From Trichodelitschia bisporula (Eukaryota), in NCBI GenBank assembly GCA_010356995.1, contig ML996710.1, forward strand, positions 92,455 to 156,454: a stretch of 64,000 bases of DNA. Direction: 5' to 3'. The position numbers were made by a program, and so were the translations under genes. Shown in pieces: positions 1 through 64,000 of this stretch (positions within the stretch are counted from its first letter, which is position 1; every line of letters begins with the position of its first letter). Under the pieces are notes generated by a model that worked only from the letters and a program-made list of their open reading frames with translations, ran no database searches and had not been told where the DNA came from.

Positions 1-885
1 GCGGCGCCGACGGAACACCGGAGCCCCGTCGATCAAGCGCAAGAGAGCCCACCCCGTAAACAGGCCGAACGGAATCGTAAGTCCGAGACCCAGGGCCACG
101 GCACGGTGCGCGAACTCCGACGAGATTTGCTTGCTGGAGTACAGAGCGCCGTCGGGGGAGAGAGGGTCGACATAGGGGCCGGTGCTGGTGGGGAGGAGGC
201 AGGTGGTGAGACTGGCGCTTGTGGTGATGGTGGGTGGAGCGTCGGTGGGGATGATTGGGAGGTCCGTGTCCGTGTCTGTATTGAGCGTTTCCTGGGAGAT
301 GGATGTGCTGAGCGTTGTCGAGGGCGACGTCGAGGAGGACGGCACAACGACCGACACGACCGACGACTGCTGGCCAGGCGGAGCGGACGACGACACGGCC
401 ACAATCACGCTGGACGACTTAACCGGCTCCGGGGCCACAACCGACACCGACGACACTGCGGCCGCCGAAGTCTCGACCTTGCTAATCTTAAAGACCGACT
501 TCGTCCCCGGCGTCGGCTTAACCATGCTCGCCTCCACCGTGTGCCCCTCCGCACCACCGCCCGACTCATGAATGGCATCAAAAGGCGGAAGCAGCTTCGG
601 CATGTTGCTCGCAGTGACCGTGCTCTGCTCCGGCTTGATCTTGACCATACCCGTAACCACGGCGGAGACGATGCGCGTGGTTTCCTGCAGGGAGAGGGCT
701 GAGGCGAAGACGGCGGCGGGCGGCGCCATGGGAGCTGCGGCGGGCGGGATGGATGCGGCCTCTTTGTGGGTGCGGGAGGCGGGGATGGTGGTGGCCTTTG
801 GCGAGGGGGCCGGCTCCTCGCTGGCGTAGGTGAAGAGGGCGGACGGTGCGTTGGTGTAGATGGAGAGGGCGTTTTGCGCGGACAT
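1..885 (-). CDS. Ser/Thr/Pro-rich protein with C-terminal transmembrane helix (partial; runs off window start; true 5' end/exons uncertain)
   Basis: Minus frame appears open from ATG at 885 (MSAQNALSIYTN...) to base 1; S/T-rich stalk then AVALGLGLTIPFGLFTGWALL followed by RRRR; possible upstream splice donor GTAAGT at 1066. Absent from ORF track because no stop in window. Confidence 0.55.
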   Translation of the reverse strand, partial: MSAQNALSIYTNAPSALFTYASEEPAPSPKATTIPASRTHKEAASIPPAAAPMAPPAAVFASALSLQETTRIVSAVVTGMVKIKPEQSTVTASNMPKLLPPFDAIHESGGGAEGHTVEASMVKPTPGTKSVFKISKVETSAAAVSSVSVVAPEPVKSSSVIVAVSSSAPPGQQSSVVSVVVPSSSTSPSTTLSTSISQETLNTDTDTDLPIIPTDAPPTITTSASLTTCLLPTSTGPYVDPLSPDGALYSSKQISSEFAHRAVALGLGLTIPFGLFTGWALLRLIDGAPVFRRRR

Positions 886-2714
886 GTTTGCGGGTGGTTG
901 TGAGAGTTTGGTGGCGGTGGGGGGCATCTGGGTGGGTTGGTGAGCGGAGTCTCGGGAATGGGTGAGGGAGCGTGTGGGGATGTGGGGGAGAGAGTTGGTG
1001 AATGCGGTGGAGGAGGGAGTTTGTGGGCGGCGGAGGAGGGGGCGCTTGTTCCGGAAGCAAACTTACATGTACGGCGGCGGGCGGCCCGGAAATAATCCAG
1101 GTCCGGTATAGTCTGATGGTGGAGTTAGATGGTGGTGTTAAGGCTGATGTCGGTTGGGCTGTATGATGGATTCATAGAAGGGTAAGTGTTTGCCTCTCCG
1201 GCAAGTTCGAAGGCCGCCATGCTATAAGTTTGGTGTATGGTACTCGGCTCGGCCTAGTCTAGTGCGGAAGTGGAAATCATAGAAGGTAGGTCTCAAAATC
1301 GGCCTTGCTGTCCACGGGCCAACAGGACCTTCGGTATAGATGCGCCGGTGATGTTTATATCTGTAAGATCCAGCCGCCGCAGATTCCGGTGACTTGCTGA
1401 GCTTGACGTCCTCCGAGGCGGGGTTTCGGTCGGACTCCAAATGAACGGCAGACGAAGGCTGGTATATATCTAGAACGTTAGTAATTCCACGCTGTCAAAA
1501 ACGCAGGGCTCTTCCCCGCGTTTGTCATGGTATTCGCGCAGCTTTTTTATGAATTCCTCATATTCTGGCGTTTTCTCGATGGCTACGGATGGACCGGCCA
1601 CCGAGCTGCGGCGCGGAGGTATCGTAAATAAACGTATATATACTTAAGAATGTTGAGTAACGTAAGTTAGCTCCGGACAGCTAGGAAGTTTACAATCTGA
1701 GGGATGGTTGATGGTTTTGACGTTGCTGAAGGGTGTAGCGCATTCGGGCGCAAAATATGGATCTGCGGCCGTCGAATGTCGTAACCGTGGTTGTATATAG
1801 AGCGACTACGGCCGCCGCCGCCGCCGCAATTGCCGTTGAAGCCTCGATGATAGGCATTGCGGTCGCAACAATAGCCGAACTGGTTGTCACTACGATAATT
1901 AGTACTATTGGACGGAGAAGTTCCCCCTTACATCTCATATTCCTTATTACTGGAGAGGGAAAGCTCGGAGGAGTCGGAAGTTTGGTACCTGTATGGAGAT
2001 GTTCATACAGTACGTCTAGTACTGGCTAGGCTTATCCTTTAAACGAAAGCCGCCCTCACCTACGGCTAATTGACATTCATGGCCATCTCGAGCTCGTGGG
2101 GCCTGGGAAGCGTTAGGGTTTGCAGTGGCTTCTTCAAACCCTTTTATTTGGGCTTGTTCTGGGTCTAAAACTTCTGTACATTCTATATAAAGGGCCGGGA
2201 GAAAAGACAATTGAAAATTATTGAAGAAGGTCGAGGAAAATGGGGAAGGGGAGGGAAAAGTGGTGATGGAGGAGGAAATGTTAAAGGTTAACGATTAAAG
2301 AAGTGGTCAGGGAACTTGGTAAGAGGAATGGTTCACTGATTGAGGCCCCGCTTCGCTCGGCTTCAATTATTCTCCGGACTCCCGTGCTCCTTCCCCCTCT
2401 GTCGTCTGAGGGCTGGGTCAAATCTTCTCGAGTTGCAGTAACGTGATTGACCCCAAGTTGCAGTAACGTGACCGGCTCCCGAAGATGAAGATGAAGATTA
2501 CGATCATGATCAAAGGCGCCGGGATGGTTCGTCTGCATACTACCGTAAAGGTCGCCGAAAACCACCATATGTTGACCGAAAACCAATACTCGCCTTAGCA
2601 GATGGGTAGGTTAATGACCTCAACCTAAGTAGAAGCGCTCGGCTTTTACTTTAGGTCGGAGGTTCAACAACCTCCCACATCCCCTAGTATTAACACCGAG
2701 AGCACAACGCTGAG

Positions 2715-2990
2715 CGCAGTGGCCGGAGCAGTGGCCGGGGGCGGGAGGCAGGAGCCGGAGCCGGGAGCCAGGGCCTGGAGCCGAAGGCCGGAGCAGAAGT
2801 CGGGAGCAGGAGGCAGGAGCAGCGGCTGGAAGCCGAAGTCGGGAGCAGGAGTCGGGAGCAGGAGGCAGGAGCAGCGGCTGGAAGCCGAAGTCGGGAGCAG
2901 GAGGCTTGAACAGCAGGCCAGAGCTGTGGCCGGAGCTGTGGCCGGAGTAGTAGCCAGTGCCGTAACCGGAGCTGTGACCGAGAGCACGGC
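2715..2990. repeat. Degenerate GC-rich tandem repeats (GAAGCCGAAGTCGGGAGCAGGAGGCAGGAGCAGCGGCTG and GTGGCCGGAGCT units)
   Basis: Units visible directly several times in 2715-2990. Confidence 0.8.
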
Positions 2991-4457
2991 GCGGGGCCGA
3001 AGGCTGAGAGGTACTGTTTGTGAAGGAAGGTGGGTTTCCGCCGAGAGAATTATGGAACAGGTGATCGCCATCCATATAACACGGAGGGCCCTCAGACATT
3101 CTTGTCACACGCCTGAGAGTCCTTCCCGGTCTTTTTGAGCCTTCAAGCTTCCACAATACAGGGCTTATGAACAGGTACGACGTGCGGACACCAACCACCA
3201 TGGGGTCTTCTCCTCAGATCCACGATGGAATGGGGCGAGGGTCTAGTGAGCCTGCAATGCTGGAAGTATACGCCAGGGCCTAGATGTATTTACCCGACCT
3301 TCGGGGGCTTTGAGGAGCAGACATGGAGGGTGTAGCTATGGCACGGTATGTCAGCAGGCAGTGAGTTAGGCAAGTGAAAGTGTTCGAATTATTGAAGAGA
3401 GGGAAATGAAGTCCCCAGATCCACATATGGAAGTTATATAAAGAGGGCAATGGCTCGCCCCCTGATGCAAAGCCTTGCATCTCACACTGTGTAAATTGTG
3501 GATCTTCTATCGCAGACTCGGTTCCCAAAAGAACCCGTGCACTGGCGAAACATCATAGTCGCAGAGGCGAGGAAGCTGCGGTAGCATCGTACCTCACGAT
3601 ACGTGGTGTGCGAGCCGTACGAAGGACTCAAGAAACGTATACTGCTTTGGCGAAGGCCCATATCCTAACAAAAGATCAGCAAAACTGAAGGAAACGACAG
3701 GTGGTACACTCACAACTTGGAGTACCTTCTTGACGATCCGGACTTTGCGCAGCTTAACCTTGTATTTGCTGCTATGGCCGCCGTGCTTGATTTGGGACCG
3801 GGCCCAGAAGTCCGCTGGCCAGTAACTACATATGCAGTCTTGTTATAGTTGACGAGAGAAGGGGGGAAGTGCGCGGTAGTTGTAGCTGGTGGCTGTTATA
3901 TACCGCCCCAGAAGCGCCTCGATGAGGCGCGGCGGAGAGACTGAAGATCCGGGCAGGGATGTCCGGGCGGCGCCATTCATATGTTGCTCGAGCTCAGAGT
4001 GTTTGTGAGGACAGCGCAAATCGGTATATCGTTCGACAGTCTTGAATGGCGGGGCGGTTCGTAGGAGCGGCAATCCTCTTCCGGACTCAAAGAACTTCTC
4101 AATCTTGACATCGAGGCCAGCATCAGAAGCCAGGTTTGGAACGATGCAATCAATGGCAGAAGCTCACTAAGATGACAGTAGAGAAAGCGGCGCGGCGGTA
4201 TAAAAGAGGGTGACCTTCCCGAGCCACGTCGAGAGGCGTCGTGACCGGAGCTAGGACGCCGGGCTTTAGGATGGTCTTTGATGTGCCTACAGCACTGAGC
4301 TGAGGGTTTGGGACCGTATATACCTCGCCGGACCGTGGGGGGCTCGTTGAGGACATGGGGAGATTGACGCATATTTTTTTGGCCGAGCGGCGGCGGCTGG
4401 ATGATGCGCTTCAGAGCCATAGCAATGCGCTTGAAGATTGTTAAAATGAAGTGTGAA

Positions 4458-4579
4458 CATGACTGAGTTGCTTATTTGACTAGCAGTGGGAGGTGAGCTG
4501 ACTATATACCTCGCCAGGAGACGACCTCTGTCTCTTGGCTCCACTCCAGCCTCCCCAGGTTGCCGCTACAAATTCAGCA
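4458..4579 (-). mobile_element. Inverted 5' part of copia-A LTR
   Basis: Reverse complement aligns with the first ~120 bp of the solo LTR at 18590-18775 (TGYTGAA...GGCAACCTGGGG...GGTATATAGTC...TCATG). Confidence 0.85.
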
Positions 4580-4599
4580 AAGATCATATATGGCTGCTA

Positions 4600-4850
4600 G
4601 TTCAACCATGATTGATGGGTTGACGAGGAGCAAAGGAGTGGTTGTGGCTCATGGCAGAGCGAAGCTGCATGATAGCGAAACTGCATGATAGTGAAGCCGG
4701 GTGAGAAATTTGCCTCCAATAACCAGGTTTTTTCGGGTGTCCAAACAGCGTGGATCCAGCCAGAGGGGATGAGCATGGTGTCTCCAGCGGACAAATCAAC
4801 GTGATATCGCTCGTGGGTATGATTGGGGAGCCACGTAAACTTCAGTGAAT
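4600..4850 (-). pseudogene. JHD1: JmjC histone demethylase (JHD1/KDM2-like) fragment
   Basis: HVDLSAGDTMLIPSGWIHAVWTP motif; frameshifted and without the rest of the gene. Confidence 0.75.
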
Positions 4851-7382
4851 CATGGACAGACCTTCGGTCTAACATGTGATGCTGTGATGTTTCCATTGAC
4901 CACACATCTCCTTTTAACAGGTTATGAGCCCGGAATGCTTATTCTACACAATCAGCTAAGTATTCCTACAAAATGAACAAAGACCGATGAGATATCATGT
5001 ACAGCAGCTTAACCGCTGCTTCCACTGCGCACAAAATCGCATGAACTCAAAAATCTCAACTCAAACTCCTGGCCAACTCAGACATGGTCTGCCAAGGCCG
5101 TGAACGGATAAAAGCTAAGCAAAAAGAAAACAAAGTACCCCGCACTTGAGCTCCGTCATTCACCAATGAATCAGTCCTAATGGAATCACCTGATTTCTCA
5201 AAATCCGGGTGATTGGGGGCACCATCAACAGCCGGCCACCGTTCAACATTGCAGCTGAGTGCTGCTTGAGACCTCCGGTCAGCTCGAGGCGTGCAGCTCT
5301 CCAGCTGTCCGAGAGCTGCAATATGCAGGTGCTCAATTTCCTTGGGAAAGGCCGAGGCGAGCAACGATCATCTGCTCGAAACTTGCAGCCAGCAGTATGC
5401 GGGAAGACTTGTTGTCGTTCCATGCTCCACTGCCTCGACATATGAGGTGACGTTGATCATCTGTTCGAGGCACGCAACCATCATCTTCAACCTCCAATTT
5501 TGGTCCTGCAACAGTTCTGCCTCTATCCCCTTTACCTTCCACTTCCGACTGGCCCCAACCTTCCTCCTTTTCTCTCTTTGATCGAAAGGAAAGAATCTTG
5601 TCCCACCTCTTCTCTTGTCCCTGCATTCCTCCTGAAACACACCTTGCTGCAGAAACGACGCTCCCCGGACGAGCATTATGGCTGACCAAAAGACCCTTGG
5701 CGCCATCTCCGCTCTTTCGTCGTTCGGAACCGTCGCAAAGCTCGAATCATCAGTCGGATGGAACAAATGGCTGCGCGAAATCTCAGACCACCTCACCATG
5801 AACGGATATGGAGATCTGTTCACGCGCAACAAGTTCGAACCAGCCCAAGAGGGCTTGACGCCATTGGAATGGGACGCTAAAGGGGAGAGGTGGCAAGACA
5901 AGCAAGAGAGGCTTATGGCGGCAGAACGGGAAGAGCAGGCCCAGCAGATCCGGGACGAATACAAAACTGCCCTTCTGGCCAAGGCTCACCCCTCAGTCCC
6001 TGCTCCCAGCACTCCGGCTGCAGGTGAGAAGACTTTGTCCACATGGTCCCGTACCAGGGACGACCGCTCAAAGGCATTGGAGGAAAGCTCCTTCAACCCC
6101 AAGGAATCGGCATGATGAGACTCAACTGCAACTCGCGGGGAAGAAAGGTGCAACTCCTCCTGAAGGATGCGCTGTTCTGCCCCGATATGGGCGCCAACCT
6201 GATCTCCGTGTCACAAATCCTGCGCCGCGGTTCCAGGCTCACCATGACCTGGACAAAGGCCGAATTCCTCGGGTCTCAACCGCTCACCGCACGTCAAGAA
6301 TGCGGACTTTTCCTCCTCGACCTGTGGGAAGAGCCGGTTCAACATGGACTGCTCTCTCGCAAGGACGGCCTTTGCGGAGCCAAAGGAAAGACCCTCCCGG
6401 TTCAGCCGCCCACACCACGGCCCCGACCGGACCGGACCTACAAACTGTCTGATCCGAACATGCTCCTTTAGCACGACCGGATGGGCCACCTGGGCAAGCA
6501 GAACCTCCGCAAGCTCGCGCAAATGTCCTACGGCATGCTTCCAGTCAAGGAAGGTTGCCTCTGCGAGCCATGTGCACTTAGCCGGATGAGGGAAGTACCG
6601 CACAAGACGTCCATGGAGCGAGGGAAGTACCCTCTGGAGCTCATCCACACCGACATTGGTGGACCCTTCTCTGAGCCTGGACACGATGGATCGAAGTATT
6701 GGGCCACTTTTATTGATGACTACACCCAGTACGCATTTGCCGAACCCATCGAGCACAAATCCGACTTCTTCGGATGCGTGACGAACTTCCTTGAGCGACT
6801 GGAGCGGCCCGAACGGCGCTGCCACTGGATCCGGCTGGACAGAGCAGGAGAGAACAGGGACGGAGGTTTCCGCGCCTTTTGCGCCGACAGGGGCATCAAG
6901 GTCGAAGAGTCCGGCACTGAGCAACACCAGCAAAACGGCGTCGCCGAAGTGTACAACCGCATTCTCCTTGACAAGATCACCCCAACACTCATCCGCTCTC
7001 GCCTGCACCCGAAATGGTGGCCCGAAATCATCCGTGCCGTCGTGATCCTTCGGAATCTGAGCCCCAGCTCCGTCATAGACACCACACCCTACGAGGCTTG
7101 GTTTGGCGACAAACCCGACCTTTCATTCGTCCGTGTGCTTGGGAGCGACGGCATCGCCAGACTCCCGGACAATCGAAACGGCAGACGGGCCCGCAAGATG
7201 TTCGATGCAAAAGGCTTCCGGTGTAGGCTCTTGGGATTTCGAAGGCTCACGCAACTACATCATGGTCACTAAAGACGGCACCATCATGCGCACTCCGAAC
7301 GTCGTCTTCACGGAGAAGCGCTATCATCACGAAGGACTGGAACAGCCCATCACCTCACCCGAAGAAGCGTCAGAGCTTCCAT
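4851..7382 (+). mobile_element. Ty1/copia element A, forward arm: 3' part of LTR (4851-4919), PBS (4920-4931), deleted gag (5678-6000), GAG-pre-integrase and integrase (6043-7382)
   Basis: LTR end ...TTTTAACA then GGTTATGAGCCC; LL*HDRMGH, CEPC, LELIHTDIGGP, QQNGVAE, LSFVRVLG motifs; stops and frameshifts. Confidence 0.9.
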
Positions 7383-9351
7383 GCAGCCGTTGAGACATGT
7401 GAACTCTGATAACATCGTCCTCGGCCGAGCCATCTGGGGTTGCACCGTCCAGGGGCTGACTGAGTGAGCGGGCGCCGTTTGGGCTGACCGAATGGGATGG
7501 AGTTCCGCTTGGCAAAGGGTATGCAGGCGGATCAGTGCCGGCTTCCCAGTCTCCCCCACCATTTGCGAGTGGAACTCCATGCTGAGGTGGCGGTGCGGAT
7601 GGAGGCTCTGACGCTTCTTCGAGTGATGTGGTGGGCTGTTCCAGTCCTTCGTGATGATAGCGCTTCTCCGTGAAGACGACGTTCGGAGTGCGCATGATGG
7701 TGCCGTCTTTAGTGACCACGATGTAGTTGCGTGAGCCTTCGAATCCCAAGAGCTTACACCGGACACCTTTCGCATCGAAGATCTTGCGGGCCCGTCTGCC
7801 GTTTCGATTGTCCGGGAGTCTGGCGATGCCGTCGCTCCCAAGCACACGGACGAATGAAAGGTCGGGTTTGTCGCCAAACCAAGCCTCGTAGGGTGTGGTG
7901 TCTATGACGGAGCTGGGGCTCAGATTCCGAAGGATCACGACGGCACGGATGATTTCGGGCCACCATTTCGGGTGCAGGCGAGAGCGGATGAGTGTTGGGG
8001 TGATTTTGTCAAGGAGAATGCGGTTGTACACTTCGGCGACGCCGTTTTGCTGGTGTTGCTCAGTGCCGGACTCTTGGACCTTGATGCCTCTGTCGGCGCA
8101 GAAGGCGCGGAAACCTCCGTCCCTGTTCTCTCCTGCTCTGTCCAGCCGGATCTGGTGGCAGCGCCGTGCTCCAGTCGCTCAAGGAAGTTCGTCAGGCATC
8201 CGAAGAAGTCGGATTTGTGCTCGATGGGTTCGGCAAATGCGTACTGGGTGTAGTCATCAATAAAGTGACCCAATACTTCGATCCATCGTGTCCAGGCTCA
8301 GAGAAGGGTCCCCCAATGTCGGTGTGGATGAGCTCCAGAGGGTACTTCCCTCGCTCCATGGACGTCTTGTGCGGTACTTCCCTCATCCGGCTAAGTGCAC
8401 ATGGCTCGCAGAGGCAACCTTCCTTGACTGGAAGCATGCCGTAGGACATTTGCGCGAGCTTGCGGAGGTTCTGCTTGCCCAGGTGGCCCATCCGGTCGTG
8501 CTAAAGGAGCATGTTCGGATCAGACAGTTTGTAGGTCCGGTCCGGTCGGGGCCGTGGTGTGGGCGGCTGAACCGGGAGGGTCTTTCCTTCGGCTCCGCAA
8601 AGGCCGTCCTTGCGAGAGAGCAGTCCATGTTGAACCGGCTCTTCCCACAGGTCGAGGAGGAAAAGTCCGCATTCTTGACGTGCGGTGAGCGGTTGAGACC
8701 CGAGGAATTCGGCCTTTGTCCAGGTCATGGTGAGCCTGGAACCGCGGCGCAGGATTTGTGACACGGAGATCAGGTTGGCGCCCATGTCGGGGCAGAAGAG
8801 CGCGTCCTTCAGGAGGAGTTCCACCTTTCTTCCCCGCGAGTTGCAGTTGAGTCTCATCATGCCGATTCCTTGGGGTTGAAGGAGCTTTCCTCCAATGCCT
8901 TTGAGCGGTCGTCCCTGGTACGGGACCATGTGGACAAAGTCTTCTCACCTGCAGCCGGAGTGCTGGGAGCAGCCGCTCTCGAGGAGGTAGACCGATTGGA
9001 GTCGTTCGCCGAGTCGCTTGGCTTTGTGCGCCCTGACCTTCAGCGAGCTGTGCACACTCATGTACATCAAGGCCGGTGCATCCTCTTCGGTCCCAGATTC
9101 CCAGGCGTGGGTAAAGCCGGCGACTGGAGAATCGGCTTCTGTAGCTGGCGTTCTGGCTTGCCTCGCATCGCGTGTCCTTTTCTGTGAGTCTCTTTTTCGC
9201 TGCCGATATTTTGCCAGTTGCTTCCTTTTTGCCTGTTGTGCATGCTTGAGTTCCGGGTGCAATTCGAAGCAGCCGTCCTTGGTATGCCACGACCCTCCAC
9301 AATAATCGCAGCGGGGGATCGAGTGGTAAGCTTTGGCCAGTAGGGCGGTTT
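7383..9351 (-). mobile_element. Ty1/copia element A, inverted arm (gag zinc knuckle, protease, integrase)
   Basis: 7599-8972 is the near-identical reverse complement of 6000-7382; extra gag CDYCGGSWHTKDGC knuckle and LLESGCSQH protease-like motif. Confidence 0.9.
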
Positions 9352-9555
9352 TGTTGGCGGAAGTGCTCAAAGAATTGTGTGAGAAAAGATTGATTGCCCA
9401 GCTTGTTACCTTCTCTAGTTTACAGAATGAACAGTACATATGTCCGTGATGGTCCTCCAGGATGTTTCTGAATTTCATCGGACTCCGGCGTCGTCCATCT
9501 TCGCCACTTCGGTGTTCGCCGTGCCAAGCCTGCCTTTCGGGTATCCCGACATTGG
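9352..9555. mobile_element. Truncated copy of the 214-bp LTR family
   Basis: Matches 15540-15753 and the reverse complement of 35961-36174; last ~11 bp and TSD missing. Confidence 0.85.
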
Positions 9556-10499
9556 CTGGCCGACTGCAAAGACGTCACCGATTTCGCGCAGCGGCTCGGT
9601 CACGCATACCACGAACTTGTTGCCCTTGACGCTTCCGTCGAACTGAGCGAACACTTCCTTGTCAACAAGTTCCTCAACGGCCTCGGCGGAGATTGCGGCA
9701 ACTTCATCACAGCCTTCGAACAGAACCACTGCCTTCTCCCGCTGCGAAACGCGGGGAAACTCATCACCACGGCCGCAGTGTCCTTCAGTACTGTCCGTAA
9801 GACCGTTCAAGAAGAGGAGCACAAGAAGAAAGTGAGAAGGGAAGACTCCGCAGCATTTCTATCCGGAGCGATGCCTCCAAAATCATCCATTCGAAGAAAG
9901 GAGTGCACAGATTGTGGGCGTTCAGGCCACACGACGGACGAATGCTGGGAGACACACCCTGAGCTCAAGAAGGCGCACGACATCAAGAGGGAAAGGAAGA
10001 AGGGAAAAGAGGCGGAGAGAAGAACGGACAAGAGGGCAAGGTTTGAGGGTGGGGACGAAGGCGAGGAAGATAGAAGAAAGTCGGTGATTCTGGCACGTCA
10101 CCAAGACCATTGTCACGGATCTGGCTTCCTCGCTGTTGATGACAAGAACGCCGACGGATGATGTGTTTGCAAACGCTGTTACCGAGCGGACGGCGATTGG
10201 GTGTTCTTGGGTGCTTGACTCAGGCGCCTCGACACACATGACCTGCCGCTTGGACGACTTCGTGGACGACTACGAAGCATTCCCACCAGGGAACGTGCAG
10301 ACAATCAACGGCGTCGGCGGGTCGCGTCTGCGAACGGCGGGGAGCGGAACCGTGCGGGTGCAGTGCAGACACGAGGGGAGAATGGTGGGGTTGCGCCTTG
10401 AAAAAGGTCTGTACTGTCCAGAGCTTGGGGCCAACCTGGTTTCCATCTCCCGGTTGCTGCAGTCTGGGGCCCAGGTTGTGTTGGAAGGTGCCCAAAGAC
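9556..10499 (+). mobile_element. Ty1/copia element E remnant (gag C-terminus, protease); target of element B
   Basis: CTDCGRSGHTTDECWETHPEL zinc knuckle; WVLDSGASTHMT protease; cut at the LTR starting 10500. Confidence 0.85.
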
Positions 10500-13199
10500 T
10501 GATGGCGGTGGCATACGACAACCTCGCCACATCATTGCGCGATCAACAGTGGCGTCGGCAAGCAGAAGCCGACTGTGACTCACAATTTGTAATAAGTGGC
10601 AAAAGGGAACAGGCTGGGAGATTCCAGAGGACAATCACTTGGATATACAAACATAGTCTCTATCGTTGCCAGAAAATCAATCAAGTCAATCCTTTCTCAC
10701 ACAAGTCTCTTGGATACCTTCCGACAACAGGTTATGAGCCCGGAACGCTAAGCGTACCCAAAGCTTGTGAATCGATTCAACCAATCATATCGTCTCAACG
10801 AACGCCACCATCTCCAGGACGACTCTTCGAATAGTCAAAGCGGAACCTCTCCCCAGTCACAGCTACAAGATGGCCAAAGATACTGGAGTGCCCAAATTGA
10901 AGGGCCAGTCGAACTGCCGACAATGGTACATCCGACTGAGAGCATACATGATGGACAAAGGCTCCTGGGACGCCGTCAGATTCGCCCCTTACAAGAAAGA
11001 AACAGCTCGACAAGCATCCACCCCGTCGCCAGATGTTGCAACAAGTTTGCAACAACCGAGGGAAGGCGACGAGGACAGAGCTTTGAAGGGCCACTACGCC
11101 GCCCTACCTTACGACGAAGGCTTGATTGAAGCGGACAGCGACGAGTGGATATACCATCCCAAGAACGACGCCGCGATCAGTCATATCCTCCAACACTGCG
11201 AGGACACACCAGCCAACAAGATCGAAGGAGTGAGAGCCGCTCGAGACGCAATGGACATCCTGATGAAGCACTACGCCGTGCCGAACGAAATCGAGAAGTT
11301 CCGGGTCGCAGAAAGACTGTGGACAACCACCTACACCGGAGAAATGTCCAAGTACACCGATCAGTTTGCAGATACCTGGAAAGACATCAATCGTCTGAAG
11401 ATCGACCTCGGATTCCTAGTCCGCTCACTCATGGTTCACCAACTGGGAGAACACTACGAGAGCTTTCAAGAGCGAAAGAGGAAGAGTGGAATCAGCGAGA
11501 TCTCAATTGAGGATCTGACGAGCCAACTGCTGGAAGAAGAGCTAGCCTTGAAGAGGAAACAACCCTCAAAGGTTCTCGCCATACGAGACAGGAGGCAGCC
11601 TCGCAGCACAGGCAAAAGAAACAGCAGCACCTGAACCCACGACGACGCTAGTTGCGCGCACTGCAAAAGCAGAGGTCCTGAGAATTGCTGGTACAAAAAT
11701 CCTGACAAAGCCAGATACGTGGCGCGAGGATTTATGCAACAGTTTGTCATCGACTATGACCAGACGTATGCAGGAGTCGTCCGATCAACATCAGTACGAG
11801 CAATATTTGCACTGGCCGCTTTGTACGACCACGACATTGTGCAACTCGACTTTGTTACGGCATACCTGAACTCAAACCTCGACGAAGAAATCTACGTCAG
11901 GCAGGCGCCAGGATACGTCCAAAATGGCAAGGAAAACCTGGTGTACAAGGTCAAGAAAGGCCTGTACGGTCTCAAACAGTCAGCCCGCGAGTGGGCAAAA
12001 AGGCTCACAACATTTCTGACAAAAATCGGATTCAAGCCACTTACGGCGGACAGCAACGTTTTCGTCAAAGGCAACATCCGCACGGGACTGACCATGACAG
12101 TCTACGTAGACGACATCAAGCTCATAGGCAGCGACAAATCCGCCATGAAGCAGGTCGTCAACCAACTGAGCAGGGAGTTCAAAACGACAAACCTAGGAGC
12201 CATCAAGCACTACCTAGGAATGGAGATCACACGCGACCGCAGAGCAAGGACGATCACTCTTAGTCAGAAGGCATACCCCGAGAGAATCCTCGACAAATAC
12301 GGGTACAGCCGCAACGGCCGCAACATCAAAACACCAATGGTGACAGGCCAACGACTCGAGCCATACGACGGCATTGCAACCGATACAGCAAGAAACGAGT
12401 TCGCCGCACAATTAGGCTCCGTCATGCACGCAATGACCATGACACGTCCAGACATCGCCTTCGCAGTCTCCTCCCTTGCACAACACATGAAGAACCCTGG
12501 ACCAGAGCATTGGAATGCGCTCAAAAGGATCTTCCTCTACCTACGCAGTACGAACAACTATCATATTCTGTACGGTGGAGTGAGCGACGACAAAACGATC
12601 GAACCTGCTGGATACACAGACGCCAGCTTCGCCGAAGACAGTGCAACAAGACGCTCAACAGGGGCATACATATTTACCCTGAACGGAGGACCCATCAGCT
12701 AGACATCGAAACGCCAATCAATCGTCGCCCTATCGACAACAGAGGCCGAGTACATTGCTATGTGCCAAGCGATCAGAGAAGCGACATGGCTCAAGCAGCT
12801 GCTTATGGAATTGGGCTTCAACCAGGAAGGCAGAGAACCCATCAAAGTTCATGCAGACAACCAAAGCGCAATAGCTCTAGGAAAGAATCCAGAGTTCCAC
12901 AAGCGCAGCAAGCACATCGACGTCCAATACCACTATGTCCAAGAACAGGTGCAAGCTGGACGGATCACAACTCCATACCTACCAACTGCACAGATGGTCG
13001 CTGATGGACTTACGAAGGCACTCAGTCTTGAAGTGCATCTCCGCCTCATCGATCACTGCAGGCTTGACCCAAGCAGAATAAACGGAGGGAGGAAAGAATG
13101 ATGCTGCGAGCTTGAGAGGGAGTGATGCCGGTGGCATATGACAACCTCGCCACATCATCGCGTGACCAACAGTGGCGTCGGCAAGCAGAAGCCGACTGT
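10500..13199 (+). mobile_element. Ty1/copia element B: 5' LTR 10500-10729, PBS 10730-10741, gag 10870-11700, internal deletion, RT/RNase H 11710-13101, PPT, truncated 3' LTR 13123-13199
   Basis: TG...CA LTR repeated at 13123 after the GAGAGGGAG PPT; KARYVARGF, LYGLKQS, YVDD, YTDAS, STTEAEY, KHIDVQYH motifs; no protease or integrase. Confidence 0.92.
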
Positions 13200-13548
13200 T
13201 GGTCGCGCGATGATATGGCGAGGTTGTCGTATGCCACCGCCATCAATCTTTGGGTACCTTCCAACAACACAACCTGGGCCCCAGACTGCAGCAACCGGGA
13301 GATGGAAACCAGGTTGGCCCCAAGCTCTGGACAGTGCAGACCTTTTTCAAGGCGCAACCCCACCATTCTCCCCTCGTGTCTGCACTGCACCCGCACGGCT
13401 CCGCTCCCCGCCGTTCTCAGACGCGACCCGCCGACGCCGTTGATTGTCTGCACGCTCCCTGGTGGGAATGCTTCGTAGAGTCGTCCACGAAGTCGTCCAA
13501 GCGGCTGGTCATGTGTGTCGAGGCGCCTGAGTCAAGTACCCCAGAACA
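13195..13548 (-). repeat. Inverted duplicate of 10202-10550 (element E protease region plus start of LTR B)
   Basis: Reverse-complement alignment with scattered substitutions and small indels. Confidence 0.9.
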
Positions 13549-16500
13549 TGTTGGAAGGGACCAGAAGGATCGGATTGATAATCACGGAGTTCGAGTGGGT
13601 TCTAGTTCTTTCTGTTTACGCAAGCATATTCGCCACTCTTTATGTATATATATATCAACAGACAGTTAGGTTGCAGGAAATCGACCAACTCATCGCAATA
13701 CTCCAGGACCCTAAAGTTACAACAGGTTATGAGCCCGGTGAGCGCGAGGCTACCAGAAGAATAGTTGTTTAGGTAGAGTCAAGTTGGTTCCACGATCTTC
13801 GGAGGTCATGCACTGCCACCGCCACCGCCACCATGGCCAGCGAGAGGTCACGTGTTATATTCACGCTCAAGTCGACAGCAGACTGGCGTCTATGGGATGC
13901 AGCCATTCGGGACGAGCTCGAGTCGAATCTCCTATACACGATCGACGACAAGGAGGAGCGATTGAATATCGGCAGGGACGACATACCAGCAGAAGCGAGA
14001 AAGAAAGTCGACAACGCCGCAGCGAGAGCGATACTGCGGGCGAACCTCAGCATCGAGCAGGCCGTATACATGGAAGGATTGACGGCAGCGAAGGACATCT
14101 ACGAGACACCCAGGAAGATTCACACAAGCCAGAGCGAGGCCCGAGTATGGCAGCTAATCCAACAGCTCATCAACATAATTGGCATGACGGACAAGACGGT
14201 CGACGGGAAGTCGCAGCGACTGGTGCGAGCACAGATGAAATTGAACAAGATGGCTTTGAAGGACATCAGCGTGTCGAAGACGTTCCTGTCAATCTTCCTT
14301 ATCCAAAGCATGGGGCCTGAGTACGCGACGACGATCGAGATCATTCAGAATCAGGACAAGGTTGATTTTGACGACATTGTGTCGAAACTGAAAGCGAAGG
14401 AGCTGGAATTGTCGAACGGGGCGGAAGGAGCGGGAGAATCAGCGTATTTGGCCAGGATATAGCCAGGAAAGAGACGATGCTTCCATTGCAAGAAGCTGGG
14501 ATATATGAAGCGAGAATACCGCAATTGGCTAGCTACGGACGAGGGCAAGGAATGGTACAAAAGCCAGGAAGGCCAGAGGTACCGGCAAAGCGACGAGAGG
14601 TCGCAGGATTGGCCCGCGAATCACACGAATCGTCAGGAAGACGAAGCAATGAACCGCCATGGAGGCGACGAGGAAACTTTTACGCAAAGCAGCCGAGGAC
14701 GAGCTAAGCGACTACATCTCAGACGCGGAAGTGAATGTCGCGGAGACAGCTCTAGGCGGACGACCGGCGTGGATGCTGGACACGGGTGCAACGAGGCACA
14801 TTTGCAACATATGAGAAGCGTTTATCGACGAAACGCTGAAGAGAGTTCACGGCCGAGTGAGAGTCGCAAACAGCAACTGGATGAAAGTGGACTGGATGGG
14901 AATCGCCCAGGTCAAGCTGCCAGGAGGTCTGCTAAGTTACGGGAAACTCTCTATTGTTTTGAGAGTCCGTTCAACCTGGTGTCGCTGGGCCAGTTGAGTG
15001 ATTGTGGAGTGACATTCTCGGGGAACGCACAGCAGATCAGACTCATTTACCAAGGCAAGGAACTGGCCACGGCAGAAAGACATCGGAAACTCTATCAACT
15101 GAAATCTGTTCGGTTGAGAGGAGTCATTCTGTCAGCAGACGCGCAGCTCAGTCTGAAGCACGACGAGATCATGCACAAGCGACTCGGCCATATGGGACAA
15201 TCCCGCGAGGCGAGAATCCATGAGGTAGCCGACGGGATACAGCGAAAGATCAGCCATCAAAGAACCTGCGACGCGTGCAGGCGAGCAAAGACGACAAAGC
15301 GGATCGGAAAGACGCCAATTGAGCCAGTAGAGAATTGCTTGAACGAGTTCACATCGATTACTGGGGGCCAGCGCCGGAACCATCGCTCGACGGAAGAACC
15401 CTGATGATGACGATCACGGATCAATATTCTCGGAAGATTTGGACATTCCATCCGAAGGACAGAGGAACAATCACGTTCCTAGACTGCTTCGACGCCTGGA
15501 GGGTGAAAGCAGAGAAGGAAGTTGGGCATTATGTCAAATTGTTGGCGGAAGTGCTCAAAGAATTGTGTGAGAAAAGATTGATTGCCCAGCTTGTTACCTT
15601 CTCTAGTTTACAGAATGAACAGTATATATCCGTGATGGTTCTCCAGGATGTTCCTGAACTTCATCGGACTTCGGCGTCGTCCATCTTCGTCACTTCGGTG
15701 TTCGCCGTGCCAAGCCTGCCTTTCCGGGTAACACGACATCGGGTATGCCGACACAAATGCATCGGGATGGGCAATGCCGGAGAGTTTACATCAGAAGGCG
15801 CAAGAAGATATTTTGGGAAACTGGAGATCCAGGTCGAATACACGGTGCCACATAATCTGCATCAGAACGGGATTGCTGAGCGAGCGAATCGATCCATCAT
15901 GGAGTCGGCAAATGCGGTGCTGAAGGACGCCAACCTGAGCGGAAAGTTTTGGGTCCTTGCTTCAAGGGCAGCGGCCTATCTTAGGAACCGGGCACCGGTG
16001 AGAAATGCGCCAGACGGAAAGTCGCCTGAAGAACACTGGTCACGGAAACGACCTTGGGTACAGCACTTGAGGGTGTTTGGGTGCAAGGCATATGTACACG
16101 TGCCAGACGTAAAAAGGAGGAAATTTGATGATAAGGCCTGGAAGGGGATCTTCGTGGGATACACCTAGTCCGACTCTATTTGGAAGATCTACAACCCTGC
16201 AACAAGAGAGGTCAAAAGGGTAAGCTTGGTCACTTTCGTAGAAACAGAAAGGGCCGCGGAACCGAACGACAGAGATATCAGGAAGCACGACAGCTTCGGA
16301 GGCTTGGACATACAGCCAGCATCTACTGCGTTGGGCAAGGGCGACGCCGGATTCGGACTCCGAACGTGACACCATCAGGGTAAATACGGGACAACCCTAT
16401 GGACAGAGGACACCAAGCGAAGAAGCCGCAAGAGAGGATACAAGACAGGAAGGAGTCTGGCAGGCCTCGGCGTTCAACGGCAAATTACCAACGAGGAAGA

Positions 16501-16620
16501 TTCAGTCCAACACAACCCCAGAACGACGAGCATGAACATATCGCCGTCGAGGAGGAGTGCTCTGGGATCGCCGACGAATGTGCTCTATCGGCGATGGGAT
16601 GAGTGTATGAACCGTCGTCC
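13549..16620 (+). mobile_element. Ty1/copia element C, forward part: 5' LTR 13549-13724, PBS 13725-13736, gag 13833-14520, protease, integrase
   Basis: TGTTGG...ACAACA then GGTTATGAGCCC; CFHCKK, WMLDTGATRH, HKRLGH...CDAC, RVHIDYWGP, QNGIAER, LRVFGCKAY motifs. Confidence 0.92.
15540..15753. mobile_element. 214-bp solo LTR inserted in the integrase of element C
   Basis: TGTTGG...CCGACA ends; TSD CAAAT on both sides. Confidence 0.92.
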
Positions 16621-17728
16621 ACGTAGATGGCAATGATCACTCCTTTCCTGAGTACGGCACAGGGGTCATAGTTTGACTGAACGAAACCTTGCTCCTTGAG
16701 GTACGTGGTGAGCGTCTCATTCCATTCCCCTGCTGACTGTTTAAGTCCGTATAGACTTAGGAGTATTTGGAGGTAGTCTCCTCCAAGGTCGTGTCCATCG
16801 ATGAGGTCAAATCCTTCCGCGGCCCTCATATATATCTCTTCCTGAAGAGGTGCTGCGAGATACGCATTGTCGACATCCGCTTGGTGTACGATGAGTCCTT
16901 GAAGTGCAGCCATTGCAAAAAGTGGCCGCAGCGTATCGTATCTGACCGTTGGCGAGTACGTTTTGTCGAAGTCAATTCCTTCCTGCTGCGAGAACCTTTG
17001 AGCGACGAGACTAGCCTTGTAGCTAGCGATCGAACCATCTTCGTTGTATTTGACCTTGAAGACCCCTTTGGAACCAACCGGTCTCCTCCCAACGGGTAGG
17101 CTGGTGCTTTTGAAGGTTACGCATTGGATGTGAGCTTGAAGCTCTCGGACTATCGCTTCGATCCAGTCTTTTCCGTGCACGGGGTCGGATATTGCTTCCT
17201 CGTAGGACGACGGTTCATACACTCATCCCATCGCCGATAGAGCACATTTGTCGGCGATCCCAGAGCACTCCTCCTCGATGGCGATATATGCATGCTCGTC
17301 GTTCTGGGGTTGTGTTGGACTGAATCTTCCTCGTTGATAATTTGCCGTTGAACGCCGAGGCCTGCCAGACTCCTCCTGTCTTGTATCCTCTCTTGCACTT
17401 CTTCGCTTGGTGTCTTCTGTCCGTAGGGTTGTCCCGTATTTACCCTGATGGTATCACGTTCGGAGTCCGAATCCGGCGTCGCCTTGCCCAACGCAGTAGA
17501 TGCTGGCTGTACGTCCAAGCCTCCGAAGCTGTCGTGCTTCCTGATATCTCTGTCGTTCGGTTCCGCGGCCCTTTCTGCTTCTACGAAAGTGGCCGAACTT
17601 GCCCTTTCGACCTTTCTTGTTGCGGGGTTGTAGATCTTCCAAATAGAGTCGGACTCGGTGTATCCCACGAAGATCCCCTTCCAGGCCTTATCATCAAATA
17701 TCCTCCTTTTTACGTCTGGCACGGGTAC
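16614..17728 (-). mobile_element. Element C inverted arm carrying N-terminal RT
   Basis: 17205-17728 is the reverse complement of ~16094-16620; spacer encodes EPSSYEEA...LVAQRFSQ...LYGLKQS...IYVDD. Confidence 0.9.
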
Positions 17729-17995
17729 CGTCCGAGGGTTCTCTTCGTGGAAACTAGCAGTGGCTGGTGTTCGAGCCAAAATCAATGTATCAATTGATCT
17801 CTGACTGACTAGCTCGACCTCTGAATGAGATCGGGAATGAGCGACTATATACACAACTTCTGACTTTCAGTATCTTCCATCGATCTGACCAATTTGTCAG
17901 GAAGAATACTCCAGATACTCAATTTGTCATCATAGAAGATTCTAGATCGTCATCCCGCAGTAGCTGGGTGTATACCGTCATTGCTCAGTCTGACA
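17729..17995 (-). mobile_element. LTR of copia family D (267 bp), no TSD
   Basis: Near-identical to 32901-33167 and 37769-38035. Confidence 0.9.
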
Positions 17996-18589
17996 GGTTT
18001 CCACGTCGAAGGCAGGGCCAGTAGCCGTGCAGTCTGACGTCGTCGTTTTGGAGCTTGCTGATCCGGTTATGCTACTCAGATCAGCGTCCGTATTCCACAA
18101 TCCTGACCTTGGATGTCAAAGAAATGTGGGGATATCACGTTCCTTGAATGATAATCACTTTATTGGCCACTGGCAGACCGTAAAGAGAAGAGATTTGAAT
18201 GATGGGTATTGATGAAAAGAAGAGGAAGAGGAAGAGGAAGAGGAGGAGGGAGAAGTAAAAAATGACATATATACCCCGTATCCCCGCTCTTCCCACGCCG
18301 AAGACTCAAATTCACTGGCAAGTCACACGCTCCGAGCCATAGATTCATACTGAGCTCCGCATCCGTACTGAAATCCGCCCCCGCAGTGAATTCAGCGGCC
18401 GGTGCGGAGACTCAACCCCGCGGCTGGACGGTGCGGTCCTGTGCGGGGTCCCGGGCCGGTTACTTGCCGACGAGTTATGAAGGCAATTGACTCATGCCCA
18501 GGAGGGCCGGTCAAACTCCTTTCCAAGGGAGATATGTGACCAATGGTTCAACACATGGTGAATCTTGCTGTGGAGCGGGGTTGAGGAAC

Positions 18590-18775
18590 TGTTGAACTAT
18601 GGCGGCAACCTGGGGTGGCTGGAGTGGAGCCAGGAGACAGGGGTCGTCTCCTGGCGAGGTATATAGTCCGCTCACTTCCCACTGCTAGTCAGTTAAGCAA
18701 CTCGTTCATGGAGAGACCTTCGGTCCAACTTGTGACGCAGTGATGTTTCCATTGATCACGCATCACCTTTCAACA
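18590..18775 (+). mobile_element. Solo LTR of copia family A (186 bp)
   Basis: TGTTGAA...TTCAACA; TSD GGAAC; homologous to the split LTR at 4458-4919. Confidence 0.92.
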
Positions 18776-19078
18776 GGAACAAAGGGCAGGCCATTTGGTT
18801 TGTGGGCCTCATGGCAATATTTACGGACATGTGTCAAGGCCGACTAAATTACGAAGCCGGATGGGCCGCGGGGAGCACACCAGAGTAAATTGGAGTTTTG
18901 TTCTCAGTAGATACAGTGAGTATATATGGGAGCTTTGCCCTTGAAAGGCCGACAATTCCTTATCTCGACGCCTCTGCCTCGGAATTCGTGTTTCGGCGTT
19001 CTAATCGCCCCTGTCACTTTTTATATAGTCAGTACGCCGCTCTGTGGTGGAGACCTTCGTCCGGGCATAGTGAAACAC

Positions 19079-19345
19079 TGTTAGCCGGATTTCCATTTGA
19101 TACAGCCTTCTGATATTGTAAGCTCCAGTATCACTTCGCGCTCGGTATCTTTGTTGCCGGTATCCGTTAACGCTCGGGATTGCTTACTTCCGTTGTCTTG
19201 TTTCATCATATCTTCGGCTCGACGCTACTCCTGTTCCATATTTCCTATATAGTGCGAGTTGCCCACATGGTACACTCTACAGTTCAGTCTACGTCAATCA
19301 ACAGAAACCTTTGTTTCATCTGTTCTCAGCTTCTCCAGTCCAACA
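19079..19345. mobile_element. Solo LTR family F (267 bp)
   Basis: TGTTAG...CCAACA; TSD AACAC; second copy at 30239-30505. Confidence 0.92.
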
Positions 19346-19729
19346 AACACCCTTTCACAAGTTATGCATGCTGTGGTTCTCTGAAGATAATGAGCAAACT
19401 CCAGAAGCGGCAAGATGTCCACAAAAAATAGGAATATGAGGCAAATTTGCTCATTCCTATGCCCATTGAAGCTCTTGAGTCAAAAGTCGTGGCTCATCGA
19501 GTTGTGGCAAGCTCATTGTCGCCAAAGATCATCAAGCTGCCTCGCAGTAACACAAGAGACAGATATGCACAGCATCACGGTGAGAAGGGATTTGGCAATA
19601 AAAACGAGCAAGCATTCAGAAACATCATGATTGATTTTTAGTTATATACGTCAGTGGTTCCCACCTCCCGCGCCAGTCGTCGGAATCGCCGCTGACTTCC
19701 ACGGCCTGTTGGATTTGCAGAAGTTGCAT

Positions 19730-20790
19730 TTGCGGTTGCGTAGGAGACTTTGGTGCCCGGCAAAATGTTGCAGAGTATATAGGTTGTCAAGGAGGTGATC
19801 AGACAACTTGTGCTGGGCGGTATCCTGAATGATGCGCTGGAAGTCTTCCGGCTCAATGTATCCATCGTGATCCTTGCCCAGAGGTTTGAATGCCTGACGG
19901 ATGCACTCTCCTTCGGGCATGTTCCTTACCCAGCACATCGAAGAGTGTCCTTCAGCAGAGCCGGATTTATATAACCAGAAAAAGTTGTCTGACCATTCTC
20001 CACAATCCATGACTTTAGACCAGCCATGTCCTGGACGCGCAAGAGTTAGCAAGCAACGCAAAAGAGCAAATAGAGATGGACGAACCCCGCAAAATCAATC
20101 GTGCCAGTTCCCTTGTGATCGAATAGGCGAAAGGCAATCTAGTACTCGGCATCGGCCTTTTCGAGCAGATTCGTCAATGCGACCCAAGTCCGCCCTGTTG
20201 TATATAATTTCAGCGCCGTGGTCAAAAGTCTGAACAAACTGCTTGCCATCGATCGTGCCAGTTCCCTTACGCTCGAATAATCGAAAGGCGATCTCGTACT
20301 CGGTATCGACCTTTTCGAGTAGATTCGGGAATGAACCCCAGTCCGCACCCCGACTTCCAGCAGGCGCAGGTTACACTAACCTACTCTCCGACACGCGGGA
20401 TCTGAGCATTCAAAGCCCAGATTGCTGGCATGTTGGGGTTCCGACCGCCGCTGCTGGGGTCATCGGGCCTCGTGAAATCGAATAACAATGCTTTCTCCGC
20501 GCCGCTCTTGCCACCGTTCCAGCCTTGGTGAGCCCACCCATGGTTGTTTTCACTGCACCAACCATGCAGGAGATGATGGCGACAGCGTGCATCCATATCT
20601 GGTCGTGTTCGATGAGCACGACCAGACTCTGCCACTTGGCGAAGAACATTGCCGCTCATCGTTGCCCCGGCGGCATTCGAGCCGCCGTCAAGGGTGTGCT
20701 GCCATGAGGAGTTAAGAAACTTGGCAAAGTCGGCAAGAGAGAGGCGACCTGACAGCTTGTCGATGAGGCAAAGTGGAAAAGGTGCGGCCG
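19730..20790 (-). pseudogene. AGC1: Scrambled fragments of the mitochondrial aspartate/glutamate carrier (Aralar/Agc1) EF-hand region
   Basis: ECIRQAF...DGYIEPEDFQRIIQDTAQHKLSDHLLDNL, two copies of NLLEKxDxEYxIAFRLF, and LFHFA/SGRLSLADFAKFL; stops, frameshifts, pieces out of order. Confidence 0.8.
20395..20530 (-). pseudogene. TOS1/PGA52-like (DUF2401) glycosidase fragment
   Basis: KALLFDFTRPDD...NPNMPAIWALNAQIPR resembles the family motif MPAIWxLNAxIPR. Confidence 0.65.
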
Positions 20791-22008
20791 TGGTATATAG
20801 CACTGGTGGGATTTGTCCATGGAATTGGTGAAGATGTGCAGCGTGAAGACAACTTTGAGATGGTCGATGCGGGCTCTGTGAACCGCCGGCTATGAGCATC
20901 GGGATTTTTATGGTGGAGATGAAGACGTTTGAATAATTCGATGAAGTCGTCGGCGCGTACGATCCACGCTTGAGACTAGCGGCAATGCGCCAGCGCCTGA
21001 CTGAGTTAGGGACGGAAAGCGCTCGGGAGGGCAGGTAAACTAACCATAGCTGAGGGACCAGTACTTGTACCCTCAATGCCATGACCCAGATCAACAGAAT
21101 GCTGGACGTGATTGATGGCTGTCGCCGCAATGACGGCAGAGTATATACAGCCCCGAGCATCCGCACACACGCCGGACCCCGGCAGACCTCCCGCCCCCCG
21201 AACCCAAACACCGCCACAACTCTCCACAAATACAAGGGGATCCATCGAGTATAAAATCGAAAAATGAAACGCCCATGCAATATAGACAAAGCTGGAGGAG
21301 TGAAGGTGGCAGATGCATGTGGCTACTGTGCTGACTAAGAGAGAGGCTGGGGAGAATGCCGATGGCGCAGGGGAAGATGATGAAGCCATGGCTCATGAGG
21401 GAGAAAGTGAGCACGCCACTCACCCATCAACCTCACTCCGTACGCAAAATACTCGTGATGGATCATGCTAGTTCAAAGTGCCCTTGCTCACGAACGAGAG
21501 ATGCAGCCTGAGACGTCAGAGGAAGAAATGGCTGGGGTGCGCACACTCACCATCACGGGTCATTCCCGGTTTGTGAGGAATGCCAGCTGGAATGATCACA
21601 ACGGTGGCACCGGTGGGGCACCACGGAGACCAGTGCTGGGGGAATCGCAGCCCTGGGGCTGCATATATACAAACCGGGAGTCAAACGGCAAGTCCGCACA
21701 AAATTCTCGCCCAGCCATGGGGAATGATGTCCTGGAGTAAAAGCACATTTTTCACGGCAGCAACGTTGATGAAATGATGATTTACTCAGCTTGAGCGGTG
21801 TTGAGGGATGAAAGGCTGACGCAAGTTGAGCGATGTTGAGAGATGCTGAGCGGTGCCGTTGGAGCTGATATTGAGGTGATGGCGATTGGCGTTGATTGAT
21901 GATCTGGGAACGTGAGCAATGCAGACACGAAGAGTGATGCACATACCGATGACATTTGAAAAATGCGTGAATGGCTCGTCTTAGCTTCTCCCTTCCGAAG
22001 AAGAGATA

Positions 22009-22035
22009 CTAGACCCCAGCACCGCGATGAGGTGC
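22009..22035 (-). mobile_element. Helitron-like 3' terminus (hairpin + CTAG|T)
   Basis: Minus strand GCACC-TCATCGC-GGTGC TGGGGT CTAG T; similar end at 41658-41683. Confidence 0.45.
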
Positions 22036-25000
22036 GAGCCGTCGCTAGGGAAATGAAATGAGAAACCTGTGTTGCTATTTACATGATACTCAGAATCCTT
22101 CGTCTCCTCAACAGTGCCCTCAACCCCGCCAGCCGCACCCTATGAACAAGATCGCATATTGACTGCGCTTGATCTTATGCTGCTGCAGTTAGCACTATCA
22201 GGCAGTGAGAGGGGCGCGACTCACGTAATCCTCCCCAGAGTTAAACTCCGTTTTCTGTTACGGAATGCACCACATAAACAGTAACATCAATCGCAATGAA
22301 GAGCAACACACTGTACGGAGAGGGTGCACGTAGAGAATGGTGAGGGCGCGGTGGGGCAGTGTTCGAGCTGAAGGTGACTCTCAGCTCTGTGTTGTCGGCC
22401 TGGGCCATTGCCGCCGCAGTGCACCGGCAATCTGGGCTGGGAGGGAAAGAGGATCGGAAGTGCAGGTCGATGTGTGAGTGATGTGAAAGAGTTTGGAGCA
22501 AGCAGTCAGAGGAATTTATACCTACGTCGCGAAAGTTCTGTCCAACGAAGTCCTTCGGAGATGCCGAGTGTTGAGAAGGAAGACTGACGAAGGCCTTGAG
22601 TGATGCGGAGTGATGAAGTTGAAGATTGAAGAAGGCTTGCAAAGTGAGGAAGGAAGTGATTGTGAAGGACCCCTGCACTTCACGTCCATGAATAACGACC
22701 GCGAGTCCGAGGAATCTGGGACACCCTCCCCTTCCCAGCAGCTGCTTTGCCACCCGGTCCGCCTGCACAAAGCTGTACCCGCGTCCCAGCGACTCAGTCT
22801 CTGACTGAGTGCTGTAGAACGACGGGCCCAGCGCTATGCAAGGCCAGGATGTAGATGTCATGATGATGATGATGGGGAATGTCATGAGGTAATGAGGAAG
22901 AAATGATGATGAAGATTATTAGTGAAGATACCATGACCACGAACGCCCCGACCGCGCAACGAGCGTGCGACACGCAGCATCCGAGCTGAAAGTGCCGCCA
23001 GACGCGCACGAAGGCGCGCACCCAGCGACGGACTCCTCGTCCCCCTCGACATTGGTGAAGTGGAACGCGGCGTCAAAGTGAACGAGGAGCCCTTTGTAGT
23101 CAAGGCCCTTGCCCGCCAGCTCAGCCTCCCGTCCAATAAAGCGCTCCTTGCGAGAGCAGTTTTGAGATGTGAATTGAGTGCAACTCTCAGTCCACATCTG
23201 CTTGCCCACTGTCAGCACCCTGAGGCCAGTCTTCATGGACAAGGAGCTTCATACCTGTGATGAAGAAAAGTCGCAGTGGCTGAGGTCGCGCATGTGTGTT
23301 TTGATGCCACTCTCTGACCACTTCAACCACGGTTTCGAGGTGACAGACTGAGGGGCACACGGGCTTGTGAGTGGACAGCAGCAGGGAAAATGAGAGACAA
23401 AAACATACCGATGAACTTGAGAGCATGCAGCAGATGGAGAGTCAGAGGCGATATAGTCAAAGCCAGGTTTGGTCATCCAAAGCCTAGCTCGACATCTGAA
23501 GCCCAACAGCTTGAAGGATGAGGATGAGGCATGACAAAGAAGGACGGAAGACAACGAGTGATGTTTGAGTGATGGAAAAGAAGCCCGAGAACTGCTGAGG
23601 GACTTGAGAGTCCAGAGAGGTGACTTTGATATAGCAAAGAATGATTGAGAAGAATGAATGGAGTTTGAGTGAAGCTTGAGTGATGGGTGAGAGATGAATG
23701 AATTATAAAGAGTGATGGCAGAGTGATTAAGTTTGATGGATGAAGGATGAAAGGTGGTCTTGGGAGAAGAGGTTGTGGTTGTTGGAAGTTGGGAGAAAAT
23801 GAAAAAAGGAAAGTGGCTTTTATGCGAGTCCCGGAGGGACAAACGGGCCGACACCGCCGACGTCGCAGTGCCAGAGGAAGACATTCGCGTCATCGGTGCC
23901 CCTAGGGAGGAAGGAATGGGAGTCATCGGTGCCCGAGAGGAGGAAGGAGGGAAGGGGTTCGCTACGGAGGGGCCAATCCCCGTGGGGCTCCCCCGCCTGG
24001 GGGGATGACCCGTGGGGGGGTGACAGGTCCCATTGGCCATCGTGAAGCGGGGTAGACCCCACGCGCCGTTTTCAGAAAGTGCCATCGCGTTTTCCGCGAG
24101 GGGGAGGGACTTCAGAGGCCAGTGGAGATTTTGAGGGCGGGGGGTCGTGATGATGGGGGCGCCGGCATTGCTATTGAGAGACCACAAGACGGCGGCATGG
24201 CGGGCAAAATGTCTTCAGAATACTTATGTCCTTCGGTGGGTAACTATGAAAAGAATGCCTGACTTTGAAATTGGGCAGTGAGCTCATATGGAACTGGAAT
24301 TGCGGTGATTCGTGATCTGCGATCCATGAAGCCGACGTGCCTCCCAGCGTGCTTTTGTGCGCGCAGATCCTCCGGAGAGTAGCAAGAGTCTTCCACTGGA
24401 AATTGAGGAGCACCAAAGTAGTAATAAAGCAGCTCGTCCTTCTCTCTCTCTCGCATCTTCCCTTTCTCGACCCGGTGAGTTCCATACTGTGAGCGTCAAG
24501 AAGTGTCGCGATCCTGCGGCCCGATCAAAGTTCCACACCACATGGTGTTGCAGATTCTCAGCGCACATCATCTCAGACTCATACTCTCAACTCTTCTAGC
24601 ATTGCCTAACGGTTGCAGGAAGTCTCACGAATTTGTTTAGGTTGATATTAAAAAGTTTCAAAGTGCCAGAAGGGACTATGGTAAGCTGCACCGCAATTCC
24701 CGTCTCCCAGCCCACGCCGTACCACTCCATGGCGAGCTCACAGCATTCGGCTGCGCTGAGAACACCGAAGAAGAGAGTGGGAAAGGAGTTTTTTGTGGTA
24801 ACCGCGCGACTTCGAGCACAAATGCAGAGGACACAGGCAAATCAATGAGCATCGAGCGTGGGAAAGGTGGTCAGAAGCGACCACTGGCCGGCGGAGGCAG
24901 CAAAGAGCCCTAGTGAACGCGACCCGAGGATGTGGCAGTGAAGGGTCTTTGCCTCGAAGACCGAGGTGCCTTTATCCCCGCAAAAGGCTGAGGACGCTCG

Positions 25001-26229
25001 ATATTGGTGAGGGGCACACGACATTGGTGCAGAGCACACGCAACTCAAGAGCATGGGCATACGGAAACACCATGTGGGCTTAACAGAATACTACGAGAGA
25101 GGAAGAGAAACCAAATTACTATTGTACCACATTCACTCCCACATCCACACGAGAGCGTGTCCCCACTGCGGCCCCGTCGGCATGGCAATCAGGAAAGAAG
25201 GGTTGTCCGCGTTGTTGAAGTTGAAGTAGTTGTAAAGGAGGTGCGTTATGATATTTTTGTTGACGTGGTGAAGCTTTGCGATACCATTGGCAGGTAGAGA
25301 TGTCCCAGTGGTCCTAACGGCTCCACCGCAGGGACAAGAGTAGCCCTGTTGGTGGAGGGCTCCACCATTCCCTCCACTGAAAGTGTTTTGCGGACCCGAG
25401 CGCAAGGAGCGATTCGCCGACAGCCTGAGGAGCCGCTCAAGGATATACGGCGGCAGAGGACGGTGTGCCTGCCCTTTGTCCTTGTTCTCCTTGTAAAGAC
25501 GAGATGTCGAGTTCAGCCTGGGAAAAGGGCCTCGTAATTAGCAACAACCCATTACTATATAGCTTCAAGACTTACACCCGACGGAGGATGAGGTCCTCGT
25601 TAAGAAGAAGCCAGTATGACTGCATCGTGACAGTTTGCGGTTTGCAGTGTTGGATGAGGGTGGTGAGTGAGGGAATGGGAACAGAAGGGAGAGAGGTCAG
25701 CGTTTGAGCCCGTAAGGGGGACTCATACATAGAGTTATCGTGAAAACCCCGCACGCTCAACCTCACCACATCAGGCCTGATAGCCACCACTCCACGTCCT
25801 AAAAAGCAAACCCCTTCTGAGTTAGCATTCTGAACCTAGAATAATGTGACCACTTCGCTGACAAGCACATGAGTAACTCCGCACCTTGCCTAGGACGGGA
25901 CTGGTCGCTACCAGTTCATTTTCGTGCTGCAGTGGACCTCCCGTTGCTCCACCTGAACCAGTCTCGCATACACAGTGTGCATGTAAGCCCTCACAAAGCC
26001 TTCTCGTACGCTTTGCTAACAGTCATGGCTTCTGGTATTCCCAGCTCCCGCCGAAGCTCCTCCTTTTCCCCCCTTTGCGCCGTCGCCGCGTTCCCTTCAA
26101 TGCCGCCGAGCACGTCAGAAGCCAGCCTCGCGAGCGACCCCACAAGATGTCAACACAAGCTTTCATTGGCTTAGAACGGGTCCACGCTACCCCGCACAAG
26201 AAACAATCTGGGGAAGTGGGCCGGAGCGA

Positions 26230-26800
26230 CTGGGCAGGGGCTAGATGCATGAGTTAAACGGCTCCAGCAACGCCCGAGCACCGGCGCGGCAAGGACACTC
26301 GACACGTCAGGACGCACCTTCAGTACAATAAATTGAACCCTGCACGTCGGTGAATAAAGGATGTTGTGTTAAATGGCCATGCGAAGTGGAGCGAGTGGGC
26401 CCGAGCAAGATAGCCCCTGCAACGTCGGAGCTCCGGGGCGGCAAGCACACTCCGGACATCGGGATGTACTTTAGCAAAAAGAATTCAGCCCTGGACTTCG
26501 AAGGATAAAGGAAGCCATGTTTAATGGCCATGCGAGGCGAGCGAGTGGGACCCAGCTGGATGCAGAGGTTAGATGGCCCCCCGCAACGCCGGAGTACCGA
26601 CGTGGCAAGGACACTCGGGACGTCAGGATGCACCTTCAGCACAAAGGCCATACGAGGCAGAGCGAGTACGCGGCAGCTACATGCAGGAGATATACTGCGC
26701 CTGCAACGCGGGAGCACCGGGGCGGCACGGACATTAGGGACGTCGGGATGTACTTTCAGTACACAGAATTGAACCTTGAATTTTGAAGAATAAAGGAAGC
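26230..26800. repeat. Degenerate tandem repeat, ~120-165-bp period, ~4 copies
   Basis: Recurrent GCAACG-CGGAG...GGCAAGGACACTCGGGACGTCAGGATG-ACxTTCAG and ATAAAGGA...AATGGCCATGCGA blocks. Confidence 0.75.
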
Positions 26801-27938
26801 CTTATTGAGCAGCCATACCGGGGGGGGACATCTGGAGACAGCCTCTGCGGGTTGGCGGAAAAGGGGTGGCGGGCATGCCGCAGCCGGAGGCCAAGAAAGG
26901 AAGGGCACCGCTCTTAGGACATCCGATTCACAGAGCCTAACATCCTTTTCCACATAGAATGCATCCGGGTCTCCATGAATATCAGCCAAGTTCATCCCAG
27001 TTAAGAGTCGATTCCCGGAGGTCGGGTACCTCCACTTATTCGCCCAAATCCGGCCCGGAATGCAAGGCTGCAGCCTTGAGTTAATAGAGGCTTCTATTGG
27101 TGAGCTCATAGGCGATTTTAAGCGATTTTACGCGATTTTAACCGAACCAATCACTTTCTGCTTCCGGAACGCGGCGGAGGCTCTCGGCATGCATGAAGCC
27201 GAGTCAAGGGACGCCAAGCATCTCCAAGGCAGCCACAAGGCGCCTTACCCAAAAAGTCCTTGCCCCCCCTCATCTCGCAAACCGCGCCCTGCAGATAGAT
27301 TGCTGCACAACAAGAACAACTCATTTTCAATTACATTTTGCTGGTGACTTCGTGCTTCAAACTTTGATGCCCTGCAAGCTTTGCAGACACAAGCATACCA
27401 TCAACACCCAACTTTCCCCCAACGCGCCGCAGCTTCGCCGTCGCATCCCCCTCGCGCGCCTGCACCTCCTCCTTCGCCTTGCACTTCGCGCACTCGCGAT
27501 CTACCGCCTGTCTACGGAGGCCCGACGGCCTGTGAGGCGATACAATCAAAGGTTTTTGCGATATTGTTTACAGTATACAGGAAAGCCGACAGAACCCCAT
27601 GGGCAGATCTTCAGCGTGAGAGACTGGAGCTCCGGGGTTTGAAGTGGCTGCAGCAAGGGCACACATCAACGTGGATTAGAGATCGTGAACCTCTACTGCG
27701 AGACCTCAACATCACAATCCTCTGCAGTTAGGCGCCAGGGAAGGAACACTGCATCAGAGGCCATGTTTTCGTAGGGAGGAAGTCGAGGTATATATCCCAC
27801 AGGACCGAGCTGCAAGAATCAACAGATGTCACTCTCCAGATCCACCCTCTCAAACATGCGATGCGAACAATGAAGTCCGTTTCCAGTTCACAAACTCTCG
27901 ATACACACGGTTCATTGCAACCTCTCTTCTATCCTGCA

Positions 27939-29267
27939 TCAAATCCCACCCATTTCAAACGCCAACGCCTCATTCCTCTCCATCTTCCCGACCTCAAGCA
28001 CCACCGCATCCCCTACCACCGAGAGCTTCACGACCCCCAAATCCACCGGCTGCCCCTCAACCCCGAAGATCAACCTCCTCACTCCTATGATCTCATTCTC
28101 CACCAAACCCGTCACACTCCCCACGCCCTCAACCCTCACACTCCCCATCCCCATCCCCGCCTTCCTCACACCAACCAAGACCTTCACCCGTCCTCCATCA
28201 ACCGTCGCATAAGCATCCACAATCCCGTCCCCACCCGCCCTCGTCCCAACCCGCACTCCCGTCATGTTCGCATAATAAGCATAAACCCTCCACTCCCCAC
28301 CAACCACATACCCGCCGTCCCTCTTCGCGCTCAGCAACCCCGCCGCTCCATCCCTCAACCCCCGTCCCATAGCCCAATTCCCCCTCAACCCCCTCGCATC
28401 ATGCCGTTCCAGCTGACCAATCCACCACGCGCTCCCCGCCGGCGTCTGCTCAACCTGAGTTCCATACTCATCCACATTGATCGGCCTCTCCGGCAACCCG
28501 TACATCTTCAACAGCCCGGCCAGCCCGGCGTGGCTGGCGTCCATGCTGCTCTCTCCGCCCTCAAGATGCCAAACCCACTCATCCGGCACCGTCCCCGTGC
28601 GCTTCACCAGCGCCATGAAACCCGTCCACCACGGATTCATCACGCTCGGCGGGCCAGCGAAGGCCGGGCCTGTGATTTTGACGCCCGGCAGATCGCGCCG
28701 CAAGACCTTATACGCCCGTACCCAAACCTCCTCCCATCTTTCCCTGCTCCTCGTCCAAAATGCTGACAGATCCGCCTCGTTCCATATATCCACGCTCAAG
28801 CCCGCTTGCATCTTCGCTTCTTTGATATCCCTCACCACCCGCGCTAAAAACTTGTCATACGCGCCCCAGCCCCCGTCGCCCGGGTACGTGGCCTTTTGGT
28901 CCTGGGTGCCATCTGAGCCCCAAAGGTCGTGCGGGAGGAGGATGAAGGACGCCTTGAGCGAACAGGCGATTTGATAGTCATGGAGCGCGGAGGCAAAGCG
29001 TGGCAGATACTCGGCTTCGCTTACGGACCACCCGCGGCCCGGGGCAGGGATTTGCGCACCGCCGGAGCGGAAGGCGGTTAAGTGCAGCGGCTTCAGGAGG
29101 GCCTCGGGGATTGTGCGCGGAGGGTCCGGGAGGCCGTAGAGGATCCCAGCGGCGAGGTGCTGCGGTGGGCCGGTGAGGTTTCTGAGGTTGACGACTGCGG
29201 GGTAAGAAGCCGCGGCGCTCAGAGTGAGGAAGGGCACGAGCCAGAGCAGCGCGGTCAGAGGAGACAT
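27939..29267 (-). CDS. Secreted glycoside hydrolase, fungal GH39-like (beta-xylosidase-like), 442 aa, intronless
   Basis: N-terminal signal peptide; GILYGLPD, RSGGAQ, LLPHDLWG, DIWNEADL and INVDEY motifs typical of clan GH-A GH39. Confidence 0.85.
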   Translation of the reverse strand: MSPLTALLWLVPFLTLSAAASYPAVVNLRNLTGPPQHLAAGILYGLPDPPRTIPEALLKPLHLTAFRSGGAQIPAPGRGWSVSEAEYLPRFASALHDYQIACSLKASFILLPHDLWGSDGTQDQKATYPGDGGWGAYDKFLARVVRDIKEAKMQAGLSVDIWNEADLSAFWTRSRERWEEVWVRAYKVLRRDLPGVKITGPAFAGPPSVMNPWWTGFMALVKRTGTVPDEWVWHLEGGESSMDASHAGLAGLLKMYGLPERPINVDEYGTQVEQTPAGSAWWIGQLERHDARGLRGNWAMGRGLRDGAAGLLSAKRDGGYVVGGEWRVYAYYANMTGVRVGTRAGGDGIVDAYATVDGGRVKVLVGVRKAGMGMGSVRVEGVGSVTGLVENEIIGVRRLIFGVEGQPVDLGVVKLSVVGDAVVLEVGKMERNEALAFEMGGI

Positions 29268-29819
29268 CGTGCGCGTTCCTGGCGACGTTGCGCGGTGTCG
29301 GAATAGGGTTTATAGCATGGTGTATATTGGCGGTCTGTGGGCGGAGATGACAATCCGGACATGGTGCTCTAAATATAGTGGGCAATATTGCGAACTTGTA
29401 CAGCACACGGCTGAGATGCTCAAATCTCGAAAGTGAGTCGCAAACGGCTGGATTTCAGTGTTGACATAAATAGTCCTTCAGGTACATATCCGAAATACCG
29501 TCTACGGAGAACTGAAAGATCTTCAATCACTACCATGCCTCCGTAAGCCGACAAATCCTCAATCAAGCATTGTACCTGAACACAACACCCCCAGCCTTGG
29601 CCTCCGCACTCATCTAGTATGTACCAGCCTCAGCAACGTTTACCGCTGCCAGATCATCATCTCGCCTCCAGCCGTCTGCATCGCAGTTCAGAACATCATC
29701 CCGCCACCGGCCGTCTCCGTCACAGTCCAGAGCCCTTTTGCTGTCCACGCCCGTATCATCCACGAACCTACCTGGCGCGAGCCCCCTTCGCGTCTGAGTT
29801 GAAGCCCGCCTCTGCTGAC

Positions 29820-30130
29820 GACCTAGCTTGCGTCCAGCAGCCAGCCTTGCTTAGTTGTCGAAGCCTTGCTGAATCGTCGAATCCTTGCTTAGTCGTTGAA
29901 GCCTTGCTTGAAGCCTCGCTGAATCGTCGAAGCCTTGCTTAGTCGCTGAGCCTTGCTGAGTCGTCGTAACCTTGTTGAGTCCTCGAAGCCTTGCTGAGCC
30001 GTCAGAGCCTTGCCTAGCTGCCAGAGTCCCCGCGCTCGAAGCCGAAAGTCTCAGTCCAGCCGTGCGGCGGGTAGCCAGCTGTACTCTGGCGACTAAGCCA
30101 GGCTATGGCGCCTAAGCAAGGCTCTGACGT
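29820..30130. repeat. Array of ~18-21-bp AAGCCTTGCTTAGTCG-like units, with two inverted units at the right end
   Basis: About 10 degenerate units; inverted GACTAAGC(A/C)AGGCT at ~30090-30125. Confidence 0.8.
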
Positions 30131-30238
30131 CGCACTCTCTCTGCCACCTCAAGATTGTTCCAGTGGTATACTGAGCTTGACTGAAGAGGAGAGCTGTGGG
30201 CCACACAGAGTCCCAGACTGGGGGGTATTAGCCATTGT

Positions 30239-30505
30239 TGTTAGACGGATTCCCATTTGTTACAGCCTTCTGATATTGTAAGTTCCTATATCACTTCGCG
30301 CTCGGTATCTTTGTAGCCGGTATCCGTTAGCGCTCGGGATTGCTTACCTCCGTTGTCTTGTTTCATCGTATCTTTGGCTCGACGCCACTCCTGTTTCATA
30401 TTTCCTATATAGTACGAGTTGCCCACATGGTACACTCGACAGTTCAGTCTACGTCAATCAACAGAAACCTTTGTTTCATCTGTTCTCAGCTTCTACAGTC
30501 CAACA
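30239..30505. mobile_element. Solo LTR family F (267 bp)
   Basis: TGTTAG...CCAACA; TSD ATTGT. Confidence 0.92.
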
Positions 30506-31808
30506 ATTGTATCGATGTGGAACGGACGCTTGTAGGCGACCGATCGGGCGGCTGGGACCGCTGTTTTTGCACGAAATGCAGTGTATTTGCGGAAGGAGAG
30601 GAAGATGGTGGATACTGTTTGGAGAAGGGATGGCTTTAGTCGAAATCATGCGCGGGGGGGGTCAACCCTTTCGTTTGACGGAGACTGTTCTTCAACTTTA
30701 TGACCGCCGGTCTGCAGCCGACCGGGTCGCTGTCATCATCTGTTTGACAACCTGAGTCAGTATTGCGGAAGAAGATCCCTCGCGAAGCCATTGGACTGGC
30801 GTGAGAGAGACGAAGCAAGATAAACGAAGAACGGGGCGCATGGGTGCAAAACCGACGTTAAAAGTTTGCCGCAAACCGTGTGTTGCGACGGCAACGAGTG
30901 ACGTAATTAAACAGAAGGCGCCTGTAAGGTACTTACTTGCCTAAACGCCCCTCCGTCAAGAGTTGTGCCTGCCCTTCCAGACTCAGGTAACATATTCCAC
31001 CCCATGCTACTGCCTTTTGCGCTGAAGGCGCCTTCTGAGAATGGCATGGGCTCTGGAAAGCAAGAGCGTCCCATCGAAAACGCCAGGAGATCGTGCAACA
31101 AGCACGTCATAATCAGCTCAGTCCCCGACCGGGAAATCGCAAAGAGCGTACCCCAGCCGGTTGAGAGGCTCTTTCCCGCTGTACTTGATAATCACGGAGG
31201 CGCCGCCGCATCGCGCGGCTACCTCACTGAGGATTTCCCGTTTGACTGTTGCACCGGCAACTGCATCATAAAACCGGCACGTCCTAACGTGCGCTGGCGA
31301 CCGATAGTAACCTGCAGAGAACGCATACCGGAATTGAGTGGCTCTTTTCAACGCTGCATTGAGCTCAAAGAGGCCCTTGGGGACTATGCGCTTACGTGAC
31401 TGGAGATGCTCCGTCCGACTGCCGCACCACGTCTGCATGGCGACACGGCGTGAAGTGGAGATGTGCGGATGCCGATGCGGAAGAAAGAGGACAGCTAGCG
31501 GATGGATATTCAGGCATCATGTACGAGGAATAAAATGAGAAGTACCATCAAACTGAGCGTATATTCCACGGCATGGTCCTGATAATAACTTCCTGTCTGC
31601 CGCCACAAAAGCCCTCCAACTCGCCGCAACTTGCCAGCGTCTTCCCGAAGCATATAACAAAAAGCCAAAGCCATTGCCCAGCGCAGCCTCGGTCCAGCAG
31701 CTCTCTCCGCACCCTCTCTGCCTGTACAACCCGCGTACACCTCCCCTGGCGCACGAAACCACAGACCCAAAAGCATTCAGCGGGCAAAAAGATCGGCGCG
31801 AAGGCCGC

Positions 31809-31880
31809 TGGACTCGCCGGGAATCGAACCCGGGACCATCCGCATGCTAAGCGGATATTATACCACTAAACCACAAGCCC
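31809..31880 (-). tRNA. tRNA-Ala(AGC), intronless
   Basis: GGGCTTGTGGTTTAGTGGTA... anticodon arm TCCGC-TTAGCAT-GCGGA, GGTTCGATTCC T-loop, acceptor stem; T5 Pol III terminator at 31786-31790. Confidence 0.95.
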
Positions 31881-33073
31881 AGTTGATGAGATTTTGCGGC
31901 GGGCGGCAAGTCAAATTTCAATTGTGCGCCGTCGGCTGCGGATGGACCAAGTGAAGGGGCGCGAAGGCGGCGCAGCCCGCTGTGGGTTAGGGTTAAGATT
32001 CCGGGATGTGAGTGCGGGGAACACGCCGGCTGACTTGGCGCATGGGGAGCGGACGTCGCTGAAGAGATAGAATAAACACGAGCGGGTGTGATATCGGCGA
32101 GGTGATGTTGCAATACATGATGGTGTCAAAGCGCAGTGATGGACTGATGGTGGGAATGGATGTGCTGGAGTTGAGGAAAGTATGTGGGTTAGGGAAGCTG
32201 TGGGCGAGACTGCTGACGATGAACGTAGGCTTCGTAGGAGGGCAGCAAGAGACTAAGTGGCATTATGACATCTTGAATGTGATACAATGCTATGTGATGG
32301 TGTGTCGCCATCTCAATAACGCCTCGGACCAATTTAGAGTGGATCCCGGCGAGAGACCGCGACAGTGGGAAAGGTACACCCCCCTTCTTTGACAGAGGTC
32401 ACTTGAGCTTATGATGGCTAGAGCAGCTTAAGAAGCTCCCGCACGCATTCCCGCGCTTGAGACGGCATACCAGCTATTGGCAGTATATCTACACCGCCGT
32501 CGCCAACTTCGACTAAGCTCAGGAGAACCCGGGCTTGTGGTCAAGTTGGGGACCGACGGGTTGCTTGAACGGTGACCGCTTTATCGCGGAGTCCTGAGAA
32601 GGCCCCCCAATTGCAAAAACACTGTGCGGGACGCCGGAAGTAGAGAGCTTTCGTAACCGCAAGCTGCGGTGAAATTCTTGCTTTTTGAAGCCTTTGCTCT
32701 TTTGAGCCTTTGAGGGCGGTGCTGTAGGGGAATTGTAGAGAAGGGGCTGGAGGAAGGGGAGGGGGAAAGGATTACCCTTAAAGTCTTGCAAGTGTAGCCC
32801 GCTCTCTTTGTCTTTGGATTTGGGCATTGGACGGCCTCGGAGGCAGGGCGTCTGGGCCTCCTTGTATTCTCAGCACATGCTTCACTGGATTTGACCCTTT
32901 TGTCTGGGGGTTCTCTTCGTGGAAACTAGTAGTGGCTGCTGCTCGAGCCAAAATCAATGTATCAATTGATCTCTGACTGACTAGCTCGACCTCTGAATGA
33001 GGTCGGGAATGAGTGACTATATACACAACGTCTGACTTCCAGTATCTTCCATCGATCTGACCAATTTGTCAGG

Positions 33074-34407
33074 AAGAATACTCCAGATACTCAATTTGTC
33101 ATCATAGAATATTTTAGATCTTCATCCCGCAGTGGCTGGGTGCATACCGTCATTGCTCAGTCTGACACACCCCCCCAGCCAGGCACTGCTTTCCTGTTTA
33201 AGAGTCGAGGACTCGGTCTGAGATGTCCACAAATCCTAGTTGCTTGACAAAAGTTTGATGCTTTTGCGTCGGTAGAGCCTTCGTAAGGCCATCTGCTGGC
33301 ATGTTGGCTGTCTCAATCCAATGGATTTGAATTCTGCCAGCCTGAACTTCTTGCCGAAGCCAATGGTGGTTTATGTCCACATGTCGTAGCTTTGTGGTAA
33401 ACTGAGGGACATTTGAAGTGAGAAGACGAATCGTTTGCTGATTCTCGCATCCGTTCGAAATCGCATGAAAAAAACCAAACCACATCAACGAAAAGAAGCA
33501 CAAACAACAAAACACCCCCTGGACACCGGAAACCAAGGAAAAAACCACGCCGCCAGAGAAAGACACGCCGCAGCAGACATACGCCGACCACCAAAAGGCG
33601 AGAGAGACGCAGCAAACCGCGAACAGAAAACCACCAGAAGTCGCAAGAGAAGCAGCAAAACCTCCGAAAGCTCCACAAAAGCCAACCGCAAAGCAGCGCC
33701 AGCCCGCAGACAGGAAGATACGATACCGACACGGAACGCGAACGCGAACGCGAGCAATCGAATAACCCGCTAAGAAACATGCAAAAACTTTCAAGTCAGA
33801 AGCGACACACACTCACCAAACTGCACAGCAGCGAGGAACAAGACCGAGCGAGAAATCGTCAAGCCGTACAAAGGCCAAACAAACCGGAACTCCAAGAAAC
33901 AGAAAGCAGCCACAACAGAGACCACGAAAGCCGAACCACACGCAAGAGCTCACACTGCAAAAGAAACCGACTAGCCCCAACCAAGCCCCCACGCCAGCAG
34001 CAAGCACCCAGGCCACGCGATTTCGAACGGATGCGATAATCAGCAAACGATTCGTCTTCTCACTTCAAATGTCCCTCAGTTTACCACAAAGCTACGACAT
34101 GTGGACATAAACCACCATTGGCTTCGGCAAGAAGTTCAGGCTGGCAGAATTCAAATCCATTGGATTGAGACAGCCAACATGCCAGCAGATGGCCTTACGA
34201 AGGCTCTACCGACGCAAAAGCATCAAACTTTTGTCAAGCAACTAGGACTTGTGGACATCTCAGACCAAGTCCTCGACTCTTAAACAGGAAAGCAGTGCCT
34301 GGCTTGGGGGGTGTGTCAGACTGAGCAATGACGGAATACACCCAGCCACTGCGGGATGAAGATCTAAAATCTTCTATGATGACAAATTGAGTATCTGGAG
34401 TATTCTT
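33074..34407. repeat. 391-bp inverted repeat (33074-33464 / 34017-34407) around a 552-bp loop
   Basis: RNase H C-terminus, PPT and LTR start present in both orientations with a few mismatches. Confidence 0.93.
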
Positions 34408-35960
34408 TCTTTACTGCGTCCATGAAACCATGTGTTGGTGACGCTGCAGTTCTTTCCAGTCCTTCGGAGGCGGAGGGAGGCCATCCTGGTGTAGCCTCAT
34501 CGGTTTCTGGCTGATGCCTGCGCTGAAAGTGGTAGGCAGAGAGCTGGTTGACTTGCTGGAGCTCGGCAAGATATGCCTCCTTTCTCTTTCTGCTTCTTGG
34601 TCCTTCAACAATATTCGAAGCGGATATGCTACTGCCGATGTCTCGCGTTGCCTGCCTTGGTTTCGATGCGGGCATCGGCGTTTCTTCTGGTGAAGGAAGG
34701 TAAGGCTCGTAAGGCTGTCGTTCTTCTCGCTGCGACGTGTCGACGACTATGACGTCTCGGATGTCGTCTGAGCTGTCGGTTTCGCTCTCGGTGTCGGTTT
34801 CGCTTTCGCTTTCTTGTTCCTCATCGAGAGTGACGTCTCGGGTCGAGATGACTCTCTTCTGGCTCGGGATCCAAATGCGAAAGATGTTCGTCGAGTCGTA
34901 TCCTACTAGGTAGCCAATCGCTGCTCTCGGCTCCAGTTTCTCTGTTCGTGGGATTTTCCTGGTCAAAGGATACGCCCTGCATCCATAAATTCGCAGATGC
35001 GCGATGCTCGGTGTCGAGACTGGTATCGCAAGTGCTTCTTGCAGGAATTGTACAGGTGTTCTCCAGTCAAGGCCTCTTGTCGGCGTCCTGTTGAGAAGAT
35101 ACCCTGCGGTCTTGTAGGCTTCTGGCCACAGGTCTGCCGGCAGTCGTGATGCGATTTGCAAGGCTCGTGCTTTCGCAATTATCACCCCCCCAGCTCGTTC
35201 AGCACCTCCATTCTGTGCTGGTGTGTAGGGAGCTGATATCTCTGTTATGATACCTTGACGTCTGGTCCACTCTCTGAAATTGTTGCCGATTGATCTCTCG
35301 CTGTCGCTGTGCAGAACCTGTATCTTTCGTCGATACCGTCGTTCGATCATGGTCGCAAACTCCTTGATGGTTGCCGTGATCTGTCCTTTCTTCGGAAAGG
35401 TATACACGAAGTGCATTCGTGTGTTATCGCAGAGGAAGTGCAAAACCCGTTCATCGCCATTGTAGGCTGGTGTCATCTGAATAAGGTCAAGGTGAATCCT
35501 CTCGAATGGCTCGGTTGATCGTGTTCGCTGGCGACGCGAAATGATCTCTTTTGCCTTTGAGACGCTGCATGTCTCGCATTGTGTAGTCGATGGTGCTCTT
35601 CCTTGGACCTCAACGCCTGTCGTGGCCTGGTCCAGGTGTTCGATTGCCTCGGGGCTTGCATGGCCTAGTCGCTGATGCCATGTGTCTGCGGTGGCCTTTG
35701 GCGTAAGTGGCTGTGCTGAACGAGCTGGAAATGCCTCCAATTCTGAGTCCCGTTGCTCGTTGTGCTCCAGTACGTATTGGCCGTAAAGCTGTTTGATTCG
35801 GCAGAATGTCGTGCCGTTCAGGGTAAGGCGGTTCGTTGCGGTATCCCATTGAATGCCCTCAGCATTGAGTCGCCTGAATGAGACAAGATTCAGCGGGAAA
35901 TCGGTGACATAGGCCACATTCGCTAGCTTCAATGTCTGCGGACCTACGGGGTGGTCAACG

Positions 35961-36174
35961 TGTCGGCATACCCAATGTCGGGATACCCGAAAGGCAGGCT
36001 TGGCACGGCGAACACCGAAGTGGCGAAGATGGACGACGCCGAAGTCCGATGAAATTCAGGAACATCCTGGAGGACCCATCACGGACATACACTGTTCATT
36101 CTGTAAACCAGAGAAGGCAACAATCTGGGCAATCAATCTTTTCTCACACAATTCTTTGAGCACTTCCGCCAACA
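35961..36174. mobile_element. 214-bp solo LTR inserted in the protease region of element D
   Basis: TGTCGG...CCAACA; TSD CAACG. Confidence 0.92.
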
Positions 36175-39100
36175 CAACGGTGACGTGAACTGTCCCGAAT
36201 CCTTCAATGGGTAAATGCTGCATGCCAGCAGCTAGGAATTGGTGTTACGAAGTGGAAGGTCTGTATTCCACGAATCGAGAGAGAGTTGCAAACGTGGGTG
36301 GTCGCTCCTGAGTCGAGGATGAAGCTGTCATGCAAATGGGAGTCGGCGGTCGCATAGGCTTTCTTAAAGCCGGCCGTTTGCAGGTTGTCCCTTGGAGCCT
36401 TTTCCTTCTCTTGCTTCTGTATTCTCTCGATGATTTCACGAAGCCGTGGGTTCTTCAGCTTCTCGTCAATCTGGCGTTGTACCTCTGGGTTCGGCTGCCA
36501 GTTCTTCTTCTTGTTCCGTACCGTCTCGATGAGATACGGGCATTGCCTGAACCTATGATCTTCGCCGCATACGCATGCCTTCTTCCTGTCGTCTTTCCCA
36601 TGCTCATGCTTGATCGTTTGGGTGAGTTCCTGTCCCTGGAAACTCGCTAGGAAAGCGTTGTGCGACGCTGCCTTGGCCTGGGCCTTGGAAATTCGCTGGT
36701 CATTTCGGAAGTACTCGATGATTTGGAAAATGTCCGGTACAGGCTGTCCTTGGTATTGCAGAAGCTGCAGGCTGTTCTTCCAGAATCCTGAAAACTGCGG
36801 TGCCAGATCAGAGACGGCATCCAAAAAATCATGAAGCGGATTGCCATCTGAAACCTCGGGCGGGTTGAGGTCTCGGCATTTCGTGTAAGCTTCTTCCCAG
36901 CGATTGAGCCAGGTATCGATTGCTTCGCTCCTTGGCCGTTTCTTGAGCTGCTGATAGAGGTTGCTCATCTCAATCTCTCGTGCTCGATCGGACGGTGCGA
37001 CTCGTTGCTTTAGTGCTAAGAGCATGTCGTAAGCGCTGTTGCAGTTGAATGTGTACGTCAGAAAGCCTCTGGAAATCGTTTCTTGAATGAAGACACGGAT
37101 GCCCCCTAGAGCGGCTTTCTTGCGGTCGTATTCCGTCAGATGCCTCTTGTGCTGCAAACGAAGGAACTTCAGCCCTTCCTTCTCGTCTGCATCAAGCTGT
37201 GCGAAGCTGGTCTTCTGAGGATTGACGGTGTTGGGCATCGGAACTTCGGGTTCGCTGAGGACCGGTATCAAGCTCGCTGGCGTTGCCGGGTTCACATAGT
37301 CCCAAATGTCTCCTGAAATTGCTTTGGTCTTGATGACTTCAAGCCAGTCATCCCAGTCGGCATGGCAAGCAAGCACGACCGGCGTCTTTCGGACTTGCTG
37401 AGCCACCATGGTTTCGTTTGTCGTTTGTCGGATGGTCAAATGCGTGACCTTAATAGGCTGTCGAGCCTATGTTCGCTCTTTCTCGGACTGTCGTTCCCGG
37501 TGAGGGAATCCAGAGAAATTCGGGCTGAAGTGGCGGGTGTTGTGGCTTTGCCGCTGTGGCAAAGATCGTCGGAGGTATTGCCGGAAATGGTAAGAATCGC
37601 CGTGATTCTACCTCGGTGGCAAAATTCGTCGTCGTGGCGCAGATCGTCGCGTTTTGCCGTCGTTGCCAGAATCCCTCGGGGATTCTATCGCATTCGCAAA
37701 AGAATCGTGGTGCCAGGAATCGGGTCGTCGTGCTGGGCTTGCTAGCAAAAGCAACCCGGGCTCATAACTGTCTGAGGGTTCTCTTCGTGGAAACTAGCAG
37801 TGGCTGCTGCTCGAGCCAAAACCAATGGATCAATTGATCTCTGACTGACTAGCTCGACCTCTGAATGAGGTCGGGAATGAGTGACTGTATACACAACGTC
37901 TGACTTCCAATATCTTCCATCGATCTGACCAATTTGTCAGGAAGAATACTCCAGATACTCAATTTGTCATCATAGAAGATTCTAGATCGTCATCCCGCAG
38001 TGGCTGGGTGTATACCGTTATTGCTCAGTCTGACACTTTGTTATTCTTTTGAAACGAGTATCTCACAGTCGCTGGTGATGTAGTTTTTGTCCTAATCAAC
38101 GACAGTGTCACTGGCAACCGTGAATACCTTTCAAGTGTAATGGTTCAATTCAAGCAATATTGCGTTGAGGAGCGGAAGAGTCAGTAAAGATAGGATGCAA
38201 GTGCTCCTCTACGCCATCTACGAGGGTAGGCGCTACCAGGAGCTCTGTCAGCTAGCACCGGCTCTAAGTAGAATTCCTCGCTCATTGACGATGGTATTCG
38301 CCAAGAGCGTCCTTGACACGTGAAGGCTCCAGGCCCTGGAGGGTCCCGTGACGGACTGATGCAACGGGTTCAGCTTCACGCCAGACAGCCCACACCCTTC
38401 TGGCTGCAAGTCACTCACCGGCCTCGAAACTTTGGTATACGTGCTGTGTACCGCTTCCCCGTCCACTGACTGCATCCCGAGTCGCATGAATGCCGTGAAA
38501 CGGGCTCCTTGCTCATCCGCCCGCATCGCTCCGAAAACGAAGAGGTAAGTGCACCGCTGTCAAGCTCGCAAACGCCTAACTTGTGTCAGGAATATCGAGC
38601 GGCCGAGGAGTTGAATACGTGAAGATGCGATCCTTCATCCTCCTCATCAACCCACTAATGGCCCGACATTGCCCGCGCGGTCTCTGTCACTGCCCGTGGG
38701 GTTTCTCTCACGGCCTCTATGCGGCGGATCCAAATGACGGATCCTTGTGAGAGAACGATATCCTTTTGCGAGGACTGTTTCCAGCCTCCGTTCATTTGTG
38801 GGATTCTTTTTGCTGAGAGGATAGGGGCATCGAGAGGCATGCAAGGGAGGACTTCACAAGTGAGTCATCGCACTGGGTGTGGAAACCTATACTGACATTA
38901 GCTTTAGGGTGTGTTCGATTTCCACCAGACAAAAATTCACATCCTTCATCTGCCTTTCGTCACTGCACCGGGCCAATGCTTCGCCTCCATGTTTGATGTC
39001 TCGTCCTTGATGCTCTTGCCTCAAAGCACTCCAGTTACTTCCACCCGCCACCTCATCATCGCTTCAATACAGGTACGCACTGGAACAATAGCGGCGCTCG

Positions 39101-39884
39101 GGGCGGTGGAAGCCGGCTAGCCTCCATGCTTCTTCGATGGAAGATTGGGGTTAGCTTGCGGCAGCCATACATATCGGTGCCGGTACAAAGCCGAAGAGCA
39201 TTGAGGTCTATCTAGCGGCCATCCCCCGCCCGCGGCGCTGAGGGCATCGCAACCCGGTGCGCGGTCCCACATGTGCTGTGGCACTTGCTGAATATCTTGC
39301 GCAGTTCCCTATGCCGCGCGCCCATGCTCCGGAGCATATTGCCCATGCGGCCTCTTGCAGCCGAAAAGCGAGCGGATATCTTGATTCCCCACGATCTTGA
39401 CACGAGCTTGCGCGTGCGGCGCGGACCCGCCTTTTTTGCTTCCTACAGTGAACACGCTCAGTGCCCCGGCGAGAGCGAAAGCCATCCGATGCACGTTCCT
39501 CGCTTCCGTCCGCGTATAACAATTTTGAGGATCAATCCATATGCAACTAGCGATCTCGGCGCTCTGTCCCACGCGCGCTCGTTTCAGTGGAGAAGGCCAT
39601 CCGCCACGGTCGTATACTGCGAAAATTCCTCATGCCTGACGTCTTCAGGCGGGATGACCCGCGCAGGCGGCATGCAAGTCATACCGGGACGACGGGCGTT
39701 TTCGAGGCGGAGGCCAGCAGACACGACATATACTTGCGGCGGCAAATGACCGCAATAGACTAAACACTTCAAGAATTAAACCAAATTGAATATTTTGGAC
39801 CTTAGATACCTAAGCTAAACACTTAGCGTTTCTTTCATTAAAACGCGGGTATCACTCTACATACACCCTCAAAACCTTGCATAC

Positions 39885-40091
39885 TGTCACGGTATGACAC
39901 CCGGTTCTGCAGCTCCATGGGCTCGCACCATCACCGGGTTTATGTGGGGCTTGGCGTTGTGCCAAGCCGCCACACTCACATTCACACACCAGGCCTACTT
40001 ACCCGCAGTCCCTGACATCTTTGCTCCGTAGCTTTACAATCTACGTCTTACCCACATCTTGATCGTGCATGCGTGATTGTTGACGGTGATA
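39885..40091. mobile_element. Old solo LTR (207 bp)
   Basis: TGTCACGGT...ACGGTGATA (terminal CA mutated to TA); TSD CATAC. Confidence 0.7.
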
Positions 40092-40198
40092 CATACATGC
40101 CTTCCATACACACCCCCCCCTAGTTACCCTATTAAAATCCGAAGTTAAATATAACGTTGTTAACTGTACTATAAGACAGGAATACAATAAGAGGAAAT

Positions 40199-40463
40199 TG
40201 TCATGGGATACCATCTCTGCCATGTGAGATCGCCACATGCCCTGTGCTGGTCACGTGACTCGGTAAGCTTGATGCCTAATCCCTGCAATTCCAGCCCGGC
40301 TGGACTTGCAGGGGTTATAACTTGGCGCTGGCTGTGCGCTAGCACCCCCAGCTCCCCCACACTCCACATTTACACGCGAAACCCTTACATAGTTCTTCAA
40401 GCTTTCAATGAATGTTATTCCACAACCAATGCTGTGCAACCAGTGATTTGTGCGCCCCTGACA
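40199..40463. mobile_element. LTR family G copy without TSD
   Basis: TGTCATGGG...CCCCTGACA; reverse complement of 46367-46613. Confidence 0.85.
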
Positions 40464-41657
40464 CCTACGCTCTGTCCGCACGCGCACCCGCTTCGAGTGG
40501 AGGAGGCCATCGGCCATGCTTATATACTGCGGGAACTCTTCATCGATAACGTCGTCATAGAACCTGGCCGGAGCGGGCGGTATGCAGGCTTCGCCGCGGC
40601 GGGCGTTCTCGGAGGCGCGCTCGTCGGTAGAGGCCAGCTCGCGCGACTTATAGTTGCGGGTTACACACTGCTCACTCTCTCCTCAATCTGCTCTTCCACT
40701 CCAAACACTTCACCATCTGTCGGAAGGCTTGATCTAGTAAGTAGGGTGGACTGTAGGTGGGCTAGCCGGACTTCAAGTTGATCTTAGAATTTACAAGGCA
40801 TGTGTTTTTCACCAACATGGCTCTCACAAAGACTTCCCTGTTTCGGCAGCGTCACAACAGGCGATAAGGATCAATGTGTTGCCCAAGGCGGCCACGATCA
40901 AGTGATTGACGCAGTCTCAACCATTCTAATTGTGCTCCAGCAGCCAGTGCAGAAAATTTGGCAGACTGATACCCAGTACCTCCCGCGCCGCCGCTCTTCT
41001 TCCCCGCTCGAGCCCGCGCGCAGCGGCGTGTCGGCTGGCGTCGCTCCCACCCTACAGCGCTCAGGTCTCCCTTCGCCGGCTAGCGAGGCATGGCGGCTGC
41101 AGGTGCCAAAAGACTCTAGATCGAGATTCAAGTCCCATGCGCAAACCATGCCCCTTCGTCAATATACGCGGAATCCCGCCGATCTGGATCGGACGCGCCC
41201 CCGTCGTAATTATCACTTTGCCACTTTATTTGCGGGAAGCACGACTAAAACTACGAGGCACGGCGCGTCCGCCGGCGCAGGATGCCTTCATGAAATTGAT
41301 GACATCTCTTGCTCAGATTTAAGGGAATACACCGGTACCACTCCCGTAGAAAGCCCCTGTGCCTAAGAGGGCGGCTCTAAGTGCCGCGAATGTCTGACAC
41401 AATCAAGCCTTCTGGATCTTCTGTTGGAACCCAGTCATGAGGTCTCACATTCATCCATCACCAGCCTTGTCAACAACAGCCTATACGCGCGCCCACGAGC
41501 ACGTACCCTACTCACCATTGCTCTTATTGAAGTATTCAGCCGGTCATTCCTAGTCCACCATTTTGAAACGCCACAACAGTGAACGCGACATGCAACACTC
41601 CAACTCGCCGCGGCGGAGCCTCATTCAACTGCGGTGCCCCGCCTTGCACGTGATACA

Positions 41658-41683
41658 CTAGACCCCGCAGATGGCTTGTCCGC
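41658..41683 (-). mobile_element. Second Helitron-like 3' terminus
   Basis: Minus strand GCGGA-CAAGCCA-TCTGC GGGGT CTAG T. Confidence 0.35.
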
Positions 41684-43789
41684 CTCACTTCAGCCTCGTA
41701 GGTGGCCTATGGACCACACGCACGCGCGCCCGAGTCCAAATCACGATGTCACTGCTTTAACGCACAGCAGGCGTACAGCAGCGCAGGTCTCTATCAATAT
41801 GTTTTAGTAGTGCTTTTCCGTGCCCCGCGGTGCCTCATGATGCGCCAGCAAAATCGTGAAACACGCCTAGCCTGGTTAGGCTCCCGCAAGCCTAATTAAG
41901 CTCCCGCACGGCTCGGGTCGATTGGGCTGAATCCGCCACCTTAACCCCCGCATACGCAGCAACTCCGCTATGCCCCGCTCCACCACTGCCACGTTACAAA
42001 TCGGCCGGCTATGGCTTACGAATGAAAAACAAATGACGTGGTAGCGAGGTGGTAATAGTTAGAGAGACAGCGATACAATCGTTATGCCTTCGGAAGCTCC
42101 TCCGCACCTTGCTCTTTGACCGACCGGTACAGCGTCGCATACCTGAATCATAGCATCATCACCATAGTAAGTCCAGCCCTATAATGTCGGGAATACCCGT
42201 TCTGATACCCATCGCCGTAGCCACTCGCAAAGCCACGGTGGCAGAAGATGTTCAGAGATGGAGTGTTTAGAAGCGCCTGTTGGAACACTTTGTAACGGGG
42301 AACTGCTGTCCGCTCTTTTCAAGTGTGAGCGACAAGTACTTCAGATTGTGAAAACTATGCGACAACTTACCCAATATATACGACTGGACTGGAGCTTGTT
42401 GATGATGAAATCCATCACATCATTGAAGACAGCTTCGTACTTTGACTCATTCAAGAGCTGAGCAACGAAGTCACTCGCGCGACGTCAGTTTGTCCGGGCG
42501 TCATGACAAGCAACTTACCGGCCAATTTTGCCGTCTATAATGCCCCTCAGAGTTTTCGCCCTCCGGAAGGCAGTCACTCTCTCAATGATGAGACGAGCAG
42601 TCTTCCAGAGCGTGTGCCACTATATATTGAAGCGGCCGAATGGCATGCCGATGAACACGGTCGCGGCTGTGCTTGATTAATCTGAATGCAAACGGAGGCA
42701 AAGTGGGGTTGAGTCACGAACCTCTCGGCGTAGGACCTTGGAATTTGGTCCTCCGAGCCTAGGGCTTTTTCTCTGCCTGTTATCGCTTTTACCCGTGGCC
42801 CATGTCAAATACGCTCCCGTTAAAACTTCAGTGCATGCTTCCGAAAGTCGCGGGAAGAAGTATGTAATGAGATGAATGATGAGCTGCCCTGTTGTGGACA
42901 AATGGTGATTGAGAGCTTGAATGATGTTTCCATACTCGTTGCGGATCATAGGGCGTCCGCAGCAACACTTGCATGCAAAGCGGTATATAGAGAAGTATAT
43001 GATGAGGTGTGTTGATGTTGAGGAAGAGGAAGAAGAAGAGGAAGATGTTGGGGATTTGGAAGAACTTTTACCTCCCGCGGTGAAGGGAGAAAGTGCTGGA
43101 GCAGTGAGTCACTTTTCGGGTTACAAAAAGGGCAGTGACGGCCCAAAGCACGTGCTGGTAGGTACCCCGCGCGGCCGCCTGATTCTGACGGTCATCAGCT
43201 TCACTGGGCTGTGGTGGGGGCCAGGCGTTGGCTGCCCCTCGACCGCCATAACAGGCAAGTACGGGAGGCTATCTATCCACTTGCCTCAGCCTAATGGTGT
43301 TGTGTACCTCTTTTGCATTGTGTCCTTGTGAATTTGAGAAGCTGCCGTAACAGGAGTCGTGGATGGAAGACATTTTTCTGCGGCCATGGAGATATATTCC
43401 CCCGAACAATGGGACCAAAAGCTATTGTTCATCAAGACTACAAGAACTGATTCTGTGAATTAAAGAGAGCCGGTGCTCAGTGACGACTGGCGTGAATATA
43501 TACGAGATTCCACGAAAGTGGAATGGGTCATAGGAGTTGAGTGGAATTCTACCGGCAGGCCGAAGGGACTGTACCCCTTATTTTGAAGGCCTTCATAAAA
43601 GCTGCCAGTAGCCACGAAAAGTTCCATTGAACTCTACGCCCTGAAACGTTGTGCGGTGAGCGGTGCACCATATCAGGGTGAAATCATATGGTAGAGTAAG
43701 AATCACAAAATTCTCCTGATTTTCCCCGGCTGTTGCATCATGATATGTATGTTCAATTTGTGTCCGATGCGGTTTCCGAAGGTCCATAC

Positions 43790-45075
43790 AGAGAGCTAGT
43801 TAAGCTAGCGGCTAGATACAAGGTAGTTATGCCAGGCCAAACCCCCCTGAAGGGACGGAGCCCTGCTTTTGGAGGAAACCCCTTTTTGATGACCTGGTAG
43901 CGCTCGGTCGAGCTCCGGGCGCCAGCCATAGGTCTTCAGTCGAGCTTGAGGTTGTTATTTAATAGAAGAGAAACTACCTAACGCTCTTGGCTTCGCAGCC
44001 ACACTTGTTCACTTATCTCCATGTGATCCGTTCCTGTGTAGGTCCAAAGGGGGTGGGTGCCGATCCCCTACGCCTTGACGCATCAGACGTTATAGGCGTA
44101 CCGGTTAGGTGTTAGGTCTAGGCCGGGTCGTCGCCGGTGGCTTCGCCGGGGCAGGCGACGATGGAGGTAGAGGAGAGGGACGTGTTAAACTTGCTCCCTC
44201 GTTTGCTCTAGGTGGAGGTAGAAAGCTCCGGAGGTCGCCCTGACTAGGCATTGGTCGGCTCTGTACGAGCGGTGGTCGTCTTCGATCGCGCTTTAGGGTC
44301 TGGGGGAAGGCAAGCCTTGTGGTAGTGTTGGGGCCGGGGGTCGCCCTCGGTAATGCCGGGACCGGGACGGTCTCCGGTTGTCCGGCTCCGTCTGTGACGG
44401 TGACTTTCTGGGGCTGTGGACTCACCTTTCGTGAAGCCTGGCGTTTGCTAGATGAGAGGGAGCGCTGGTGATCTACACGTGCCGTCTGCTATATGGCAGA
44501 TAGGGTGGGCGTTAAGGTGATTAATACCCTGGCTCTACTCCGGCTACGCATTAGACGGACGGACCGTCGAAGGTACGAGTGTAGCTCCGGCGGTCGAGTG
44601 CTCGGTTGCTGAGCTAGGGCCGGCGGAGTCGACGTCTATCTCGTTGGGGTCGGTGGCGGAGGAAGCGTCGGGCGCGCTCCGGTCTAGGGCCTTGCCCTTC
44701 TCCGCTTGCTTTGCTTCCGCCTTCTTCTTCCTGTTGTGGGTGACCTTGATCTATACGTTTGGGGGGGGTCCGCGGCCCGGCCCGGTGTCGGCGTTGCGTC
44801 GATTGATTTCTGGTCGGTCTCTATAGCTGGTCGGGTTCTTGAGGCGGTACATCGTCTTAAGGCATTTGGCGCGCAGCTCTGCGAGCTGCTTGTCGTAGTT
44901 CGTCCACTCGGGACAAGCCGTACGCTGGTCTGCGTTACGGGTATGCGTCCTCGCCAGCGCTGGCTGGGTGCAGACAGCGCACTTCATCCGGCGTGCGTCT
45001 CCCTTGTGGGGACAGGCGGAGGCCCGGTGCTCACGCACGCAGTAACCGCAGTGCGTCTCTCGTCGACATGTGTTG
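43790..45075 (-). mobile_element. Degenerate Tad1-like LINE fragment (ORF1 zinc knuckles), TpA-enriched
   Basis: CGYCVREHRASACP...KCAVC...H...CP tandem knuckles; many TAG/TAA stops and TpA dinucleotides. Confidence 0.55.
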
Positions 45076-46366
45076 CATCGTGATATGCAGAAAGTCGAGT
45101 CACTCGGACGGAAATTCAAAGGATGGAAGTTTCTTGCAACTCAACAGGATAGTCCGGGAGCATCAGGTTGATGCTCTCAACCTGAAAGCGCATATATGTC
45201 TGAGAAACGCCAGTCAAACCCTTTGACATGAAGAAGTTGATGGTTCGACATCTAAGGATGCATTCCGCTCCATTCTATATATCTAACATTCCCAGTGGGC
45301 CAGCGAAGAGGCATCCCTCCCCATCAATCCATTTCGCCACGCCACAGACCCGCTTTGCTGAGGAATTTGGACATGCTGCATTGCTACGGCCGTTGACGGC
45401 GGCGGCGGGACAGCCGCCGTTGAAGTAGTAGACGCAGACGTCGAGCGTGAGAGGACCGCGCCGCATGAAGAAACGGATGGGTTTTGGCTTACGGAGGCTG
45501 TTCGGATTGATGATCCGAACCAGCCATTGAGTCTGAGTTACTGTCTCACCGGAATTGATGGCATGTTTCCGTCTTCATACGCGGCTTCGTCGTTAGCAGT
45601 GACCGTCTCATGATCCACCGTGTTTTCCGAGGCGTCGTGAGAACACTGGTCCGTGGTACGAAGGCTGTCGCCGGCACCATCACTGATAGATGCAAGCCTG
45701 CCAGAGGAGAATATTCGGGCTTTCATAGAGGGAACGCCTTCTGAGGCTGAATGTCAGGAGTGGGGTCGCTGTTAGGGGACGGCGTTGCCAGCTGAGAATG
45801 GAACGAAGAATGAACAGAGAGGATGTGTTGACTGGTGTTTTCAAAGGTGGCCACTGCTGATGTTGGGCTTGGGTTCCCGCACAGTGTCGGGGTCAATTAT
45901 GCGGATCGGAACATTTGCCTGAGTGACGGTGTGGTTGGAATGGTTGCCGGCCTCATCGTCCATGACCTGGTCCTCGGTAGTAGCCGCTTCGTGGCCCAGC
46001 GGGTGGTCCTGAGAAGAAGTTGGACCGCGTCACACTTGTCAGTTTCGGTAATGCCAGAGTCCGAACTTTTGAAAGGTGTTGTATCTGTCATGGTCTGAGC
46101 ACGCCAGGCCCTGCCAGGGCGTTGTTGAACCATACTACGTGATGCAGCCGCTCGGTGCCAAGCCCAGGGCACTGCCACCCCACACCTGCATTTCAGTTCT
46201 AGACCTTCGACATTTCCTCTTCATAGCAGTATTTTCTGTCATACCCGCATTCAGTGCATTCGATGTCCCAGACGTTGCCCGTGACATTATCGGAGAAGCC
46301 ACAGAGTCAGAACTATTTAAAGGTGTTTATCAGAGAAGGCGCAGAGCCCGAACTCTTGAAAAGTGT

Positions 46367-46613
46367 TGTCATGGGCGCACAAATCACTGGTTGCACAGCA
46401 TTGGTTGTGGAATAACATTCATTGAAAGCTTGAAGAACTATGTGAGGGTTTCGCGTGTTAATGTGGAGTGTGGGGGAGCTGGGGGTGCTAGCTCACAGCC
46501 AGCGCCAAGTCCTCACCCCTGCAAGTCCAGTCGGGCTGGAATTGCAGGGATCAGGCATCAAGCTTACCGAGTCACGTGACTTGACATGGGAGAGATGGTA
46601 TCCTCCCATGACA
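46367..46613. mobile_element. Solo LTR family G (247 bp)
   Basis: Perfect 9-bp terminal inverted repeat TGTCATGGG...CCCATGACA; TSD AGTGT. Confidence 0.92.
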
Positions 46614-48662
46614 AGTGTTATCAGAGAAATCGCAGTGCTTAGCGGGAGTTGAGATGGAGGTCTCCGAAAGACTCATCATGGAGGAGCGATGGGCTGTCGC
46701 CGGTATATAAGTGGCTCGCAGTCGTGCAACCACAGTGTATAAAGGCCGGCGAAGGTGTGAATTGAGTGAAGGAGAAGGACTTGTTGTATTTGAGAGGATC
46801 CAGCTGGATGCGCGTCTTGACGCTGCGCCGGTTAGCAGGCGTGCGGCTGCATCATTGCGGGTAACTTACACATCGACTGGGGTGAGTGCGCCATGGGTGA
46901 CGGAGCAGAACGGCGGAGCAGAAGATTTGAGTTCGCAAGGCTGTACTCTGACCGTACCTTCTTGATGTACTCATCCGGATCTTCTGTCTTGTCTTCTCCG
47001 CGGAATTCGCTGCAAATGACCCGCCAGGTGGGCACTATATACTGCACACACTGCCCCCGGCCTCGGTCACAGTGTTTTCGGAATGGTTGCCAGCCTCGTC
47101 GTCCATGATCTGGTCCTCGGTAGTAGCCGCTTCGTGGCCTGGCAGGTTGGTCGAGGCGTTGTCAGGAAGCTGGTCAACGTATTGCGGCTTGACGACGGCC
47201 TTGAGGTTGTCCTCCAGGACTTTTGTGAAGTAGTCCGCAAATATATCAGTCTTGCTGAATCCACACTCCGTGATTGAGCCAGCCTCGAAGGATGCAAACG
47301 CGAAGACGAAGTCGGACATCGAGACCGTTGGCAGTACAGTTCCGCCTATTTCATTGAGTACCTCCGTCAGATTCTCGCACGATGCCAGGCGCCGCAGGCC
47401 GATTGTCAGGTGGCGTGAGCAGCGGAAGCAGCAGAGCAGTAGGACCACCTTCCAGAGGGATGTTTGGCCGCTCAAAACTCGTTCCAGCACGGAGACGCCC
47501 TGGCGAAACTCGGTTGGACGGACTCAAGTGCTGTATCCTGGACGACGGCGGCGGGCAGGTTACGCTGTCTCTTAGGGAGATTCGTCTGAGCGCCTTGGGA
47601 GTACGATGGAGTACGATGGAGTACGATGCTCGCGCGGAGGAATGTGATTGTGCTTTTTCACAATCGTCATCCTCCGGGGAGCGGTGCTGAATGCCCTTTT
47701 GTCAGCCGCGTCGATGCAGCACTGCTGTTCCTCATCGGACTCGGGGCTGAGTGCGGATGGCTTCCACATGTGCGTCCGGCCGTATATAGGTACCACGGGC
47801 TTGCGCGCGGTCTCTCGTCTCTGGCATGGAAGGTGAGGCTCGAATGCGCGGGTCCGACGATGTTCTCAGTGCGCAATGAAGGATGAGGGTGAGGATTCGA
47901 GTGGCTCAATTGCCGTGGAGGCTGATCACTCAATATATAGTCTTCCTCTGGGAAGGTATATACACTTTGCCCTTCGGAAAGTCCTCCACGCCCTTCTGCT
48001 TGACCCCAATGAAGTCCGACTTCCAGTTCCAAAGGCACACTCCTGCGTATGTTGCAACAGGAGGAATTTCGAAGAATTTGCATGTCTCTAGAAATGGAAC
48101 GGAAAGAGACTTCAGTGGCCCGATCGCCTGTGACGAACGTCTGAGCATCACCCGCCACACCAAGTTTGTTGAAAGCCATAAGTCCAAACACCGTTTCGTA
48201 GATTCCGAAACGCGTGGTGGAGTAGGCGTGTTGGCGAATGAGTGAGGCGGAGAGCTAAGTGGGTCAGTGGAGGGTTCATGCGTTTTAGGGGAAGGGGAGG
48301 GGAGGAGGGACGTACGCCGCACGAGATACACGTTATACCCGTTAGTGTCCCAGGCCTCGCTCTACCGGTGCAAAGGGCGGGCTGAAGTTGCCACCGTGTG
48401 TCAGGGGCCCACGGCAATCACTGTGACCAGAGTGTGGGTTTAACAAGCATTGATTTTACGGGGAAGAAGGTGGGTAGTATAGGAGCGGTGAATATATCTG
48501 GGGCTTGCTTAGCGAGGAGCCAAGCCTTCCCATGGGCGGGAACTTGTGCCAAGCCCCACCACCTCCTACCATCTCTGCTCCTTCAGGCTTACATCCATGA
48601 CACCGTGTCAGGTGACCGGATATAAGGGGGAAACGATGAAGACAGAAGAATGGCGCTTCATC

Positions 48663-49411
48663 AAGTTGGCCATCTTCTTGCTGTCTTCGGGCGAGAAGTG
48701 GTACTTCTCCCGCAGCACATCCTGTAGAGCTCACGGCCGCAGGCAGCTGATAAACAAGGGTAAGTATGAGAAAGAGCGTGGGTGGAAGGGCAGTGTGCAA
48801 GTTTGAGGAAACGGAAGTGGAACTTACTGGGTTGGAGATCCGCTTGATGTCACCGTAGATGGCGAATTGGTCCGCCGTAAGCGTGCCGGCCATGAAGAGA
48901 CGCGCGCCGATGTTGGCGTCCGGAGAGTACTGTGCCGCCGCCTTGGCGAGATCACGGACGACGGAGGCATTTGGGTTGAGCAGATCTCAAACGTTAGGAG
49001 GATCATTTGCAAGAGCACGCACACATACCAACGCGGGACAGGCCCGGCTTGCGAAGACGTCGGGACACCCTCGAACGCCGCCGCTTTTTCAAGGATCTCA
49101 TTGGTGAGCTCGGCCCATGTCTCAAAGGCAAGCTCCTCGCTGAGAACGAGCGTGTTTTCGCAGTCGAAGATGATTGTCGAAACCATCCGGGACTGCTATA
49201 GTGACGTTGGAGTCGTTGGCGGTCCCTGTGGAGGAGCAGTCGCCATCGCAGCAGTCGGAGACCATGGTCACAGAAGAGTGGCCGGGTCGGTTAGAATCTT
49301 GGACACGATGCGGGCGCCGTGGATCGGGGGGTTTGAGTAGAGCGGACGGACGTGGACCTTGATCTGCGAATCCACGTGCGCCTTCTCCTCGATGAAGTGA
49401 CGCACAGCGAA
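48663..49411 (-). pseudogene. Mosaic of gene fragments: aspartate aminotransferase (49280-49411), HAD hydrolase (49084-49186), malate dehydrogenase with introns (48822-49070), SRPK/Sky1 kinase (48663-48721)
   Basis: VDSQIKVHVRPLYSNPPIHGARI; IIFDCENTLVLSEELAFE; GVP..RKPGLSR/DLLNPNASVVRDLAKA..ISNP; DVLREKYHFSPED. Confidence 0.78.
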
Positions 49412-49652
49412 TGTATAATGAAAGATGATTTGATGGATGTTGAATGATGATGAAGAATGTTGGGCAGACTGACTGATGAAACAGAGAGCCGTGAAGGATA
49501 TACAGAAGATGGAACTCACGATGAAGTGATGGTGATGATGGATGAATGGAGTTGGGAGGAGAGGGAGAGGAAAGTTGGGAATTTAAAGTCCCGGGACTGC
49601 AGTGTGTGGGTCGGTTGCGTCATAGGACCGCCGGGAAAACCACACTCCGAAA

Positions 49653-49810
49653 GAAAGAGCAGCATGCGGAAGGAGCTGCCCTCAGAATGAGGAGTACACC
49701 GTGAAAGGGGCATGGGGAAAGAGCAGCATGCGGAAGGAGCTGCCCTCAGAATGAGGAGTACACCGTGAAAGGGGCATGGGGAAAGAGCAGTATGAGGAAG
49801 GAGCAGCTCG
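49653..49810. repeat. ~64-bp tandem duplication (about 2.4 copies)
   Basis: GAAAGAGCAGCATGCGGAAGGAGCTGCCCTCAGAATGAGGAGTACACCGTGAAAGGGGCATGGG repeated. Confidence 0.9.
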
Positions 49811-50794
49811 GAGAGAGCAGAGGAAGGAGCAACTCGCAGAGGGGGCAGCAGGCTGAGATACCGATAGGCCGAGAATTGAGCAGGCGGCTTGATTCCGGAT
49901 GCGGCTCAAAGCAGTGTGCGGTTTTGAGCAGCGAGCGGCTTCGAAGAGTAAGGAGCTTCGTGGAGTGAGGGGCGTTTGGCAGTGAGGGGCTTCGAGTAGT
50001 GTGCGGGATGAACAGTTCAGTGAGAAAACAGCATGCTGAGGGAGTATGAGTGACATGAATACCGAGAGAAATGCAGGAGAGATATGAAACGCTGAAATAA
50101 CTATGGAATGAAGTTCAACACTTTACGCGTTGGAGCGTAGAAGGATTTTCCGCCGGAGGCAGAGGGATCTCGTACTCACTCGCTGGCGTAATCGCGGGGA
50201 GAGCAGAGACTATCTTGAACGGGGACCATGGTAATGGACCACTAGCAACGCATTCAGTCCTGAAATCCGCCCGTTGCCGTGAATATTGTGGCCAGTAGCG
50301 TAGAATGAATTCCTAGAAATTAAAATGAGTGCAACCAGTGTCAGCGTTGTCAACAGGCCGGCAAATCCTTTTGGACTCTGTCAATGTGCATCTAGCTTCC
50401 GGGCGAGTTCTTTGTCTCTCCTTTATCATCAAGAATTAACTGAGTCATGTTCTTGTTCATTTTGCTCCGCGTGATTACTTCACCAAAGGCCGCAGTCTCT
50501 GCGCGGTGGTGGGCGTGAGAGCGGAAAAACCGGCGGAGTGATATGTCTGGCCGGTGTGGCGAAATTCACCAGCGTGGTGGGCCAAACGGAGAACGATGGG
50601 GAACAACCCATGGACCAACGGAACGAAGACAAAGGAAACAGGATAGAAGAAAAAAGAAGGTGGGAATTGCGTTTATTCGGAGCCGTTTTTACACAGTTCA
50701 ACCTACCGTATTCTCGCCGCATCAGATTTGGGCGGTGAGAAGTCGGGCACATGCGGCGGTGACGTCGGGGAAGGACGCTGATTGTCTGGCGGTA

Positions 50795-51495
50795 TGGCCG
50801 GTCTTGTATTCCTGCCCGTAACCCGCTTGCTCTGTCCAAGTCCAAGGGAGGACGTTGATGTTCTTGCACTGGGCGGATGGGGTAGAGGGCTAGGACGTAG
50901 GAGTATGCCATCGTGGGGCAATGCATATTTGAGGTGTGGTGTCGGGGCGTGCGGGGTACAAGTACTTGCGCGGCGGGGGCAGGCGGCAAGGCGGAGGCGA
51001 AGAGCGAGTCAGAGTCAACGAGCGGATGAGCGGATGAGCCGGTCTCGTGTTCCTGTCTATAACCCGATCACTCCGTCCCAACCCAAGGGAGGATGTGGAT
51101 CCTTTGGACTGGGCGGATGGGGTTGAGGAGCTAGGACGTGGGAGTATGCCATCGTGTGGGAGTGCATATGCGGGGTGTGGTATCGGGGCGTGAGGACTAT
51201 AAGTACTTGCGCGGCGGAGGCGGGCAGGGCGAGGCGAAGGCAACGAGCCGGTGAGCCGGTCTCATGTTCCTATCTATAACCCGATCACTCCGTCCCAGCC
51301 CAAGTGGGGATGTGGATGCTTTAGACTGGGCGGATGGGGTTGAGGAGCTAGGCCGTGGGAGTATGCCTTCGTGTGGCAGTGCATATGCGGGATGTGGTAT
51401 TGGGGCGTGCGGTGTGCAAGTACTTGCCCGGCGGGGGCGGGCAGGGCGATGCGGAGGCGACGAGCGAGCCAGAGGCAACGCGTGGATGAGCCGGA
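50795..51495. repeat. Degenerate tandem repeat, ~215-240-bp period, 3 copies
   Basis: GCCGGTCT..TTCCT..TAACCCG..ACTGGGCGGATGGGGT..GAGTATGCC.TCGTG..AAGTACTTGC blocks recur. Confidence 0.85.
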
Positions 51496-54029
51496 GCTCA
51501 GTTCTAGGGATTAAAACTGTGCTATGCACTTCCAAATGTGAGGCAAGTGACAGTGCAATTAGAAAATCGCGTTAGAACTCTGAAGCTCATAACGCCGAGC
51601 CTTGCATGAGGGCCTACGCATACCCGTATGTTAGAACCACACCAAAAATTGAATTCCCGTGATGCTGAGATGCTGCACATGACGTTGATTAACCATGCTC
51701 AGCGCCCCAATCGTTCTGCACTAACGAGAGCGAACGCCTTGAAGAGAACGAAAGGGAACTCCAAACCAAAATAACTAACGAGCTGGTGACGTAGTTGCGT
51801 TTCATCCAGAGCAGCTTGACTGCCCGCACTTCATGGCATCAAAACCCCCCGCCCCCACAAGGCTAACCCCACCAACAATCCCCGCACCCATCCCCCACTG
51901 CAGAGCCGCATCCTGCTCAGCTATCCGGCATTCGCCCAACCCGGCGATCGGCAGCCAGCAAGTGGCGAGCAGCAGCAGATAAAGCTGGGCATCGACGCAT
52001 GTCGCGATAGTGGGGCGCCGTGAGTGGTCAAGCACTGCCCGGGATGCCTCGCGTCGGCCCGGATTGGTTAGTGCGGTTTCCCAATGCGGTTACGTGCGGG
52101 TCACGTGCAGGGGTAGGCAGCCTGATGAGTGGATTTGTGAGCGGGCAGCCTGATGCGGTGGGCGGGCTGAAGTTGATTAAAGGTGGGGGGGGGGACGGGG
52201 GGATTGCGTTGAGGCTCTTTGAGTTGTTTTGCTGCTTTTTGGACGAGGGGTTGCTGCGGTTTTTTTGCGGTATGTTGGCTTTGAGGCTCGTTGCGGGTCT
52301 TTGGCGCGGCAAGATGACTTCGGGGATTTTGTGACTTCGATGTCAATAAAAGCTTTACCATAGCCATGGATGAGGACGCACCGAAGGCTTGGACAGCTTA
52401 TGGGCCACGGCCCCGGTGATGCGGCTCAGACGATGCGGCTGAAACGACATGGCTCCGGTCAGACTGCACCTTCCCGCACGGCACCAAGGGTGAGATTCCA
52501 AAGTCCTGGGACTATCGACAATAAAGCTCTGGCTCGCTTTGTTTGCTGCGGCTAAATGCTTCGGGCCGTGGGACTGCGTGGTTTGTCGATTTCGCCTGCG
52601 CGGCCGTGGCACTTCGACGATCCGGGCGCTTGAGACGGACTCGGATGTACGGTATGGCACTATACTTCCTATACAGCGCTAACTTACGTTTCTCGTAGTA
52701 CCGGCAGCAGGTTCAAACGGCTCATTCAACGCCGCGGTCGCATTTGTACACACCGCCACAGGGCCATCGTCAGTCAAATCGGATACACCCGCGCCGGCCC
52801 CGCACAGAGGCAGCGAGTTGTTGAGTCGGGTGGCATTGAGGCTCCACTGCTTCATGTCCCCTTCAAGACTCATTGCTCTTCTTTCCTCCTTCGATGGCTC
52901 TCGGACTAGCAGGATCGCGGATACCGGCCGTCCACGCTGCGTGCGTAGGCCCTGCTCAGCCCGCCACCTTCCAAAAGCTCCAAAGGTTCGGCCGTACGCT
53001 CCTACACGGCACTCGCTTACGAGCATACAGTGGCAATGCCACTCACACGACGGCCGTGCAACAGCGGACATCGCATTTGTACTTACCGATGCGGAGTCGC
53101 CATCAATACCATCTCCCGTACACGCGCCCGCCGGCCCGAATTCCACAACAGCGACGGGATTTTGAGGTAGCTGACGCTGAGTCTTCGCCGTGTTCCTCTG
53201 CTGCATGTTGCTGCAAAGCGCATTGGTGTTCATGGCTTGCGGCGAGATGCTCGGTGCTGTGACTACCATACTGGTTGGCGGTTTACGGTGGACTGGACGC
53301 GGCACTCTGGCGTGTTGGACGGCTTGTGAAGGACATACTCCGGAACTGCGCGCCTGCACTGCGGCGCGATCACGGCCCCTCGCTTTTGGCGTGGCTGGTT
53401 TGGGAGCTGGTTTCCTTCTTATGGTCTTCGCCAGCTTCGATGCCCGTTCCTCTTCTCTATAGTGGCGAGAGAACAGCGGGTGTCGAGACTGCCGGTCGGT
53501 CAGTTTACTCTACGCGAACAGCCATTGCACTCGCTGCATCTACTTGCTCCGGCTCCGACACCGACTCTGCACACCTACACGGTACGAAATCGCGGCTCTT
53601 AGGTCCCGGTTTGATTGGCGTGGAGGCTTGGTCTGCTTCTTCTCCTCTGTTTTGGCTTAGGGGCTCATTTCTCTTTCTTTGGCGCCTCCTGGCTTTGAGG
53701 CCCGTTGCGCATCCCAGGTTACGTACTTTTTTCAACCTCCGACGCTCTTCTTTTACTGTACGTCGAGAGCTGCAAAGATGGTGGCACTGCGACGTCATCC
53801 CGGTTACTCCGCGCGGACTGTGCCACTGAATTGCGCTGGCTTGGACCCTCTGAGAACGTCAGCTCTGACGCCATGTCGCCATCACACTACACAACGCCGA
53901 GATCACGTCGCTGGTGTCCGGAACAGTGCGATTAGAGGCTCTCTTGCTCTTTTTATTACCTCTCAAGATGCCTACGGAGTTGTTGGACTGAGGCTGATGG
54001 CGTTTTGTTTGCTTCATGTGAGAAGGCTC

Positions 54030-54200
54030 TGGCGACTAAGCAAGGCTGTGACAACTGATCAAGGCTTCAGCGACTAAGCAAGGCTATGACGACAAAGCAA
54101 GGCTCGACGACTAAGCAAGGCTTCGTGTGAGAAGCCTCCGGCCATTAAGCAAGGCTTCGGCCACAACAACATAAGTAACGCCTCAGCGACTAAGCAAAGT
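54030..54200. repeat. Array of GACTAAGCAAGGCT-like units (reverse complement of the 29820-30130 family)
   Basis: About 7 units visible. Confidence 0.8.
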
Positions 54201-55029
54201 TGACACGGTTAAGAGGGGCCCTCCAACGGCCCAGCGGCGAACGACCAGCCCCGACGCGGCGTCTCCAGCTCCCGAAGGCGACGAGACTACGACTCATATC
54301 CCCTGCGCTCGCCGTCTTCGAAGATCAGTTTCTCCACGTTTCCTGATTCTCGAAATCGCTGAAGGTGGGCCGGACTACGAGACATAAGCCGGCGATGGAT
54401 GAGGGCATATGGGGGCTTGCGCTTATTGCGGCTTGGACGCGTCGCTCACGGCGGGTTCAATACCACAATACCAAGTTCTTGCTGGGCGACGCAATCATAG
54501 CTTTTGGCTTACGGACGCTCCGTTGTCTCGTCGTGTTGCGTGTTGGTATAATTCTCGTGGCGGGAGGCTGACGCGGCTCAGATGGGCCACCCTGTCCGGC
54601 CAGTAGCTTGTGACGCACTCCGAATCGGCGACTCCAGCTCCCGAGCAGCGGTGGGATTACGACTATGAAGGCCCTGGGTCCGCACTCTTCGAACTCTGCT
54701 TCTTCCCTCTTCCTACTATTGAAAGGTGATGCGCGATCAACAGAAACGTCACTGCATCACAAGTTGGACCGAAGGTCTGTCCATGAACAAGTTGCTTGAT
54801 TGTCAGAGGTGGGGATCCCGAGTCTACTTATACTCGAGCCCTGTGGCTGGAACTGGGTAAGGCTGAATACAGCCACCGCATTCCAACACCTACCTTTCGA
54901 AATAGTAGTGCATTGTTCAGACTGCCAGATATCAGCTCACTGTTCACAACAGTCTACACAGCATCGCAATACTCACAGCTTATACGTCGTACTCACTACA
55001 CATTCAAACCATCATCACCACACTCTCTC

Positions 55030-55488
55030 ATGGCGCTAAATCTCAGCTCTTCGGCCCCGGATGAGATGGCTGAGAAAATCATGTACCCTTTTCTATTCAT
55101 AATGGCTTCAATCGTCGCCGTGATTATTTTGCGGGGTGCCAGACATCTGCCAGGCCCTAAAAAAGACTTAGCTTGGTTGATGTATGTTGTGGCCGCTGAG
55201 TTTCTCATCCTGGGTTTTATACCTCTGGCGTTGTCTCCTTATTTGTCCCTGCTTGCTCGTTGTGCTGCTGCTTGCTGTTTTCCACTGTTTGTTGCCTTGG
55301 AGTTTCGTTTCTGCATCCTCCCTGGATCGAGAGCGCTGCAGATGATGAATGAGCGAAATGTAGCGGGTTTTCTTCACCCGGAGGCCGCACCCCAACTCCG
55401 ACGCCGCGATGACATACGCAGATTTCGACGCCGGCACCGGCCCAAGGCGAGGGTGTTTATGCCATGGATGCGAAATGAGCCTCGATGA
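55030..55488 (+). CDS. Hypothetical small membrane protein (2-3 TM helices)
   Basis: 152-aa ORF with hydrophobic segments; no family recognised. Confidence 0.35.
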   Translation: MALNLSSSAPDEMAEKIMYPFLFIMASIVAVIILRGARHLPGPKKDLAWLMYVVAAEFLILGFIPLALSPYLSLLARCAAACCFPLFVALEFRFCILPGSRALQMMNERNVAGFLHPEAAPQLRRRDDIRRFRRRHRPKARVFMPWMRNEPR

Positions 55489-55765
55489 CGATTAAGAGTC
55501 AAGGAAGCGCGGTGGAGCCACAACCCGGACAATGCCGGAACTGCCGAGCAGCGATCTCGGTATCAAGTTAAAGCACCACTCAGCCTGAGTACGTGTGCCG
55601 GGCTCCGACCCGGGACTGCGCTGCATGGCCGGGCTCACGGTTTAGTTACGGAATCGGCATACGGTTCGTACAGAGTCGTCGCATTCATACGTACGTAGAC
55701 TCATCATCAGCTTCGTCCAGACCCGGCATGTACACGCCAGCCCAAACGCCTTCCCCCCCAGGCCG

Positions 55766-57543
55766 CTATCCACAAACCCTCGTCAAGCGCATCATGTTCC
55801 TTAACGCATCCTTCATCCTCCTCTGAACCGTCTTCCTCTCCATCGGTTTCTCAACCGTCGCCACACTCTCACTCTTCTCACTCTCCGTCACCTCCATAAC
55901 AACAACCGCCTCCCCCTCCGTCTTCGGCCGCTCATTCTTCGCCTCCTCTCGTAACACCCTCCGCAACACCTTGCCAGTCGGATTCTTCGGAATGCAATCC
56001 ACAAACACAACCTCTTCAGGCACCTTATACCTCGCAAGCCTCTCCCCCGTCCACTGCCGCACTTCCTCCGCACTCACCCCCCCTCCCCCCGCAGCCCGGA
56101 CTACATACGCCCGCGGCACCTCCCCGCTCCCATCCCCCAACTCCACACCCACGACAGCAGCATCCGCGACCCCGGGATGCGCAAGAATCACACCCTCAAC
56201 CTCAGCCGGGGAAACCTGCCACGCGCGCACCTTCAGCAAATCCTTCGCGCGATCGACCACCCACACCTTCCCCCCCTCCTCGCGGCCTACATCCCCAGTC
56301 CGCAACCACCCATCCCCCCACGCCGCCGCGCTCGCTTCCTCGTTGCGTAAATAGCCCAGCATGAGCGCTGGCCCGCGCACCAGCAGTTCGCCATCGCTGG
56401 CGACGCGGACGGTGTACCCGGGGAGAACGCACCCGACGCTGTCGTCCGGGGTATCGGCCAGGCGGCCGGCAGTTACCCACCCGGCCTCTGTCATGCCCCA
56501 TACGGGCTGGATGGCGGCATTCGGGTGCAGCGCGCGGAGCAAGGGTTCGCGATTCGGACGCGCAAGCTGCGCGCCGCCGAACCAGACTTGGCGGAGGGAG
56601 CGCAGGGTGCCAGACGTGGCCGCTGTATTTGCACCCAGCGCTACGATGGTAGGGGGCGCGAGGTATGTCTCCGTAATGCCGTGGGTGGACACCGTGGCTA
56701 TGAAGGACGGGATATCGAGGCGGGGCGCGATGTATGTCGGTATGCGGGACCGGATGGAAGAGGGCACGATGGGTGTTGAGAAGACGTGAAACGGTGGAAG
56801 CGCGGTCAGGCGAATTGGTGTGTAGGGCAGGGTTGCGGCGGAGGAGGACAAGAAGGAGGCTTGCGAGACGTGGTAGCTGTGCGGCAGGATGGCGGCTTTG
56901 GGCAGCCCCGACGTACCGCTTGTGCTGGCGTAGTGGGCCGGTGCGGTCGCGGGGTCGGCGGGGATGATCCACGACCTCTCGTTGGGGGCGAGGAGGGATG
57001 TCCATGATTGCACGCCCGGGGTTGTGGAGCTGGGTGCGAGATCGAATTGGTACACGGCGGACGGGGGGAGACCGCATTGCGCGGCGGCGGCGAGGGTGCT
57101 GGGCAGCAGGGCGGGCGCGGCGATTATGAGTTTGGGTTGCGTGAGCGCGATATGGTGCGCTAGTTCGGCGGGCTTGTACGCGGGGTTGACGCCTGTGAAG
57201 ATGCCGCCGCAGCCCATGATGCCGAAGTACAGCACGCTGTAGAAGACCTGTTGGCGCTTGTTAGTGGGAAGAGTGGGGGCGGAGGTGGAGAGGGGACGCA
57301 CATCGTTGAAGGCGTTGACGAGGACGCAGTCGCCTGGGCCGATGCCTGTGTCTTGCAGACCGGCGATGAGGCGGCGGACTTGCGAGCGGAGTTGCGCGGT
57401 GGAGAGACTACGGGTTGGGTCCGCTGCGTCGATGAGGATCTGGCATCGTCAGTACGCTTCCGCGGCGACAAAGAACAATGGAGACCTACGGGCTTGTCCG
57501 CCTGGACATCCGGATCGGCAAACGTCCAACTGAGCAAATCCAT
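55766..57543 (-). CDS. 4-coumarate-CoA-ligase-like adenylate-forming enzyme (AfeA-like), 3 exons: 57543-57490, 57439-57302, 57247-55766 (~557 aa)
   Basis: GT..AG introns with CTGAC/CTAAC branch sites that keep frame; STSGTSGLPK, WGMTE, LRTGD, DRAKDLLK, IPKNPTGK ANL motifs. Confidence 0.92.
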
Positions 57544-57947
57544 AGCTGCGTGGTCGACGATCGCAAACCAGGGAGCGGAGCGCGGGGGCGTAGTTTAAGA
57601 AAAACAGCCAGACACACAATGACCTGAGAAAGAGAGAGGACCGCGGCTGGCGTCCGCGCTTGCGCAGCACTGTTTGCTCAAGCGTCTTGTCCTGCAGGTG
57701 CGGGGGCGTTCTGCACCTCCCCTCCGGTCTCTCCCCACCTCGATCACCAGCGCAGCACCTTTTACCGCATTCGGACGCCCGGTTTTACGGCGAATGGCAA
57801 GGCGACGGGCAGCGCGTGTTGGCGCGAGGAATCCCGATGACCTGAATCGAGGGAAAGAGACGCGCGGATCGGCGCGCGATAATAGAGTGCCGGATTGGGG
57901 AGGGCGCGTGTGAGAGGCCTGGTTACGTGAGAGCTGGGCTCCGCTGA

Positions 57948-58027
57948 GCGTATGTCAGAGCCAGGCGTGCGTATGTGAGAGCCAGGCGTGCGTATGTGAG
58001 AGCCAGGCGTGCGTATGTGAGCCAGGC
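57948..58027. repeat. 21-bp minisatellite GCGTATGTGAGAGCCAGGCGT, ~4 copies
   Basis: Direct observation in the divergent intergenic region. Confidence 0.9.
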
Positions 58028-58152
58028 CCCGCGTTCCATACAGTACGGTAGGGATGTCACTCTGCGCGCGGGTTATGTTTTGCCTTTTCCCCGCCGCCGT
58101 TCCGTCTCACTGAGCTCAAGGCACTGACGCGCTGATCGCGCGCCGATCCGGC

Positions 58153-58153
<1 letters not shown>

Positions 58154-58193
<40 letters not shown>
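58154..58193. repeat. (GAC)n microsatellite, ~13 units
   Basis: Direct observation. Confidence 0.95.
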
Positions 58194-59405
58194 AGGTCTC
58201 CGGAACTCTGGCCGCGGGCAGGATGACAGTGCGACGTCGCCGGCGGCCTCCCAGCCTCGTCTCATCGCGGCCGCACTATCACCTTCTTCGCTCCCACGAA
58301 GGATACGAAGCCGTCCCAACGTGGCGCCAACGCACCAATAATCCCACCGTCCTTCTTCCCGGCCGTTAATCTGGGGGACGGCCCGATTCAGAACTCTACG
58401 TGCGGCGATTGGACGGTGAGCGCCCGTGGCGTTCGGCGTGACTTGCCCGCGATCTTTTTGCAGATTCTGCTGCATCGCGGAGTTCGTCGCCTGCCTGTTT
58501 GGGCCGGCGAGAGTCGTGAGAAACAGGCGATCAAGAGCGCAGCATCGGCTTGTGAAAGGCGCTGGGTAATGATGCGGCCGTCCTCTTCGAGCGGCGCGCG
58601 TCTGGAGCGGCTGTCATGCTGCGGCGCAACGCTGATCGCCGCCGGGGAGGGGGGCGCGTCTCAACGGCCGCGATCACCACGGGGAAGGCCGGAGGATCAA
58701 GCAGGTCGAAACTGCTCTCTCCTCCAAATCCTACGCAGACTGTACCACCATCCCGCCGCAGCAGCGCTGAACCGCGATACTCGCACTCACCCCACGCCCG
58801 GCCGCGCGCTTGCCAGCCCCCCCCCCGCCACGGAACAAGAAAACCGCCCCCCCGCGCATCATCCCCAAACAGGCCTAAAGGGGCCAAAACCCATCTGCGG
58901 CAGCGCTGCCGCGCACCCCGGCGCAGAAGGTTCGAAAACACTCAACGCTTCGCTGTGGGCGCCGGGGCGCTCAACCCCAGCCCCCGCGCCTTCGAGGCCG
59001 GGCCTGGTCGGCCTCACTCCACCACCACGCGCGGGCCTATCGCGGCCTTCAGAACCGGCGCGCCCTCTAATCCCGCAGGAACAGGTACACCGGGACGCTA
59101 ATTCGCGGTCGAGGAACGCGGCCTCTGGTTGGCGGCCACCTGCCGCCTTCGCGCAGCGGCCGACGCGACTAATTCGGTTTACGCTGCGCCGGCCGCCGCG
59201 CATGCAACGCTATGCGAGGCTGCTGCGAGGCTGCTGCGCGACGGCGCACGGCTCGGCTGGGATGCGCAAGGCCGGGTTTTGACCGCTTGGGCGTCCGTGG
59301 TGCGGGGCGCGAAGGGTGGACTTGGGGTGGGGTGAGTCGAGGCGGGAGGTTTTAATCCTCTGGCTCGCATGTGGTGCGAATTGCTGGGTTGGAATTTTCG
59401 TCACA

Positions 59406-61160
59406 ATGGAGTCTAATCCCACGATGCCGTCGTCGCAACCGCCCGTCGATGCGCCGCACCCCACCGACACGCCTCTCTCGGTCCTCGATACAACCGCCTC
59501 GCCGACACCTCTCAGCGCCTGCAGTGAAGATGGCCGGATACACGAGCCTGCGGCTCCAGGCGCGCCGACGTGGGTCCTTCCGCCGCAGAGTGCGGAGGAG
59601 TTGAGACGGCATGAGGCGGGCTTCAGCGCGTTCGATTTCGCGTCGTATGCTTCGCGCCTCGCTCCCAACCATCGCGACAGCACGGTCTCCGGGCTGACCC
59701 TCACCGGCGCGCCCTTCGCCTCGGCCTCGGATCTCGAGAAAGGCGGCCGGGAGGGCGTGGACAAGCCCCGCCCGGCGCATGTGCGGCATGAGAGCGTGGC
59801 CAGCGTTGCGAGTTATAGCAGCAGCTGGACGGATCTCACGGTCACTGTCCCGGCGCCGCGACAGGCGAAGCTTGTGCGCAATGCGAGGCACAAGGGGTTT
59901 ACGGTGTACCGGCGCCTCTTCAGCGTCGTTTTCTTTGCGAACCTCGCGGCTCTCCTCGCGCTCCTCATCACGCGCGCCCGCTCGTCCAAAACCCTCCCGC
60001 AATCCGAGGCCGCGACCGCTGCGGCAGCGAACATCGCCCTTGCAGTCTGGATCCGGCAGGACTACGTCGTGAACGCTTTATTCCGGGTATTCTGGGCCGT
60101 CCCGCACTCCGCGCCTCTCTGGCTTCGGGCGCGCGTGGCGAAGGTATACGAGCACGGGGGCGTACACAGCGGGGCTGGAGCCGCGGGGACAATGTGGTTC
60201 GTCCTCTTCACCGTCCTCCAAACCCGCGCCTTCGTTCTCGCAGGCCACACCGGGACCGCGGTACTAGCCATCGCATACGTCCTCCTCGCGCTCCTCCTCT
60301 GCATCCTGATATTCGCGTACCCCCGCCTACGCTTCACAAGCCACAACACCTTCGAAGCCTCGCACCGCTTCGCCGGCTGGACCGCCGTGGCCCTCTTCTG
60401 GGCACTCTTCATCCTCCTCGCGCGCAGCATAGCCTCTACATCCCACCGGAGACTATCAGCTGTTCTGGTCCGCGAACCGACGTTTTGGCTGCTGGTGTTT
60501 ATCACGGCGCATATCATCCTCCCCTGGCTGCGCCTCCGCAAGTGGACGTTTACGCCTACGGTCCTCAGTCCGCACGCGCTGAGGCTGGACTTCGCGACTC
60601 CGCTTCCGCCGCTGAGCGGCCTGGCGATTAGCAGCAGTCCGCTGCGCGAGTGGCACCCGTTCGCTACGTTTCCCGACCCCGTGGGGGGAGGGGGGAGCAT
60701 GATCGTCAGCAACGCAGGCGACTGGACCGCATCTCAAATCCGCGACCCCAAGAGAGCGTACTGGGTCAAAGGGCTGCCCAAAACCGGTGTCTTGTCCATG
60801 GCCTTCTGCTTCCGCTCCGTCGTGGTCGTGACCACCGGGTCCGGAATCGGGCCCTGCCTTTCCTTCCTGCGCGAGCCGAGGAGGAAGACCGCGTGCAGGG
60901 TGTTCTGGAGCACGCCCCGGCCGCTGGAGACGTATGGGACGGATGTGTGTGAGTCAGTTCGGAAAGCGGATGAGCAGGCTGTGGTGGTGGATACGAAGGT
61001 GTCTGGTAGGCCGGATATGGTGGCCGTGACGTGGGCGCTGTTTACGGAGAGTGGGGCGGAGGCGGTGTTTGTTATTTCTAATCCAAGGGTGACGAGGAAG
61101 GTGGTGTATGCGATGGAGGCGAGGGGGGTGCCGGCTTTTGGGCCGGTTTGGGATAGCTAG
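59406..61160 (+). CDS. tmpA: TmpA-like integral membrane flavo-oxidoreductase (ferric-reductase-like TM region plus FAD/NAD(P)-binding domain), ~584 aa
   Basis: Multiple TM helices; HGGVHSG, HNTFEASHRFAGW, EWHPFA, TTGSGIGP, C-terminal GPVWDS. Confidence 0.85.
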   Translation: MESNPTMPSSQPPVDAPHPTDTPLSVLDTTASPTPLSACSEDGRIHEPAAPGAPTWVLPPQSAEELRRHEAGFSAFDFASYASRLAPNHRDSTVSGLTLTGAPFASASDLEKGGREGVDKPRPAHVRHESVASVASYSSSWTDLTVTVPAPRQAKLVRNARHKGFTVYRRLFSVVFFANLAALLALLITRARSSKTLPQSEAATAAAANIALAVWIRQDYVVNALFRVFWAVPHSAPLWLRARVAKVYEHGGVHSGAGAAGTMWFVLFTVLQTRAFVLAGHTGTAVLAIAYVLLALLLCILIFAYPRLRFTSHNTFEASHRFAGWTAVALFWALFILLARSIASTSHRRLSAVLVREPTFWLLVFITAHIILPWLRLRKWTFTPTVLSPHALRLDFATPLPPLSGLAISSSPLREWHPFATFPDPVGGGGSMIVSNAGDWTASQIRDPKRAYWVKGLPKTGVLSMAFCFRSVVVVTTGSGIGPCLSFLREPRRKTACRVFWSTPRPLETYGTDVCESVRKADEQAVVVDTKVSGRPDMVAVTWALFTESGAEAVFVISNPRVTRKVVYAMEARGVPAFGPVWDS

Positions 61161-63647
61161 TCTTTTGGATTTGGGGGGTTTGGGGATGGCGTTTGGATTG
61201 GGTTTGGATTGGGTGCGAGATGGACGATGGATGATGGACTGGATGTGAGACGGACACCGTGAGCGATGGGCTACACGCGAGATGGATTACGGGCATGTAC
61301 ATGACGATCTATGCACACGATACGACTAGCTAGCACGATAGCACGACGCACACGCAGCGCAATGCGAATATGATACCCTCACTCATCACTGTTTTCCCTG
61401 CGGCCCTAATCCTCGAAGATGGTTTGGGAGCGAGATCAATCGGACTCATGATAGATTTTGGACATGTACACGACGGCGGATGGGCACGTTCGAGCAGATG
61501 CGATCCGACAAGCCACGATAATAGCCCTTCGTCGCCACAGCGTAACGCAACAGTGATACTCTCACATCCCAGCGTCCCGTCCATGGCGACCTACAGCCAC
61601 GACACCACCCACGACGGAGAAGCTCGCACAACAGCCCACCTCCGCCATAGTACACTGTACCGCAACCCCAAATCCCGCTCCCTTACGTCCCTAACCCACC
61701 CGAGCCAATGATACCTACGTCCCGCCGTCCACCTTGCCAGATCGCGTACCACCAGCCCGTACAACCACCCCGTACCACCGCCCCGTACCACCAGATCTGG
61801 TACAACACCCCACTCCCCTCACAAGGCTCACGTCGCACCCACCCATTCCACAAACCCAACCCCGCCTTCCCACAACCCAAAACAGAATGCCAACAACAAG
61901 GGATGAGCTCAGCGCCCGCAAGGCTGCTGTCCCACCCCTCAAAACAGAACGGGACGTCCAAGGCTTCAGCCTTGCAGTCAGAACAGCACGGGACGCCCAA
62001 GGCTTCAGCCTCAGGTCAGTAAGGCTACCGTAAACTCAGCGCAAGGCTGCTCACAAACAAGGCAACCTCGTTCGCTGCCTGTGGCGTACGCCCCGCCCAC
62101 GTCGATGGGTGGGATGAGAAAGTGGCGCGATCGGGATCGGGCCTCGAGGAGGGCGGGGCAGGCCGCTCATTCAAGCTCGAAGCGCGCGGTTTAAACGGCT
62201 ACCAGGGGCGGGATGACGAACCCGGGGCGTGGAGGGGTGAGGAGGGGCAGGATTGGAGCACGGCGGGGGGAAGCGTTAGGGCAAGCAGGGTGTAGAACGG
62301 TTGATGAAGAACGCATGTGCAAGTAGGCCGCGATGCTGGCCACTGGGACGGTGGATGCTGGCCACTAGGACGGTCGATGCTGGCCACTAGAACGGTCGAG
62401 GAAGACCAAGCATGTGCAAGTCCTCGCCACTAGAACTAGTCCGCGATGCTGGCCCGCGATGTTGGCCACTCGCTCGCGATGTGCCCATGGGTAGGTACCA
62501 GTACCCCAGCGTTTTCCGTATCAGGCAAATGCAGCGCGCGCGCCGCGCGACGGGGGTACCGGTACCGTAGTACGGTATAGGGAACCGGGCGGGCGGTCGA
62601 GGCTAGCGGACAGCGGCCAGCAAGAAGCGGGGGCATTTCCGCAGGATTGGTGGATAGACACGATGAAGTTGGCAGCGGGGACCCTTCCGGTGCAGAGATT
62701 GGTGGACCGATCGCTGCAGAGCGAATTAATGTAGTGCTGTTATCGTCAAGAGCGGGACGTTGGTGAGTTGCCGAAATCGAGGCGGGCTGAACTGCGACGC
62801 GGGAAGAGGTCTCATGGGCGGGATACGGTACTCGGGTCCTCGCCCGCGCGCCCGCGCCCTCGATGTACCAAATTTATGCGTAATCAGGCTATCAGCGATA
62901 GGCGGCGGTACGTACCGTAGGGCACCCCCTCAGCCAGCCCGCGCGGTACGTAACGCCCCCACTCAGCTTACAGACGGGCCCGACCCCGCATCTAGCGGCC
63001 CCACCCCCGACTCCGCCAGGCCCCACCCCCGCACCCGCATGCGCCACTTCCGCGAACCCTGTTCGGTGCCGGAAGCGCACGCGCCGCGGTTCGTGAGGCG
63101 GTGTGGAGCGGCGGACCGAGGGCCGATTGAAGGGACGTACCGTGGCGGGGAAGGGACCTGCCGTGAGCGGGAAGGATTGCGTTCAAATCGAGGTGGGTAA
63201 GGGGATCGGTCGGGGATATCTCGGACTTGGCGGCGGGGCGCGAGGCTGGAGGGTGTGAGCCGGTCAGGCTGAACTTGAAGAGTGTGTGCAATTGAGGTGT
63301 GTTGCGATGGCTTGGTGCTGCGAGGTGGACGCAGACCCGGATTCAGCACAAGCTGCAGGCATCGCGGCTGCGTCGCGGGTGTGCCTGTTACCAAATGGGG
63401 GCGGGTGAAGGCCGCTTTGGTGGGTGCGGCTAATCCCTACCGGATGGAGGCGTTCAAGCGCCGGATTAAGTTTGTGGATCGGCGGCTGGTTTGGGTATGA
63501 TCGGGGCGATCCCGGCGCCGGTGAGACGACGGCGATGTGGTGAGATGGCTGGGAATGGGTTGGATGATCTGATGCTGAGGTGATCTGACTGCCGGTTGGT
63601 GCTGGTGGTGAACATAGACTGTACTTGCTGCATCTACGTCCCGCTGG

Positions 63648-63845
63648 GGAGAACGAGGCAAGCGGTCTCTCTGCGGTGTAGAAACCTGGTAAGGGCAAGG
63701 CAAACGGTCCCAATGCGGTGCAGACAGCTGGTGGGAAAAAAGCAAGCGGGCTTACTGAGGTGCAGACAGCCGATGAGAACAAGGCAAGCGGCCTCGCTGC
63801 GGTGCAGAAAGTTGGTGAGAACAGGGCAAGCGGCCTCACCACGGT
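63648..63845 (+). repeat. 42-bp (14-aa) coding-like tandem repeat ENKASGLxAVQxxG, ~4.7 copies, one copy with a CAG>TAG stop
   Basis: Period of 42 bp visible directly. Confidence 0.7.
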
Positions 63846-64000
63846 ACGGAGAGCAGCTGACGATGTAAATCATAGATGTGGGATGGAGACGATAATGCAA
63901 ATCATGACCTTGAGATGGATGAGGACGGAAATGCAAATCACCTTGCTGCTTCGATGCGCCCAATTCGGCTTTGGTCCGGCCCTTCACAGACATGGACAAG

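Follow-up and report, generated by a model that had tools for sequence, protein, structure and literature searches.

We describe here four inverted duplications, designated A, B, C, and D, that lie within four degenerate copia-type elements of the Dothideomycete Trichodelitschia bisporula (GCA_010356995.1 ML996710.1:92455-156454); the whole 64,000-nucleotide stretch analysed is referred to as the window, and coordinates are counted from its first base. A repeat search and self-BLAST recover all four at the arm coordinates given in the original prediction, and of the 12 inverted pairs ≥100 nt long that the repeat search finds in the window, seven compose A–D. They are hosted by two small transposon nests, at 4.4–18.8 kb and 32.9–38.0 kb, in which LTRs are the only direct repeats; self-BLAST finds no internal region repeated in direct orientation anywhere in the window. 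The polyproteins represent four Ty1/copia lineages with 25–42% identity to one another, in agreement with the earlier assignment of A–D to different families, and all four clusters having internal copia sequence are folded back. Arm-to-arm identity is about 95–98%, with B the lowest by self-BLAST (93.4%), and the arm ends are sharp at every boundary. The arm mismatches are mainly substitutions with few indels; the private substitutions reported previously are indeed present (9–24 per pair), and their predominance makes palindromes arising from read errors unlikely.

The elements are recognizable as Ty1/copia. The Pfam domains Retrotran_gag_2, Pol_BBD, gag_pre-integrs, rve, SH3_retrovirus, and RVT_2 are detected, and in tblastn searches with the full polyproteins P0003, P0006, and P0018 the pieces fall in copia order. 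As in Ty1/copia, this order is gag, protease/beta-barrel, integrase, reverse transcriptase (RT), and RNase H, the integrase being coded upstream of an RVT_2 reverse transcriptase and accompanied by a copia-type gag, and the elements have TG...CA LTRs, 5-bp target-site duplications, and a primer-binding site adjoining the 5’ LTR. The duplication is perfect in all six solo LTRs of the window, and the primer-binding motif GGTTATGAGCCC lies directly 3’ of the LTR in four elements (at 4920, 10730, 13725, and, on the minus strand, 37768); the copia and Ty5 primer-binding site is the complement of the initiator tRNA-Met anticodon stem-loop. Unlike typical Ty1/copia, the window holds zero intact copies, every one being truncated, internally deleted, or folded back. 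A DIRS-like retroelement, which would have a tyrosine recombinase and inverted terminal repeats, was considered and rejected, as rve integrase domains are present, no recombinase domain was found, and the LTRs repeat in direct orientation. The repeats of this window carry no RIP signature, and LTR divergences in the window (4–7.5%) are of the same order as those between arms (2.3–4.8%).

A solo LTR of family W (4439–4579, minus strand) with the perfect 5-bp duplication AAGAT is an independent insertion a short way upstream of A. The left end of A (4850–5999, plus strand) contains a 5’ LTR remnant, the primer-binding site (4920–4933), a leader, and the gag N-terminus, with the gag ATG at 5678 and the left end stopping at the 5999/6000 junction; the LTR had been described as broken, and only its last 70 nt (4850–4919) are left. 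The left arm (6000–7382, plus strand) codes for the beta-barrel/protease region, the integrase, and the SH3-like domain, corresponding to approximately aa 303–750 of a copia polyprotein. In the spacer (7383–7598, minus strand) the reading frame of the minus-strand copy stays open, and the right arm and its outward continuation (7599–9350, minus strand) include the arm itself (7599–8972) and run onward to approximately aa 236 (9310–9350). The two arms (6000–7382 and 8972–7599) are 97.6% identical over 1383 nt by self-BLAST, with 24 substitutions and three indel events. Judged from contigs of other copies, the overlaps at the A junctions are 2 nt at the outer junction and 0 nt at the turn. A family X LTR (9352–9564, plus strand), with the unmatched flanks GGTTT and GCAAA, closes the minus-strand copy and is followed by the middle of the B gag; it has neither a primer-binding site nor a target-site duplication, and it is not B’s own 5’ LTR.

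The B fragment (9565–10499, plus strand) codes for gag from the middle, with a zinc knuckle, and for the beta-barrel domain, and it contributes 10202–10499 to the left arm. Nested in it is a copia element, E (10500–13199, plus strand), itself internally deleted such that gag aa 1–263 are joined to RT/RNase H aa 1019–1472, and interpretation of the B loop as B sequence was rejected because it is this separate insertion. E has a 5’ LTR (10500–10729), a primer-binding site at 10730, and a 3’ LTR (13123–13199) that is cut after about 77 nt and extends further in an X5 contig. Nucleotides 1–51 of the E LTR are part of the left arm of the fold-back. The right arm (13195–13548, minus strand) is the reverse complement of the E LTR from nt 1 to about 54 together with the B flank 10202–10499, and the template therefore already had E inserted in B. 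The arms (10202–10576 and 13548–13169) are 93.4% identical over 381 nt by self-BLAST, differing by 18 substitutions and four indel events. The turn falls on a natural E-LTR hairpin with a 6-bp stem and an 8-nt loop, and the microhomology anticipated at this junction is present as 5 nt (ACTGT); the longer LTR hairpin, previously put at about 50 bp, is found at 13123–13250 and is roughly 60 bp.

The plus-strand copy of C (13549–16623) extends from a 5’ LTR (13549–13724) and primer-binding site (13725), both upstream of the two arms as predicted, through gag, protease, and integrase to approximately aa 900, and ends in the left arm (16094–16623). It contains a solo family X LTR (15540–15754; target-site duplication CAAAT) that is missing from X5 and X1 contigs. 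The loop (16624–17200, minus strand) codes for RT aa 900–1108 of the minus-strand copy and the right arm (17201–17728, minus strand) for approximately aa 724–900. The arms (16094–16623 and 17728–17201) are 95.3% identical over 531 nt by self-BLAST, with 21 substitutions and four indel events, and the overlap at the turn is up to 9 nt, as judged from an X5 contig of another organism whose match runs past the arm end at 16623 to 16615. The minus-strand copy is closed by an LTR of family Y (17728–17995, minus strand) with no matching target-site duplication. We also note that the family whose LTR adjoins the C right arm is that of D.

An X1 contig of 644 nt matches 16591–17234 with 0 differences at a depth of 232, compared to about 230–285 for other unique pieces, and thus spans both loop/arm junctions of C, each arm of which is at approximately single-copy depth. 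An X2 contig, from a different study, corresponds to the same span, including 33–34 nt of each arm, minus the 45 nt at 16701–16745. This segment is an intron on the plus strand (GTACGT...CTGAC...AAG), having GT..AG ends on that strand only, with GTACGT as the 5’ site and CTGAC as the branch motif. X2 is a probable RNA run, as its very uneven depth (X2/X1 ratios of 0.05 to 7 across bins) is RNA-like. The X1 junction contig and the intron-less X2 contig together make it likely that C gives rise to a hairpin-capable transcript spliced in the loop, with the qualifications that both contigs end at the repeated arms and that the RNA label of X2 is a guess. Plus-strand RNA of 16094–17728 has a predicted minimum free energy of -1257 kcal/mol, versus -544 to -575 in five shuffles, and 514 of the 701 predicted pairs are arm to arm; by this folding model, the transcript could form about 500 bp of double-stranded RNA.

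The 3’ end of D (32901–33467, minus strand) consists of the 3’ LTR (32901–33168), a polypurine tract, and the pol C-terminus, and includes one arm (33071–33467). It is followed by a non-palindromic loop (33468–34013), rich in A and C on the plus strand, the right part of which may continue the RNase H region of the inverted copy, and then by the inverted arm (34014–34410, plus strand), which contains the pol C-terminus, the polypurine tract, and LTR nt 1–98 in the opposite sense to D. The 5’ part (34411–38036, minus strand) contains the integrase and SH3-like domain (34577–35932, minus strand), a solo family X LTR (35962–36178; target-site duplication CGTTG), a 420-aa gag/protease frame (36207–37466, minus strand), the primer-binding site ending at 37768, and the 5’ LTR (37769–38036). 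The arms (33074–33467 and 34407–34014) are 98.0% identical over 394 nt by self-BLAST, with nine substitutions and no indel events. The original prediction placed a 5’ LTR and primer-binding site upstream of both arms, and this is correct for 38036–37755 on the minus strand; the arms themselves carry neither gag nor the primer-binding site, but the C-terminal end of pol, the polypurine tract, and the initial 98 nt of the LTR. The LTR at 32901–33168 was rejected as a 5’ LTR, given the G-rich polypurine tract beside it, the coding of the arms for the pol C-terminus, and the minus-strand orientation. Two derived bases are shared between the 3’ LTR and the inverted arm at positions where the 5’ LTR and a third LTR copy keep the other state, and there are no sites that group the inverted arm with the 5’ LTR. 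The two D LTRs are flanked by CAAAG and AAAGG (in the D sense), with no clean target-site duplication. They may stem from separate insertion events, in which case the two derived bases would be a weaker guide to timing.

We favor, with a probability of roughly 0.55, a model in which A–D are real inverted duplications that resulted from fold-back or template-switch DNA repair after integration, and are by-products of it, with the C transcript a side effect. The duplications would have arisen in chromosomal DNA once the elements had integrated, by fold-back priming or template switching: a 3’ end at a break or stall would have annealed to a short complement, either in the same strand or in the opposite one, and been extended in reverse until a second junction, or recombination at an LTR, terminated the inverted copy. 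Such duplications would be repair by-products in repeat-rich DNA, and read-through transcripts would carry both arms as a side effect. We infer the repair mechanism, as well as the full extent of the transcript and any dicing of it. The spacers of A and C are contiguous with one copy, whose frame they prolong, as expected if the strand ran on and then turned back; the D loop fits in part, and the B loop is nested E. At the turn, B has its short stem-loop and 5-nt microhomology, C has at most 9 nt by the other-organism contig, and A has none. Neither of the two LTRs that terminate the inverted copies of A and C has a matching target-site duplication, as resolution of the rearrangements by recombination at repeats would predict. 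Of the four, B and D bear on timing: an event after insertion is suggested by the B arm, which repeats the E/B insertion junction, and by the D arm, with its 3’ LTR-specific bases, although the D duplication is imperfect. Counting against a repair origin are the shortness of the inverted arms (0.35–2 kb), where fold-back inversions recovered by selection in yeast usually extend much further, and the number of events, as four in 34 kb is high for neutral change.

The origin had been proposed to be either a host process or template switching by reverse transcriptase, and the B turn and the derived bases in D fit the former better. Template switching, in which nascent cDNA folds on itself or a displaced strand and the rearranged cDNA is integrated, has some attraction in that all of the events are inside retroelements, the joining of gag to RT in E is a typical reverse-transcriptase error, and D as one element reads sense, antisense, sense between two LTRs, like the product of two switches per cDNA. 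However, the inverted B arm copies B flank outside E that is absent from E’s own RNA, the D arm and 3’ LTR have derived bases that the 5’ LTR is without, and A, B, and C are without a second LTR, such that no integrase-competent unit can be drawn. A two-LTR unit with a target-site duplication and with arms and LTRs of the same age was found in none of the four, A–C having no second LTR and D its CAAAG/AAAGG flanks. There is also no polypurine run adjoining the inverted-copy ends at 16094 or 10202, which speaks against a displaced plus-strand template, and we regard this origin as unlikely. A model in which same-family copies inserted head-on or nested and were later trimmed by deletion into a fold-back appearance is very unlikely: nesting is common in the window (E in B, solo LTRs in C and D), and antisense self-insertion of copia is reported in Arabidopsis (PMC11624286), but an LTR end coincides with the turn junction in none of the elements, the arms are 95–98% alike whereas paralogous same-genome contigs differ from A by about 7% (52–53 differences in 715–720 nt), and the B arm repeats a unique insertion junction.

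Incorrect joining of paralogous copies by a short-read assembler is also very unlikely. The window probably comes from a short-read assembly, as the published genome of the species is reported (PMC7082219, Supplementary Table 5) to derive from 270-bp and 5.2-kb Illumina libraries assembled with AllPaths-LG; families A and B have roughly 15–40 copies by contig depth, and a chimeric join in A or B is therefore possible. Among the contig matches listed, which concern the nest of A–C, independent support for a turn junction is limited to C, with none for A and B. Nonetheless, both C junctions are held in one X1 contig of single-copy depth and occur again in X2 from another study, each C arm has the depth of a single copy, the arms have private substitutions, and contigs with 0 differences cover 4537–4903 and 8840–9379 (the latter from X1). 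The perfect duplications at 6/6 solo LTRs argue that fine-scale assembly accuracy is good. We also considered whether the locus is kept by selection as a set of hairpin genes, whose transcripts would be diced into small RNAs repressing the matching copia families in the manner of Mu killer or a piRNA cluster. Several features are consistent with this: in C and D, promoter-bearing LTRs that precede both arms; a probable RNA contig that crosses the C loop into both arms and is spliced in the loop; folding back in 4/4 clusters with internal copia sequence; and the absence of a RIP signature in the window, in view of which another defence would be useful. Intron-spliced hairpins are said, in work attributed to Smith et al. 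2000, to be strong silencers in plants. A natural precedent is Mu killer of maize (Slotkin et al. 2005), cited in PMC11624286 and PMC9868043 as an inverted duplication that silences its own family, and A–D are likewise inverted duplications of transposon sequence. However, arm divergence is of the same order as LTR divergence, the folded segments vary by element (protease-integrase, integrase-RT, or the end of pol with the start of the LTR) and do not share a target, for instance a promoter, contigs of families A and E still reach very high depth in X2, the probable RNA run, and C- and E-family contigs of the other organism are collinear across the C turn and the E 3’ LTR. We thus consider retention as silencing triggers improbable, and distinctly improbable its extension in which recurrent fold-back makes unrelated copia copies into LTR-transcribed, intron-containing hairpin genes that feed RNA interference as a self-updating transposon record. 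Such a record would, if real, be a heritable fungal counterpart of Mu killer or piRNA clusters.

The classic first step by which a genome ‘learns’ to silence a transposon family is a natural inverted duplication of one of its members, but the well-documented cases are in plants and animals. The window offers four such duplications close together in a filamentous fungus that shows no RIP marks here, and for one there is evidence of a spliced-loop transcript. If small RNAs arise from the arms, this would be a tractable natural fungal case of hairpin-triggered transposon control; if not, it would be a clear record of fold-back repair dismantling retroelements, and a caution for transposon annotation.

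The window resembles Mu killer, as described in those two papers, in having natural inverted duplications of part of a transposon downstream of a promoter, from which a hairpin transcript is possible. It differs in that the source of Mu killer is a DNA transposon, and its small RNAs and heritable silencing in trans are proven, whereas these are fungal copia retrotransposons with a probable loop-spanning transcript for one of the four. Rearranged endogenous plant pararetroviruses, the inverted segments of which have been proposed as hairpin sources (PMC9868043), are similar in being retroelement-derived sequences with small inverted conformations transcribed into potential hairpins; they differ in element class, in kingdom, and in having small-RNA evidence. 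A close correspondence is also seen with fold-back inversions in Saccharomyces cerevisiae, which form via single-stranded DNA hairpins according to Li, Putnam and Kolodner 2020 (PMC7467729). They share with A–D a spacer between the inverted copies, turning at a short inverted repeat already present in the sequence (as in B), short or no microhomology at other junctions, and termination of inverted copies at repeats without a target-site duplication, and they differ in that the window arms are only 0.35–2 kb and clustered in retroelements, and in that the events are old (2–5% diverged) and fixed in a wild genome with no selection scheme or mutant background. Models of replication template switching are reportedly related to the yeast events. 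The fold-backs described here look like DNA-repair scars in dead copia elements.

Four inverted duplications, fold-backs A, B, C and D, interrupt degenerate Ty1/copia elements, and both repeat search and self-BLAST recover them where the original prediction had placed them. The left and right arms are at 6000–7382 and 8972–7599 in A (97.6% identity, 1383 nt), 10202–10576 and 13548–13169 in B (93.4%, 381 nt), 16094–16623 and 17728–17201 in C (95.3%, 531 nt), and 33074–33467 and 34407–34014 in D (98.0%, 394 nt). The repeat search finds 12 inverted pairs in the window that are 100 nt or longer; seven of them make up these four structures, and all eight arm ends have sharp boundaries. The arms carry private differences, as the original prediction had described: they differ from each other by 24, 18, 21 and 9 substitutions and by 3, 4, 4 and 0 indel events in A, B, C and D respectively, and this predominance of substitutions in all four is unlike that of sequencing-error palindromes. 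Arm divergence is 2.3–4.8%, with at least two age classes among the fold-backs. Repeat-directed mutation (RIP) was considered as the origin of the arm differences and is rejected, as only 10 of the 47 arm transitions are at CpA/TpG (16 are at CpG), and the indices, 0.32–0.60 for TpA/ApT and 1.14–1.31 for (CpA+TpG)/(ApC+GpT), are far from the usual RIP thresholds; neither transition contexts nor indices give a RIP signature in the arms.

Every copia piece was placed on the polyprotein with two methods: Pfam was run on the 150 stop-to-stop frames that are 90 aa or longer in 3980–39746, and full-length copia polyproteins, collected by homology, served as tblastn queries. The copia sequence of the window is confined to two nests, at 4.4–18.8 kb and 32.9–38.0 kb, and between them are host-like frames (EF-hand and Tos1 by Pfam) and two solo LTRs. 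The latter, of one family (Z), are 94% identical and bracket 11 kb of host-like sequence (19079–19345 and 30239–30505); that they are the ends of one 11-kb element is rejected, since each is a solo LTR with its own duplication (AACAC and ATTGT). Judged by protein identities of 25% (integrase, A and D), 36% (beta-barrel, A and B) and 42% (reverse transcriptase, C and E, the copia nested in B), the copia families of the fold-backs are distinct. Trichodelitschia bisporula is a dung-dwelling Dothideomycete, and a host gene for an AMP-binding enzyme, whose product has 96% identity to a protein attributed to this species, lies outside the nests at 55769–57448 on the minus strand. Also outside them is an inverted 214-nt pair, 96% identical and 5.9 kb apart (40250–40463 and 46367–46580), with no copia or Pfam match between or beside its members among the frames tested; it could represent DNA-transposon ends or a duplicated promoter. 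Two tandem arrays, one GC-rich with a 13-nt period and 12 overlapping copies listed, the other with three copies of a 217–241-nt repeat that are 70–89% identical, are at 2708–2941 and 50787–51461.

Contigs from several sequencing runs were compared with the window at 4401–19400, a segment that covers A, B and C of the four fold-backs. Run X1, which is DNA of the same organism, has zero-difference contigs at 4537–4903, 8840–9379, 10694–11999, 16591–17234, 18261–18622 and 18747–19157. The 644-nt contig at 16591–17234 has a single-copy depth of 232 and crosses both C loop junctions by 33–34 nt, entering arms that differ from each other at that point (an indel at 16620), and X1 depth over the bins of the C arms and loop is approximately single-copy at 175–266; fold-back C is therefore real. 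No contig listed spans the turn of A or that of B; as both families have several copies by depth, these two turns have their support from the assembly itself. Contigs of other copies diverge before 7384 (X2 and X6) and behind 6001 (X1 and X2), which shows both junctions to be specific to this locus. The published T. bisporula genome is described as an AllPaths-LG assembly of Illumina 270-bp and 5.2-kb libraries (PMC7082219), and if the window stems from that assembly its repeat-rich parts deserve caution.

Element A is a plus-strand remnant whose 5' LTR is reduced to its final 70 nt (4850–4919), with a primer-binding site at 4920 and gag codons 1–107 (5678–5999), after which the sequence jumps at 6000 to about aa 303 of the polyprotein. 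The left arm continues to 7382 through the protease/beta-barrel region, integrase and an SH3-like domain, and the copy on the minus strand begins near aa 236 (9310–9350), passes through the right arm and continues in open frame across the 216-nt spacer. The segment 4458–4579, entertained as part of A's LTR in inverted orientation, proves to be an independent solo LTR flanked by the duplication AAGAT. An X1 contig that joins 5789 to 13550 raised the reading of block 5790–13549 as an insertion in C's gag, which is rejected because the gag frame is continuous across 5789|5790; as 13549 is moreover the start of the C LTR, the joint contig comes from another locus.

The family X LTR that precedes B (9352–9564) leads directly into mid-gag and lacks both a primer-binding site and a matching target-site duplication, and so is not B's own. 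The gag and beta-barrel region of B end at 10499, where E is inserted, with a 5' LTR at 10500–10729, a primer-binding site at 10730, gag aa 1–263 joined to reverse transcriptase/RNase H aa 1019–1472, a polypurine tract, and a 3' LTR of about 77 nt ending at 13199. The direct gag–RT fusion leaves E (10500–13199) without protease and integrase. Run X2, a probable RNA run, contains a collinear 2515-nt contig of E with 13 differences and high depth, and a non-autonomous deletion derivative of the E type may be present in more than one copy and expressed. The right arm of B (13195–13548) is the reverse complement of the start of the E LTR and the B flank.

Element C has its 5' LTR at 13549–13724 and a primer-binding site at 13725, followed by gag, protease and integrase. 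A solo X LTR within it (15540–15754, duplication CAAAT) is missing from one contig of X1 and from a contig of the related organism B. The plus-strand copy reaches about aa 900 at 16623, and the minus-strand copy covers aa 724–1108 (17728 down to 16624), so that the 577-nt loop is the reverse-transcriptase coding sequence of the latter. Element D is on the minus strand. Its 5' LTR at 38036–37769 adjoins a primer-binding site, and next come gag and protease in a frame of 420 aa, a solo X LTR whose duplication is CGTTG, and integrase as far as about aa 788. The inverted block then begins at 34410 with LTR nt 98–1, a polypurine tract and the pol C-terminus, and is followed by a 546-nt A/C-rich loop and by the sense pol C-terminus, a polypurine tract with a G7 run and the 3' LTR (33168–32901). 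The D arms had been described as 5' LTR, primer-binding site and gag, which is incorrect, as they hold the pol C-terminus, polypurine tract and LTR start on the minus strand; the description of both arms as having a complete 5' LTR upstream stands. A reading of the D loop as both arms continuing in diverged form is rejected, because the loop is non-palindromic and rich in A and C on one of its strands; its weak tblastn matches (22–27% identity) may be compositional.

A perfect 5-bp duplication flanks each of the six solo LTRs (CAAAT, CGTTG, AACAC, ATTGT, GGAAC and AAGAT), and no matching target-site duplication is present at the two LTRs that terminate the inverted copy in A and in C. It is as if the A and C rearrangements had been closed by recombination at repeats, to judge from these duplication-less end LTRs. 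The GGTTT common to the LTRs at 9352 and 17995 is taken as chance, since the sequence beyond 17995 has no similarity to A. Summed X1 depths over 4401–19400, which are not copy numbers as such, hint at widely unequal copy numbers, with about 150x single-copy for the W LTR, about 55x for the X LTR, 15–40x for A and B, and 1–2x for C and E. A stretch of about 70–80 nt that ends the W-family LTR (4600–4938 on the minus strand, and 18695–18777) recurs inverted at 54716–54797; a frame over it has a JmjC/Cupin_8 match (E = 3.7e-5, sub-threshold for Pfam), which reflects either a captured gene fragment or chance.

The junctions suggest how the fold-backs arose. At the B turn, the 3' LTR of E enters its own hairpin (6-bp stem, 8-nt loop) and then switches at the 5-nt overlap ACTGT, after which the sequence is the complement of the E 5' LTR and continues out into B. 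Because the right arm includes B flank that E RNA cannot supply, the template was DNA in which E was already inside B. In D, comparison of the first 96 nt of the LTR in three copies and an outgroup gives the inverted arm and the 3' LTR two derived bases in common and two private changes each (one of those in the arm adjoins the junction), and no site groups the inverted arm with the 5' LTR. This would place the D duplication after insertion, unless the two LTRs derive from different insertions, for which the imperfect flanks (CAAAG and AAAGG) leave room. Judged by contigs of other copies, the overlap is up to 9 nt at the C turn, 2 nt at 6000 and 0 at the A turn. The reading of the inverted-copy ends as plus-strand DNA 5' ends primed at an internal polypurine tract is rejected, as no such tract adjoins 16094 or 10202. 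From these sequence features, the fold-backs are best read as probable products of post-integration fold-back or template-switch repair.

None of the runs listed is recorded as RNA; X2, which stems from a different study on this organism, and X4 bear that label only by automatic guess. X2 depth ranges from 17 to 66,000 across bins, with far smaller variation in X1, and its loop contig lacks exactly 16701–16745, a segment reading GTACGT...CTGAC...AAG on the plus strand and with GT..AG ends on that strand only. A zero-difference X2 contig at 13873–15568 (depth 247) also covers C gag to integrase and ends 30 nt inside the solo LTR. On these three observations we consider X2 very probably to be RNA, with a plus-strand C transcript that likely leads from the left arm across the loop to the right arm and has an intron removed within the loop. 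The 45-nt segment has the form of a canonical fungal intron and is antisense to the copia reverse-transcriptase gene. X2 depth over the C arms and loop is 17–44, about one-tenth of that over the 5' part. The unspliced RNA 16094–17728 folds at −1257 kcal/mol, compared with −544 to −575 for five shuffles, with 514 arm-to-arm pairs, and the minus-strand RNA of D folds at −945 compared with −430 to −458 kcal/mol. A hairpin-capable C transcript is likely.

The original prediction viewed the fold-backs as a candidate hairpin locus that would silence transposons in the manner of Mu killer, and with one supporting fact, for C only, this idea is a lead. The related contigs found in organism B are all collinear copies at other loci. 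The principle of hairpin-triggered silencing has support in plants, in accounts of Mu killer (PMC11624286, PMC9868043), antisense self-insertion of the copia element EVD (PMC11624286) and inverted pararetrovirus segments (PMC9868043). A limited literature search turned up plant and animal cases and general papers on fungal RNAi, and no case of a natural retrotransposon hairpin locus in fungi.

The closest parallel is with fold-back inversions in yeast, as outlined in PMC7467729. In that system, short inverted repeats laid bare by resection form a hairpin from which synthesis is primed, and further rearrangements at repeats, most of them mediated by homology, then stabilise the product. The fold-backs here match this outline, but differ in their short arms, in being old events (2.3–4.8% divergence) and in their high density. 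They exemplify well a type of rearrangement that is already known, at unusual density, and are not yet a new system.

Follow-up and report, generated by a model that had tools for sequence, protein, structure and literature searches.

The 64,000-nucleotide stretch of Trichodelitschia bisporula DNA analyzed here (hereafter the window; C24:92455-156454 in an assembly of 25.8 Mb and 44 contigs) contains a patchwork of gene fragments that is most likely a transcribed, non-coding scar of gene capture. This one locus comprises more than 45 co-oriented pieces of at least 25 genes, has no element ends, and draws on donors that recur at other loci. The patchwork extends from approximately 1.3 to 49.4 kb of the window and is thus larger than an earlier sequence-only reading had described. 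We located 25 donors, spread over 15 contigs, whereas the Tom5 and HAD pieces were recognized via Pfam only; these donor lists are lower bounds. BLASTN against the donor set gave 44 matches in the real window and 0 in the reversed window, which served as a control. The focal segment (19730-21430) is flanked by nested LTR-retrotransposon remains. Donors could be assigned to 1021 of its 1701 bases, and the remaining ~40% had no donor match; for 19928-20029, a protein search returned only the stretch itself, and Pfam scans of 82 and 46 frames added few donors. The pieces in and beside this segment, in the order in which they are read on the minus strand, are as follows.

23273..23328, minus strand: C2H2 zinc-finger piece, presumably REI1-like, with 8 of 8 differences at third positions
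23031..23156, minus strand: mannitol-1-phosphate dehydrogenase piece, 77% to C3:151521-151646
22313..23040, minus strand: four shuffled pieces of the orphan gene L077, including its TATA box (22472-22521), 70-86%
22143..22239, minus strand: AGC1 exon end, whole intron (22180-22224), and exon 2 start, 80% to C11:335045-335141
21715..21756, minus strand: piece of an AMPK1_CBM-domain gene, 90% to C11:535225-535266
21508..21677, minus strand: malate dehydrogenase (MDH) exon with a whole retained intron (21508-21550)
21403..21505, minus strand: last codons, stop codon, and 3'UTR of AGC1, 73-76% to C11:333094-333194
21297..21389, minus strand: L077 piece (ORF start), a weak match, 65% to C2:1156082-1156174, E 3e-4
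20809..20891, minus strand: indoleamine 2,3-dioxygenase (IDO) piece, 73% to C16:359577-359659, Pfam PF01231
20623..20782, minus strand: late EF/linker piece of AGC1 (SGRLSL), exon-2 residues ~228-280, 83% to C11:334247-334407
20539..20631, minus strand: glycosyltransferase family 2 (GT2) piece, 78-80% to C20:440329-440421, donor assigned by Pfam
20343..20503, minus strand: TOS1/YJL171C-like piece, 80% to C9:661820-661983
20225..20344, minus strand: early AGC1 piece, copy 2, residues ~28-66, 80% to C11:334885-335004
20077..20191, minus strand: early AGC1 piece, copy 1, residues ~28-64, with one stop codon, 85% to C11:334891-335004
19733..19911, minus strand: AGC1 piece, exon-2 residues ~111-171 (EF-hand region), with a 2-nt deletion, 87% to C11:334571-334751

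The sequence-only reading had described 5 of these pieces, 4 from AGC1 and one TOS1-like, and BLASTN alignment recovered all 5 at the positions and in the order that it gave, 80-87% identical to single intact donors. It did not include the GT2, IDO, and L077 pieces or the AGC1 stop codon with its 3'UTR, nor, just outside the segment, the AGC1 exon 1/intron piece. The TOS1-like piece matches Pfam PF10287 (YJL171C_Tos1_C, E 4.6e-10) and overlaps AGC1 copy 2 by 2 nt; the GT2 piece has a 9-nt overlap with the AGC1 piece upstream. No second full copy of AGC1 was found beside the intact donor on C11, which has both EF-hand and Mito_carr domains and shows up to 73% identity to fungal AGC1 proteins. 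Five AGC1 segments fall within 2.5 kb. The earlier argument against in-place decay of an AGC1 paralog is borne out: collinearity with the parent gene is missing, and decay in place is excluded because the AGC1 order is scrambled (among 10 pairs of distinct segments, 5 break the donor order) and pieces of four other genes lie in between.

That one donor was captured more than once, as had also been proposed, holds at the level of the genome, with five co-oriented, out-of-order AGC1 pieces (86-89%) on C12:286.8-288.9 kb and a single one (90%) at C9:517.4 kb, but the duplicated early piece is better read otherwise. Its two copies are indeed diverged (16 of 93 sites differ). Comparison with the donor revealed that (i) both begin at the identical donor base and so have the same left breakpoint; (ii) copy 1 retains two bases of the upstream TOS1 junction; and (iii) 7 silent differences from the donor are common to both, beside 4 and 12 private differences (5/3/8 by codon position). 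Because of the same start base, the TOS1 junction bases, and the common silent differences, the pair probably arose by local duplication, which is the simpler reading of the alignment; two captures from one template are a less likely alternative.

The same patchwork includes two further sub-mosaics.

1317..4316, minus strand: left sub-mosaic, with IDO, MPD, L099, ARID-like, and other pieces
41073..49402, minus strand: right sub-mosaic, with MPD, GT2, L099, L077, MIR1-like, kinase, ABC ATPase, IDO, DIC1-like, MDH, AAT, Tom5, and HAD pieces

Pieces of IDO, MPD, GT2, MDH, L077, and L099 are each present in two or three sub-mosaics, and those of the neighboring stretch at 48.7-49.6 kb were confirmed. 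The patchwork locus is single-copy, and its longest gene-derived piece is 288 bases. Elsewhere in the 256 kb of C24 examined, the patchwork donors gave a single match, which is L117-like. The most often captured donor, L077 (C2:1155947-1157185), is an orphan 370-aa ORF with a TATA box, for which no homologs were found in a search among proteins of 203-648 aa; its copies are silent-biased, and its pieces were found on six further contigs. An assembly artefact is ruled out because one DNA-run contig, which may be the assembly's own source, covers 19350-26100 unchanged, and contigs of putative RNA runs from another study traverse the piece junctions from 19657 to 21903.

Several other elements lie in or near the patchwork. 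Remains of nested copia-type retrotransposons, together with solo LTRs from several families (90-98% identity), occupy window positions 4450-19350 and 29900-38040 and show no RIP-like GC loss. Also within the patchwork region, and minus-strand like the pieces, is an intact ORF of 442 aa (27939-29267) that is single-copy and begins with hydrophobic residues; it has no Pfam match, and we take it to be glycoside-hydrolase-like. An Argonaute gene (ArgoN, ArgoL1, ArgoL2, and Piwi domains) is located at C24:87218-~90100, ~2.3 kb left of the window and ~3.7 kb from the leftmost patchwork piece. A 134-aa frame at 25136-25537 (minus strand) belongs to a family with no Pfam match and no usable Atlas match; 3 matches were obtained among 1.84 billion; two of the three carry the label Trichodelitschia bisporula, and the third is repetitive and therefore of doubtful value. 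Remnants of this family, on C11, C19, C12, C13, C8, C3, C4, and C16, are often close to L077 pieces, differ mainly at third positions, and have no ends in common. The degenerate locus on C4 (~1293950-1296250) combines a piece of the family with L077-like pieces and a Helitron_like_N remnant, all on one strand.

The polarity of the patchwork is strict. In the main BLAST set, every one of the 44 pieces reads in the sense direction on minus (41 judged by frame and 3 by the gene's strand). The same holds for the AAT, Tom5, and HAD pieces and for the 3'UTR piece of L086. The tally leaves out multi-copy repeats, L117, which has no frame, and L106, which is plus-sense. The last of these, the one orientation exception, is a donor represented in a 217-base tandem array beyond the right end (50933-51513, within window 50797-51513), the units of which correspond to the 3' terminus of a HODM-like gene on C14. 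Complete introns are kept in 6 of 6 cases across the patchwork, no piece with its intron removed was seen among those examined, and the L077 TATA box and 3'UTRs were captured too. Since introns and the TATA box are retained, the sequence excludes mature mRNA as the template and places capture at the DNA or unspliced level. Of 11 tight junctions, 3 show clear microhomology (AGC1 to GT2, MDH to MIR1-like, and ABC ATPase to L077), and the others are blunt, 2-nt, or filled; over all 11, microhomology was not above that of shifted registers (P 0.17 and 0.08). The reading frame is maintained at 7 of 18 junctions (P 0.39) and at 6 of the 10 tight ones (P 0.08). When TATA, branch-point, and donor-site motifs were counted by strand, only the branch-point-like motif leaned to the minus strand, in 2 of 3 stretches.

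The locus appears to be transcribed. Contigs of two runs of one sample (X3 and X4), not on record as RNA, were treated as putative RNA because they lack GT-AG introns that are kept in DNA runs. They match the region at 99% or more and skip eight minus-strand introns, of which seven are GT-AG and one is GC-AG. No X3/X4 contig covers 23870-26100 or 19350-19575, which does not mean that these parts are silent.

19657-22041 (nearly continuous), 22391-22760, and 22922-23780, minus strand: spliced transcript cover in separate contig blocks, with 8 introns
20997..21044, minus strand: GT-AG intron spliced in RNA-run contigs, donor not found
20195..20246, minus strand: GC-AG intron that joins AGC1 copy 2 to copy 1, joint in one X3 contig
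20031..20085, minus strand: spliced GT-AG intron with its 5' site from AGC1 exon sequence, joint in X3 and X4; its 3' part has no donor match

Two of the spliced introns derive from donors, those of AGC1 (22180-22224) and MDH (21508-21550), and the remaining ones rely on cryptic splice sites. Starting from ATG, the spliced RNA has no ORF longer than 243 aa, and that one is mostly off-frame text. A functional chimeric protein is ruled out by this off-frame ORF, by the junction frames (7/18), and by changes at invariant residues. What covers the focal segment is, as judged from the contigs, a spliced minus-strand RNA without a coherent protein.

The divergence of the pieces from their donors is concentrated at silent sites. 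Over 36 pieces (1069 codons), 169 of 422 four-fold sites differ (40%; 0.57 corrected), compared with 101 of 1069 second positions (9.4%; 0.10 corrected). This ratio of 5.7:1 is about three times the ~2:1 that we would predict for a neutral copy of a constrained gene (P~1e-27 against twice the second-position rate). In 6 triplets, selected from 14 to limit the reuse of copies, the private changes of single copies are distributed 23/20/50 over codon positions 1/2/3 (P 4e-5); the three dropped L077 triplets from the window were mixed, one of them with donor-only changes of 7/7/7. At 72 sites compared between the AGC1 copies of the window and of C12, 0 donor differences are in common and the private ones (6 and 9) are mostly silent, which argues against a donor that is merely fast. 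Within introns, 39 of 150 interior sites differ (26%), a lower share than at four-fold sites (P 0.002), so a reading with divergent templates needs constrained introns. The third/second ratio of the left sub-mosaic, where frames are partly uncertain, is 1.3 (little or no silent excess), and the AGC1 piece on C9 has changes of 3/3/3 by codon position and no silent excess. At the protein level, the changes resemble decay: of the 29 altered residues in AGC1, 20 are absent from all 48 homologs, and 6 stop codons were observed versus 8.4 simulated.

Three sources of the silent excess were examined and rejected. RIP or GC drift would be directional, and none was seen (67 C-to-T and 67 T-to-C differences at third positions); GC skew at donor gene ends was not supported, with no early C gain or late G gain (1 of 6 tests at P 0.03, uncorrected); and no shift of codon preference was found (125 vs 154, P 0.09). 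Templates from divergent alleles or orthologs have, in our judgment, an even chance of being the source. Former functional cargo and a rate difference are each unlikely, to an equal degree, and some other cause is improbable.

Our preferred account, held tentatively and at slightly under an even chance, is that fragments were captured serially, by template switching that preserved polarity, from genes transcribed in a divergent lineage, and that duplication and decay followed. A DNA end, either a break or a rolling-circle intermediate, would copy 30-300 bases of one gene, release, and re-prime on another, through many rounds, keeping throughout to one strand with respect to transcription. Such constant polarity is expected if the templates are opened by transcription, as a displaced strand or an unspliced RNA:DNA hybrid. 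A few genes would be revisited, leaving several out-of-order pieces of one donor near each other, and the joins would be closed blunt, by short filler, or by microhomology. Local duplications (the early AGC1 pair), retrotransposon insertions, and neutral decay of ~0.1 changes per site would have come afterwards, and the captured promoters and splice sites would now yield spliced RNA without a coherent protein. The templates may have been alleles or orthologs of lineages already separated from the ancestor of today's donors, through introgression or deep ancestral variation. The pieces with their order and polarity, the introns, the TATA box, the splicing, the silent-site excess, and the recurrence of donors are observed. 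Within this account we infer the copying enzyme, the role of transcription, and the source of the templates; no such enzyme or end structure was found at the patchwork, which counts against it.

The sequence-only reading had pointed to components of the malate-aspartate shuttle, and the coincidence is real: AGC1, MDH, and a mitochondrial-type AAT (49271-49402) are all present. The patchwork donors further include MIR1- and DIC1-like carriers and Tom5. Physical clustering of the donors, which it had suggested checking, is absent. Under uniform sampling, drawing 3 of 6 shuttle genes in 27 draws has P~3e-7, with assumed gene numbers and a post hoc category; if shuttle genes are sampled 30-100-fold more often, P is 0.01-0.2. 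Expression-weighted capture, a candidate, would suffice for the excess. Many donors, such as IDO, GT2, WD40, and deubiquitinase, are not obviously abundant transcripts and count against transcription-linked capture.

That the patchwork is instead the remnant of a very large non-autonomous Helitron, or of nested Helitrons, with stepwise capture of gene fragments, seems unlikely. Helitrons capture promoters, UTRs, exons, and introns (PMC4224331, available text), as the introns, TATA box, and 3'UTRs here would require, and do so stepwise (PMC3288121, available text). The Helitron_like_N remnant at C4:1296.0 kb scores 31.8 bits against a cut-off of 28.9, and its locus has two ~72-base segments in common with window 22949-23019 and 25133-25205, in matching orientation. 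A hairpin plus CTRR scan of the window yielded 2 candidates on the minus and 5 on the plus strand, which is chance level, one of them (at 21633) inside the patchwork, and no 5' end was located; fungal Helitron ends are often non-canonical, according to the accessible part of PMC5148889, and the scan would miss those. Against such an origin, the locus is single-copy without amplification, nine related loci align only across the ORF core and have no termini in common, and one short Rep remnant, which may itself be captured scrap, and one PIF1 match on another contig were found genome-wide, with no intact RepHel. Moreover, maize elements carry 0-12 fragments in the accessible part of PMC3288121, compared with at least 25 donors here, and the silent excess would be left unexplained.

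Still less probable is a history in which functional, co-oriented duplicates of entire genes were initially carried under selection and then broken up by tandem duplication and random loss, a process that would shuffle the order and keep the strand. Functional cargo accounts for the silent-biased private changes and for pieces ranging from a TATA box to 3'UTRs, and the intact 442-aa gene within the region is also on the minus strand. The near-tiling of L077 and IDO pieces in their donors fits as well (donor-side adjacency of 1594/1601, 1707/1716, and 2092/2094 for L077 and 1584/1579 for IDO, where the pieces at 20809-20891 and 48016-48099 adjoin each other). This history needs at least 25 unlinked genes to have been co-oriented beforehand and separate functional AGC1 copies at three loci, but no collinear relic longer than the largest piece is left, and just 7 of 18 junctions are in frame.

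Two further explanations are improbable, to the same degree. A LINE or LTR reverse transcriptase jumping among unspliced cellular RNAs, with integration of the chimeric cDNA, would inherently yield co-orientation and reuse of a small template pool; LTR elements abound around the locus, and two- and three-template jumps are known in a fungus (PMC2104539, available text). The retention of 6 of 6 introns and the captured TATA box speak against it, as do the lack of any visible poly(A) at the 3' end of the focal segment and the absence of a LINE-type reverse transcriptase motif from the 256 kb of C24 scanned; by reading, no retroelement 3' part or flanking direct repeats were seen, although the ends of the patchwork are undefined, so that target duplications are not identifiable. 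Alternatively, filler of random orientation may have accumulated at a fragile transcribed site, antisense pieces being purged because they would silence essential genes, and the silent excess would reflect faster silent sites in donors. The putative RNA contigs, the Argonaute gene near the left end, and the 7 donor-only silent changes of the early AGC1 copies are in its favor. It requires ~45 successive filtering events with no escape, and the private changes of the copies are silent-biased, with no directional C or G gain by gene position in the donors, no codon-preference shift, and no GC or RIP bias.

Maize Helitron elements reportedly show a same-orientation bias. Gene-fragment capture by Helitrons and Pack-TIR elements is a general likeness to the patchwork in the available portions of the literature (PMC3288121, PMC4224331, PMC8277862, PMC5861414, PMC13317346). 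It is well known in plants and bats and reported to be rare in fungi, where Helitrons rarely capture host genes (PMC4289320, PMC5148889, accessible text). As far as the accessible text of PMC3288121 and PMC4224331 extends, maize and bat Helitrons resemble the patchwork in that unlinked-gene pieces with introns, promoters, and UTRs are captured at the DNA level and give chimeric transcripts. By contrast, the patchwork has no ends and no amplification, has at least 25 donors with several shuffled pieces per donor, and shows a silent excess. Pack-MULE/Pack-TIR and gap-filling template-switch capture, in the parts of PMC8277862 and PMC5861414 available, switches templates at short microhomology (median 2 bp), as may also be the case for the patchwork, and its products, like the patchwork, have mixed blunt and filler joins, are single-copy, and are often transcribed. 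No TIRs surround the cargo here (inverted pairs in 17000-24000 reach at most 27 nt, at 70%, and a window self-BLAST gave no flanking pair), and more than 45 pieces with strict polarity exceed what those portions describe. The LINE retro-chimeras of Magnaporthe, another filamentous fungus, are co-oriented fusions of different transcripts, many of them transcribed like the patchwork; they consist of two or three RNA parts, including a LINE or SINE, with flanking direct repeats (PMC2104539, accessible text), whereas the patchwork is built from dozens of pieces of host genes, introns included, and shows no retroelement portion where they join. Templated insertions at double-strand breaks (bioRxiv 10.1101/2022.09.30.509517, available portion) are likewise copies of distant loci, some with multiple donors, and are reportedly linked to transcription, but were described in human cells and on a small scale.

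The locus stands out for its scale, for a strict polarity that comes without any element, and for a silent-site pattern that is so far unexplained. A literature search of mostly open-access main texts found no such patchworks in this fungus and no comparable fungal case. Because there are many pieces and recurring donors, rules of capture (strand, expression, junctions, and donor choice) become statistically testable in one small genome. If the templates came from divergent lineages, such patchworks are a record of past introgression, and ages estimated by comparing a captured fragment with the present gene would be misleading. A highly improbable extension is a recurring transcription-coupled route that stores coding-strand snippets of other lineages in dedicated transcribed loci, an allele archive whose spliced sense RNAs would feed a small-RNA pathway marking or regulating the donors; the source lineages may be mates, hybrids, or neighbors, the alleles extinct or unsampled, and one locus lies beside the Argonaute gene.

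Two repeats and one outlying locus complete the description. A ~265-base multi-copy element is present in two copies of opposite orientation (window 40199-40464 and 46367-46613), and ~140-base degenerate tandem repeats with 71-80% identity occupy 26224-26801. At C9:~516.2-517.5 kb, the AGC1 piece adjoins two short frames, which we take to be LTR-retroelement RNase H.

Follow-up and report, generated by a model that had tools for sequence, protein, structure and literature searches.

Spliced mosaics of gene fragments are known from the Helitrons and Pack-MULEs of plants. In maize, Helitrons are described as carrying fragments of several genes and as giving rise to chimeric spliced transcripts (PMC4528327, PMC3288121). 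For the fungus Zymoseptoria tritici, accessory chromosomes are reported to contain redundant copies of genes from many chromosomes (PMC3111534). Literature searches on gene-fragment mosaics and their capture revealed no fungal case of a dense patchwork of sub-exon pieces, which is not proof of its absence in print, and those on Trichodelitschia revealed no report on genome structure beyond the paper on 101 Dothideomycetes.

A locus of the dung fungus Trichodelitschia bisporula carries a spliced mosaic of this kind, and what would be new here is the dense stitching of sub-exon pieces in a fungus. The locus is most likely a patchwork pseudogene that was assembled at the DNA level and is expressed as a non-coding chimeric RNA. 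With its approximately 20 junctions, it provides a compact natural record that, upon alignment with donor DNA, could reveal whether such arrays are built in fungi through repair synthesis, through capture by transposons, or by the copying of single-stranded templates of transcribed genes, and it is relevant to fungal genome evolution.

A patchwork of gene fragments in one orientation

The mosaic extends over approximately 3 kb of the minus strand, at about 46.8–49.4 kb of the window (the entire 64-kb stretch of DNA that was analyzed, on whose numbering all minus-strand features are given). It comprises at least 11 recognizable pieces of 12–150 nt each, identified by translation and comparison with known proteins. 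The pieces represent at least six dispersed nuclear gene families, namely mitochondrial aspartate aminotransferase (AAT), a HAD hydrolase, mitochondrial malate dehydrogenase (MDH), an SRPK kinase, indoleamine 2,3-dioxygenase (IDO), and one to three mitochondrial carriers. Four of them (AAT, HAD, MDH, and SRPK) had already been noticed within about 750 bp by an earlier, sequence-only reading, and all four were recovered on the minus strand at the positions reported. Their clustering holds, but the true array is larger, reaching about 3 kb with the inclusion of the IDO and carrier-like pieces. That the pieces are copies of separate genes, as had been proposed, agrees with the intact AAT and MDH proteins annotated elsewhere in T. 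bisporula; same-species donors for the other pieces were not found.

Every recognized piece of the mosaic is located on the minus strand, which constitutes a clear orientation bias. Between 46.5 and 50.1 kb, none of the 47 open reading frames (ORFs) of at least 24 codons on the plus strand, which served as a control, had a Pfam match at E<0.01, whereas the 40 minus-strand ORFs of the same interval included the IDO piece (E=5.7e-10) and the HAD piece (E=0.0055); Pfam is nearly blind to pieces so short, detecting IDO and, weakly, HAD. The longest plus-strand ORF had a single match in PDB, which was at chance level (E=0.83).

The probability that the mosaic results from faulty assembly or from similarities that arose by chance is practically negligible. 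No supporting point was found for this explanation; it is contradicted by identical contigs in two DNA runs, by contigs with spliced-out introns from two runs of another study, and by E values down to 2.6e-12 against 5.8 billion proteins. The surroundings of the mosaic are gene-poor and rich in repeats. Scrambled Copia-type remains are present elsewhere in the window.

Identity of the individual pieces

At its upstream (5′) border, the locus adjoins a 64-bp tandem repeat (49653..49844) with two exact copies and a degenerate third, at which DNA and RNA contigs alike break. It is followed on the minus strand by a C/T-rich leader (49412..49652) that is included in an RNA contig and possibly represents a copied 5′ UTR or promoter; there is no ATG from 49622 to 49266.

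The two AAT pieces both correspond to the mitochondrial AAT of T. bisporula, with which piece a (49385..49411, minus strand) shares 9/9 residues and piece b (49280..49390, minus strand) 34/37. The same protein was the best match in a search of 5.8 billion proteins (E=2.6e-12), in which 122 of 146 candidates reached E≤0.01 and all 120 matches listed carry PF00155. A phmmer search of PDB matched residues 268–305 of mitochondrial AAT (E=5e-9); another match, located some 38 residues upstream, was weak. The internal jump at EE seen in the sequence-only reading is real: where the donor reads FAVRHFIEE and, 34 residues further on, AEEKARV, the mosaic skips the intervening residues and fuses pieces a and b at the common Glu-Glu. 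Both donor sites end with this dipeptide, which amounts to microhomology at the protein level for the single junction compared. The DNA runs lack contigs of the donor AAT on this stretch, which is not taken as a sign of divergence. In the unassigned segment between the AAT and HAD pieces (49200..49279, minus strand), an ORF of 48 aa begins at 49265, where the leader-free RNA has its first AUG.

The N-terminus of a HAD hydrolase (49085..49186, minus strand) begins at its own ATG and was identified by a large protein search and, weakly, by Pfam (PF00702), where its match (E=0.0055) falls short of the curated cutoff. The protein search returned 5 matches among 280 candidates, the best of which was a HAD-like protein of Tothia fuscella (E=3.2e-6; 27/33 residues identical, aligned to its residues 4–36). 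The second Asp of the DxDxT motif is replaced by Glu, and the HAD frame had no match in PDB.

The first part of the MDH piece (49029..49069, minus strand) consists of the codons of GVP, seven extra bases (49060–49054) that shift the frame, and RKPGLSRV (RKPGMTRD in the true MDH), which reaches to the 5′ splice site of a 43-nt intron (intron 1; 48986..49028, GTATGT..AG). The subsequent exon piece (48909..48985, minus strand) shares 23/26 residues with the MDH of T. bisporula, by a hand count from alignments that includes a species-typical run. An insert of 69 nt (48840..48908) then stands in place of two MDH codons (Leu-Val), before the MDH piece resumes with ISNP (48828..48839) and ends at the GTAAGT donor site of intron 2 (48747..48827, 81 nt), a site that derives from the MDH piece. 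When the public model of the locus (KAF2395875.1) was used as the query, the MDH of T. bisporula was the best of two matches among 797 candidates (E=0.012 for the whole database; pairwise E=8e-12). In PDB, the 53-aa MDH exon matched MDH at E=0.32, tied with enoyl-CoA hydratase, and the long MDH frame had no match.

The second match of the public model was a CMGC kinase (E=0.81; pairwise E=4e-12), which shares 19/24 residues with a C-terminal piece of an SRPK/Sky1-type kinase at 48659..48730 (minus strand). The only two matches of this piece in PDB were both to yeast Sky1 (E=1.7). The SRPK piece starts within coding sequence, its ALQ aligning with ALP of the kinase, and the CAG in front of it is therefore no copied intron end.

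The 69-nt insert in MDH had been described as unrelated; the insert is confirmed, but it does resemble a known protein, namely the last helix of a mitochondrial carrier. A search of 1.84 billion representatives with the insert-bearing frame yielded two matches, the model of the locus itself and a 66-aa fragment (62% identity over query residues 14–50, E=5e-4) whose C-terminal part is assigned to Mito_carr in 27 of 30 protein-atlas hits (top score 0.94). The insert may represent a piece of a mitochondrial-carrier gene, an assignment that serves as a lead. The 66-aa ENA fragment (P0127), which stems from a 508-bp contig, was rejected as a sister mosaic; it may simply be a carrier exon plus a translated intron.

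Downstream of the SRPK piece lies a dispersed repeat of about 200 bp (48399..48602) that is flanked by imperfect direct repeats of 12–14 nt; its summed depth is about four times that of the neighboring bins, and it is represented by several variant contigs. Rfam and tRNA scans of 46–50.5 kb and 44–52 kb were empty, indicating that the repeat is not a recognizable tRNA-type SINE. Intron 3 (48255..48315, minus strand, 61 nt, GTACGT..AG) directly precedes a piece of 22 residues (48189..48254, minus strand) that resembles mitochondrial carriers, with 29 of 30 Atlas hits to Mito_carr (top score 0.91). It would possibly be of the dicarboxylate-carrier type, again as a lead; a PDB search with the 45-aa carrier-like piece gave no carrier match. 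The IDO piece (48011..48163, minus strand) covers positions 82–129 of the 412 positions of PF01231 (E=5.7e-10). Further downstream, an open frame of 162 codons (47038..47523, minus strand) includes a segment (47448–47515) in common with another expressed locus, with two differences, and a second segment (47060–47147) that recurs at 45917–46004.

The most distal piece (46780..46919, minus strand) resembles the N-terminus of a carrier and is split by intron 4 (46823..46869, 47 nt); its spliced reading yields a carrier signature. The spliced piece would match the PROSITE carrier pattern and may represent a phosphate carrier. All three carrier assignments are leads that draw on Atlas features, on one weak HMMER hit at E=5e-4, and on reading of the sequence, and not on a significant alignment. 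A MITE-like high-copy repeat (46366..46613) abuts the downstream end of the mosaic and has an inverted copy at 40250–40463. The region from 40,250 to 46,580, with its inverted arms of 214 nt, was considered as a composite element with terminal inverted repeats and rejected, as it appears to consist of two MITE-like copies and adjoins the mosaic without enclosing it.

Transcription and splicing

The locus is represented in four public sequencing runs from two studies, two of the DNA type from one sample (X1 and X3) and two from the other study (X2 and X4). None of the runs is recorded as RNA, and X2 and X4 are identified as RNA solely by their spliced contigs. In X1 and X3, a contig of 1136 nt covers 48,547–49,682 with zero differences and with the introns present. 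The contigs of X2 and X4 lack 49,028–48,986, 48,827–48,747, 48,315–48,255, and 46,869–46,823. Because introns are precisely removed, X2 and X4 must contain cDNA.

The four skipped stretches read CT..AC on the plus strand, i.e., GT..AG on the minus strand, which documents that the mosaic is transcribed from the minus strand and that the copied splice sites are functional. Three of the four joints are spanned by a single spliced contig of 2012 nt that reaches from 49,682 to 47,486. Independent DNA and RNA contigs support the region, and the chimeric spliced transcripts that the sequence-only reading had put forward for testing are present in X2 and X4. RNA contigs use both splicing signals that it had singled out in the MDH piece, namely the intron at 49028–48986 and, after ISNP, the GTAAGT donor at 48827. 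Contigs lose rare isoforms, and no ranking of expression or copy number was derived from contig depth. In two short contigs of X4, the sequence agrees with the MDH piece as far as 48909, beyond which it encodes Leu-Val-Ile-Ser-Asn-Pro like the true MDH; such contigs are consistent with a donor transcript that is almost identical to the piece.

Coding potential

All frames of the 2012-nt spliced RNA are interrupted by stops; the longest ORF that begins with ATG comprises 174 codons. The observed RNA lacks a long ORF because the pieces sit in different frames: adjacent pieces of the mosaic differ in frame, as is also the case for the MDH and SRPK pieces. With the observed splicing, the frame that opens at the ATG of the HAD piece encounters a stop after 53 codons. 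The main RNA of the locus is most likely a non-coding chimeric by-product and not the product of a protein gene, with a minor coding isoform as a possibility.

In the public proteome of T. bisporula, the locus is represented by the 141-aa model KAF2395875.1, which is listed as a hypothetical or “HAD-like” protein and strings the HAD, MDH, and SRPK pieces together in one frame. To do so, the model needs an intron at 49,032–48,986 with a GTTGGT donor and an acceptor at 48,722 for the intron that starts at 48,827. The RNA contigs use 49028 and 48747 instead of 49032 and 48722; two of the four splice sites of the model differ, and the frame is broken. The 141-aa protein is not supported by the RNA contigs, and this mis-annotation calls for caution in the use of the public proteome.

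It is very unlikely that the locus is a functional gene, encoding either an exon-shuffled protein of 141 aa or an RNA that regulates the donor genes. The in-frame junction of three pieces in KAF2395875.1, the presence of spliced RNA in two runs, and the mitochondrial nature of four recognized donor families (AAT, MDH, and carriers) would be in its favor. Apart from the broken frame, however, pieces of 4–37 residues are too short to form the domains of their parent proteins, and no homolog of the chimera other than the locus itself was found in a search of 1.84 billion representatives.

The mitochondrial forms of AAT and MDH belong, together with mitochondrial carriers, to a single metabolic shuttle. 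If the mosaic were a regulatory RNA selected for multiple targets, one abundant spliced transcript with sense pieces of AAT, MDH, and carriers would tune the donors jointly, a scenario that we regard as highly improbable. Regulatory RNAs against the donor genes had been suggested also by the sequence-only reading. Transcription is evident, but the pieces all have the sense of the transcript, and direct pairing with the donor mRNAs is therefore not possible without a step that involves an RNA-dependent RNA polymerase. Such a polymerase would have to copy the transcript into small RNAs, or the transcript would have to act as a decoy, and the chance that either route operates is equally slim.

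Origin of the patchwork

The mosaic contains copies of no fewer than three introns in full length and of the start of another, which favors genomic DNA as the source of the pieces. Capture from genomic DNA instead of mRNA, as the earlier reading had argued, is the simplest reading.

Stepwise patching by repair synthesis at a fragile site has, in our estimation, about an even chance of being the mechanism of assembly. A break-prone site flanked by repeats would have been filled repeatedly, in several rounds of repair synthesis with template switching (“filler DNA”). The carrier piece that is nested in MDH and the dispersed repeat that interrupts an exon may both have been inserted later. The presence of intact AAT and MDH donors in the same species is in favor of such a patchwork, as is the fact that KAF2395875.1 is itself a record of T. 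bisporula.

The orientation of the pieces is more difficult to reconcile with this origin. Random repair filler is expected to have mixed orientation. The at least six independent donors of the mosaic are all in one sense, which would happen by chance in only about 1/32 of cases without an added assumption, and its approximately 20 segments are far above typical filler events. The uniform orientation may be due to selection, if pieces that are antisense to essential genes are purged from a locus that is transcribed. Templates of one polarity or a polar transposon mechanism would be alternative explanations.

A polar mechanism would be provided by a transposon, either a non-autonomous Helitron or a transduplicating element of the MULE/CACTA type, with ends that are degraded or masked by the neighboring repeats. 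Co-oriented, intron-bearing pieces of many genes that are expressed as a spliced chimera follow the pattern described for maize Helitrons (PMC4528327) and a soybean CACTA element (PMC1947982), and the locus is situated among repeats, with a MITE-like element at its 3′ border and a tandem repeat at its 5′ border. The chimeric spliced transcripts would then result from read-through or promoter capture, as in maize Helitrons; we consider both the capture and this route to the transcripts unlikely.

The sequence-only reading had raised the possibility of an undescribed non-autonomous element, with reference to Helitrons and Pack-MULEs, but the structural hallmarks of such an element were not found. 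No pair of inverted repeats encloses 46.6–49.9 kb, and the longest inverted pair within 45.5–51.6 kb measures 21 nt. A scan of both strands of 46,200–50,300 for Helitron 3′ ends (a hairpin with a perfect stem of at least 6, followed by CTRR-T) returned 0 sites, albeit with low power, as shuffled sequences gave 0.26 and decayed ends would escape. Neither a Helitron nor a PIF1 domain was found within the window, and there was no RepHel or transposase domain among 102 ORFs across the window or 147 ORFs of 38–56 kb.

A second copy was not seen either. The sister mosaics envisaged in the sequence-only reading did not appear in a blastn search of the rest of the 64-kb window, which gave just one unrelated repeat of 73 nt, and neither DNA run contains a second contig with at least 90% likeness over 48,671–49,505, a result that reflects contigs and their depth and not copy number. 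In a survey of fungal Helitrons, those of Pleurotus are reported to carry no fragments of host genes (PMC4289320).

Templates of one polarity would be available if the pieces had been copied from single-stranded nucleic acids of highly transcribed genes, i.e., from nascent unspliced RNA by template switching of a retroelement reverse transcriptase (RT) or from the sense strands displaced in R-loops. With such templates, the common sense of all pieces would follow automatically. Abundant housekeeping genes are among the donors, the HAD piece begins at its ATG with little sequence upstream, and the jumps within AAT and out of and back into MDH resemble template switching; RT genes of the Copia type are located in the same window. 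The retained introns, of which no fewer than three are complete and one is represented by its start, are unexpected for templates of mature mRNA, however, and neither a poly(A) tract nor a target duplication is visible at the 3′ end; by reading of the sequence, the MITE-like repeat at 46,613 is not preceded by a run of A. In view of these features and the lack of any sign of RT involvement, we rate this origin as rather improbable, and stepwise repair synthesis is preferred.

Comparison with known systems

In its behavior, the mosaic is most closely matched by the maize Helitrons, which are likewise described as arrays of short, intron-bearing pieces of unrelated genes whose copied splice sites are used (PMC4528327, PMC3288121). 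The mosaic departs from them in the terminal features examined, as neither a TC/CTRR end nor a subterminal hairpin was found, and it has no second copy and no RepHel in its vicinity. Its pieces are also much shorter (12–150 nt) and interrupted by jumps within the same donor, and its host is a fungus.

The Pack-MULEs and the soybean CACTA element Tgm-Express are described as transduplicating fragments of host genes into alternatively spliced mosaics (PMC5861414, PMC1947982). Such elements are defined by long inverted repeats at their termini together with duplications of the target site; no such repeats enclose the mosaic. Zymoseptoria tritici provides a parallel among the Dothideomycetes, with gene copies that are reported to be mixed without synteny in gene-poor, repeat-rich DNA; these copies, however, are described as whole genes or long pseudogenes and not as sub-exon pieces in one transcript (PMC3111534).

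Chimeric retrocopies formed by template switching of RT share with the mosaic the co-oriented transcript pieces joined at short homologies. Such retrocopies are intronless and have a poly(A) end and target duplications. The mosaic, by contrast, keeps four introns in the DNA contigs, and no poly(A) or target duplication was seen.

The last comparison concerns repair filler, of which the patchwork fillers of plants are a further example. The mosaic differs from it by far more segments than usual, all in one orientation. It has in common with filler DNA or templated insertions at repaired double-strand breaks (PMC1976456) that no second copy and no transposon ends were detected and that the source loci are unlinked; one junction may display microhomology, as judged at the protein level.

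Donor families and composition of the mosaic

Across the minus-strand mosaic of gene pieces (46,780-49,411), mitochondrial proteins are the products of four of the recognised donor families (AAT, MDH, and carriers), which are components of malate-aspartate and phosphate traffic. The mitochondrial share among the donors could reflect high expression of the donor genes, a recognition bias toward conserved proteins, or a function of the mosaic itself.

Not all of the mosaic sequence consists of recognised donor-gene pieces. Exon 3 of the transcript contains a repeat of the dispersed type, approximately 200 bp long (48,399-48,602), which had no match in searches of Rfam and for tRNAs. Imperfect direct repeats of 12-14 nt are present on both sides of this element and may represent a target duplication. 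In addition, a frame of 162 codons comprises two stretches that recur elsewhere: a 68-nt stretch (47,448-47,515), which is shared with another locus with two differences, and an 88-nt stretch (47,060-47,147), which occurs a second time 1.1 kb away (45,917-46,004) with 85% identity. The locus sharing the 68-nt stretch is represented in both the DNA and the RNA contigs. The frame that holds the two stretches may be a decayed paralogue.

Repeats and genes flanking the mosaic

Just upstream of the mosaic flank lies a tandem repeat with three copies of a 217-bp unit (50,787-51,461; 70-89% identity). The clearly ordinary gene closest to the mosaic is an apparently intact, minus-strand AMP-binding (acyl-CoA synthetase-like) gene at 55,769-57,448. 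The MITE-like repeat of about 250 bp at the 3' border (46,366-46,613), which has short terminal inverted repeats, is found in a second, inverted copy at 40,250-40,463, with 6 kb between them; some 21 nt that other copies contain are missing from the one on the right. In the DNA runs, the depth of this repeat summed over contigs is approximately 30 times that of neighbouring contigs, a value that does not represent a copy number.

Other elements and possible gene fragments

Remains of Copia-type LTR retrotransposons with gag, integrase, and RVT_2 domains occupy positions 5,300-18,000 and 33,000-38,100, where the order of the domains is scrambled and in part palindromic. They include two inverted arms of 711 nt each (6000-6710 and 8262-8972) that are 99% complementary, and their G+C content is about 0.51-0.59 per 1-kb window.

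A short repeat with three copies in the window, one of them inverted (4,600-4,938; 18,706-18,777; 54,716-54,802), contains a C-terminal fragment of JmjC/Cupin_8 (E=3.7e-5, under the cutoff), which may be one more mobilised gene fragment. A small minus-strand frame (43,071-43,268) has a sub-threshold match (E=4.4e-4) to the mitochondrial import receptor Tom5; it could be either a genuine small gene or, like the pieces of the mosaic on that strand, a further fragment of a mitochondrial gene.
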